Assembly (NCBI RefSeq): GCF_004010195.1 | Contig: NC_057753.1 | Location: forward strand, 1,433,246 to 1,475,748 | DNA: 42,503 nt | Source of the DNA: Chiloscyllium plagiosum | Lineage: Eukaryota | Direction of reading: 5' to 3' | In this document: positions 1-42,503 of the stretch, in pieces | Numbering within the stretch: the first letter of the stretch is position 1 | Layout: the number at the start of each line of letters is the position of its first letter | Position numbers and translations under genes: made by a program | The notes under the pieces: model-generated | What the model was told of the DNA's origin: nothing | The model's database searches: none | Seen by the model: only the letters and a program-made list of their open reading frames with translations

Positions 1-510
1 GTTAGGTCACATTTGGAGTACTGTGTGCAGTTCTGGTCGCTTCACTTTAGGAAAGATGTGGAAGCTTTGGAGGGGGTGCAGAGAAGATTTACCAGGATGT
101 TGCCTGGAATGGAGAGGAAGTCGTACGAGGATCGGTTGAGAGTTCTCGGCCTTTTCTCGTTGGAACGGCGAAGGATGAGGGGTGACTTGATCGAGGTTTA
201 TAAGATGATCAGAGGAATAGATAGAGTAGACAGTCAGAAACTTTTTTTCCATGGGTACAACAGAGTGTTACAAGGGGACATAAATTTAAGGTGAAGGGTG
301 GAAGGTATAGGGGAGATGTCAGGGGTAGATTCTTTACCCAGAGAGTGGTGGGGGCATGGAATGCACTGTCTGTGGGAGTGGCAGAGTCAGAATCATTGGT
401 GACCTTTAAGCGGCAATTGGATAGGTACATGGATGGGTGCTTAAGCTAGGACAAATGTTCGGCACAACATCGTGGGCCGAAGGGCCTGTTCTGTACTGTA
501 TTGTTCTATG
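1..510 (+). mobile_element. CR1/HER1-type LINE, 3' end of ORF2 plus 3' UTR
   Basis: ORF 13-294 (EYCVQFWS...LEGVQRRFTRMLPG...LFSLERRRMRGDLIEVYKMIRG) is the CR1 ORF2 C-terminus; ends in a TGTTCTATG-type tail. Confidence 0.9.
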
Positions 511-911
511 TAGGCATCTGGATGGGTGTATGAATAGGAAGGGTTGAGAGGGTTATGGGCCAACTGGCTAACGGGATGAGATGAATTTAGGATATCTGGT
601 CAGCATGGATAAGCTGGACTGAAGGGACTGTTTGCATGTTGTACATCTCCTAACACTCAATTCACCCTACCCATGGCCCTCATGATTTTGTAAAACTCCG
701 TGGTCACCTCTCAGCCTCCAACACTTGGGGAAAAAGTGGTGGAGGTTACTACAATTGCAACAGTTAACCGGCATCTGGATGGGTATATGAATAGGAAGGA
801 TTTGGAGGGATACGGGCCGGGTGCTGGCAAATGGGACTAGATTAGCTTAGGATACCTAGTCGGCTTAGATGAGTTGGACCGTAGGGTCAGTTTCTGTACT
901 GTACAACTCTA
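511..911 (+). mobile_element. Two further stacked CR1/HER1 3' UTR fragments, with a short minus-strand CR1 piece between them
   Basis: GGCATCTGGATGGGT..ATGAATAGGAAGG..GGACCG/ACTGAAGGG..GTACA occurs at ~512-650 and ~741-911. Confidence 0.75.
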
Positions 912-912
912 T

Positions 913-998
913 CACACCTGATGAAGGAGCAACTCTCTGAAAGCTATTGCTTCCAAATAAACCTGTTGGACTATAACTTGGTGTTGTGATTTTTAACT
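913..998 (+). mobile_element. Solo PLE terminal repeat, family B, with degenerate hammerhead motif (918-946)
   Basis: CACCTGATGAAGGAGC..CTCTGAAAGCTA..AATAAACCTGTTGGACTATAAC; homologous to 21428-21515 and 34058-34301. Confidence 0.7.
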
Positions 999-1184
999 AA
1001 TTTATTTATTGCCTTTCTTTATCCCTTCTGCTACAATACCTCACCAAACTATGAGGGAGGCATGCCCTGGAATTTGAAAATTAAGTGTATTTTTGATCAA
1101 GGATTTTGTTTTGTGAATGGGGAGTGAGATGAGAATTGTTTCATTTGGGTGGGAAATGACGGATAACGTTTGGGAGAAGATTTG

Positions 1185-1650
1185 AAGCTTGGGTGCTCGT
1201 TGTTGTGGTTCTGTTCGCCGAGCTGGGAATTTGTGTTGCAGACGTTTCGTCTCCTGTCTAGGTGGGAGCCTCCTGTGAAGCACTTCTATGATGTTTCCTC
1301 CAGCATTTGTAGCGGTTTGAATCTGTCGCTTCCGGTTGTCAGTTCTAGCTGTCCGCTGCAGTGGTTGGTATATAGGGTCCAGGTCGATGTGCTTATTGAT
1401 TGAATCTGTGGATGAGTCAATGCCTCTCGGAATTCCCTGGCTGTTCTCTGTTTGGCTTGTCCTATAATAGTAGTGTTGTCCCAGTCAAATTCATGTTGTT
1501 TGTCATCTGCGTGTGTGGATACTAAGATAGCTGGTCGTGTCGTTTCATGGCTAGTTGGTGTTCATGGATGCGGATCGTTAGCTGTCTTTGCGGATCGTTA
1601 GCTGTCTTCCTGTTTGTCCTATGTAGTGTTTTGTGCAGTCCTTGCATGGG
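1185..1650 (-). mobile_element. Penelope-like element fragment (GIY-YIG endonuclease region and 3' end)
   Basis: Minus-strand translation PCKDCTKHYIGQTGRQL..RIHEHQLA..HEFDWDNTTIIGQAKQRTAREF; paralogous to 10896-11555. Confidence 0.8.
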
Positions 1651-2156
1651 AAAAAAAAATGGATTTATTCAATCAAGTGAAGGGATTTATTCAATCGAGA
1701 GTCTGCTTACACCAAACACTCAGCAAATTCACGAGTAACTGCTATGATTAGCTGCCTCTCCTGCTTGGAAGAGAACCTCCTTCATTAGAATCTGTTTCTG
1801 CTAGTGTTAATAAACCCCACTTCAGTTATAGGTTTTTAATATTCTGGATATAAGTCAAATAAATTGGGTTTGTGTTTAACACTTGAGTTTTTTTTTGAGT
1901 ATCTCTAAGACCGTTCCTTTTAGAAGGGTTCTCCTCTCCCCTGGCTCCTACATCCTGACCTCGAACAATAAATGTGAGGAGCTCTCCGAGCTTCTTTGTC
2001 ACTGAGCTTGAGAGAATCCAATAATGTCCTTCTGCTGCATTCCTCTCTTCTACTAACCGCTGGGCCAAATTCATTCAAACATTTCTCCTTGTCTTAGTCC
2101 TGAACTTGCATCTTTTTCCAGTTTATTTTTCTCATCATGTCCTGTCAGACTTAACT

Positions 2157-2475
2157 GGGCAGCACAGTGGTTGAGTGGTTAGCGCCGCTGCCTCAGCGCT
2201 AGGGACCTGGGTTTGGTTCCACCTTGGGCAACTGCCTGGGTGGAATCTGCATGTTCTCCCCCTGTGTCAGTGTGGCTCCCCGCTCTGAGTGCTCTGGTTT
2301 CCTCCCGCAGTCCAAAGAGGTGCAGGTTAAGTGGGTTTGCCAAGCTAAAATTGCTCAGTTTCCAGTAATGTGCAGGCTCAGTGGATTTGCCACAGGAAAT
2401 ACAGGGTTAGGAGGCTGGGGTGGGATGCTCCTCAGACATGGACTCAAAGGGCTGAATTATCTGCTTCCACACTTC
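2157..2475 (+). mobile_element. HE1-like tRNA-derived SINE
   Basis: GGGCAGCACAGTGG..AGTGGTTAGC head, GGTTTGGTTCC B-box variant, CTCTGGTTTCCTCCCGCAGTCCAAAG core. Confidence 0.8.
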
Positions 2476-2484
2476 TTTTGATTT

Positions 2485-2808
2485 TAGATTGGATTCCCTA
2501 CAGTGTGGAAACAGGCCCTGCGGCCCAACAAGTCCACACCAACCATCTGTAGAGTAACCCACCCAGACCCATTCCCCTACTTGATATTTACCCCTGACCA
2601 TTGCACCTAACACTGCGGGCAGTTTAGCATGGCCAATTCACCTGGCCTGCACATCTTTGGAGTGATGGGAGGAAACTGGTGCACCCGGAGGAACCCCACG
2701 CAGACACTGGGAGAGTGTGCAAACTCCACGGACCACGTCTGAAATCAAACCCGGGTCCCTGCCGCTGTGAGACAGCAGTGCTAACCACTGAACCTCCATG
2801 CCGCCCAT
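2485..2808 (-). mobile_element. HE1-like SINE
   Basis: Reverse complement of head, core and GGGCCTGTTTCCACACTGTAGGGAATC tail. Confidence 0.88.
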
Positions 2809-3160
2809 AAGGAATCTATGAAGCATGGACCATCCAACTGCCCTGTCTTTTAACTGATATTGGTCATGGCCTTCTCTCCTTCCTCGTTCACCATCATCGG
2901 GTATCCTGAGGAAAAAAAACAAGCACTCCATCTCCACTCCCTTTCCTCTTTCACGTGCTTGGGTGTCCCCCAAGGGAACCTCCATGCCGCCCATAAGGAA
3001 TCTATGAAGCATGGACCATCCAACTGCCCTGTCTTTTAACTGATATTGGTCATGGCCTTCTCTCCTTCCTCGTTCACCATCATCTGGTATCCTGAGGAAA
3101 AAAACAAGCACTCCATCTCCACTCCCTTTCCTCTTTCAGGTGCTTGGGTGTCCCCCAAGG
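2790..3160. repeat. Near-identical tandem duplication, about 186 bp x2 (2790-2975, 2976-3160)
   Basis: GAACCTCCATGCCGCCCATAAGG...TGTCCCCCAAGG repeated directly; explains the repeated peptide in ORF 2638-3111. Confidence 0.92.
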
Positions 3161-3400
3161 AGCAATCCTTGGCCCCTGCCATTTCTCATCAGGTTGCTGT
3201 CACAAGGTGATATCATCCAAAAGCACCAAAAGTGTTAGTTTTCACTTGGACACTGTAAACACCCAGCTTTATCTCACCACCATTCCTTTCCATACCTCCA
3301 CTGCCACAAAATTATTAAACTTCTTTTGCCTCTTCCAAAAGGTCACTGTCTTTGGTCACTGTTATAAACGAAAATCGCTTCTCAATAATCGCTCTAGACA
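3140..3400 (+). mobile_element. Old L2/CR1-clade LINE RT fragment
   Basis: GVPQGAILGP motif followed by a degenerate DTQLY-like segment. Confidence 0.55.
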
Positions 3401-3532
3401 AATTCAGGAAAACAAAGTTTTATTAGCAAGTCTGCAGAGTTGGGCACTCTTCTGAGAAAAAGCGCGCTGAGGCTTACAAAGTCTCCCATTATATACAGCA
3501 CAAATCCCTCCTCTCCTTGGCTCCAACAAGCG

Positions 3533-3660
3533 AATGGGAAGGGTTTGGAGGGATATGGGCCGGGTGCTGGCAGGTGGGACTAGATTGGGTTGGGATACCT
3601 GGTCGGCCTGGACGGGTTGGACCGAAGGGTCTGTTTCCGTGCTGTACATCTCTATGACTC
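3533..3660 (+). mobile_element. CR1/HER1 3' UTR fragment
   Basis: GGAAGGGTTTGGAGGGATATGGGCC..GGACCGAAGGGTCTGTTTCCGTGCTGTACATCTCTATGACTC. Confidence 0.85.
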
Positions 3661-3685
3661 AATCTTCAGAAGGTTGTTCGTGTGA

Positions 3686-3813
3686 GGTCCTGAAGAAGGG
3701 TTCTGTCTGAAACGTCAACTCTTGCTCCTCGAATGCTGCCTGACCTGCTGTGCCTTATTCCAGTATGAAACTTTACCAGCTCTGACTCTCCAGCTTCTGT
3801 AGTCCTCACTGTC
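3686..3813 (+). mobile_element. Solo PLE terminal repeat, family A, with weakened hammerhead motif (3690-3716)
   Basis: CTGAAGAAGGG..TCTGAAACGTC..ATGCTGCCTGACCTGCTGTGC..CAGCTTCTGTAGTCCTCACT. Confidence 0.7.
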
Positions 3814-3949
3814 CCCAACAAGTTGTTGGTCTGTACCTGCTACTGAAACTCTCTTCCATGTCTGTTTTGCCTTTGACTTGATTCTAATACATTCCTGACC
3901 AGTCTCTCTCAGTCAACCTGCCTACACCTGGAATCATGAGAATTTTGTG

Positions 3950-4240
3950 GATGACATGGCAGCTCAGTGGTTAGCACTGCTGCCTCACAACGCCAGGGAA
4001 CCCAGGTTCGATCCCAGCCTCTGGCGACTGTCTGTGTGGAGTTTGCATGTTCTCCCCATGTCTGTGTGGTTTTCATCTGGGTGCTCTGGTTTCCTCCCAC
4101 AGTCCAAAGTTGTGTAGGTTAGGCGCATTAGTCAGCGGTATATGTAGAGTAATAGGGAATGGGTCTGGGTGGGTTACTCTTTAGAGGGTTGGTGTGGACT
4201 TGTTGGACCTAATGGCCTGTTTCCAGATTGTAGGGATTCT
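3950..4240 (+). mobile_element. HE1-like SINE
   Basis: GCTCAGTGGTTAGCACTGCTGCCTCAC..GGTTCGATCCC head, core and tail. Confidence 0.88.
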
Positions 4241-4576
4241 GTGATCCAAAACTCTCTTTCCTGGGTCTCGCATTAAGTCCCCTTCACCCAACACCCCTGT
4301 ACTTGCTGACCAATGTTGGCTCCTGGGTAAGTAATGCCTCAAATTTAAAATTAATATCTTTGTTATTAACTCCCTCTGTGGCCTTACCTTTGTCATCTAC
4401 AATCACATCACCATCTGAAAGGTCCTGCAGCCCTCTTTGGGGCCTCCCTAATTTTAATTACTTTAGCAATCGTGTCCATGACTCTGAGGCTGAAAAATTC
4501 CTAACCTAAACCCCTCTTTCCTGATTAAAGATATTTAAGCATCTTTCCTAAAGTCACCTTCTCTTAATTGGTTTTT

Positions 4577-4905
4577 AGATTAGATTACTTTAGATTAGAT
4601 TAGATTACTTACAGTGTGGAAACAGGCCCTTCGGCCCAACAAGTCCACACTGACCCGCCGAAGCGTAACCCACCCATTCTCGTACATTTACCCCTTTACC
4701 TAACTCTACGGGCAATTTAGCATGGCCAATTCACCTTACCTGCACATCTTTGGACTGTGGGAGGAAATCGGGGCACCCGGAGGAAACCCACGCAGACACG
4801 GGGAGAATGTGCAAACTCCACACAGTCAGTCGCCTGAGTCGGGAATTGAACCCAGGTCTCTGGCGCTGTGAGGCAGCAGTGCTAACCACTGTGCCATCGT
4901 GCCAC
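4577..4905 (-). mobile_element. HE1-like SINE (young subfamily, (TCTAA)n tail)
   Basis: Full-length; highly similar to the copy at 38349-38658. Confidence 0.9.
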
Positions 4906-4929
4906 AGCATGATGTCAAATGTTTCTTCA

Positions 4930-5330
4930 TAAAACTGCTCTGAAACATCTGGAAACATTTTATTGTGATGTGCAAAACTGAGGGGTATAGACAGGGTAGA
5001 CTGGAAGAAACCTTTCCCTTTGGTGCAGTGATCAATGACTGGAAGCATAGATTTAGCTAAGGGGCAGGAGGTGCAGAAAGGATGTGAGCAATTTTTTTTT
5101 AAACCAACCAGAGGATGGTGGGAAATCAGGAACACAGTGCCTATAAGGGTGGTGGAAGCAGCGAACTTCCAATATTTTAATGTTAGATGTACACTTATGA
5201 TGCCAATGCATCATAAGTGTACATCTTATGGGCTTTGGGCCAAGAGATGGAAAATGGGTTTGGAATAGTTAATTGTTTCTGACTGCCACAGACTCAGTGG
5301 GGAAACAGGCTTTTTACAGTGCTGTAGATC
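4930..5330 (+). mobile_element. Diverged CR1 3' fragment
   Basis: GAGGGGTATAGACAGGGTAGAC..TTTTTT..CCAGAGGATGGTGGGAAT..AGGGTGGTGGAAGCAG pattern. Confidence 0.6.
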
Positions 5331-5349
5331 TCCAATTGTGGTACGTGAA

Positions 5350-5630
5350 TACAAAGGGTTTCTGATCTGTGGCACCAGTTTGCTCACAGTGAGATTCCAA
5401 AAAGAACAACCCCAATGTGTGTCCAGTTCTTTTGGTGTCAGGTAAAACACAAATGTTGGTCTCCGTGCATCAGGAGAACTCCTCTATGGACGGTGTGTGA
5501 AGTTGCTCAGGCCTCCTGAACGGAGAGCGGGAACATTGAGCTGTTGGTGCTGCAACAAGTTTTGAAGAGTCACTCCCAGGGATCTTTCCACGTCATTCAT
5601 CGACTCCCAGCTGCAGTAAAGCAGGTCATG
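5350..5630 (-). pseudogene. Possible highly decayed C2H2 zinc-finger remnant
   Basis: Minus strand GGAAAG..AACTTGTTGCAGCACCAACAG (NLLQHQ) and CAGAAACCCTTTGTA (KPFV), with broken spacing. Confidence 0.3.
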
Positions 5631-6099
5631 CGGAATAACAATCACAATGTCACCTTGCCAGCAAAGTCCGCAACTTTTAATTACAGACAAAGTTCTGGTG
5701 TTCATTTTGCCCCTCTTACAGTTTCAGAAGTTAATTCAGTCAATGATTTGGATTTTTGAGTGAGGCGAGGCAGAATAAATTAAATGGTATGATTTTTAAC
5801 AGAATGACCTGGGAATATGGTGGAGCTGAGTTTTGAAAAAATTATTATGTCCTCAGTTTCACTAGTGGATACAAAATAGATGAGAGCATGAAGTTATACT
5901 GAATTAATGTAAATCATTGGTGGATCCTCAGTTGAAATATTATGTTCAACTCTGAGCACCAGACTTTAGGAATGATCTCAATATCTTTGAGAGGGTGTGG
6001 GGATGATTTCCCAAAATAGTATCAGCGGTGAGTGTTTTTGGATCAATACAGTCTGGAGAAGGTGGGTTCACTCTCTGCAGAGCACAAAGGACGTCTGAC

Positions 6100-8820
6100 A
6101 ATTAGGAGACGTTCAAGAGTGTGATAACGAGAGTTCAGAGGCATTCTGTTCCTGTTAGTGAAGGGTAAGGCTGGTAAGACTAAGGAACAATGGATGAATA
6201 AAGATTCATGATGAGGACCTCAGGATAAAAAGAGGGAATCTTATTTTAAATACCGACAGCTTGGTTCAATTGAATCTCTTAATCTGTATAAATAATGTAG
6301 GGGCACTCTTAAGAGAGAAATCAGGAAGGCGAAGAGGGGATATGAAATAGCATTGGCGGTTAAGGCTAATCCAAAGAAATTCTCCAAATATATTAAGAGC
6401 AAGAGGATAACTAGAGAGAGGGTAGGGCCTCTTAAAGATGAAGGAGGTTGTCTTTGTGTTGAACCCCAGGAAATGGGAGAGATACTAAATGAATATTTCA
6501 CTTCAGTTTTTACAGTGGAGGAAGAAATGGAGTCTAGAGAATGTAGAGAAATAAACTTTGATGTTTTAAAACAGTTCACTTGACAGAAGAGGAAATTTGG
6601 GAGGTCTTGGAGAATATAAAAGATGGATGAATCTCTGTGTGGGATATAGGTAAAGTAGTGTTACTTCTGCAATTATAATTACTTATGCAAGGTAAATGAA
6701 CTCACACCAGTGTGTAATTGCTTCAACTAAGAGCTGAGCCAACAAGAATGCAAACTATGTGGAAGAAATACATAATTGTTTTTGTATTAGCTAAAATTGT
6801 ATGCAAGAATGAAACGTGACAGCAAAACAATGGTAGATGTTACAGAAAAATAGATAAGGTGCTGTGAGGATGTAGGTTAAGCCAGATATGCTTGCACAAG
6901 CAGTAGTTATAAGCATCTGTTTTCCACTTTTACAGAAATATAGGAACAAACCCCAATTAAAAGGTCATAAGGATCAGTATGGTTGGGGAAAGCACACATG
7001 GAGGGAGTAGATAATGGTGGAGAAAGGATATACCTAACAATGGGCCACAGCGGGATGTGGTCAAATGGCCTTGAGGCCAGAAATAAGCATTTTGTCACAG
7101 ACAAGAGATAAACAGGAGTAATGGGTGCCGGTCTTAGAGAAGTGTAAACGGGGAGGAGCAATGGGATTAAAAAAAGGAACTAAATTACATAGATATCGTG
7201 TATTAGTTGAATTGTGTGTGTGTGTGTGTCCCTGCCTTGTAGACAGTGGACATCGCACCCTCTTGCAAGAGTAAAATAAATGACACTACTGATTCAGATC
7301 TTGGCTCGGACTGAAATTATTGAAGAGAGTGAGCTTTGTTTCTCACGTCTGGGACCTGATCTAATGTATCCCAAAATGTTGTATGAAGCGAGATTACGAG
7401 ACTGCGTGCAGAAATATTTGCATCATCTATAACTATGAGTGAGGTGCCTGATGACTGGAGGTTGGCTAATGTTGCACTCTTGTTTAAAAAAGGTTATAAG
7501 GAGAAACTGAGGAAATATAGACATGTGAGTCTGACTTTGGTTGTGGGTAAATTGTTGTAGGTGATTATAAAAGATAGGATTTATGGACATTTAGAGAGGC
7601 AAAAATTGATTAGGGATAGTTAGTGTGGTTTGGTATGAGGAAAATAGTGTCCCACAAACTTGAGTTTTTTGAGGAAGTTACCAACAAGATTGGTAGTGAA
7701 GTGGATGTTTATTTGGATTTTAGTAAAGCCTTTGACAAGGTTCCACATGGTGGACTAACTCAGGGTGACCTTGCCAATTGGATACATAATTGGCTTAACA
7801 GTAGAAGACCGTGTGATAGTGGATGGATGCTTTTCAGACTGGAGGCCTGTTCCACGGGGATTGGTTCTGGGACCTCTTAGTATTTGTATGAAGGATTTGA
7901 ATGAGAATATAGAATGTGGTTTGTAAGTTTGCAGACTACGCCAAAATTAGTGGCATAATAGACTGCGAAAAAGGCTTTCTAGGATTACAAAGGGATCTTG
8001 ATAAAATAGGTCAATGGGCTGAAAAATGGCAGAGAGAGTTCAATCAAGATCGATTTGAGGTATTGCATTTTGGTGGAACAAACAAGGGGAGGGCTGATTA
8101 AAATTAACGGTACGGCCTTGGGTAGTGTTATAGAACAGAAGGACCAAGGGGTGCAGGTAAATAATTCTTTGAAGTTTGAGTCACAAATGGAGAGGGTGGT
8201 TGAAAAGGCAATTGGCATGCTTGCCTTCATTGCTCAGTCCTTTTGAGTACAGGAGTTGGGAAGTCACGTTGTGGTTGTATAGGACATTGGTGAGGCTTCT
8301 TCTGGAATACTGTGTCCAGTTCTGGTCACCTAGTTACAGGAACGATATTAGCAAGCTGGAGAGGGTTCAGAAGAGATTTGTCAGGTATGGAAGGTTTGAG
8401 CTTTAAAGAAAGGCTTGATGGGCCAGGACCTTTTTTCATTGGACCTTAGGAAGTTGAGAGACGACTTGATAGAAATTTCTAAAATAATGAGAGGTATAGC
8501 TGGAGTTAATGGTAGTTGCCTTTTGCCTCGGATGAGGATTTCAAGACTGTGGGCATATTTTTAAGGTGAGAGGAGAGAGATTTAGAAAAAGAGATACATC
8601 TTTTACATAGAAGGTCGTTCGAGTGTGGAATGAATTTCCTGAGGGAAGTGGTGGATGCAGGTACAATTACAATGTTAGACATCTGGATAGATACACAAAT
8701 ACGAAAGGTAAGGAGGGATACGGGCCAGGAGCAGGTAGGTGAGACTAGTTTAGTTTGGGATTATGTTCAGCATGGACTGGTTGGACCGAAGGGTCAGTTT
8801 CTGTGCTGTATGACTGACTC
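6100..8820 (+). mobile_element. Long decayed CR1/HER1 LINE (ORF2 RT through 3' UTR), interrupted by a solo LTR
   Basis: KANPKKFSKYIKSKRITRERVGPLKD, VDVYLDFSKAFDKVPH, KFADYAKI, EYCVQFWSP across several frames. Confidence 0.92.
6638..7347 (+). mobile_element. Solo LTR of an ERV or LTR retrotransposon, about 710 bp
   Basis: Termini TGTGGGA...TCTCAC(G); TCTG duplicated at 6634-6637 and 7348-7351; AATAAA at 7275-7280; CR1 sequence resumes on both sides. Confidence 0.7.
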
Positions 8821-8882
8821 TGAGACCAAAACTGCCGCAGTGCTTCTAACCAAGTGTCCATACAATTGAAGCAGGACTTAGC

Positions 8883-9216
8883 TTAGATTCCCTACAGTGT
8901 GGAAACAGGCCTTTTGACCCTCTGAAGAGTGACCCACCCAGACCCATTTCCCTCTGACTAATGCACCTAACACTACAGACCCATTTCCCTCTGACTAATG
9001 CACCTAACACTATGGGGCAATTTAGCATGGCCAATTCACATGGCCTGCACATCTTTGGATTGTGGGAGGAAACTGGAGCACCCGGAGGAAACCCCCACAG
9101 ACACTGGCAGAATGTGCAAACTCCACACAGACAGACAGTTGCCCAAGGCTGGAATCGAACCTGGGTCCCTGGTGCTGTGAGGCAGCAGCGCTAACCACTG
9201 AGCCACCGTGCCACCC
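8883..9216 (-). mobile_element. HE1-like SINE with short internal duplication
   Basis: CAGACCCATTTCCCTCTGACTAATGCACCTAACACTA occurs twice (8939-9012). Confidence 0.88.
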
Positions 9217-9274
9217 CATCTATCTCCTGAGACTTCACTACCTCTGATCTCAAATCCTGTTTTGATCAAGGCTA

Positions 9275-10130
9275 ACAGCAATTCCGTCATCTCCAGCAGG
9301 GTGCCACTACCAGACCCCTATTCCCCTCTCCTCCCTTATCAGTGTTCCGTAGTGGCTGTTCCATCCAGGACACCGTGGTCCACTCCTCCTCCACACCCAA
9401 CACCTCCCCACGGCACCTTGCAAAGTAATAGCAGAAGACTTTACACCTACGCGTTTACTTCCTACCTTCTCACTATCCAAGGGGCTAAACTCACCTTTTC
9501 AGGTGAAGCAGCGCTTAATCTGCACTTCATTCAATCTGGTCTACTGTAATCGCTGCTCACAATGTGGTCTCTTCTGCACTGGGGAGAGCAAATGCATTCT
9601 GGAACACCACTTTGCAGAACATCGATCCGAGCTTCCAGTTACCTGTCACATCAACACACCACCACGTTCGCTGGCCAATCTTTCTGTCTTGTGCCTGCTG
9701 CAGTGCTCCAGTGATGCCAGGTGCAAACCGGAAGAGCATCTCATTTTCCATTTGGGGACCCTGAAGTCTTTCGGACTTGTATATATGAGTTCAATAAGCC
9801 GAACACCACCTTTTCATGTCCTTTACCTCCCACCACAACCCCTTATCGTCACGTGGGCTGCTTATATCACAGCCAAACCACTGTCACCTACTTATCGTCT
9901 CCATTTGCAGCTTATCTTTCTCCCTGGATCACCATTATCCATCCCTATGTTTGCCCTGATGTCTTTATTTCCCCCTGGGCTCCTAATGCACGTATTCCTT
10001 ACCACCTCCACTATCTTCAGCATATATACCACCTTTTCCTAGCTGCTACCAGTTCTTGAGAGACTGGAAACATTGACTGTGCTTCCTCTCCACATATGCT
10101 GCCAGACCTGCTGAGTTTCTCCAGCAGTCA
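9275..10130 (+). mobile_element. Penelope-like element 3' part (GIY-YIG region plus decayed terminal repeat)
   Basis: ORF 9503: VKQRLICTSFNLVYCNRCSQCGLFCTGESK..FAEH..EEHLIFHLGTL; ends GAAACATTGAC..ATGCTGCCAGACCTGCTGAG. Confidence 0.78.
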
Positions 10131-10606
10131 CTTTTTAAAAAAAAAACACATTTCAATAGCCTTCCTCCCAGTTTGGTGAACCTGCATGGTAGCCTTCTGT
10201 GACTTATTGACCAGACCACCCAGGTTTTAGTACATTTTACTTTGCAATATCTCCAGGCTTAGAAAACATCCTGTTTGAGGAGGAGAATAGTGGGGTTGCT
10301 TTTTCTTCCTGGGAAAGGAACAGGGTAAGACATGATTAAATTATGTGGATCCAGGTTTAGTAATGGAATGACCTGGTAAACGTGGCTGATTTTATTGTAA
10401 CTTCAGATCCACATTCCTGCCTATCCCTGATAATTTTGCACCTCCTTGATAAGAAGAATCTATCAATCATTACCTTTAAAATATTAAAATATTTACTTAC
10501 TGCCTTCTGAAAGAGAGTTCCAAACAATATCAACTCTACAAAAGAAATAATTTCACCTGATCAATTTAAGTGGGCGACTCCTAATTTTTGAGCACTGACT
10601 CATAAT

Positions 10607-12782
10607 CCCCAGGACCTGATCAGATGTGCCCCAGAACTCTGTGGGAAGCTAGAGAAGTGATTGCTGGGACCCTTGCTGAGATATTTTTATCATCGATAGC
10701 CACGGGTGACGTGTGGAAGACTGGAGGGTGGCTAATGCGGTGCTGTCACTTAAAGGTGTGAAGGAAAAACCAGGGATCTACAGACCAGTGAGCCTGATGT
10801 TAATGGTGGGCAAGTCATTGGACAGGATCCTGAGGGACAGGTTTTACATGTATTTGGAAAGGCAGGGACTGTTAGCGATAGTCAACATGGCTTTAGGGTG
10901 TAGGTTTGCTCGCTGAGCTGTAGTTTTGATATCCAGACGTTTCATTATCTGGCTAGTGGCGACCTCCAAGTGAAGCGAAGCTGTTGTCTCTTGCTTTCTA
11001 TTTATATGTTTGTCCTAGATGGGGTTCCTGGGGTTTGTGGTAATGTCATTTCCTGTTCTTTTTCTGATAGGTTGATAGATGGTATCTAGATACCATGTGT
11101 TTGTTTATGGCGTTGTGGTTGGAGTGCCAGGCCTCTGGGAATTCTCTGGCATGTCTTTGCTTAGCCTGTCCCAGGATAGATGTGTTGTCCCAGTCGAAAT
11201 GGTGGTTTTTTTTCTTCTGTGTGTAGGACTACGAGGGAGAGAGGGTCATGTCTTTTTGTGGCTAGCTGGTGTTCGTGTATCCTGGTGGCTAACTTTCTTC
11301 CTGTTTGTCCTACATGGTGTTTGTGGCAGTCCTTGCAAAAAATTTTTGTAGACAACGTTGGTTTTGTCCATGGGTTGTACTGAGTCTTTTAAGTTTGTTA
11401 CTTTTTATTTGAGTGTGTTAGTGGGTTTGTGTGCTACAAGGATTCCGAGGGGTCTTAGTAGTCTGGCTGTCATTTCTGAAACTACTTTGATGTATGGTAA
11501 GATGGTTAGGGTTTCTGGCTGTGTTTGGTCTGCTTGTCGTGGTTTGTTCTTGACCTGGCTTCGTGTGTGGGAAATCTTGTCTCACTCACTAACTTGGTTT
11601 AGTTTATTGAGTAAAGGACAAAGAAGATTGAAGGCAGAGTGGTGGGCGTTGTCTATGTGGACTTCAAGGCATTCAACAACATTCCGCATGGTTGGCAAGG
11701 TTACAATGCATGGAATCCAGGGAATACAAAATTGGCTCGAAGATAGGAGACAGAAGGTGGTGGTGGTGGAGGGTTACTTTTCAGACTGGGGGCCTGTGAC
11801 TGGCAACATGCCACAAGGATCAGTGCAGGATCCATTGCTTTTAGTCGTTTAAATAAATGATTTGCATGTGAACATAGGTGGTATGGTTTGTAAGTTTGCA
11901 GATAACACCAAAATTGGAGGTTTGATGGACAGCAAAGGTGGCTACATCAGAGTACAACAGGATCTTGATCAGATGGGCCAATGGGCTGAGAAGTGGCAGT
12001 TGGAGTTTAATTTAGACAAATGTCAGATGCTGCATTTTGGAAAGGCAAATTAAGGTAGGACGTAAACTCTTAATGGTAAGGTCCTGGGGGGATGTTGCTG
12101 AACAAAGGGACCTTGGAATGCAGGTTCATAGCTCCTTGACAGTGGAATCACAGGTAGACAGGGCATTGAAGAAGGCACTCTGTATGCTTGTCTTTATTGG
12201 TCAGTGCACTGAGTACAGGAGCTGGGAGGTCTTGTTGCAGCTGTACTGGACATTGCTTTGGCCACTTCTGGAATACAGTGTGGAATTCTGATCATCCTGC
12301 TATTGGAAGGATGTTGTGAAACTTGAGGGTTCAGAAAATATTTACAAGGATGTTGCCTGGGTTGGAGGTATAAGGAGAGGCTGGGGCTATTTTCCCTGGA
12401 GTGTCAGAGGCTGAGGAGTGATCTTCCAGGGGCATAAAATCATGAGCAGCATGGACACAGGGATTAGCCAAGGTCTCGTCCCTAGGTTAGGGGAGTCCAA
12501 AACTCAGGGGCATACATTTAAGATAAGAGGGGGAAGATTTAAAAGGGATCTAAGGGGTGACTTTCTCACGCAGAGAGTGATGTATGGAATGAGCTGCCAG
12601 ACGTGGTGGTACAATTGCAACATTTAAAAGGCGTCTCTTTGGGTACATAAGTAGGAAGGGTTTAGAAGGATATGGGGCAAATGCTGGTAAATGGGACTAG
12701 ATCAATTTGGGATTTCTGGTCAGCATGGGTGAGTTAGACCGAAGGGTCTGTTTCTGTGCTGTACAACCTGATGATTCAATGA
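10607..12782 (+). mobile_element. Decayed CR1/HER1 LINE interrupted by a PLE
   Basis: EDWRVANAV..PGIYRPVSL, MPQGSV, KFADNTKIGG, 3' UTR to about 12782. Confidence 0.9.
10896..11555 (-). mobile_element. Penelope-like element fragment (GIY-YIG endonuclease) inserted in CR1
   Basis: ORF 11161-11355 CKDCHKHHVGQTGRKLATRIHEHQLATKRHD; TGGCTT duplicated at 10888-10893 and 11556-11561. Confidence 0.85.
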
Positions 12783-12959
12783 CTCCCAGTTCTAACCTCT
12801 CCCATAAGAGGGAATATCTACTCTATATTCACCCTGTCAATATCACTTCAGATACTATATATTTCAATCAACTTTCCTCTTACTGTTCGACACCCCTGCA
12901 AATGAAAGCCAAACCAGTCCAAACTTTTGTGGTTAAAGATGCCCTCCAACGCATCTCGT

Positions 12960-13556
12960 NNNNNNNNNNNNNNNNNNNNNNNNNNNNNNNNNNNNNNNNN
13001 NNNNNNNNNNNNNNNNNNNNNNNNNNNNNNNNNNNNNNNNNNNNNNNNNNNNNNNNNNNNNNNNNNNNNNNNNNNNNNNNNNNNNNNNNNNNNNNNNNNN
13101 NNNNNNNNNNNNNNNNNNNNNNNNNNNNNNNNNNNNNNNNNNNNNNNNNNNNNNNNNNNNNNNNNNNNNNNNNNNNNNNNNNNNNNNNNNNNNNNNNNNN
13201 NNNNNNNNNNNNNNNNNNNNNNNNNNNNNNNNNNNNNNNNNNNNNNNNNNNNNNNNNNNNNNNNNNNNNNNNNNNNNNNNNNNNNNNNNNNNNNNNNNNN
13301 NNNNNNNNNNNNNNNNNNNNNNNNNNNNNNNNNNNNNNNNNNNNNNNNNNNNNNNNNNNNNNNNNNNNNNNNNNNNNNNNNNNNNNNNNNNNNNNNNNNN
13401 NNNNNNNNNNNNNNNNNNNNNNNNNNNNNNNNNNNNNNNNNNNNNNNNNNNNNNNNNNNNNNNNNNNNNNNNNNNNNNNNNNNNNNNNNNNNNNNNNNNN
13501 NNNNNNNNNNNNNNNNNNNNNNNNNNNNNNNNNNNNNNNNNNNNNNNNNNNNNNNN
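12960..13556. other. Assembly gap
   Basis: Run of N. Confidence 1.
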
Positions 13557-13777
13557 CTCCCCCCTCTCCTCCCTGACCTATCACCTTCATCTCCTTCCCC
13601 ACTGACCTATTGTACTCTATGCTACTCTATCCCCACCCCCACCCTCCTCTAGCTTATCTCTCCACGCTTCAGGCTCTCTGCCTTTATTCCTGATGAAGGG
13701 CTTTTGCCCGAAACGTCGATTTTTGCCTGTCCTCGGATGCTGCCTGAATTGCTGTGCTCTTCCAGCACCACTGATCC
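13557..13777 (+). mobile_element. PLE 3' end, family A
   Basis: Pyrimidine-rich tract, hammerhead motif, then GGATGCTGCCTGAATTGCTGTGCTCTTCCAGCACCAC. Confidence 0.8.
13690..13717 (+). ncRNA. Minimal type I hammerhead ribozyme motif
   Basis: CTGATGA-A-GGGC TTTT GCCC-GAAACGTC; intact core, palindromic ACGT in place of helix III. Confidence 0.75.
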
Positions 13778-14034
13778 ACAACCTTTTGTCACCCTACCCA
13801 TTTGAGGTATTAGATAAGAGGTCAAAAGTAGGAGACCCAAATTTGAGGTCATCGTTGGAAAGGATTAGAGGGTAAATGAGGTGAACCATCTTTGTTTCCC
13901 ACCCAGTCTGGGTTTGGGACCTGGAACTCTCTTCCTGAAAGGGTGTCAAAGGTAGGAAGTCTCGCCACAGGTAAAATAAAGTTGGATGTCTACTCTAAAG
14001 TAGGTGAACCAGCTGTGTCCAGTGTGAAGTTGCT

Positions 14035-14911
14035 GGTGTTTCGGCAGGATGAATAAAGTTGTGAATGCCTTCACACACACTCACACAGAGCAAGAGTACG
14101 GTCTCTCCCCAGTGTGAACTGCTGGTGCACAGTGAGGTCAGATGACTTTCTGAACCACACTCTCAGTCAGAGCACCTGAACGGTGCCTCGTCAGTGTGAA
14201 CCCACTGGTGGTGAATGAGCTCGCTGGAATTCTTAAAGCACTTTTCACTGTCTGGACATTGAAAGGGTCTCTTCCCCAGTGTAAACTCACCGGTGTCTTA
14301 ACAAGCTGGAGAGACAAGTGAATCGCTTCCCACACTCTGTGCAGCTGAACGACCTCTCTCCAGTGTGGACAAACTGGTGTACAGTGAGATCAGATGATCG
14401 TCTGAACTTAGTCCTACAGTCAGAGCATCTAAACTGTCTCTCTCATCAGTGTGAACCCATCTGTGTTGTTTCAGTTCCTGGGAAATTTTAAAGCACTTCC
14501 CGCGGTCTGAACATTTTAAAAAGGTCTTTCGTCACTGTGAACCCACTGGTGCCTCTGCAGGCCGGCTGACTGAGTGAATCCTCTCCCGCAATCACAGCAA
14601 ATGAATGGCTTCTTCCCCAGTGTGAATTCGCTGATGAGTTTCCAGCTCAGATGGATAACTGAATCCCTTTCCACAGTCCACACATTTCCACGGTTTCTCT
14701 TCACTTTGACTGCGTTTGTGTTTAGTCAGCTCAGATGATTGACTGAAGCTTTGACAATCTGTTCAGTCCATCCCCTCTGTGAACAGTACACTTTCCTACC
14801 GTGTTCAAAGGCTGATCTTATTCGGACCACAATGAATCAAGCATTTCTGTCTGGTTTAGACGTGGCATTGGTTTGATCTTCATTCCTGAAAATCCTCCCT
14901 TTCCAATACCC
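14035..14911 (-). pseudogene. C2H2 zinc-finger pseudogene (about 8-9 fingers), copy A
   Basis: [60 protein letters not shown], with several frameshifts and stops. Confidence 0.88.
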
Positions 14912-14912
14912 T

Positions 14913-15200
14913 AGGGCGGTACGGTGGCTCAGTGGTTAGCACTGCTGCCTCACAGCGCCAGGGTCCCAGGTTTGATTCCAGCCTTGGGCGACTGTCTGTG
15001 TGGAGTTTGCACATTCTCCCCATGTCTGTGTGGGTTTCCTCCCACAGTCCAAAGTGCAGCTCAGGTGAATTGGCCATGCTAAATTGTCCATAGTGTTATG
15101 TGCATTAGACAGAGGGAAATGGGTCTGGGTGGGTTACTCTTCGGAGGGTCGGTGTGGACTGGTTGGGCCGAAGGGTCTGTTTCCACACTGCAGGGAATCT
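14913..15200 (+). mobile_element. HE1-like SINE at the ZNF copy A splice acceptor
   Basis: GGGCGGTACGGTGGCTCAGTGGTTAGC begins immediately after ATACCCT. Confidence 0.9.
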
Positions 15201-15384
15201 ACTCTCAACCTAATAAGGTGACTGAAAACTGCTGGATTATTTAAAAACCCAACTGAATTCACAAATAACCTTCAGGGAAGGGAACCTGTCACATAGTCTG
15301 AGCCTTCACAAGCCTCTGCTGTCTACAGGACAGGAGACAGAAAAAGGTTAAGAAGGGAGATAGGAAATAGACTTTGTGTATTTG

Positions 15385-15605
15385 CGAGTGTGGTGCTGGG
15401 AAAGCACAGCAGGTCAGGCAGCATCTGAGGAGCAGGAGAATCAACGCTTTGGGCAGACGCCCTTCATTCATTCCCGATGACTCACTGGTTTACGCTTGAA
15501 ATGTCGATTCTCCTGCTCCTCGGATGCTCCCTGACCACCTCTGCTTTTCCAGCACCACACTCTCGACTCTAAAGCACTGCATCTGCAGTCCTCACTTTCT
15601 CCTCC
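15385..15605. mobile_element. Palindromic PLE-derived mini-element, family A (diverged)
   Basis: Inverted arms GTGGTGCTGGGAAAGCACAGCAGGTCAGGCAGCATC / GATGCTCCCTGACC..GCTTTTCCAGCACCAC; the right arm carries the extra tail. Confidence 0.8.
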
Positions 15606-15814
15606 TCCATGAATTTTCAACTCAGGTGAACGTTGACAATCTCCTAAACTCTCCCCATGCGCCAGCAAATGGAAGAACAGCAACCAGTACCTGGGAAAAT
15701 CCCACCCCATAACCATAGACCAGGGAGCAGGTTGATATGCACAGATGTGGGAAGGCCATTTTGATAGAGTAGGTTGCAAAATATATAAAGGTTTTTGAAA
15801 AACACTGACCCTTA

Positions 15815-16135
15815 AAAGGGTCTTTTCACACAGGTGAGGGAGTTCAATACTGGATGGCACAGGTTTAGGGTGAGAGAGGAAAGATTTAAACAGGCACCTA
15901 AGGGGCATCTTTTTCACATAGGGGATGGTGCCTGTATGGAATGAGCTTCCAGAGGAAGTGGTGGAGGCTGGTACAATTGCAACATTTAGAAGCCATCTGG
16001 ATGGGTAAAAGAATAGGAAGGCTTTGGAGAGATAAGGACAAATGATGGCAAATGGGCCTGGATTTACTTTGGCAATCTGGTCAGCATGGATGAAGTGGAC
16101 CAAAGGATCTCTTTCCATGTTGTACAGCCCTATAG
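15815..16135 (+). mobile_element. CR1/HER1 3' fragment
   Basis: GGCACAGGTTTAGGGTGAGAG..GTATGGAATGAGCTTCCAGAGGAAGTGGTGGAGGCTGGTACAATT. Confidence 0.85.
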
Positions 16136-16136
16136 A

Positions 16137-16815
16137 GCTAAGTCTTGCCCTTTGTTTGTTTTTGCATTTGTCCAAATTAAACACCCTCTGCCACTGCTTA
16201 GCCCATTGACCCAATTGATCAAGAACTCTGTGATCTTAGATCAGTTGGACAGAAAAATGGCAAGTGGAGTTTAATGCAGACAAGTACAAGGCAGTGTATT
16301 TTAGGAGATCAAATGCAAGAGAAGAACCTTGAGAGCATTGATATACAGAGGGATCTTTGAGGGAGCTATGGGCTTGTACCCAAAGTGGCAACACAAGTGG
16401 TAAAGTGGTAAAGAAAGCATGTTGCTTGCTTTAATCAGTGAGGGCACAGTGTGTAAACGTTGGTAAGACATGTAGCTGCATAAAACTTTAGTCAGGCCAC
16501 ATTTGGAGTATTGTGTACAGTTCTGATCATCACACTATAAGAAGCATGTGTCACCTTTGGAAGGGGTTCAAGAGGTTTACCAGGGTGTTGGCTGCATTGA
16601 AGTGCATTAGCTATAAGGAGAGATTGGAAAAACTTGAAGGATTGTTTCTGCTAGAGCGGCTGAAGCTGAGGGGTTACCCTAATGCTATGAGGCCTGGATA
16701 CTCCGAATCTTTCTCCCAGGTGGAAATGTTAAATACTATGGGCAAATGTTTGAAGTGAGAGAAGGAAAGTTTAAATGAGATGTGCAAAAGAATTTTTTTA
16801 AACAGAGGATGACGG
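16137..16815. mobile_element. Head-to-head CR1 fragments (16137-16235 minus, 16238-16815 plus)
   Basis: Both begin at the 'DLDQLGQWA.KWQ.EFN.DKC' segment in opposite orientations. Confidence 0.7.
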
Positions 16816-17270
16816 GTCATCGAGATGTACAGCACGGAAACAGACCCTTCTTTCCAATTTGTCCATGCTGACCAGCTATCCTAACCTAATCTAGTCCCAT
16901 TAGCCAGAACTTGGCCTACATCCTTCTAAACCCTATTCATGCACCCATCCCGATGTCTTTTAAATGCTGCAATTGTACCAGCCTCCACCACTTCTGTGGT
17001 AGCTCATTCCATACACGCACCACCCTCTGCATGAAAAAGTTGCCCTTTGTTTTTTTTTTAAATGTTTACCCTCTCACCTTAAACCTAGGCCCTCTAATTC
17101 TGGACTCCACCACCCCAGGGAAAAGATCTTGTCTATTTTCCCTGTCCATGCTGCTCATGATTTTATAAACCTCCTATAAGGTCACCCCTCAGCCTCTGAC
17201 GCTCCATGGAAAATAGCTCCAGCCTATTCAGCCTCTCCCTATAGCTCAAACCCTCCAATTCTGGCAACTT
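16816..17270 (-). mobile_element. CR1/HER1 3' fragment
   Basis: Reverse complement of GGCTATTTTCCATGGAGCGTCAGAGGCTGAGGGGTGACCTTATAG through the 3' UTR. Confidence 0.87.
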
Positions 17271-18039
17271 GACACTTCAGAACCAGTTGGATACTCTCAA
17301 GAAAGGCAGAGGTCAAAGAACATTAAGACACCCAGTGCACCAACAGTAGGCAACCATTTGGCTTCTTGCATTGGTTTTACCACTTCCATTCACCCAACAC
17401 AATTCCATATCCTTTTTTGCCCTTAATTGAGCAGAAATAAATTAATATTTAAATGATTATTTGAGCTAGCATTCCTTTTTTTCCCAAAGATAATCCCACA
17501 ATTCTATTACTCTTTGCTTGTAACGCTTTGTAACTTCCCTCAGGAATGGTATGGCTGAGACCTTCTAAAGGTTGTCTCGTTATCCTGGACACTCATGTCT
17601 GGAGAAAAATGCTCCCTGTCATGTTAACTTATCCTTTTCAAGATCCTAGGAAAATCTCCAGCAATACTACCACCAGTCTTGTTGAACGTGGTCTTTGTTT
17701 GGTTAAAATTTCAAAGGGTTAGGTTACATTCTCATGAGTCTACACAGCATGCATTCCAAAACCAAGTTATCAAACGAGGAGACACGCAGAACCGATGCCT
17801 ACTCTGGCTGTGGGCTCCTCTAACCAGGAGCCTGAGGCAGAAGCTCCATATCTTTCTGATGTTAACCCTTTAGCTGAAAACTTTGCATTCCATTCATACT
17901 GGCCTTTTTTGTGTGAGACCGTGACATTTTAGTGATCTATGGACAACTCAATCCTACAATAATGTTTTACAAGGATTTCTTTCAAAGTACTAAAGTCCCC
18001 TTTCTGTGTTCTTGTAAGTTGGAGGGGTGCAATCTCACC

Positions 18040-18275
18040 CATGTTACATCTGACCAGGAATGCACTGCCAGGGGAGGTGGTAAATGTAGATATGACAGCA
18101 ACGTTTAAGAGAAATTCAGACTGATGCATGAACAGGCAGTGGATATAGACAAAGTGCAGGCAGAAGGGATTAGTTTAGAATGATATCGACATCATCAGTG
18201 CACGTTATGGCTGACAGAACAGTACAGCACAATGGAATGGCGAAGCAGTCTCGATGGACTGAATGGGCTTATTGT
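18040..18275 (+). mobile_element. Diverged CR1 3' UTR fragment
   Basis: GGAATGCACTGCCAGGGGAGGTGGTA..CAACGTTTAAGAG..GGACTGAATGGGCTT. Confidence 0.65.
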
Positions 18276-18278
18276 TGT

Positions 18279-18343
18279 CTTCCGGCCGCTGTTAAAGAAT
18301 GCGCAGGCATGCTGCTGCACATTGACCCAATAAACATGGCGGC
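18279..18343. promoter_or_regulatory. Candidate promoter motif cluster (ETS, NRF1-like, CCAAT, YY1)
   Basis: CTTCCGG 18279-18285; TGCGCAGGCATG 18300-18311; CCAAT 18327-18331; AACATGGCGGC 18333-18343; local CpG retention to about 18435. Confidence 0.5.
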
Positions 18344-18499
18344 TCCGTGTGAACATCACCCCCAATAAAAGACAGTTACCTCGGTTTGTCGCCGTACGAA
18401 GCGGCAGCCGTTTGCTGTGAACGGGACTGGGACGTTGATGGGCCAGTAGAAACTCTCAGTCCACACCATCTCCATTTCACTCCACTCTCCGTAACAAGT

Positions 18500-19252
18500 G
18501 AGATGTGGTTTATGAACATCAGCAAAAACAGACCTCAATGAACACGGCTCAGTCATGGATGGGATTAACAGCAAATTAAGTCACTGTAGTTGATCATGTA
18601 CCTGCTAGTGTGTCAGCAGGTAGGTTGCCCAAGTGGATCCCTTCCCATCTCAGATCAGGAGAATGGCCTGTGGCTGTGGTGGTGTAGAGTGAGGTTGTAC
18701 AATCACCTGAATCCAGTCCCACAGTGAGTGTACCTGAAAGGTTTCTCCTCAGTGTGAGCTCGTTGATGAGACACTGAGTCACCAGAAAGTTTTATAACCA
18801 TTTCCGCAATCTGGATATTTAGAGGGTCTCTTGTCAATGTGAACTTGTGGTGTTTCAACTGATTGGAAAACTCAGTGAATCCTTTCTCACACTTGGAGAA
18901 GGCGAATGGTCTGTCCTCAGTGTAAACTCGCTAGTGTCTCAGCAAAGTGGATAATTAAGTGAAAGCCTTCTGTCACTTGAAGCAACTGAATAGCTTCTCC
19001 CCAGTGTGTCAGTGAGTTTCCAGCTCAGATGGGGACCTGTATCCCTTTCCACAGTTTCCCCATTTCCACGGTTTCTCCCCACTGCGATGACAATTATGTC
19101 TCAACAGGTCAGATGATTGACTGAATTCCTGTACACGCAGTAAATGTGTGCACTTTCTTCCCAATCTGGTGTTTTTCCTTCTCTGTTCAAAATCCAATGA
19201 CGTTCAGATTCTGATGTGATCCCATTGCTATAAATCTTCCCATTCTGATACC
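18500..19252 (-). pseudogene. C2H2 zinc-finger pseudogene, copy B, with 3' flank
   Basis: [34 protein letters not shown], further fingers with stops; acceptor CACAG|GGTATC at 19253/19252. Confidence 0.85.
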
Positions 19253-19369
19253 CTGTGATATCGATTTGAAATAGACAAAAAAAAGGATGAGAGAAAACCC
19301 ATAAAAACATAGTGACAGATTCTAAAATGAATTAATCTAATAATTGTGGGACTGGCACTTTGAAAAAGT

Positions 19370-19501
19370 GAGGAGAAAGTGAGGTCTGCAGATGCTGGAG
19401 ATCAGAGCTGGAAATGTGTTGCTGGAAAAGCACAGNNNNNNNNTTTTCCTGTTCCCTGGATGCTGCCTGACCTGCTGCGCTTTTCCAGCAACACATTTCC
19501 A
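19370..19501. mobile_element. Palindromic PLE-derived mini-element, family A (centre collapsed into N at 19436-19443)
   Basis: Inverted arms; ACTTTGAAAAAGT duplicated at 19357-19369 and 19502-19514. Confidence 0.85.
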
Positions 19502-19886
19502 ACTTTGAAAAAGTAACCAGGAAATGTTCTAAGTTGTCATAAAATCCCACTTGATGTCCTTCAGGAATGGGAACTTGCCACTCAGTCTGGGCTCACACAA
19601 GACTCCATTCTCTGTGGGAGAAGTCAGAGAGATAGATAGGAGGGAAGGATTATACGCACCTACAAGTTGATTAGAATTTTGACAAAACCTCCCAAGCTCC
19701 ACCAGCTAGGTCACACACTTTCCTAACTTGTCTGACATCTGTTTGTGGATGAGCAGAAGTTTCCTTCATTTATATTGGGAAGATTGTCTTCAGTCCTCAC
19801 CACAAACTCCATTCCAATCTCTGGGAATTGTCTGAGGCCGAATCAGGCTTTGCATAACCCTGGTGAAATACCCTATCCCAAGATGA

Positions 19887-20230
19887 GTGGCAGGGTGGCT
19901 CAGTGGTTAGCACTGCTGCCTCACAGTGCCTGGGACACAGGTTCGATTCCATCTTCAGGCGACTGTGCAAATTCCACACAGACATTCTCCCTGTGTCTGC
20001 ATGAGGTTCCTCCCACAGTTCAAAGATGTGCAGGTTAGGTGGATTGGCCATGTTAAATTGCTTATAATGTCTAAGCATGTGCAGGCTGGGTGGATTAGGC
20101 ATGGGAAATATAGTGTTACAGGAATGGGGTAGAGGGGTGGGTCTGGGTGGGATGCTGTTCATAGGGTCAGTGCAGACCGAACTGTGAACCATGGGCTGAA
20201 TGGCCTTCTGCCATACTGTAGGGATTCTGT
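19887..20230 (+). mobile_element. HE1-like SINE
   Basis: GTGGCTCAGTGGTTAGCACTGCTGCCTCACAG..GGTTCGATTCC. Confidence 0.85.
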
Positions 20231-20269
20231 CTTAGTAATGTTTTTTAAAAGATCCCCCTACAGTATGGA

Positions 20270-20487
20270 AACAGGCCCTTCGGCCCAACCAGTCCACACT
20301 GAGCCTCCGAATAGTAACCCACCCCAGACCCAATTCCCTCTGACTAATGCGCCTAACACTATGGGTAATTTAGCATAGCCAATTCACCCTAACCTGCATC
20401 TTTGGACTGTGGGAGGAAACCCACGCAGACACGGGGAGAATGTACAAACTCCACGCAGATAGTCACCCGAGGCTGGAATTGAACCCA
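20270..20487 (-). mobile_element. HE1-like SINE, 5'-truncated
   Basis: Tail and core present; stops at the B box. Confidence 0.85.
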
Positions 20488-21039
20488 TTATAACATTATC
20501 TAACTCCCACCCTAGACTCAGCTCATCTGCTGCTGAAACTCTCAACCGCTCGTTTGCTACCTCTAGACTTGCCTATCGGAAGACGCTGCCGGCCAGCCCC
20601 TCACATTCAACATCCCTGTAATCCCGAGCTCATCCAAAACTCTGCCTGTGTGCAGACCAGCACCAAGTCTTGTTTACCCAGCGCCACTCTATAATTCGCA
20701 AGAGACAATGAGCTATCCAGTGAAATTAAGCACAGAAGCATAAAGAGGTGACAGGTTTACTAAATTGGATTAAATAAAAAAAACCTTCCCCAACATAGGG
20801 TAAGGTGTAGAGGAGCAGAATAAGACAGAGATAGAAGATTCTAGCTGACAGCTTGTCTTGTTATGTACCAGGTTTGAGAGATCAAGATCAGTAATTTTCA
20901 ACACTTTAACAAAGGATATTTTATTCTATTGTTAAGGAATAGAAGCTGAGCATATTCGCTGTCTTCTACCATACCCTGTACTGTTCCATCAATCAGAGTA
21001 CACGTTGCTAGGCCCGTTTGTCTAGTCACTTACCCTGGG

Positions 21040-21271
21040 TCAGCTGCTGGCTGTATCTGAGGGTGACCTGAATTTGATCTAATTCCATTAGTTTTAAAAT
21101 AGCTATGGGAGAGGATTGGTCTGGTCAAGTTCTAAATTGCGGCAAGGCCAATTTTGATGGTCTGAGACAGGAACGTCCAAAAGTTGGTCGGGGGAGGCTG
21201 TTTACAGGCGAAGGGACATCTGGTAGTGGGAGACATTCAAAAGTGAGTTAATGACAGTTCAGGACCAGCAT
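21040..21271 (+). mobile_element. CR1 fragment (end of endonuclease and tether region)
   Basis: AATTCCATTAGTTTTAAAATAGCTATG..CTAAATTG.GGCAAGGCCAATTTTGATGG..GAGACATTCAAAAGTGAG. Confidence 0.7.
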
Positions 21272-21480
21272 TGTAGAAGCCTGCGACAGCTCAACTGAAA
21301 TAAAAATCATTAAGAGAGGAGGTACAGCAACTGAAATGGGCATCTAAATTGTCCAACAAGCAAAATATGCTGGGAATACCTGAGCTAAGACATGATGTGG
21401 AGATGTCGATGTTGGATTGGGGTGGACAAAGTTAAAAAAATCACAACACCAGATAATAGTCCAACAGATTTATTTGGAAG

Positions 21481-21515
21481 TACTAGCTTTCGGAGCCCTG
21501 CTCCTTCATCAGGTA
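21481..21515 (-). ncRNA. Minimal type I hammerhead ribozyme motif (family B, intact)
   Basis: TAC-CTGATGA-A-GGAGC AGG GCTCC-GAAAGCTA-GTA; stem I TAC/GTA, 5-bp stem II, palindromic AGCT. Confidence 0.78.
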
Positions 21516-21929
21516 GCTGTGGAGCAGGACCATAAGACAGAATTTATAGCAAAAGTTTGCAGCGTCATGCAACTGGAACAATATATTGAACAAATCTAGA
21601 TTGCTGTTAAGTCTTTCATCTTTTAGAATGGGTTGCAGGTTTCGGTTCATTAATACGTAAATCCCAGAACTTCTTTTAAGTCTCATTCTTGAGATAACTT
21701 CATTCTTAATAAAAAAGTTAACATCTCAGCTCTGACAATGTATTAAATGCGTGAGGTTAGACTCTGTGTGTATCCCAATCTTGAGTCAGACTGGTTCTAC
21801 TTCCAAAATAGAAATTTAAGAAATGTTATATGGATTGACGGCCTGCATTAACTGCCTGCAGATTGTGTGCTTTTTCAGCATAATAGAATGTATCTGCAAA
21901 TGGAAATTCACCCATAGACGTGTGGGTGT

Positions 21930-22159
21930 GGGTGCATGAGAGAGATTGTGAGTGTGTGCATTTGAGTTTGTAAGTGTGCGTCAGAGAGTGTGTGTACTTG
22001 AGTGTGACATAGTGTAAGCCTGTGATAGGAGAGTCAACCTGCGAAGAGAGTAATAGCCTGACAATGCATCAGACCAGCAACGGTATGAGTATCTGGGAAG
22101 TATTGGGTGCATGAGAGAGATTGTGAGTGTGTGCATTTGAGTTTGTAAGTGTGCGTCAG

Positions 22160-22195
<36 letters not shown>

Positions 22196-22320
22196 CTTTA
22201 TCGTGTGTGTACTTGAGTGTGACAGAGTGTAAGCCTGTGATAGGAGAGTCAACCTGCGAAGAAAGTAATAGCCTGAACAATGCATCAGACCAGCAACGTT
22301 ATGAGTATCTGGGAAGTATT
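21930..22320. repeat. Tandem duplication (21930-22104 / 22105-22320), with (GT)n expanded in the second copy
   Basis: GGGTGCATGAGAGAGATTGTG...TATCTGGGAAGTATT occurs twice. Confidence 0.88.
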
Positions 22321-22724
22321 TCAGGTTCCTAAAGAATCGGACGTTAGCAATAGAGTTGTTAAATCTGCTGGACTATAACCTGGTGCTGTGAGATTTTTAA
22401 CTTTGAGATGAGAGATACACAAGAGACAATTCTGCCTGGGGGGTTGGTGGCGCAAGTCCTTGCAAGATCCAAGCCCAGACAATTGAAACTAGAGAGGCAC
22501 CAGAACACCTCAGGAAGTGTGAAAGGGTGATTCAACTCTTCCTGACAAACAACAGTAGATGCATGGGGCAGACTTGCCTCAGTAAGACAAAAGTCCAGGT
22601 GGATACAGCACTCTGGGATAAACCAAGATTTGTAGGCCCCAAGAGCAGACGCATCAAAGGGGTTGCTGTTAAGCAAGCCATCGAGAGCCTTTAGCAGCAT
22701 TTTAAGGTGAAAAAGCCAATTAAT

Positions 22725-23486
22725 TTGAGTTTAATTTAAATAAATGTGAGGTGCTGCATTTTGGGAAAGCAAATCTTAGCAGGACTTATACACTTAATGG
22801 TAAGGTCCTAGGGAGTGTTGCTGAACAGAGACACCTTAGTGCAGGTTCATAGCTCCTTGAAAGTAGAATCGCAGGTAGATAGGATAGTGAAGAAGGCGTT
22901 TGGTATACTTTCCTTTATTGGTCAGTGCATTGAGTATAGAAGTTGAGGTCTGTACAGGACATTGGTTAGACCACTTTTGGAGTATTGCGTGCAAATCTGG
23001 TCTCCTTCCTATTGGAAAGATGTTGTGAAACGTGAAAAGATTTACAAGGAGGTTGTTAGGGTTGGAGGATTTGAGCTACAGGGTGAGATTGAATAGGCTG
23101 GGGCTGTTTTCCCTGGAGCGTCAGAGGCTGAGGGGGTGACCTGAGAGGTTTACAAAATTGAGGGGCATGGATAGGATAAATAGACAAAGTGGGCATAGGT
23201 TCAGATAAACTAGTGGGCATAGATTTAGGGAGAGAGCAGAAAGATATAAAAGAGACCTGAGGGGCAAATTTTCACACAGAGGGTGCGGAGTGTATGGAAT
23301 GAGCTGCCAGAGGAAATGGTGGAGGCTGGTACAATTACAGCATTTAAAAGGCATCTGGATGGGTATATGAATAGGAAGGGATTAAGAGGGACATGCTGGC
23401 AAATGGGACTAGATTCGGTTGGGATATCTGATCGGCATGAACGAGTTGGACCGAAGGGTCTGTTTCCCTGCGGTACATCTCTATGA
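22725..23486 (+). mobile_element. CR1/HER1 3' fragment
   Basis: GAGTTTAATTTAAATAAATGTGAGGTGCTGCATTTTGG through GTACATCTCTATGAC. Confidence 0.9.
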
Positions 23487-23889
23487 CCTCAGGTCCTTGG
23501 AAAGTTCTGGACGGTAAGTACCCAGCCCGGCAGGACTCTGGTTATTCCCCCACTCTTCGGCCTACCTAAAGTCACGTCAGGATTCAGCAGCGACCACAGC
23601 AACTCACCCTCTGACCGGAGAGGAAGAGAAAGTCAACCCATGAAGAGAGGAGCAGCTTGAACAATTCATCAGACCAGCAACATTACGAGTATCTGGGAAG
23701 TATTTCAGGTTTCCAAAGAATCGGATAGTTAGCAATAGAGTTGTTAAAAGTGTAAAATTTAACTCTTAACCTTTGTTTTCAAATAAAGTTGCCACCTGGT
23801 TCACTGACTGCAGACTCGTATTGTGTCGTCCTTTCCTGGGGCAGGCTGAGGTGCCTGGGTAAATTAACATTGTAGGGATTCTACGATTA

Positions 23890-24018
23890 TATAGTGTGGA
23901 AACAGGCTATTTGGCCCCACAAGTCCACACCAACCTCCCAAGAGAAACCCACCCAGAGCCATTCTTCTACCCTTTTTAATCTACATTTATCCCTGACCTA
24001 ACCTGCACATCCCTGAAC
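23890..24018 (-). mobile_element. HE1-like SINE 3' fragment
   Basis: AGTGTGGAAACAGGC..AAGTCCACACC..CCTGCACATCCCTGAACAC. Confidence 0.75.
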
Positions 24019-24540
24019 ACGAGAATCCAAAGAGATTCTAATGAGGGGCCAAAAAATAACGAGGGAGAGAATAGGGCCTCTTTAAGGTCAGCAATTTCAT
24101 CTACGCGCAGAGCCACTGGATGGGATCGGAAATGAATATGTTCTGATCTGTATTTAATGTCCAGGAAATTAAGGGGAATAAATAGTGATGTCTTGAACAG
24201 TGTCCACATTACAGAAGAGGAAATGCTGGAAGTGTTAGAACACATTAAGGTAGATAAGTCCCCCAGGACTTAATGAAGTGTATTCCAGGACTTTGTGAGA
24301 GTCAAAGGAGAAAATTGTGGGTGGCTGACTGGTGATATTTGCACCATCGACAGTCATGGGTGAAGTGCCCCAAAGAATAGAGAGTGGCTAACATTGTGCC
24401 ACTATATTAGGAAGGCTGCAGGGCAGTGCCTGGGAACTACAGACTGTTGAGCCTAACAGCCGTGGGGGTTGAGATTTTAGACGGAATTCTGAGAGACAGG
24501 ACCTACAGGCATTTGGAGAGGCAAGGACACATTTGGGACA

Positions 24541-24711
24541 GGGTGAAAGTGAGGACTGCAGATGCTGGAGATCAGAGTCAAGATTAGAATGGTGCTGGAA
24601 AAGCACAGCAGGTCAGGCAACATCTGAGGAGCAGGAGAATCGATGTTTCGGGCAAAAGCCCTTCATCAGGATTTCTGATGAAGGGCTTTTGCCCGAAATG
24701 TCGATTTTCCT
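24541..24711. mobile_element. Palindromic PLE-derived mini-element, family A, with head-to-head hammerheads; cut by the gap
   Basis: GATGTTTCGGGCAAAAGCCCTTCATCAG-GATTT-CTGATGAAGGGCTTTTGCCCGAAATGTC. Confidence 0.85.
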
Positions 24712-25141
24712 NNNNNNNNNNNNNNNNNNNNNNNNNNNNNNNNNNNNNNNNNNNNNNNNNNNNNNNNNNNNNNNNNNNNNNNNNNNNNNNNNNNNNNNNN
24801 NNNNNNNNNNNNNNNNNNNNNNNNNNNNNNNNNNNNNNNNNNNNNNNNNNNNNNNNNNNNNNNNNNNNNNNNNNNNNNNNNNNNNNNNNNNNNNNNNNNN
24901 NNNNNNNNNNNNNNNNNNNNNNNNNNNNNNNNNNNNNNNNNNNNNNNNNNNNNNNNNNNNNNNNNNNNNNNNNNNNNNNNNNNNNNNNNNNNNNNNNNNN
25001 NNNNNNNNNNNNNNNNNNNNNNNNNNNNNNNNNNNNNNNNNNNNNNNNNNNNNNNNNNNNNNNNNNNNNNNNNNNNNNNNNNNNNNNNNNNNNNNNNNNN
25101 NNNNNNNNNNNNNNNNNNNNNNNNNNNNNNNNNNNNNNNNN
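24712..25141. other. Assembly gap
   Basis: Run of N. Confidence 1.
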
Positions 25142-25421
25142 GAGAGGGGGTGTGAAGAAGGCTTTTGGCATGTTTGCTTTTCTTGGCTAGAGAATTGAGT
25201 ATAGGCGTTGGGATGTCTTGCTGCAGCTGTACAATGCATTGGTGAAGTCACATCTGCAGGACTGCATGCAGTACTGGTCACCCTCCGATAGAAAAGATAT
25301 TAACAAACTAGGAAGAGTTCAGAAAAGATTTACTAGGATGCTACCTGCATTGGAAGGTTTGGGTTATAAGGACAGGTTGGGTAGGCTGGAGCTTAGGAGA
25401 CTGAGGGGTGACCTTATAGAG

Positions 25422-25514
25422 CTGAAAATGTGTTGCTGGAAAAGCACAGCAGATCAGGCAGCATCCAGGGAACAGGAGAATCGACGTTTCGGGCATAAGC
25501 CCTTCTTCAGGAAT
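25422..25514 (-). mobile_element. 93-bp solo PLE terminal unit with intact hammerhead (25483-25510)
   Basis: GTGACCTTATAGAG duplicated at 25408-25421 and 25515-25528; minus strand reads CTGAAGA-A-GGGC TTAT GCCC-GAAACGTC. Confidence 0.88.
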
Positions 25515-26313
25515 GTGACCTTATAGAGGTCTATAAAATCATGAGAGGCATACATAAGGTAGATAGCCAATAGCTTTTCCCCAGGTTAGGGAAATCTAAA
25601 ACTGGAGGGCACAGGTTTAAGATGAGGGGGGGAGAGATACAAAAGGGTCCAGAGGGGCAATAGTTTCACTCGGAGGGTGGTGAGTGTGTGGAACAGGCTG
25701 CCAGAGGGAGTGGTGGAAGCAAGTCCAATTTCACCATTTAAGAAACATTTAAACAGATACAGGGAATGGGATAGGTATGGAGGAATATGGACCAAATGCA
25801 GGCAAATGGGATTAGTTAAATTGTGAGAAGTGGTCAGCATGGACAGGTTGGGCCAATGGGCTGGTTTCCATGCTGTAACCCTCTATTTCCCTATGACTCT
25901 ATTTCCGGTATCTCTAGTCCCAACTGCCCCCTTCTCTCTGTGACCTCTCACTTTCAGACCCTACAGCCATCGAGCTGTGACCCCTGACCCTTCTTTGTTT
26001 TCTCTGCTGGGTGTTGGCAGGGGGTGAAGAAAAGACAGCAGGAATTTCTCTGACCTGTGATTCACAAGGATACTCCCTGCTGCCCTCAGCAGTTACTTTC
26101 CTTCAGTCATTTTCTCACTAACCCTAAACTCTCCTGTTTGCTCTTAATTCTGGTGTTTCTGTCACTTTCACAATTATAGACATAAACGTCACACATTAGA
26201 ATCAAACCGCTTCTGTCATTCTGTCTGATTGAAGTTGGTATTGTCGTTAATAACAGACAAACTATCCTTTTCCCTGGAGTTTCCAATGAAGTGCAGTGGA
26301 CAGTCTTATCAGT

Positions 26314-26327
26314 GTTGCCATGGCAAC
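26314..26327. promoter_or_regulatory. Perfect palindromic RFX X-box
   Basis: GTTGCCATGGCAAC in sequence I could not assign to a repeat. Confidence 0.5.
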
Positions 26328-26661
26328 CTGACCACAGGGAGCTGCATGTTTGAGATTCCAACTCAGATTAAGCTCCTCTGTCCCCCTCACACACACTGTA
26401 TCAGACATTTCACCTCAATGTGTCCCAGGCAGGTTTTCTCTCAAACCAACAAGAATCTCAGACACACAAACCTTTAAATGTGGGTGGAAAAGGTGATGCA
26501 TTGGTTACAATGCCAACTGGATGCAAAGTTTTAAAGTGCGGATGTGAATTCTGAAAGGACTTTTTAAATGCGTTAGTCACTGGTTGTGCTGCAGTTAAAG
26601 CAATAGGCCAGAAGTGTGCTGGAAGAGTATTTTTTTTAGCAAGGGTATCTCAGAAACGATT

Positions 26662-27207
26662 NNNNNNNNNNNNNNNNNNNNNNNNNNNNNNNNNNNNNNN
26701 NNNNNNNNNNNNNNNNNNNNNNNNNNNNNNNNNNNNNNNNNNNNNNNNNNNNNNNNNNNNNNNNNNNNNNNNNNNNNNNNNNNNNNNNNNNNNNNNNNNN
26801 NNNNNNNNNNNNNNNNNNNNNNNNNNNNNNNNNNNNNNNNNNNNNNNNNNNNNNNNNNNNNNNNNNNNNNNNNNNNNNNNNNNNNNNNNNNNNNNNNNNN
26901 NNNNNNNNNNNNNNNNNNNNNNNNNNNNNNNNNNNNNNNNNNNNNNNNNNNNNNNNNNNNNNNNNNNNNNNNNNNNNNNNNNNNNNNNNNNNNNNNNNNN
27001 NNNNNNNNNNNNNNNNNNNNNNNNNNNNNNNNNNNNNNNNNNNNNNNNNNNNNNNNNNNNNNNNNNNNNNNNNNNNNNNNNNNNNNNNNNNNNNNNNNNN
27101 NNNNNNNNNNNNNNNNNNNNNNNNNNNNNNNNNNNNNNNNNNNNNNNNNNNNNNNNNNNNNNNNNNNNNNNNNNNNNNNNNNNNNNNNNNNNNNNNNNNN
27201 NNNNNNN
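26662..27207. other. Assembly gap
   Basis: Run of N. Confidence 1.
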
Positions 27208-27225
27208 ACTGATCCTCCAAAGAGC

Positions 27226-27291
<66 letters not shown>

Positions 27292-27548
27292 ACCCACTCC
27301 CTATGACTCTACATTTACCAGTGACTAACGCCCGTAGCCTACACATCCCTGAACACTGTGGGCAATTTAGCATGGCCAATTCACCCAACCTGCACATTTT
27401 TGGACTGTGGGAGGAAACTGGAGCACACCCACGCAAAGACGGGGAGAATGTACAAACTCCACACCAACAGTCGCCTGAGGCAGGAATTGAGCCCGGGTCC
27501 CTGGTGCTGTGAGGCAGCGGTGCTAACCACTGAGCCCCCGTGCCACCC
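27208..27548 (-). mobile_element. HE1-like SINE with a long poly-C tract (27226-27289)
   Basis: Core and head intact downstream of the C run. Confidence 0.85.
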
Positions 27549-27872
27549 TTTTAAGGTGGTATCGACTCTACACTTTTCACTGTACCCTCGTACTCGGGTA
27601 CGTGTCAATAAATAAAATGCAATCTAATAAAAAATTAAAATCTAAACGGTGAGGACCTCAATTCTTCCTATTCTACATTTTATGAACAACTTAATAAGGG
27701 GGAGTACAGACTGTTACGACATGAAGACTCTCAAAATTAAGGATAAATATCAGATTCCCAGACAAAATCACTCTGGTAATAACTCTTCTGAGACACATTA
27801 ATTGCAGGTGACACTGAAAATTGGTGGTCTACTGGACAGCAAAGACTGTTATCTCAGAGTACAATGGGAGCT

Positions 27873-28207
27873 TTGAGACAGATAAGATAATCAGAGGGTT
27901 AGATAGAGTGGACAGTGAGAGACTTTTTCCTCAGATGGTGATGGCTAGCACAAGGGGGCATAGCTTTAAATTGAGGGGTGATAGATATAGGACAGATGTC
28001 AGAGATAGTTTCTTTACTCAGAGAGTAGTTGGGGAGTGGAATGCACTGCCTGCAACAGTAGTAGACTCACCAACTTCAAGGGCATTTAAGTGGTCATTGG
28101 ATAGACAAATGGATGAGAATGGAATAGGGTTTTGGATTCATTTCACAGGTCGGTGCAGCATCGAGGTCTGAAGGGCCTGTACTGCGCTGTAATGTTCTAT
28201 GTTCTAT
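27873..28207 (+). mobile_element. Nested 3' fragment of a different CR1 subfamily
   Basis: KIIRGLDRVDSERLFP..FFTQRVVGEWNALP; tail TGTTCTATGTTCTAT; host CR1 resumes at GATCTTG. Confidence 0.85.
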
Positions 28208-28779
28208 GATCTTGGTCAGATAGACCGAAGGACACAGGGGTGGCAGATGGAGTTTAATTTAGATAAATGTGAGGTGCTTCATTTTGGTAAGGCAAGATAG
28301 GGCAGGACTTATACACTTAATTGTAAGGTCCTAGGGAGTGTTGCTGAACAAAGAGACCTTGGAGTGCAGATTTATAGTTCCCTGAAAGTAGAATCATTTG
28401 TAGGTAGGATAGTGAGGAAGGCATTTGGTTATGTTTCCTTTACTGGTCAGAGCATTGAGTACAGGAGTTGGTCAGTCATGTTATGGCTGTAGAGGACATT
28501 GGTGAGGCAATTTTTGGAATACTGTGTTCAATTCTGGCCTCCCTGCTTGGGAAAGATGCTGTTAAACTTGAAAGGGTTCAGATAAAAAAATGTCAAGGAT
28601 GTTGCCGGGGTTGGAGGGTTAGAGCTGCAGGGAGAGGCTGAATAGGCTGGGGCTGTTTTCCCTGGAGCATCAGAGGCTGAGGGGTAACTTTACAAAGGTT
28701 TATAAAATCATGAGGGGCATGGATAGGGTGAACAGCAAAGGTCTTTTATCTGGGAAGGGGAGTCCAAAGCTAGAGGGCA

Positions 28780-29122
28780 TAGAATCTCTCCAGTAAGGAA
28801 GCTGGCCAATTGGCCCATCAGGCTCACACAGCCCCTCTGTAGAGCATCCCACCCAGACCTACCTCCCTGCCCTATCTCTGTAAGAAGGCATTTCCATGGC
28901 TAATCCAGCTAGTCCACACATCTTTACACAACTTATCAATGGCCAATCCACCTAAGCCACACATGTTTGGACGGTGGGAGGAAACCAGATCACCTTGAGG
29001 AAACTGTCACACAGAGATAGCAAAAATATGCAAACTCCACACAGACAGGTACCCGAGAGTGGAACTGAACATGGGCCCCTGGCACTGTGAGGTCATAGGG
29101 CTAACCACTGAGCCACTGTGCC
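28780..29122 (-). mobile_element. Diverged HE1-like SINE in CR1
   Basis: ATGGCCAATCCACCTAA..TGCAAACTCCACACAGACAG..GCTAACCACTGAGCCACTGTGCC. Confidence 0.8.
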
Positions 29123-29348
29123 ATTTAGTTTAAGGTGAGGGGGAAAGATTTAAAAGAGATCTAACAGGCAGGGTGGTGCGTGTATGGAATGAGCTACCAG
29201 AGGAAGTGATGGAGGCTGGTACACTGACAGCATTGAAAAGGCATCTGGATGTGTGCATGAATAGGAAGGGTTATATAAGCACTGGGATAGACAGGCACAA
29301 GTCTGGAAGAACACAGCAGGCCAGGCAGCATCAGAAGGTGCAGCAGTT

Positions 29349-29375
29349 GACGTTTCGGGTGTAACCCTTCTTCAG
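29349..29375 (-). ncRNA. Minimal hammerhead ribozyme motif
   Basis: CTGAAGA-A-GGGT TAC ACCC-GAAACGTC; stem II compensatory relative to GGGC/GCCC. Confidence 0.72.
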
Positions 29376-29465
29376 GACTCAGGTTGGGTGTAAGGGGGAG
29401 CTGCAGATAAACAGGTAGCGGGTACGACCTGGTTGGTCAGTGGGAGGAATGAATTCGGTTTTTTT

Positions 29466-29772
29466 AGATTAGATTAGATTCCCTACAGTGTGGAAACAGG
29501 CCCTTCGGCCCAACAAGTCCACACCGACCCTCCGAAGAGTCACCCCCCCAGACCCATTTCCCTCTGACTAATGTACCTAACACTGTGGGCAATTTAGCAT
29601 GGCCAATTCACCTGACCTGCACATCTTTGGACTGTGGGAGGAAACCGGAGCACCTGGGGGAAACCTACGCAGACACGGGGAGAATGTGCAAACTCCACAG
29701 TTGCCTGAGGCTGGAATCGAACCTGGGACCCTGGTGCTGTGAGGCAGCAGTGCTAACCTCTGAGCCACCATG
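29466..29772 (-). mobile_element. HE1-like SINE
   Basis: Full head, core and (TCTAA)n tail. Confidence 0.9.
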
Positions 29773-30139
29773 TTGATGGCAGGGAGCAGTGGTAGAGGGT
29801 AGGGGCTGGGAAGAGAGTCGGGGGATGGGGAGGGAAGTTATTTGAAAGTGGAGAACTCAATGTTGAGTCCTTTGGGCTGTAGGGTGCTCAGGCGGAAAAT
29901 AAGGTGTGTTCTTCCAAGAGGAGCTGTGGTTTATTGTGGCAATGGAGGAGGCCGAGGATGGTCATGTTGGAAAGGGAGCAGTTGGAGGAATTGAAATGGG
30001 CGGTGACTGGGAGATCCAGTCGGTCTCTGCGGGCCCGGTTTCGATGCTCGGTGAGCCATTCCCTGAGCATGCGTTCGGTTTCCTGAATGTAGAGAAGACC
30101 ACATCGGGAGCACCGTATGCAGTAAGCTAGGTTGGAAGA

Positions 30140-30396
30140 TTAGATTAGATTAGATTAGATTATTTACAGTGTGGAAACAGGCTCTTTGGCCACAAGTCCA
30201 CACCGACCCTCCGAAGCACAACCCACCCAGACCCAGTCCCCTACATTTACCCCTGCACCTAACACTGTGGGCATTTTAGCATGGCCAATTCACCTGACCT
30301 GCACATTTTTGGACTGTGGGAGGAAACCGGAGCACCCGGAGGATACCCACGCAGACACGGGGAGAATGTGCAAACTCCACACAGTCGCCTGAGGCG
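30140..30396 (-). mobile_element. HE1-like SINE, 5'-truncated
   Basis: (TAGAT)n tail; GGAAGA duplicated at 30134-30139 and 30397-30402. Confidence 0.88.
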
Positions 30397-30639
30397 GGAA
30401 GAGAGGCAGGTGAACCACTGTCTCACCTGGAAGGACTGTTTGGGGCCCTTGAAGGAAGTGAGGGGGCTGGTGTACCAGCAGGTTTCAATTCCCCGAAGGA
30501 CCTCCCTGTCACTGCCCATTTCGATGCAAAACCTTCCTCTCTTCATGGATGTGGCCTGACTCGCTATGAGTTCCACCATTTCTTTTTGTTCAGATTTCTG
30601 CATCTGCAGTGACTTCCCTTTGCTGTCATAGAATCTGAA

Positions 30640-31015
30640 AAACTACCCTCCACCACCACCCTGTCTTCTATCTTTGAGCCAGTTCTGTATCCAAATGGCT
30701 AGTGCTCCCTGTATTCCATGGGATCTAACCTTGCTAATCAGTCTCCCATGGGGAACCTTGTCGAACGCCTTACTGAAGTCCATATAGATCACATCTACTG
30801 CTCTGCCCTCATCAATTCTCTTGGTTACTTCTTCAAAAAACTCAATCATCATTTCCCACGCACAAAGCCATGTTGACTATCCCGAATCAGTCCTTGCCTT
30901 TCCAAATACATGTACATCCTGTCCCTCGGGATTCCCTCCAACAACTTGCCCACCACCGAGGTCAGGCTCACTGGTCTATAGTTCCCTGGCTTGTCTTTAC
31001 CGCCCTTCTTAAACA
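30640..31015 (-). mobile_element. CR1 RT fragment
   Basis: [58 protein letters not shown]. Confidence 0.92.
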
Positions 31016-31067
31016 GTTCTTGCAGTCTTGTGTTTAGTTTATTTATTCTTGCTTCAGAAATTCTACT

Positions 31068-32698
31068 TTGATGCATTACCAGGCCGTGCACTCAGAGCAC
31101 GCGCAGATCAAGTGGAGAGGTCTTCTCGGACATCTTCAACTTCTCCTGGCAGCAGGCCACTCCCTGCCTGTTTCAAGAGGGTCAACATCATCCCTGTGCC
31201 TAAGGCAGCTCATGCAGCATCTCTCAATGACTACCGCCCAGTGGCCCTAACTTCGGTGGTCATGAAGTGTTTTGAAAGGCTGGTCATGGCATTAATCAAC
31301 TCCAACCTCCCCAGTACTCTTGGCCCACTCCAATGTCCCTATCGGACCAACAGATTCATGTCAGATGCTGTATCACTGTCCCTTCATTCCTCCCTAGAAC
31401 ATCTTAACATCAAAAACAGCTACGTAAGAATCCTACTCATTGGCTACAGTTCAGCCTTCAACACTATTATCCCCTCGAGACTGATTACTAAACTTAGTGA
31501 TCTCGGACTAAGCCCCACACTCTGCAACTGGAATCTCAGTTTCCTGATCCACAGGCCACAATCAGTGAAGATTTAGGAACATTATTTCATCCTCACTAAC
31601 ATTCAACATTGGAACCCCCGGGGGGAGGGGTGTGTGTATACTCAGCCCCCTATTGTACTCACCGTATCCCCATGACTGTGTTGCCAAATACCAGACTAAT
31701 GCCATTTACAAGTTTGCTGATGACACCACCATAGTCAGTTGAATCTCAGTTAGGTGAATTGGCCACGCTAAATTGCCCGTAGTGTTAGGTGAAGGAGTAA
31801 ATGTAGGGGAATGGGTCTGGGTGGGTTGTGCTTCGGCGGTTCGGTGTGGATTTGTTGAGCCGAAGGGCCTGTTTCCCCACTGTAATTAATCTAATCATAG
31901 GTACGAAACAGATACAGACGGGAGATGGAAGACCTGGAAAAATGGTGCACTGAGAACAACCTAGCTCTCAATGCCGGCAAAACCAAGGAACTCATTATTG
32001 ACTTTCGGCGGAATGCCCCCCCAACACATTAACAGCACAGAGGTGGAACGAGCGGAGAGTGTCAAGCTCCTGGGAGTGGTCATCCCCAACAAGCTTTCTT
32101 GGACTCTTCATGTGGACACCCTGGTTACAAAGGCCCAACAACGTCTCTTCTTCCTCAGGCAGCTGAGGAAATTTGGTATGACGGCGAATACCCTTGCCAA
32201 CTTTTATAGGTGCGCCATCGAGAGCGTTCTATCTGGATGTATCACTACCTGGTATGGTAACAGTACTATTCAAGATCGGAGACGGTTACAGAGAGTGATG
32301 AACTCGGCCTGGACACTCACAAAGGCCAACCTCCCATCGGTAGAATCCATCTACCAGGCCCGCTGTCAAGGAAAGGCCGCCAGCATTCTCAAAGATCCAT
32401 CCCACCCTGGCAATGTTTTTCTACAACCTCTACCATTAGGGAGAAGGTACAGAAGCCTGACCACACGCACCAGCCGGTTTTGCAACAGTTTGTACCCCAC
32501 TGTTGTTAGAATACTGAATGGACTCACAAACTCATAACATTCGCCTGTACCTGTGTTTTTGTTTGTGCCGCTGTTTACCTATTATTTACTTATCTGTGCT
32601 ACTTAACTCTGTGATCTGCCTGTATTGCTCGCAAGACAAAGCTTTTCACTGTGCCTCGGTACACGTGACAATAAATTAAATTCAATTCAATTCAATTA
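31068..32698 (+). mobile_element. Rex1/Babar-clade LINE, 5'-truncated and decayed
   Basis: [87 protein letters not shown] plus (TTCAA)n tail. Confidence 0.9.
31748..31895 (+). mobile_element. HE1-like SINE 3' fragment in Rex1
   Basis: GTTAGGTGAATTGGCCACGCTAAATTGCCC..GGGCCTGTTTCCCCACTGTAATTAATCTAATC. Confidence 0.85.
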
Positions 32699-33085
32699 TT
32701 ACCCTGACTGCCTCAAGTGCTTGGTTGTACCAAATGAGTCAGCTCAGTGAGACCCAGAAAAATTGTGGATTTGGGAGACACATTTGAATCGGTTAAATAT
32801 ACTAGTGACCCTAACATTTATAGCTCCTTGCTCACGTTATTTGTCTGATTGCTGTTTTACTTTGCACACACTACTTGTGGGAAAACAGGAACAACTTGCA
32901 TTTCCAGAAAACGTTTAACGTGAAACGTCCCACGATGCTTCAGAGGAGCTTTGCAGCTTTTGGGAGATTACCTAATCTGGTCATCTCCCAAAGATTTTAA
33001 ATAGCCTGAAGTTTTACAGCACAGCAAGAGGCCCTTCAGCCCATTGTGTCTGCACCAGTTGAGAACCTAACCATTCTAATCCTAG

Positions 33086-33420
33086 GGGGCAGCACAGTGG
33101 CTCGGTGGTAAGCACTGCTGCCTCCCAGTGACAGGGACCCAGATTCGATTCCAGCCTCGGGTGAGTCTGTGTGGAGTTTGCACGTTCTCCCCCTTGTCTG
33201 CATGGGTTTGCTCTGGTTTCCTCCCACAATCCAAAGACGTGCAGGTTAGGGTAAATTGGCTGCGCTAAATTGCCCCATAGTATTCAGGGATGCCTAAAGC
33301 GAGGTACGTTAGTCAGGGGCAAATGTAGAGTAATAGGGAGGGGGAATGGGTCTGGGTGGATTGCTCGGTGTGGACTTGTTGGGTCAAAGGGCCTGTTTTC
33401 ACACTGCAGGGATTCTATAA
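33086..33420 (+). mobile_element. HE1-like SINE
   Basis: GGGCAGCACAGTGGCTCGGTGG..GATTCGATTCC, core and tail. Confidence 0.87.
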
Positions 33421-33459
33421 TTCTATTTTCCAGAACATTGCCTGTCCTTAGCCTCCTGC

Positions 33460-33686
33460 GTGGAGAAAGTGAGGACTGCTGATGCTGGAGATCAGAGTCA
33501 AAACGTGTGGCACCAGAAAAGCACAGCCGGTCAGGCAGCATCCGAGGAGCAGGAGAGTTGATGTTTCGAGCATAAGCTCTTCATCAGGAATGTCTGTTGA
33601 AGAGTTTCTGCTCGAAACATTGACTCTCCTGCCCCTCGGATGCTGCCTGACCGGCTGTGCTTTTCCGGCGCCACACGTTTTGTCTC
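33460..33686. mobile_element. Palindromic PLE-derived mini-element, family A
   Basis: Inverted arms; hammerhead motifs at 33560-33587 (-) and about 33594-33621 (+); AGCCTCCTGC duplicated at 33450-33459 and 33687-33696. Confidence 0.85.
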
Positions 33687-34041
33687 AGCCTCCTGCACTG
33701 TTTCCATCCAGCTCAACGGGAGCTCGAGGAACAGCAACTCACCTGTTGATTCGACGCTTGATTACCCTCATAGCGTTTCCAAAAGTTGAGAGGTGCTGGC
33801 ACCAACTGGAAGGTCCGGAGAATGGTGGGTGAGGGAGGAGACCTCCTGCAGCAACACCAAGACGGGCCCAGCACGGACTCTCCCCAGCTCGTAGTCTCCT
33901 GGCGAAGTGAGAAGCAGGTCGCACAGGCTAGGCCGAGGCTCCAAGTCTGCTGCTAGGCCCGAAGGAGGAGAAGTGACAGTCTCCCGGTGTGGTGGTCCTG
34001 TTCCGGTACCTATGATGGCGGGGGGGGGGGTTGCCCGGTAT

Positions 34042-34304
34042 TCGACTGGGATGGAGAAAGTTAAACATCACACATCACCAGGTTACAGTCCAACGGGTTT
34101 ATTTGGAAGCATTAGCTTTCAGAGCGCCGCTCCTTCATCAGGTGGTTGTGGAAGCATACCCTGAGACACAGAATTTATAGCAAAAGGATTCCAGTGTCAG
34201 GGGGATGTGATACAGTAAAACGAAGGCGCAGCGCTCCGAAAGCTGATGCTTCCAAGTAAACCTGTTGGACTACAACCTGGAGTTAGGTGATGTTTTAACT
34301 TGTA
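34042..34304. mobile_element. PLE family B mini-element with inverted termini
   Basis: AAGTTAAACATCACA..CCAGGTTACAGTCCAAC..GGAAGCATTAGCTTTC inverted at 34236-34301; CCGGTAT at 34035-34041 and 34305-34311. Confidence 0.78.
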
Positions 34305-34639
34305 CCGGTATGGCAGCCTTGTTCCAGCTTAAGAGAACTTGTCCCTGTGTAGAAGTGCTCTTCAGCTTCCAGGTAGGCCAGTGGCCTGGCCGGCCATCTC
34401 ACCCAGGAGTGGCAATCTCGGCCTGGCAAGGCAGTCTTCTTCAGTGGAGGCTTCCGGCCCAGTATTCCAGCCACCTGGCATGGCGGTATCATCCCAGAAT
34501 GCCACTGTCATCCCGGCTGCATCTTCCATTGTTCCTTAATCAGCTTCCCCTCCACCCCCATTTCCCGCCCAGGAGCCGTTAACTGAACTGTGATGAACTT
34601 TTGTCCCAGTTTGACATTTTTCGTATTATCATGTATGAA

Positions 34640-34950
34640 ATCATAGAATCCCTACAATGTGTAAACAGGCCCTTCTGCCCAACAAGTCCACACCGAACCT
34701 CTGAAGAGTAACCCACCCAGACCCATTCCCCTACCAATGCACCTAACCTACACATCCCTGAACACTATGGGCAATTTAGCAAGGCCAATTCACCATAACC
34801 TGCACAGCTTTGGATTGTAGGTGGAAACCCATGCAGACACAGGAGGGGAGAATGTACAAGCTGCATACAGACAGTCACCTGAGGCGGGAATCGAACCTGG
34901 GTCCTTGGTGCTTTGAGGCAGCAGTGCTAACCACTGAGCTACCGTGCTGT
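34640..34950 (-). mobile_element. HE1-like SINE
   Basis: Tail, core and head all present. Confidence 0.88.
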
Positions 34951-35036
34951 CCCCCACCCCCAAAGTAAACATCAGAATCTTGAATGTGCCCAGGTCTTCC
35001 ACAAGCAACTGCCTGGGGGTATATCACCTGGAACTG

Positions 35037-35088
35037 TGGTAACGGTGGGACTTGAACTCACGACTTGATAGAGCAGCTTAAATCCAGC
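35037..35088 (-). pseudogene. tRNA-Leu-like 3' fragment
   Basis: GCTGGATTTAAGCT..CGTGAGTTCAAGTCCCACCGTTACCA resembles the vertebrate tRNA-Leu anticodon arm, T arm and acceptor end. Confidence 0.55.
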
Positions 35089-35136
35089 TTAAGGTAGGAA
35101 GCAAAGTCCATTCCCTACTTGCCCTCAACTGTCGAT

Positions 35137-35218
35137 CAGAGTCAGTAGGATTCGAACCTGTGCAGGGAAACCCCAATGGACTGCAAGTCCATTGCCTTAA
35201 CCACTCAGCCCCAACTAC
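35137..35218 (-). pseudogene. tRNA-Ser-derived pseudogene with TGC at the anticodon position
   Basis: GTAGTTGGGGCTGAGTGGTTAAGGCAATGGACTTGCAGTCCATTGGGGTTTCCCTGCACAGGTTCGAATCCTACTGAC; long variable arm; most CpGs decayed. Confidence 0.85.
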
Positions 35219-35250
35219 AAAACCACATAAAGGGTTTTGTTTCTTCCTGT

Positions 35251-35500
35251 AGAACCTTTACAGTACAGATACTGGCCATTTGGGTCTGCACTGATCCTCC
35301 AAAGAGCATCCCGTCCTATCCCCAGATTTCCTGTGGCCAATCCACCTAGCCTGCACATCTTTGGATTGTTGGAGGAAACCAGAGCACTTGGAGGACATGG
35401 GGAGAATGTGCAAACTCCACACAGACAGTCGCCCTGAGGCTGGAATCGAACCTGGGTCCCTGGTGCTATGAGGCAGCAGTACTAACCACTGAGCCGCCAT
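35251..35500 (-). mobile_element. HE1-like SINE
   Basis: CTGCACATCTTTGGA..GCTGGAATCGAACCTGGGTCCC..TAACCACTGAGCCGCC. Confidence 0.85.
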
Positions 35501-35624
35501 TCCAATTGTCAATGACTTCTGTCATTGTTGTAGGTGCCATGTTAGAGCGACTTACATGACTTTTCATTGCATTTTTCCTGTAACAGTAACAGTACGTGTG
35601 ACAATAAATTTGTATTCTGTTCTA

Positions 35625-35835
35625 AAAACCTATGGAAACTCCACACGGATAATCATAGAGATGTATAGCATGGAAATAGGCCCTTCGGTCCAATTTGGAC
35701 ATGCTGACCTGATATCTTAACCTAATCTAGTCCCATTTGCTGGCACTTGGCCCATATTCCCTTGAGTCACCTGAGGCCGGAATCGAAACCAGGTCCCTGG
35801 CGCTGTGAGGCAGCAGTGCTAACCACTGAGCCATC
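35625..35835 (-). mobile_element. SINE 5' part interrupted by a CR1 3' UTR tail (35653-35763)
   Basis: AAACTCCACACGGATA | CATAGAGATGTATAGC..GGCCCATATTCCCT | AGTCACCTGAGGCCGGAATCGAA. Confidence 0.75.
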
Positions 35836-36502
35836 ATGATGAGCAGGGATTTAGGAGTGACAAAATGTTGGAGAGGAATGGGATATTTGAGACAGGGTAG
35901 TTGGTTGCAGAGATGATAGAGGCAAGGATGTGCTTTTTGCCAGAGAGGTGATAATGCCTCAGTTGAGGGAGGTGGTGGAGGAGGGAGAGGGAGAGAGAGA
36001 TAAAGAGAGAGACACACACCAGCATCAACCAATTCAGTGAATGTGTGGAGGTTGTGTGACCACTTCTGGCCATAGGGTTGAGGAAGCAGGAGATGGGTTC
36101 CATGGACAAGTTGTGCAAGAAGGGAATATACAAGAAGGCGGGTGAGAAACTGAATGAAGGTGTGGGTTCAAATCTTGACAAAGGGCGGTTTCGAGGCAAT
36201 TTTGCCCAGAGGGCTAGTTCAGACAAAGGAAAGCAACAGAGGCAGCTGCTCAGATTGTCTCAATCTTAGAATCAAACATGAGCTCCTTGCATTTCCTGTC
36301 ACGGCGAGAATGGAGAAGGTAGGGGGCGAGGAAGAGCCTTTCATAAAGAACTGTCTTGTAATCCAGACTTCATGTTCTGCGTGTTTAACACAAAGCTAAT
36401 TTATTTAACTTTTCAGCACAATAATGGATGTGAAACTTGATTGAGGTTCATCACCATTATGTGAATCAGAGCCCACTGAACCGGGCTCACTCATAGATCT
36501 CG

Positions 36503-36872
36503 CAGAATCCCTACAGTGTGGAACCAGGCTATTCGGCCCATCGAGTCCACCCTGACCCTCCAACAGTATCACGCCCAGACCCACCCCACCTATTCTATCC
36601 CAGTAATCCTGCATTTCCCATGGCTAATCCACCTCGCCTGCCCATCTCTGGTCACTACGGGCCATTTAGCATGGCCAATCCACCTGACCTGCACATCTCT
36701 GGAGGTTGGCAGAAAACTGGAGCACCCAGAGGAAACCCATGAAGACAAGGGGAGAGAATGTGCTAAATCCAAACAGGTACTTCCCCAAGGGTGGAAATGA
36801 ACCCACGGCCCTGGCATTGGGGTGGGGGGTGGGTGGGGGTGGGGCAGCAGTGCTAACCACTGAGCTACCACA
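36503..36872 (-). mobile_element. HE1-like SINE in the 3' flank of the ZNF
   Basis: AGAATCCCTACAGTGTGGAA tail through GCTAACCACTGAGCTACC head. Confidence 0.85.
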
Positions 36873-37815
36873 TTGCCATTGATGTGGTTAACAATAAAAT
36901 GCAATGACACTAGTTACTTGTGAACTCACTGAAGGTTCAGCAGGCTGGATGACTGAGTAAGTCTCTGCTCGCACTCACAGCCCAAGTGAATGGCGACCCT
37001 TAGTGTGATTGTTTAGAAAGTGTGAACAATGTCTTGAACCCAGTGCTGCAGTGATTTCTTGCCACTATGAATACGGTAATGACTGCTCCGTTCCTCAGAA
37101 CATTTTAAAGCACTTTGCACCCTCTGGGCATTTAAAAGATTTCTCAACAGGGTGCTGCCTCAGCAGATGATCCTGACCAATGAATCTCTTTTCACACTCA
37201 AAGCAAGTGAATGGCCCCTACCCCGTGTGGATTCGCATGTGTATCAGCTGGGTGGATGACCGAATGAATCCTTCCCCACCCTCAGAACATCTGAAAGGCA
37301 TTCCCCAGTGTGAAATCGCTGATGTAGCACGAAAGTGGATGACTGAGAGAATGCCTTCCTCCGCTCAGGCCAGGTGAATGGCTTCTCCCCAGTGTGAACC
37401 CACTGATGTACAGTGAGTTCACATGATCGCTTGAACCTGCGACCCGCAGCAACAACACTCGAACGGTTTCTCATCAGTGTGAAAGAATTTGATGGGTTGT
37501 CAGTGCCGTGGAACATTTTTTTTTAGCATTTGCTGCAGTCTGTCCATTTAAATATTCTCTCCCCAGTGTGAACTCGTTTATATGTCAGCAACTGGTGTGA
37601 TTTAGTGAAAAACGTCTCACACTCAGAACAGCTGAACTGCTTCTCCCGAGTGTGAACTCACTGGTGTTCATCAGTGATGTCAGATCCTTGCTTTAAGTCA
37701 GTCCAACTGAGACGTCAAGGGGTTAATTTGCTCTGCTGACCTTCAAGAAATTGGTGTCCCGGGGTGGGGTGGGTATGTTTCTCAGTCTTGCAGGTAGAAT
37801 GTAAAAAAAAATTAA

Positions 37816-39340
37816 TTGTCAGCTCCTACTATTCGGAGTAAATCTACATCGTCATCTCCTGCTATTCAGAGTAAATCTATATTGTCATCTCCTGCTATTC
37901 AGAGTAAATCTACATTGTCACCTCCTGCTATTCAGAGTAAATTTACATTGTCATCTCCTGCTATTCAGAGTAAATTTACATTGTCATTTCCTGCTATTCA
38001 GAGTAAATCTACATTGTCACGTCCTGCTATTCAGAGGAAGTTTACATTGTCATCTCCTGCTATTCAGAGTAAATCTATATCGTCATTTCCTGCTATTCAG
38101 AGTAAATCTATATTGTAATCTCCTGCTTTTTGGAGTAAATCTATATTCATCTCCAGCTATTCAGAGTACATTTACATTGTCATCTCCTGCTATTCAGAGT
38201 AAATTTACATTGTCATTTCCTGCTATTCAGAGTAAATTTACATTGTCATTTCCTGCTATTCAGAGTAAATCTATATTGTCATCTCCTGCTATTCAGAGTA
38301 AATTTACATTATCATCTCTTGCTATTCAGAGTAAATCTATATTTTTTGTTAGATTACATTACAGTGTGGAAACAGGCCCTTCGGCCCAACAAGTCCACAC
38401 TGACCCGCCGAAGCGCAACTCACCCATACCCCTACATTTACCCCTTTAACCTAACACTACGGGCAATTTAGCATGGCCAATTCACCTTACCTGCACATCT
38501 TTGGACTGGGGGAGGAAACCGGAGCACCCGGAGGAAACCAACGCAGACACGGGGAGAACGTGCAAACTCCACACAGTCAGTCACCTGAGGCGGGAATTCA
38601 ACCCGGGTCTCTGGCGCTGTGAGGCAGCAGTGCTAACCACTGTGCCACCGTGCCGCCCTTATAGTCCCTCCTCGTACCCTTTTCAAGTTAGGCCATTCAT
38701 CTCCTGCTTTTTGGAGTAAATCTATATTCATCTCCAGCTATTCAGAGTACATTTACATTGTCACCTCCTGCTATTCAGAGTAAATTTACATTGTCATTTC
38801 CTGCTATTCAGAGTAAATCTACATTATCATCTCCTGCTATTCAGAGTAAATCTATATTGTCATCTCCTGCTATTCAGAGTAAATTTACATTGTCATTTCC
38901 TGCTATTCAGAGTAAATCTACATCGTCATTTCCTGCTATTCAGAGTAAATCTCTCTTGTCATCCCCTGCTATTCAGAGTAAATTTACATTTTCATCTCCT
39001 GCTATTCAGAGTAAATTTACATTGTCATCCCCTGCTATTCAGAATAAATCTACATTGTCATCTCCTGCTATTCAGAGTAAATCTATATTGTCATCCCCTG
39101 CTATTCAGAGTAAATCTACATTATCATCCCCTGCTATTCAGAGTAAATCTACATTATCATCCCCTGCTATTCAGAGTAAATTTACATTGTCATCTCCTGC
39201 TATTCGGAGTAAATTTACATTGTCATCTCCTGCTATTCAGAGTAAATCTATATTGTCGTCATCTGCTATTCAGAGTAAATCTACATTGTCACCTCCTGGT
39301 ATTCAGAGTAAATTTACATTGTCATCTCCTGCTATTCCAA
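37816..39340. repeat. 33-bp minisatellite (TCATCTCCTGCTATTCAGAGTAAAT[C/T]TACATTG), about 35 units, interrupted by a SINE
   Basis: Direct inspection; 11-aa periodicity SSPAIQSKFTL in the ORF track. Confidence 0.97.
38349..38658 (-). mobile_element. HE1-like SINE (young) inside the minisatellite
   Basis: Full-length, CpG-rich GGGCGGCACGGTGGCACAGTGG head. Confidence 0.92.
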
Positions 39341-39979
39341 ATCAATAAAACCATTGCAGTTAAAATTCTGAACACACCCTGCAATAAAAACCAATTTACA
39401 TTAAATCTTGCCATTAAGGGATGATTTATATCTTATTGTTTCTGGAAAAAAGCAAATCACTACATTGTGTTTTGAATGGCTTGTGACTATGGGGAAGTGG
39501 CTGGGGGTTGTCCTGTGGGCAATCCTGGCTGTGATGTAAAAGGGAGGACTGTCCCCTTACTCAGGGAGATCTCTTCACATGGCTTCGCAAGCATTGCAAA
39601 GAATATTAAGGGTTCCTCCAAAGCCTGTACTTGCTTAAGATAGTTTGGTTTTTCACAGAAGTTAGCATCAAGTGTGTAAGAATCTTAAAAAAAGAACCTA
39701 ACACCACAGTGATAGCATCTGAAAGGTCTCTCACTGATGTGAACATGCTGACTGGACATTCATTCTTCTGAGTGCTTATTGCACTCTCCACAGTTTGGAC
39801 ATCGAAACACTCTCTCCTCAGAGTGCATTGTCTGGTGTATCAGCAGCTTGGTTGACTGGGTGATTCCCTTTCCACAATCAGGGCAGGTTAGAGGTCTCCC
39901 TCGTGTGAAGTTGCCTGTGAGCAGTGAGCTTAGATGAACGCCTGCACCTTTTTCCGCAGTGTCTGGTCTCTCAGCATGA

Positions 39980-40670
39980 ACATAGAGTCACACAGCTTGG
40001 AAACTGACCCTTTGGTCTAACCAGTCTACGCTGGACATTATCCCAAAATAAACCAGTCCCACCTGGCCTGCTCCTGGCCCATATCCCTTCAAACCTTTCC
40101 TATTCATGGACTTATCCAAGTGTCTTTTAAATATTTTAACTGTGTCCACATCCACACTTCCTCAGAACGCTCATTCCACACGCGAATCATTCTTTGTTTA
40201 AAAACAAATACCCTCATGTCTTTTTTATATTTCTCTCCTGCCACCTTAAAAATATGCCCCGTATTTTTGAACTCCCTCATCCTAGGCAAAAGACATTAAC
40301 CCAATTGATACCCCTTATGATTTTGTAAATCTCTGTAAGTCACCCCTCAACCACCCGAACTCCAGTGAGAAAGGCTTTCTGTACAACTCAAATTGTCCAG
40401 TAACATCCTGGTTAATCTCTCCTGAACCCTCTCCAGCTTAATAATATCTTTCCGAGAACAACCACAGTATCCGAGAAGAGGACTCACCAATGTTCTGTGC
40501 AAACTCAACATGACTTCCCAACTCTTATACTCAAAGGATTGTTCAATGAATGCAAGCATGCCTTCCCTTTTTAACTACCCCGTCTATGTGACCCAAACCT
40601 CAAAGCATTATGTACCTGAACCCTTGGGTCCCTCTGTTCTACAAGAGTAGCCAAGACCCTGCCATTAATT
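39980..40670 (-). mobile_element. CR1/HER1 3' fragment in the ZNF pseudogene
   Basis: MLAFIEQSFEYKSWEVMLSLHRTLVSPLLGYC..KLERVQERLTRML; RVWNE. Confidence 0.88.
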
Positions 40671-40985
40671 GTGTTGGTGGGAAAGCAGTTCCCATGAATT
40701 TTTAGAGGCTTGTTTAAAAGTTAGTGTGAACATGTTGGTGTCTTAGCAGAATGGAAGAAGAAGTGAAGCCCTTCTTACATGCAGAGCAGGATCCTCCCCA
40801 GTTATGATGATGGCGATGTGTTTCCAGTTTAGTCAGGCATATGAATCCAACCCCACAGTCTCCACATTTCCACAGTTTCTCCCCACCGGGTGAATGTGTT
40901 TATGTCTTGACAAGCCAGATGATTGGCCAAATTCTTGTCCACAAAGCAGAACACGTGTACGGTTTCCGCCCAGTGTGAACAAAGA

Positions 40986-41165
40986 ACACTTACAGCCCAG
41001 GAACCGGCCCTTTGGCCCACCATGCCTGAGCCGATCCAAATCCCCTGTCTAAACCTATCACCCAATTCCTAAGGATCTGTCTCCCTCCGTTCCCCACCTA
41101 CTCGTGCATCTGTCCAGACGCACCTTAAATTAATCTACCGTGTCTGCCTCTACTACCTCTGCTAA
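40986..41165 (-). mobile_element. CR1-type 3' UTR tail in the ZNF pseudogene
   Basis: Minus strand GAGGTAGTAGAGGCAGACACGG..GGTGGGCCAAAGGGCCGGTTCCTGGGCTGTAAGTGTTCT. Confidence 0.75.
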
Positions 41166-41872
41166 TGTGGTGGGATCCTTTTCCTTCCATGCTCAAAATC
41201 TGGGGATATTCAGGTTATGTCACACTGGGGGAGGGAGAGTCTGTCAGATCCTGACGGGATGTTTGGTTTCATGTTCCTGGCAGCAAATCCTCCCCTTCTA
41301 ATACCCTGTGGAATTGATTTAAAAGAGAAAGAAAATTGTGGGGGGTGGGGGAAAGTGATAACTGACAATAATCACAAAGCTGGGTTGCGAAACAGACTGA
41401 ATGAAGCTGATAATTTGTGGGATGGGCACAAGGGGGAAAAAAACACGACCATTAACGTTTATAGGCACTCATAAAAAGCCAGTTGTTCACAAGTCTCCTT
41501 TGGGGGCCGGAGAACTTGCCTCCTTTTTGGACATAGAGAAGACGGTCCACACCATGGGAGGAGAGAAAGCCACCTGGACAGGCAGGGAGTGCAAGAGAGA
41601 GATTTTATAAATCTACAAACCAAGTGGAGGATCAATAGAATCTCAAACCCTCACCATCCACTGACAAGCAGAGCCAGGGTGGCGGGTTTATGTGAGAAGT
41701 CACATCTCATCCTGCCTTGTCTGACATCCAGCACTGGATGAGCTGAAATTACCTCCATGTTAAATATTGGGAAGGCTGACATTATTCTCCTCAGTTCCCC
41801 ACTACAATGTGCGCTCTCTCGTCACCCACTCCATTCCTCTCCTTGATAATTCTGAGTCTGAACCAGACTCTT

Positions 41873-42092
41873 TGAGGAGAAAGTGAGGTCTGCAGATGCT
41901 GGAGATCAGAGCTGAAAATGTGTTGCTGGAAAAGCGCAGCAGGTCAGGCAGCATCCAGGGAACAGGAGAATCGACGTTTCAGGCATAAGCCTGATTCCTG
42001 AAGAAGGGCTTATGCCCGAAACGTCGATTCTCCTGTTCCCTGGATGCTGCCTGACCTGCTGCGCTTTTCCAGCAACACATTTTCAGCTCTGA
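41873..42092. mobile_element. Young palindromic PLE-derived mini-element, family A
   Basis: Perfect 75-bp inverted arms at 41906-41980 and 42018-42092; TCTGAACCAGACTCTT at 41857-41872 and 42088-42103. Confidence 0.92.
41998..42025 (+). ncRNA. Minimal type I hammerhead ribozyme motif (intact)
   Basis: CTGAAGA-A-GGGC TTAT GCCC-GAAACGTC; predicted GUC cleavage after 42025. Confidence 0.78.
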
Positions 42093-42268
42093 ACCAGACT
42101 CTTCACAAACAAGGTGAACTATTTCACCACAAGATGACCTTCCAACCACACATCCCCTGCCACAAAGCTGGTTCTTTTTTCTAAAGGCTGTTCCTTTTCT
42201 CAAGGACACTGTGTCCTTGGTTTTTTTTCAGAGAGGTTGTAAAAAATACTCTGGGCTCCAAATTGGCT

Positions 42269-42503
42269 GGGAGAAAGTGAGAACTGCAGATGCTGGAGAT
42301 CAGAGCTGAAAATGTGTTGCTGGAAAAGTGCAGCAGGTCAGTCAGCATCCAAGGAGCAGGACAATCGACGTTTCGGGCATGAGTCCTTCTTCAGGAATGA
42401 GGAGAGTGTGCCAAACAGGCTAAGATAAAAGGTAGGGAGGAGGGACTTGGGGGAGGGGCATTGGAAATGCAATAGGTGGAAGGAGGTTAAGGTGAGGGTG
42501 ATA
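42269..42503 (-). mobile_element. PLE family A 3' end running off the window; hammerhead at 42367-42394
   Basis: Same terminal repeat, continuing into a purine-rich element body. Confidence 0.85.

What the first reader, a model, noticed from the sequence alone, without database searches (positions are those of the whole stretch)
918..42394. About a dozen minimal hammerhead ribozyme motifs with stem covariation across two repeat families
Seen: the motif CTGA[T/A]GA-A-[stem II]-GAA-[4-nt palindrome]-H recurs at 918, 3690, 13690, 24675, 33594, 41998 (+) and 21484, 24642, 25483, 29349, 33560, ~34113, 42367 (-). Stem II covaries between copies (GGGC/GCCC, GGGT/ACCC, GAGC/GCTC, GGAGC/GCTCC). The helix III position is ACGT in family A and AGCT in family B, both self-complementary, and the non-palindromic family A variants (ATGT, ACAT) are simple CpG decays. 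Established: Penelope-like retroelements carry minimal type I hammerheads that lack helix III and are thought to cleave as dimers. Inference: two otherwise dissimilar PLE families here retain the same catalytic fold, at roughly one motif per 3-4 kb.
Basis: partly seen in the sequence, partly recalled or inferred. Interest (0 to 1): 0.85.

Follow-up and report, generated by a model that had tools for sequence, protein, structure and literature searches.

The report
Penelope-element hammerhead stubs in shark DNA
The repeated hammerhead-ribozyme motifs are real, but they are the worn tail ends of Penelope-like jumping genes that litter this shark genome, a kind of element already described in other animals.

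Summary
Of the 13 listed sites, 12 keep both catalytic boxes, and 8 pass a strict minimal-hammerhead descriptor against 0.005 expected by chance. I mapped 21 units at 15 insertion sites in the window.

The units are 5'-truncated 3' modules of Penelope-like elements (PLEs):
- Family B sits in 229-bp direct repeats around a PLE reverse-transcriptase ORF (locus L062).
- An A-like core and tail lie contiguous with a GIY-YIG endonuclease remnant (window 9276-10140) in at least five other genomic copies.
- Both families show the PLE insertion signature: variable 5' truncation, head-to-head inverted partners, target-site duplications, and an optional 33-37-nt 3' tail.

Genome-wide there are about 160,640 A-type cores and 16,625 exact B cores.

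Stem II covariation is real at subfamily level: the compensated GAGC/GCUC form has 1,865 copies against about 60 expected. Individual copies decay neutrally.

I found no sign of in vivo cleavage. Neither copy 5' ends nor RNA read ends pile up at the predicted cut site. Copy 5' ends cluster instead at the 5' edge of the core.

This is a new member of a known kind, and the scan already found it on other DNA of this genome.

The parts
915..998 (+). Family B stub (-3 to +84 relative to core start, short 3' end). Core 918-946. Stem II is decayed (GGAG/CUCU with G.U).
3688..3816 (+). A3-like unit, long (tailed) form. Core 3690-3716. Stem II is reduced to G.U pairs (GGGU/GUCU).
9276..9778 (+). GIY-YIG endonuclease and linker remnant of an older PLE. 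It lies within the stop-to-stop frame 9353-10042.
   Evidence: tblastn with PLE proteins, E down to 7e-9; the unit through 10140 recurs contiguously in the genome
10046..10136 (+). Decayed hammerhead position plus A-like tail of the same older PLE, about 230-270 bp after the EN remnant.
   Evidence: aligns to decayed GGGUC/GACC-type cores in L066 and L067
13557..13784 (+). A1 unit with 133 nt of upstream element sequence (cut by an N gap), short 3' end. Core 13690-13717 is fully canonical.
15389..15603 (.). Head-to-head pair of A units with decayed cores: 15389-15470 on - (short end) and 15487-15603 on + (long end).
19371..19508 (.). Head-to-head A2 pair whose centre (the cores) is lost in an 8-N gap. 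The - arm is long and the + arm short. It is flanked by a 13-bp direct repeat.
21391..21689 (-). Family B unit with about 170-187 nt upstream and the long (tailed) 3' end. Core 21484-21512 is fully canonical (GGAGC/GCUCC, AGCU, A17).
22359..22407 (+). Family B fragment (+41 to +89), truncated 3' of the hammerhead.
24542..24711 (.). Head-to-head A pair. The - arm is 24542-24671 (long end, core 24642-24669, helix III ACAU). The + arm is 24671-24711 (core 24675-24702, AUGU) and is cut by an N gap.
25418..25515 (-). A2 stub (-5 to +92) inserted into another repeat. Core 25483-25510 is fully canonical. A direct repeat of up to 14 bp lies at its ends.
29303..29383 (-). A3 unit. Core 29349-29375 is fully canonical with the compensated stem GGGU/ACCC.
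29909..30139 (-). GIY-YIG endonuclease remnant upstream, on the same strand, of the 29375 core. A tRNA-derived SINE (about 29462-29775) separates them. Contiguity is plausible but not shown.
33462..33675 (.). Head-to-head pair. The - arm is 33462-33592 (long end, core 33560-33587, compensated GAGC/GCUC, helix III ACAU). The + arm is 33594-33675 (short end, core decayed to CUGUUGA). It is flanked by a 10-bp direct repeat.
34035..34305 (.). Family B head-to-head pair. The - arm is 34035-34197 (core 34113-34141, G.U at 10.1/11.1, 57 nt upstream). The + arm is 34222-34305, truncated at +5. A 7-bp direct repeat lies at the ends.
41875..42105 (.). A2 head-to-head pair. The - arm is 41875-41991 (truncated at +9, long tailed end). 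The + arm starts at 41990 (core 41998-42025, fully canonical, short end near 42093). It is flanked by a 10-bp direct repeat.
   Evidence: RNA loose ends at 41875, 41911, 41994 and 42083
42270..42439 (-). A2 unit with 45 nt upstream and the long end. Core 42367-42394 has one stem II mismatch (GGAC/GCCC).

Best explanation
The motifs are the minimal type I hammerheads (min-HHR) of Penelope-like retrotransposons.

Shown here:
- Each motif opens a short 3'-terminal module: about 4 nt of helix I, the core, then about 85-95 nt, optionally plus a 33-37-nt tail.
- In a full element this module lies in the pseudo-LTR, just upstream of the ORF start.
- Individual genomic copies decay neutrally.

Inferred, by analogy with the Anolis Poseidon element (PMC11167929):
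- Reverse transcription starts at one of two internal sites near the 3' end of a more-than-unit-length RNA. That gives the short and long (tailed) ends.
- Copying usually aborts early, leaving 5'-truncated stubs.
- Both cut DNA strands can prime, which would give the head-to-head pairs inside a single target-site duplication.

Why the motif persists:
- It is kept across otherwise unalignable families because it is maintained in the active master elements.
- Compensated stem II variants mark separate master lineages.

- The palindromic ACGU/AGCU lets two copies build helix III and cleave after GUC or CUA, probably with help from the element's protein.
- The Anolis paper found that cleavage is not needed for insertion in vitro.
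For: Minimal-hammerhead features are met: CUGANGA and GAAA boxes, a bulged A before 10.1, G10.1-C11.1, a self-complementary 15.1-16.1 tetrad and H17. The criteria come from PMC4209133 (main text read).

Link to PLEs:
- L062 has two family-B cores inside 229-bp direct repeats (94% identical) around RT ORF pieces.
- Those pieces are 40% identical to residues 160-649 of a full-length RT+GIY-YIG protein.
- The tail sequence is the read-through of the 5' repeat up to an ATG.
- EN remnants lie upstream on the same strand of B cores in L037, L031 and L035.
- In the window, EN remnant 9276-9778, a decayed core and an A-like tail form one unit. It aligns end to end in at least 5 of 40 scored genomic copies.

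Insertion signature:
- Upstream homology ranges from 0 to 531 bp.
- 3' ends are bimodal. A1: 9 of 15 at 79-93 and 4 at 126-127. A2: 9 of 15 at 85-95 and 4 at 124-126. B: 16 of 30 at 78-88 and 6 at 122.
- The window has 6 head-to-head pairs.
- Direct repeats of 7-14 bp flank 5 of 10 insertions examined.
- RNA loose ends fall at the same boundaries.

Covariation:
- GAGC/GCUC has 1,865 copies. The singles have 2,826 and 2,486. That gives about 60 expected doubles on about 117,000 wild-type copies.
- In 71 distinct aligned A copies, 5 of 7 pairs change on both sides against 1.1 +/- 0.9 in shuffles (0 of 500 shuffles reach it).

Abundance: 160,640 A-type cores (control 48), 46,872 exact A cores and 16,625 exact B cores (controls 0), and 39,941 first-look RT candidates with all 135 scored being strong.
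Against: - No Rfam hammerhead model matches, even in permissive mode. This is expected for motifs that lack helix III.
- Helix I is only about 3 bp in every family.
- Folding energies are not unusual (z -0.2 to -1.5), and the lowest-energy dimer is not the active one.
- The L062 element lacks the endonuclease.
- No full-length family-A element with RT and EN was recovered.
- The EN remnant at 30139-29909 is separated from the 29375 core by a SINE, and contiguity was not shown.
- Among tail-selected copies the core is not better conserved than the tail: 11.1% against 6.0% divergence, with 47 of 64 keeping both boxes.
- No footprint of cleavage was found. Only 1 of 74 copy 5' ends lies at +27..+31. 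No pile-up of read ends appears in poly(A) single-cell RNA reads.
- Five of the 10 insertions examined showed no direct repeat of 7 nt or more.
Confidence: 0.88

Rival explanations
1. The roughly 90-125-nt units are not randomly truncated PLE copies. They are full-length copies of a short RNA that spans from the hammerhead's 5' edge to the RT start site. That would make them a SINE-like minimal template, mobilised in trans by PLE proteins.
For: 36 of 74 unbiased copies have their 5' end within -10..+12 of the core start. Only 5 fall in -50..-11 and 7 in +13..+60. 9 of 30 pattern-selected A loci start 0-8 nt before the core. In Anolis the RNA needed for insertion lies just downstream of the hammerhead (PMC11167929, passages).
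Against: - 26 of 74 copies extend more than 50 nt upstream, with a continuous spread of lengths, so truncation certainly occurs.
- No RNA reads start at that edge in the one raw RNA run that covered it. Reads run on into flanking sequence.
- No internal promoter was identified.
- Some rows are not independent (overlapping loci, tandem copies).
Confidence: 0.2
2. The units are non-LTR retrozymes: tandem hammerhead repeats that spread through circular RNAs.
For: Animal retrozymes carry type I hammerheads, and a 2026 preprint argues they derive from PLE pseudo-LTRs (10.64898/2026.07.22.740005; abstract and passages). L064 holds two tandem 356-bp units, each with a B core.
Against: No window copy is in a tandem array. 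All are single stubs or inverted pairs with direct repeats at the ends, tails and 5' truncation. The motifs lack helix III and the loop contacts of canonical retrozyme hammerheads. L064 also has an inverted partner, which fits a PLE partial tandem.
Confidence: 0.05
3. The conserved motif is not used as a ribozyme in these elements. It is kept as a protein-binding or RNA-dimerising structure of the PLE RNP. The hammerhead-like core would then be an inherited relic with little or no cleavage.
For: - In vitro activity of metazoan PLE min-HHRs is very low, even as dimers (PMC4209133).
- Catalytic mutants of the Anolis element insert normally, and no RNA-seq reads end at its cut site (PMC11167929).
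- Here there is no cleavage footprint in copy ends or RNA reads.
- Helix I is only about 3 bp.
Against: All catalytic core positions are kept across unalignable families. Stem II is maintained by compensation. The helix III tetrad stays self-complementary in two different forms, ACGU and AGCU, which is what catalysis as a dimer requires. The Anolis motif does cleave when its protein is present.
Confidence: 0.25

Closest known systems
Minimal hammerheads (min-HHR) in the pseudo-LTRs of metazoan Penelope-like elements (Cervera and de la Pena 2014, PMC4209133; dimer cleavage: Lunse, Weinberg and Breaker, seen only as reference 134 of PMC6765202)
   Same: Type I core, a bulged nucleotide before stem II, G10.1-C11.1, no helix III but a palindromic 15.2-16.2, short helix I, several consensus families per genome with compensatory changes, mostly dispersed single motifs or opposite-strand pairs from truncated PLEs, and location in the pseudo-LTR.
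   Different: The host is a shark; no paper I could search describes shark PLE hammerheads. Copy number is far higher than the 4,000-9,000 reported there for coelacanth and Xenopus. Stem II is 4-5 bp, against 7-8 bp in Schistosoma. Helix I is only about 3 bp.
Poseidon element PAc of Anolis carolinensis (PMC11167929)
   Same: The hammerhead lies at the pseudo-LTR/ORF junction. Genomic copies have two alternative 3' ends 30-40 bp apart (the 'tail'). No RNA reads end at the cut site.
   Different: In PAc the ORF starts at stem II, and the RT start sites lie 170-235 nt into the ORF. In shark family B the tail ends at the ATG, about 120 nt after the core start. The biochemistry (two RT start sites, both DNA strands extended, protein-assisted cleavage) is known only for PAc.
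General PLE insertion anatomy (Craig et al. 2021, PMC8557442, passages)
   Same: Heavy 5' truncation, partial tandems forming pseudo-LTRs, an adjacent inverted 5'-truncated copy, and a 30-40-bp tail often at only one end. In 4 of 5 window pairs with both ends visible, one arm is long and the other short.
   Different: Most copies here are extreme stubs of about 90-125 nt, and their 5' ends cluster at the hammerhead's 5' edge. The passages I read do not mention this.
Non-LTR retrozymes of animals (PMC7229834, search listing only; preprint 10.64898/2026.07.22.740005)
   Same: Type I hammerheads in short non-coding repeats, likely derived from PLE pseudo-LTRs.
   Different: Retrozymes are tandem arrays that produce circular RNAs and carry canonical hammerheads with helix III. 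The window copies are dispersed, flanked by target-site duplications, and minimal.

Membership tests
PLE minimal hammerhead (min-HHR) | Catalytic boxes CUGANGA and GAAA, then U16.1 and H17 | tested here: met
   12 of the 13 listed sites keep both boxes. 8 pass the strict descriptor against 0.005 expected.
PLE minimal hammerhead (min-HHR) | Unpaired nucleotide between A9 and 10.1, and a G10.1-C11.1 pair | tested here: met
   All 8 descriptor hits need the one-base bulge (an A). 10.1/11.1 is G-C in 5 of them and G.U (CpG decay) in 3.
PLE minimal hammerhead (min-HHR) | No helix III hairpin; self-complementary 15.1-16.1 tetrad that allows a dimer | tested here: met
   ACGU in family A and AGCU in family B. 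The non-palindromic window variants are ACAU and AUGU. In 100 genomic cores, 31 of 33 non-ACGU forms are CpG transitions.
PLE minimal hammerhead (min-HHR) | Short helix I of 4-5 bp | tested here: inconclusive
   Family A has G-C, A-U, U.U, U-A. Family B has 3 bp (GUG/CAC). In the aligned A copies, 88% of helix I cells are paired. This is shorter than the 4-5 bp consensus, but Drosophila virilis has 2 bp (PMC4209133).
PLE minimal hammerhead (min-HHR) | Consensus families with covariation in stem II | tested here: met
   The compensated GAGC/GCUC subfamily has 1,865 copies against about 60 expected. GGGU/ACCC, GGAGC/GCUCC and GGGUC/GACC forms exist. 5 of 7 pairs change on both sides; 0 of 500 shuffles reach this (the alignment is fitted to the model and includes pattern-selected rows).
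PLE minimal hammerhead (min-HHR) | Location in the pseudo-LTR of an element encoding a PLE-type RT (with GIY-YIG EN) | tested here: met
   Family B: L062 direct repeats around the RT, and EN remnants upstream in L037, L031 and L035. A-like: the EN-UTR-core-tail unit recurs contiguously. No intact full-length A element was recovered.
PLE minimal hammerhead (min-HHR) | Self-cleavage, as a dimer | not testable with these tools
   This needs transcription and cleavage assays. Indirect footprints were absent.
Penelope-like element insertion | Optional 30-40-bp tail at the 3' end (two RT start sites) | tested here: met
   3' ends are bimodal, 33-37 nt apart, in A1, A2 and B. RNA loose ends lie at 41875 and 41911.
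Penelope-like element insertion | 5' truncation, with an inverted 5'-truncated copy adjacent, inside one target-site duplication | tested here: met
   Upstream lengths of 0-531 bp. 6 head-to-head pairs in the window. Direct repeats of 7-13 bp flank 4 whole pairs, and one of up to 14 bp flanks one single stub. 5 of the 10 insertions examined have none of 7 nt or more.
Neptune/Nematis clade of PLEs | CX2-5CxxC Zn-finger-like linker between RT and EN | tested here: inconclusive
   The 40%-identical relative P0014 shows C-x5-C-x2-C just before its GIY-YIG domain. In L062 this region is frameshifted and interrupted by a stop. No phylogeny was made.
Non-LTR retrozyme | Tandem arrays of hammerhead-bearing units giving circular RNA | tested here: not met
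   No tandem array in the window. One two-unit tandem was seen elsewhere (L064). Circular RNA was not tested.
Rfam hammerhead families | Match to a curated hammerhead covariance model | tested here: not met
   0 matches at gathering score, and none among 13 matches at E up to 10. These models require helix III.

The most novel reading that the evidence does not exclude
The module from the hammerhead's 5' edge to the RT start site may be the element's self-contained RNP-binding and priming unit. The hammerhead fold, possibly as an RNA dimer held by a dimeric protein, would then act as a programmed stop or template-switch point for reverse transcription and not mainly as a cutter. That would explain three observations:
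- Half of all copies begin within about 10 nt of the core's 5' edge.
- Inverted pairs join at that edge.
- No copy ends or RNA ends mark the cleavage site.
Probability: 0.15. Interest if true: 0.6.

Novelty: new member of a known kind. Interest (0 to 1): 0.25.

Why it matters
The finding adds sharks to the animals whose genomes are peppered with Penelope-type minimal hammerheads. The scale is more than 10^5 motifs, over ten times the 4,000-9,000 reported for Xenopus and coelacanth in 2014.

It gives a large natural data set for asking what the motif does: bimodal tails, inverted pairs, a 5'-end hotspot and compensated subfamilies.

It does not reveal a new kind of ribozyme or element. For annotation, these stubs and hairpins should be masked as PLE fragments and not called as miRNA-like hairpins or novel ribozyme genes.

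Tried and rejected
- Rfam found no hammerhead hit at gathering score or at E up to 10. The only hits were sub-threshold miRNA-like matches to the head-to-head hairpins.
- A whole-genome DNA search with a 97-nt unit returned nothing, because very common words are skipped. I replaced it with pattern counts.
- A GIY-YIG Pfam search of the genome scored only 150 of 14,403 candidates and gave one weak hit. It was not useful.
- The '990-aa open frame' copy (L065) was an artefact of a 1,588-N gap.
- The contiguity test for window 30139-29303 failed. The scored hits were all to a tRNA-derived SINE inserted between the EN remnant and the core.
- Thermodynamic folding was uninformative: monomer z from -0.2 to -1.5 (one positive, +0.8), and the lowest-energy dimers are not the active dimer.
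- The weak model hit at 36415-36460 is a chance match.
- Sequencing runs: no RNA holder was listed.
- Read laying: run X20 gave 0 laid reads. X19 gave 2,203 reads with no place where many molecules begin or end. These are poly(A) single-cell libraries and are not suited to detecting cleavage ends.
- The core-versus-tail conservation test among copies showed no excess conservation. I rejected it as a test of function because inserted copies are dead on arrival.
- The Lunse et al. dimer paper (PMC5785218) is not held.
- Supplementary files of the papers, including the min-HHR species tables of PMC4209133, were not opened. They may list cartilaginous fish.

Full report
**Observation**

A search for CTGAWGA-N6-30-GAAA finds 14 matches in the 42.5-kb window against 2.24 expected; 0 of 100 shuffles reach 14. 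The thirteenth listed site, 33594(+), has a decayed core. The coordinates and predicted cut sites are correct.

A stricter descriptor follows the published criteria: both boxes, a stem II of at least 3 bp, a self-complementary A-NN-U, and H17. It gives 8 hits against a mean of 0.005 and a maximum of 1 in 200 simulated windows. Five sites are fully canonical: 13690+, 25483-, 29349-, 41998+ and 21484-.

Rfam does not see the motifs at gathering score or at E up to 10. That is expected, because these motifs have no helix III hairpin.

**Anatomy in the window**

Self-comparison and mapping with long reference copies give 21 units at 15 insertion sites.
- There are 16 A-type units and 5 B-type units.
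- Six sites are head-to-head inverted pairs.
- Each unit begins about 4 nt before the core. It runs about 85-95 nt past the core start (short form) or about 122-127 nt (long form).
- In 4 of the 5 pairs with both ends visible, one arm is long and the other short.
- Direct repeats of 7-14 bp flank one single stub (25418-25515) and four whole pairs, so each of those pairs is one insertion event. Five of the 10 insertions examined showed no repeat of 7 nt or more.

**Genome scale**

- The exact family-A 32-mer occurs 46,872 times and the family-B core 16,625 times. Reversed-pattern controls give 0.
- With stem, loop and helix III left free, A-type cores number 160,640 against a control of 48.
- That is about one motif per 20 kb genome-wide, so this window, at one per about 3.4 kb, is roughly six times denser.
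- Family A splits into subfamilies: A1 (U7, UUUU loop), A2 (A7, UUAU loop), A3 (GGGU/ACCC) and a GAGC/GCUC form. An older GGGUC/GACC type also exists.

**Link to Penelope-like elements**

Family B:
- Locus L062 carries two B cores on one strand inside 229-bp direct repeats that are 94% identical. Between them lie three ORF pieces.
- Those pieces align at 40% identity to residues 160-649 of P0014.
- P0014 is one of several relatives from sharks, turtles, Xenopus and invertebrates. Some of them combine RVT_1 with GIY-YIG.
- The L062 copy itself stops just before the endonuclease.
- Endonuclease-coding remnants lie a few hundred bp upstream, on the same strand, of B cores in L037, L031 and L035.

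A-type module:
- The window holds an endonuclease remnant at 9276-9778(+), followed about 230-270 bp later by a decayed core and an A-like tail.
- This whole 865-bp stretch aligns end to end in at least 5 of 40 scored genomic copies.
- In those copies the core position is a decayed GGGUC-type hammerhead.
- A second remnant at 30139-29909(-) lies upstream of the canonical 29375(-) core. A tRNA-derived SINE sits between them, and the contiguity test returned only SINE hits, so that link is plausible but not shown.
- I did not recover an intact family-A element.

**PLE-specific insertion signature**

- In 60 fetched loci, upstream homology ranges continuously from 0 to 531 bp, which indicates 5' truncation.
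- 3' ends are bimodal in all three groups, 33-37 nt apart.
- In L062 the extra 'tail' is the read-through of the 5' repeat into the internal region, up to an ATG.
- This matches the 'optional 30-40 bp tail' that the Anolis Poseidon study traces to two internal reverse-transcription start sites and calls unique to PLEs (PMC11167929, passages).
- It also matches the general picture of truncation, partial tandems and adjacent inverted copies (PMC8557442, passages).
- RNA reads give independent support for the boundaries. Loose ends cluster at 41875, 41911, 41994 and 42083.

**Covariation and conservation**

- Among 100 unselected genomic A-type cores, counted by eye, 73 have GGGC/GCCC. Of the other 27, 13 differ only by G.U pairs, 13 have a broken pair, and 1 is compensated. 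Inserted copies therefore decay neutrally.
- Tail-selected copies agree: the core is not better conserved than the tail.
- At the level of lineages, stem II is maintained. GAGC/GCUC occurs 1,865 times as one homogeneous subfamily. The two single changes occur 2,826 and 2,486 times, giving about 60 expected doubles.
- On 71 distinct aligned A copies, 5 of 7 pairs change on both sides against 1.1 +/- 0.9 in shuffles; 0 of 500 shuffles reach this. The alignment is fitted to the model and includes pattern-selected rows.
- The catalytic positions are invariant between families A and B, whose flanks do not align.

**Function**

Published work gives the following picture.
- Metazoan PLE min-HHRs cleave poorly and only as dimers (PMC4209133, main text; review PMC6765202, passages).
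- The Anolis motif cleaves with its protein present.
- It is dispensable for insertion in vitro.
- It leaves no RNA-seq ends at its cut site.

Here I looked for two footprints of cleavage and found neither.
- Only 1 of 74 unbiased copies has its 5' end at +27..+31.
- 2,203 poly(A) single-cell RNA reads laid on 41800-42503 show no place where many molecules begin or end. That library type is a weak test.

What I found instead is that 36 of the 74 copy 5' ends fall within -10..+12 of the core start, about ten times the density on either side. This is unexplained. Candidate explanations are a reverse-transcriptase stop at the folded or protein-bound motif, a short template RNA that starts there, or convergent priming from both DNA strands.

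**Verdict**

These are Penelope-type minimal hammerheads carried by several PLE lineages, mostly as dead stubs and hairpins. The kind is known. The shark host and the copy number are new details, and this scan had already reached the same reading on other pieces of this genome.

Noticed in passing
held loci L001-L064 and the window: Copy 5' ends cluster at the 5' edge of the hammerhead core. 36 of 74 lie within -10..+12, 5 in -50..-11, and 1 at the cleavage site. Some rows are not independent.
   Followed up: partly
window 15389-15603, 19371-19508, 33462-33675, 41875-42105, 34035-34305: In 4 of the 5 head-to-head pairs with both ends visible, one arm carries the 33-37-nt tail and the other does not. 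The family-B pair is less clear.
   Followed up: partly
window 29462-29775 (-): A tRNA-derived SINE of about 310 bp with A and B boxes and a (TCTAA)n tail, 90-94% identical to many genomic copies (13,410 first-look candidates). It is inserted between a PLE endonuclease remnant and the 29375 hammerhead. A related SINE lies in L037.
   Followed up: partly
window 35136-35219 (-): tRNA-Ala(UGC)-like sequence with a long variable region. ARAGORN calls it; Rfam tRNA gives 28.1 bits, just under the 29-bit cut-off. It may be a SINE head or a pseudogene.
   Followed up: no
window 31013-31576 (+) and 31965-32537 (+): RVT_1 (E 1.5e-7) and ALKBH8_N (E 4.8e-12) matches on one strand. This is probably a LINE-type retrotransposon remnant unrelated to the hammerhead units.
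   Followed up: no
window 12167-12695, 15822-16056, 16953-17259, 22887-23407, 25142-25810, 28412-28782: Another dispersed repeat family, 65-72% identical between copies. The 25418-25515 hammerhead stub is inserted into one copy of it.
   Followed up: no
L062 (G000:C1:13306500-13313500), minus strand 1889-4634: A PLE copy with both pseudo-LTRs and an RT in three frame pieces but no endonuclease. The ORF ends in a frameshifted, stop-interrupted linker region about 136 nt before the 3' hammerhead.
   Followed up: partly
L064 1219-1931: Two tandem 356-bp units, each with a family-B core, plus an inverted partner. This is the only retrozyme-like tandem arrangement seen.
   Followed up: no
window 41941-42057 and 33552-33628: The head-to-head pairs fold as long hairpins and draw sub-threshold miRNA-family hits in Rfam (mir-3127 at 36.9 bits, mir-1305 at 25.7 bits). 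Such hairpins could be miscalled as miRNA precursors or feed small-RNA pathways.
   Followed up: no
runs X1 (organism A) and X4 (organism C): Contigs from runs labelled as a second organism carry the same A2 units: 500 of the 2,387 laid pieces are 99% identical or more. The family is therefore shared with at least one related species label.
   Followed up: no

What the first reader, a model, noticed from the sequence alone, without database searches (positions are those of the whole stretch)
25408..25528. A 93-bp ribozyme-only insertion with a perfect 14-bp TSD
Seen: the unit sits inside a CR1 whose sequence (GGGGTGACCTTATAGAGGT) defines the empty site exactly. On the minus strand it starts 4 nt before the hammerhead core (ATTC-CTGAAGA) and ends where the element's AGAG coincides with the target. 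It corresponds to the short arm of the palindromes. Inference: this is the minimal mobile unit. Its 5' end lies upstream of the predicted cleavage site, so it is not a simple copy of a 3' cleavage product and implies a tandem or circular template or a template jump.
Basis: partly seen in the sequence, partly recalled or inferred. Interest (0 to 1): 0.72.

Follow-up and report, generated by a model that had tools for sequence, protein, structure and literature searches.

The report
Solo stump of shark Penelope retroelement
The 93-bp insert is a real but ordinary short copy of the hammerhead-bearing end of a very abundant shark Penelope-type retrotransposon, and the shared edges of such copies probably mark where the element's RNA starts and where its reverse transcriptase begins.

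Summary
In detail: 93 bp (25422-25514), exact 14-bp duplication, inside a LINE, with a minimal hammerhead on the minus strand. The unit is not a circular-RNA retrozyme. It is one solo arm of the pseudo-LTR of a Neptune-type Penelope-like element (PLE), with at least 78,142 arms in this 3.56-Gb shark genome. Longer copies run into a GIY-YIG gene, and a full pLTR-ORF-pLTR relative was found. 3' ends fall at two sites bracketing the known PLE 'tail' (60 and 42 of 102 arms); this unit uses the inner one. 5' ends pile up at the A of ATTC (+1): 2,835 genome-wide, against 64 at a control position and 177 at the ribozyme cut. Head-to-tail joints number only 21. In the young subfamily 58% of +1 ends carry a G at -1 (28% expected), as a copied mRNA cap would give; older subfamilies share the boundary but not clearly the G. 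Best reading: reverse transcription primed inside uncleaved PLE RNA ran off its capped 5' end, so no circle or tandem is needed. The scan noted this family's palindromes before, elsewhere in this genome.

The parts
25408..25421 (.). Target-site duplication, left copy (14 bp); its last 4 bases equal element positions +97..+94 (microhomology at the priming end)
25422..25514 (-). Solo short pLTR arm of a Neptune-type PLE, element positions +1 (25514) to +93 (25422)
25479..25514 (-). Minimal type I hammerhead (+1..+36): helix I 4 bp with a U.U mismatch, core 25510-25504, helix II 4 bp, no monomeric helix III; predicted cut between 25483 and 25482
   Evidence: layout as in PMC4209133; cleavage not tested
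25514..25514 (-). +1: family-wide 5' boundary, inferred capped transcription start (context TC-A-TTCC in continuing copies)
   Evidence: start site inferred, not shown on RNA
25422..25478 (-). PLE leader between the hammerhead and the inner reverse-transcription start; the ~37-nt tail that follows in long arms is absent
25515..25528 (.). Target-site duplication, right copy (14 bp)
25142..25890 (+). Host LINE 3' portion, about 65-74% like other copies ('CR1' recalled); bounds approximate, assembly gap on the left
41873..42092 (.). Inverted pair of the same young subfamily: outer arm (+14..+132) and inner arm (+1..+99), 16-bp duplication, junction TG before +1 with G templated by neither arm
42270..42503 (-). 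Tail-bearing arm that continues past +1 into the PLE 3' UTR (to -105, window end)

Best explanation
The unit is a solo, tail-less pLTR arm made by the enzyme of an autonomous Neptune-type Penelope-like element. Steps: (1) shown: the family is a PLE with hammerhead, tail, ORF start, RT, Zn linker and GIY-YIG; (2) shown in genome, matching published biochemistry: the target is nicked about 10-16 bp apart and cDNA starts at one of two internal RNA sites (about +93 or +130); two productive starts give the palindromes, one gives a solo; here the inner site primed with 4 nt of microhomology; (3) shown: the template was not cut at the hammerhead; (4) inferred: the RNA begins, capped, at +1, the first base of the hammerhead, so priming on the leader at the mRNA's 5' end gives a 93-130-nt run-off cDNA, often with a cap-copied base, which is joined to the other target end. 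This copy has no extra G; it joins through a 1-nt C or bluntly. Confidence by step: PLE identity 0.97, inner-start priming 0.9, run-off at a capped start 0.65.
For: GIY-YIG upstream of +1 in longer copies (PF01541, E 3.5e-5; shark homologs at 84% and 75%). Full pLTR-ORF-pLTR relative L071: pLTR 80% like the unit, ATG about 170 nt after +1, 3' copy ending at the inner site. Young-subfamily copy L065 and older copy L056 run from pLTR through the tail into the ORF start, so the leader lies at the 5' end of the coding RNA. 3' ends: 60 of 102 at +85..+101, 42 at +125..+135, none between. 22 of 24 inverted pairs have one inner and one outer arm. 5' ends: 51 of 94 within -5..+5, 21 exactly at +1. Genome-wide 1,656 G plus 1,179 A/T ends at +1 against 64 at -7, of which 15 G (Fisher p 2e-8). 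Mutation of the templated C gives G in only 17 of 100. Sample: G in 15 of 21 (p 5e-5), solos alone 8 of 14 (p 0.02; solos sorted by eye), G untemplated by either arm in L011, L067 and window 41993. 5,380 palindromes have both arms ending at or near +1. 12 of 12 inspected older-subfamily copies also stop at +1. An untemplated G is read as a copied cap for L1 (PMC9341517 passages).
Against: No RNA 5' end was seen: poly(A) single-cell reads (1,817 laid from one run, 0 from the other) come from both strands and 76% run into unlike flanks; no start pile-up was listed. The G excess is not replicated in older CUGAUGA subfamilies: 43 G of the first 100 G/A rows against 44% expected (35 of 63 outside CpG context, p 0.04); in the 12 inspected, A often came from the partner arm. 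Some G's in the young set are also supplied by the partner arm or target. 11 of 43 arms stopping near +1 end at -2..-5. L071's 5' pLTR starts about 11 nt before +1. 7 of 16 solo inner-arm units lack a duplication of 8 bp or more. The sample was picked by a pattern covering +1..+39, comes from the first 12 Mb of one contig, and drops arms beside assembly gaps. The -7 control pattern is 7 bases longer and subfamily-specific, so the 44-fold ratio is approximate.
Confidence: 0.68

Rival explanations
1. Truncation hotspot without a transcription start: cDNA is primed on the 3' pLTR copy of a long read-through RNA and stalls or is trimmed at the 5' edge of the folded or protein-bound hammerhead; the G comes from non-templated addition or junction bias.
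For: 37 of 82 anchored arms pass +1 into the body; ends scatter over -5..+5; the G excess is weak in older subfamilies; the PLE protein assists hammerhead folding in vitro (PMC11167929).
Against: An RT moving 3' to 5' meets the fold at +36, not +1, and helix I is only 4 bp with a mismatch. Ends at -7 show no G excess (15 of 64). The +1 context fits a YYANWYY initiator (consensus recalled) in two subfamilies.
Confidence: 0.22
2. One reading: an independent retrozyme-like unit copied from a circular or tandem RNA made by hammerhead cleavage.
For: Non-LTR retrozymes with type I hammerheads exist in animals and derive from PLE pLTRs (PMC7229834 passages; 10.64898/2026.07.22.740005); 21 head-to-tail joints exist.
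Against: 21 joints against at least 78,142 arms. A rolling-circle template predicts multimers and permuted ends, but ends sit at +1 and at two fixed 3' sites. The hammerhead is the weak minimal type. No back-joint was listed among raw reads, though a poly(A) library is a poor test.
Confidence: 0.05
3. +1 is a 3' splice site, as in D. virilis Penelope where the intron ends at the 5' end of helix I, and the G is the last base of an upstream exon.
For: PMC4209133 states this for D. virilis; AG is the commonest dinucleotide before +1, where only AG or CG could match.
Against: The genomic bases before +1 are CTC or TTT, not AG. In the sample TG is as common as AG (6 and 6 of 15), and the bases further upstream are target or partner-arm sequence, not a shared exon.
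Confidence: 0.03

Closest known systems
Penelope-like elements, Neptune clade: pLTR with inverted arm and optional 30-40-bp tail (PMC8557442 and PMC3846280, passages)
   Same: pLTR-ORF-pLTR layout, C-terminal GIY-YIG with a Zn-finger-like linker, head-to-head inverted arms, tail at one end only, duplications of about 8-16 bp, solo pLTRs.
   Different: Here the 5' boundary is a sharp family-wide site with a G excess, and solos usually keep a duplication; the rotifer passage ascribes duplication-less solo pLTRs to recombination or deletion.
Anolis Poseidon PAc in vitro system (PMC11167929; abstract, main text, start of methods)
   Same: Two internal RT starts bracketing the tail; both target strands primed; hammerhead cleavage not needed; no reads ending at the cut.
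   Different: That work saw no difference in start site between strands in vitro, whereas 22 of 24 genomic pairs here use one inner and one outer start. It proposes a multi-copy mRNA and does not map a capped start at the hammerhead.
Minimal hammerheads of metazoan PLEs (PMC4209133; results and discussion)
   Same: Short helix I, extra base between 9 and 10.1, G10.1-C11.1, palindromic 15.2/16.2 with no helix III loop; most copies genome-wide are single or on opposite strands nearby.
   Different: Helix II is 4 bp rather than 7-8; that paper proposes circular templates, which the boundaries here do not support.
Non-LTR retrozymes (PMC7229834 passages; bioRxiv 10.64898/2026.07.22.740005 parts 1-3 of 5)
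   Same: Non-coding, type I hammerhead, PLE pLTR ancestry, duplications longer than 4 bp.
   Different: Retrozymes are head-to-tail tandems expressed as circles; this unit is solo or head-to-head, with 21 head-to-tail joints genome-wide.

Membership tests
Penelope-like element (EN+) | Contiguous with an ORF encoding RT and C-terminal GIY-YIG | tested here: met
   L020 GIY-YIG upstream of +1; L071 full element, homolog P0004 hits RVT_1 weakly (E 0.008) and GIY-YIG
Penelope-like element (EN+) | pLTR repeated at both ends of the ORF; partial tandems | tested here: met
   L071 pLTR at 514-640 and about 3900-3995; L056 and L065 partial tandems
Penelope-like element (EN+) | Optional 30-40-bp tail at one end; inverted 5' arm | tested here: met
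   3' ends at two sites about 37 nt apart; 22 of 24 pairs inner+outer
Penelope-like element (EN+) | Minimal hammerhead in the pLTR | tested here: met
   Motif layout and pair counts; Rfam gave no hit; activity untested
Neptune clade | Zn-finger-like motif between RT and EN | tested here: met
   Cys motifs FPCNCRRCKTC in L044 and CHCRNCKTC in L071; criterion from PMC8557442 passage, which says Nematis shares it
Neptune clade | RT phylogeny places it in Neptune rather than Nematis | not tested
   No reference PLE set on hand; clade name rests on the linker and on recalled C-terminal motifs
Non-LTR retrozyme | Head-to-tail tandem units each with a hammerhead | tested here: not met
   21 joints genome-wide within 30 nt of the inner end; joints after a complete tail lie beyond that pattern
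Non-LTR retrozyme | Expressed as monomeric circular RNA | not testable with these tools
   Only poly(A) raw reads were available; no back-joint listed
Non-LTR retrozyme | Canonical type I hammerhead, efficient self-cleavage | tested here: inconclusive
   The motif is the minimal type; cleavage cannot be assayed here

The most novel reading that the evidence does not exclude
PLE reverse transcription starts like a retroviral strong stop. The mRNA is capped at the first base of the hammerhead; a dimeric enzyme primes both target nicks on the 5' leader (one at the inner, one at the outer site) and makes 93/130-nt cDNAs. These either integrate as solos and palindromes or jump to the RNA's 3' end, where the hammerhead cut at +32 would define a short terminal repeat (+1..+32). 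That would explain pLTRs, tails and the ribozyme's role together. Not excluded, but one prediction failed: copies that continue upstream show no G at -1 (17 of 100), so any transfer would have to precede or remove the cap-copied base.
Probability: 0.17. Interest if true: 0.75.

Novelty: new member of a known kind. Interest (0 to 1): 0.4.

Why it matters
The insert itself is one of thousands of stumps and is not a new kind of element. Its value is as a natural read-out of a poorly understood cycle. Tens of thousands of young shark copies give base-level maps of both RT starts and of the template's 5' end. They suggest a capped start at the hammerhead's first base and near-strict inner/outer pairing of the two primers. 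Both can be tested directly with 5' mapping and the existing in vitro PLE assay, and they argue against circular templates for this family.

Tried and rejected
Rfam scan: no hammerhead family hit in the window. DNA search of the genome with the unit found nothing because common words are skipped; pattern counts were used instead. Pfam on the first 83-aa piece: 0 families. Minimum-energy folds of the monomer and of a two-copy cofold did not return the hammerhead core, as expected for a minimal motif; not used as evidence. Sequencing runs: no RNA holder listed; the read lay was uninformative on starts and circles, its loose ends at +1, +90, +95 and +129 only mirror genomic boundaries. Cleavage after the CUC triplet just before +1 as the source of the 5' end: rejected by inspection, since neither helix I nor III can pair in that register and it gives no G. 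Strand transfer after cap copying: test negative. Replicating the G excess in older subfamilies: inconclusive to negative. Earlier findings near this place and by sequence: none. Literature searches showed no paper mapping a capped start or extra G at PLE 5' ends. Subscription papers, Repbase, the older PLE reviews and the preprint's supplements were not seen and may hold a description of this shark family or of the boundary.

Full report
Observation. The insert is 25422-25514 (93 bp) between two identical 14-mers at 25408-25421 and 25515-25528. Removing it restores a LINE frame; 34 other LINE copies span the site, 23 gap-free. 'CR1' is a recalled label. I number the minus strand from the A of ATTC (25514 = +1). 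The hammerhead is +1..+36 with the predicted cut after +32. It has the minimal layout described for PLEs in PMC4209133 (parts 1-2 of 4 read). In 15 hand-picked copies 83.5% of cells pair, against 8-50% when slid, but only one pair changes on both sides and 24 of 500 shuffles reach the same percentage, so covariation support is thin. Rfam has no hit.

What it belongs to. The window holds about ten related loci, many of them palindromes with one arm longer by about 37 nt. The genome (3.56 Gb) has 46,911 matches to a 39-nt piece (up to 1 mismatch) and 78,142 exact matches to a 31-nt piece. Copies that continue past +1 run into a 3' UTR and a GIY-YIG domain, whose closest database proteins are named Chiloscyllium punctatum (84% and 75%). 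Searching the genome with one of them led to L071, a pLTR-ORF-pLTR element of a sister subfamily with an internal assembly gap and a stop codon. It shows a pLTR, tail, ATG about 170 nt after +1, RT, Cys-rich linker, GIY-YIG, and a 3' pLTR that ends without the tail. L065 (young subfamily) and L056 are partial tandems: pLTR, tail, ORF start, then a jump to a second pLTR. This is the PLE anatomy given in PMC8557442 and PMC3846280 (passages). The Neptune assignment rests on the linker, not on a tree.

3' boundary. In 69 loci plus the window (L016 dropped as a duplicate of L015; arms under 88% identity or beside gaps left out), 60 of 102 arms end at +85..+101 and 42 at +125..+135, none between. 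22 of 24 inverted pairs have one inner and one outer arm; the other two are the partial tandems. Several outer arms stop at +94..+107, where the inner primer starts, which suggests both primers can use one RNA (inference). PMC11167929 (parts 1-2 of 4) showed in vitro that a PLE enzyme primes on both strands at two internal sites bracketing the tail and uses uncleaved RNA. The finding's unit is an inner-start arm with 4 nt of microhomology.

Duplications. Among 31 solo arms with clean flanks, 9 of 16 inner and 7 of 8 outer arms starting near +1 have a duplication of 8-16 bp, as do 2 of 7 longer arms; mismatched flank pairs gave 1 of 300. A 14-bp duplication is therefore normal for the family.

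5' boundary. Of 82 arms carrying +1..+39, 37 continue upstream, 43 stop near +1 (3 of these belong to another subfamily and in fact continue) and 2 abut gaps; 21 stop exactly at +1. The sample was chosen by that pattern, so downstream ends are under-counted. Genome-wide patterns demanding two non-consensus bases at the junction gave 1,656 + 1,179 ends at +1, 64 at -7 and 177 at the ribozyme cut. 5,380 palindromes have both arms ending at or within a few bases of +1; in the first 50, the commonest centres were GGA(A/T)TCC (11), GGAAT(G/C)ATTCC (7) and GGAATTCC (4) (counted by eye). Head-to-tail joints within 30 nt of the inner end number 21. So cleavage products and circles are not the usual template.

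The G. At +1 ends of the young subfamily the base at -1 is G in 58% against 28% expected from composition, 15 of 64 at the control position and 17 of 100 by mutation in continuing copies. In the sample it is 15 of 21, and 8 of 14 for solos alone. The G is often shared with the target as GA/GAT/GATT microhomology and in three inversions is supplied by neither arm. For L1 such a G is read as a reverse-transcribed cap (PMC9341517, passages). The context in continuing copies fits an initiator (consensus recalled), and PLE promoters lie in the pLTR (PMC2377424, PMC8557442, PMC3846280, passages). Against: older CUGAUGA subfamilies show the same boundary (1,437 matches; 12 of 12 inspected stop at +1) but only 43 G in the first 100 G/A rows, with A often taken from the partner arm and CpG decay removing some G. 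11 arms end at -2..-5, and L071 begins at about -11. RNA reads gave no start site.

Mechanism. The simplest account is priming at the inner site of uncleaved PLE RNA and run-off at a capped +1, then joining to the second nick. Shown: family, both boundary sets, uncut template, duplications. Inferred: the cap and start site, and that priming was on the 5' leader. The main rival is a stall or trimming site at the hammerhead's edge on long RNA (0.22). The circle model (0.05) and a splice site (0.03) fit poorly. The bolder extension, strong-stop cDNA with transfer over a +1..+32 repeat, is not excluded (0.17), but its one testable prediction failed.

Known or new. PLE solos, inverted pLTRs, tails and minimal hammerheads are published, and retrozymes are proposed to derive from pLTRs (PMC7229834 passages; bioRxiv 10.64898/2026.07.22.740005 parts 1-3 of 5; its supplements were not seen). 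An earlier scan note on another piece of this genome reached the same family call for the palindromes. My searches found no report of a cap-type G or start site at the hammerhead's first base, but much older PLE literature is outside the library. Verdict: new member of a known kind; interest 0.4, carried by the mechanistic read-out rather than by the unit.

Noticed in passing
L065:2466-2891, L056:2474-3011: Partial tandems in which a cDNA reaching about +1 restarts inside the ORF's first 250-400 nt; direct evidence of template jumps, with a third, inverted arm at the far end.
   Followed up: partly
L013, L021, L056, L065 (outer arms starting at +94..+107): Outer arms that stop where the inner primer starts, like L1 twin priming on one RNA.
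   Followed up: partly
palindrome centres; L005, L047, L051: Many junctions carry short inserts copied from helix II or nearby leader (GGGCT/AGCCC-like), suggesting repeated slippage before the two cDNA ends join.
   Followed up: no
element -31..-25 (L054:2482-2490; L071 about 3875): TTATCT, a reverse GATA-type site, is kept about 30 nt upstream of +1 in both subfamilies, where a TATA box would lie; possible promoter element (speculative).
   Followed up: no
window 41991, L011, L067: Three partner arms end at +14, each joined to a +1 arm through an untemplated G; possible second stop at helix II.
   Followed up: no
G000:C16:42817619-42817923: A tandem array with a period of about 47 nt that contains the element's +33..+53 stretch; a minisatellite born from the pLTR.
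   Followed up: no
window 37683-39350: A 33-bp minisatellite array interrupted at about 38340-38660 by a SINE-like repeat.
   Followed up: no
window 35137-35218 (-): tRNA-like sequence just under the Rfam threshold (28.1 bits, E 0.07); tRNA pseudogene or SINE head.
   Followed up: no
window 2476-2806, 4587-4907, 29461-29780, 38337-38658 and others: About a dozen copies of a ~320-bp SINE-like repeat (HE1-like, label recalled) and many LINE 3' ends fill the window.
   Followed up: no
window 41941-42057: The palindrome scores weakly as a microRNA hairpin; such inverted pairs could yield double-stranded RNA when transcribed.
   Followed up: no
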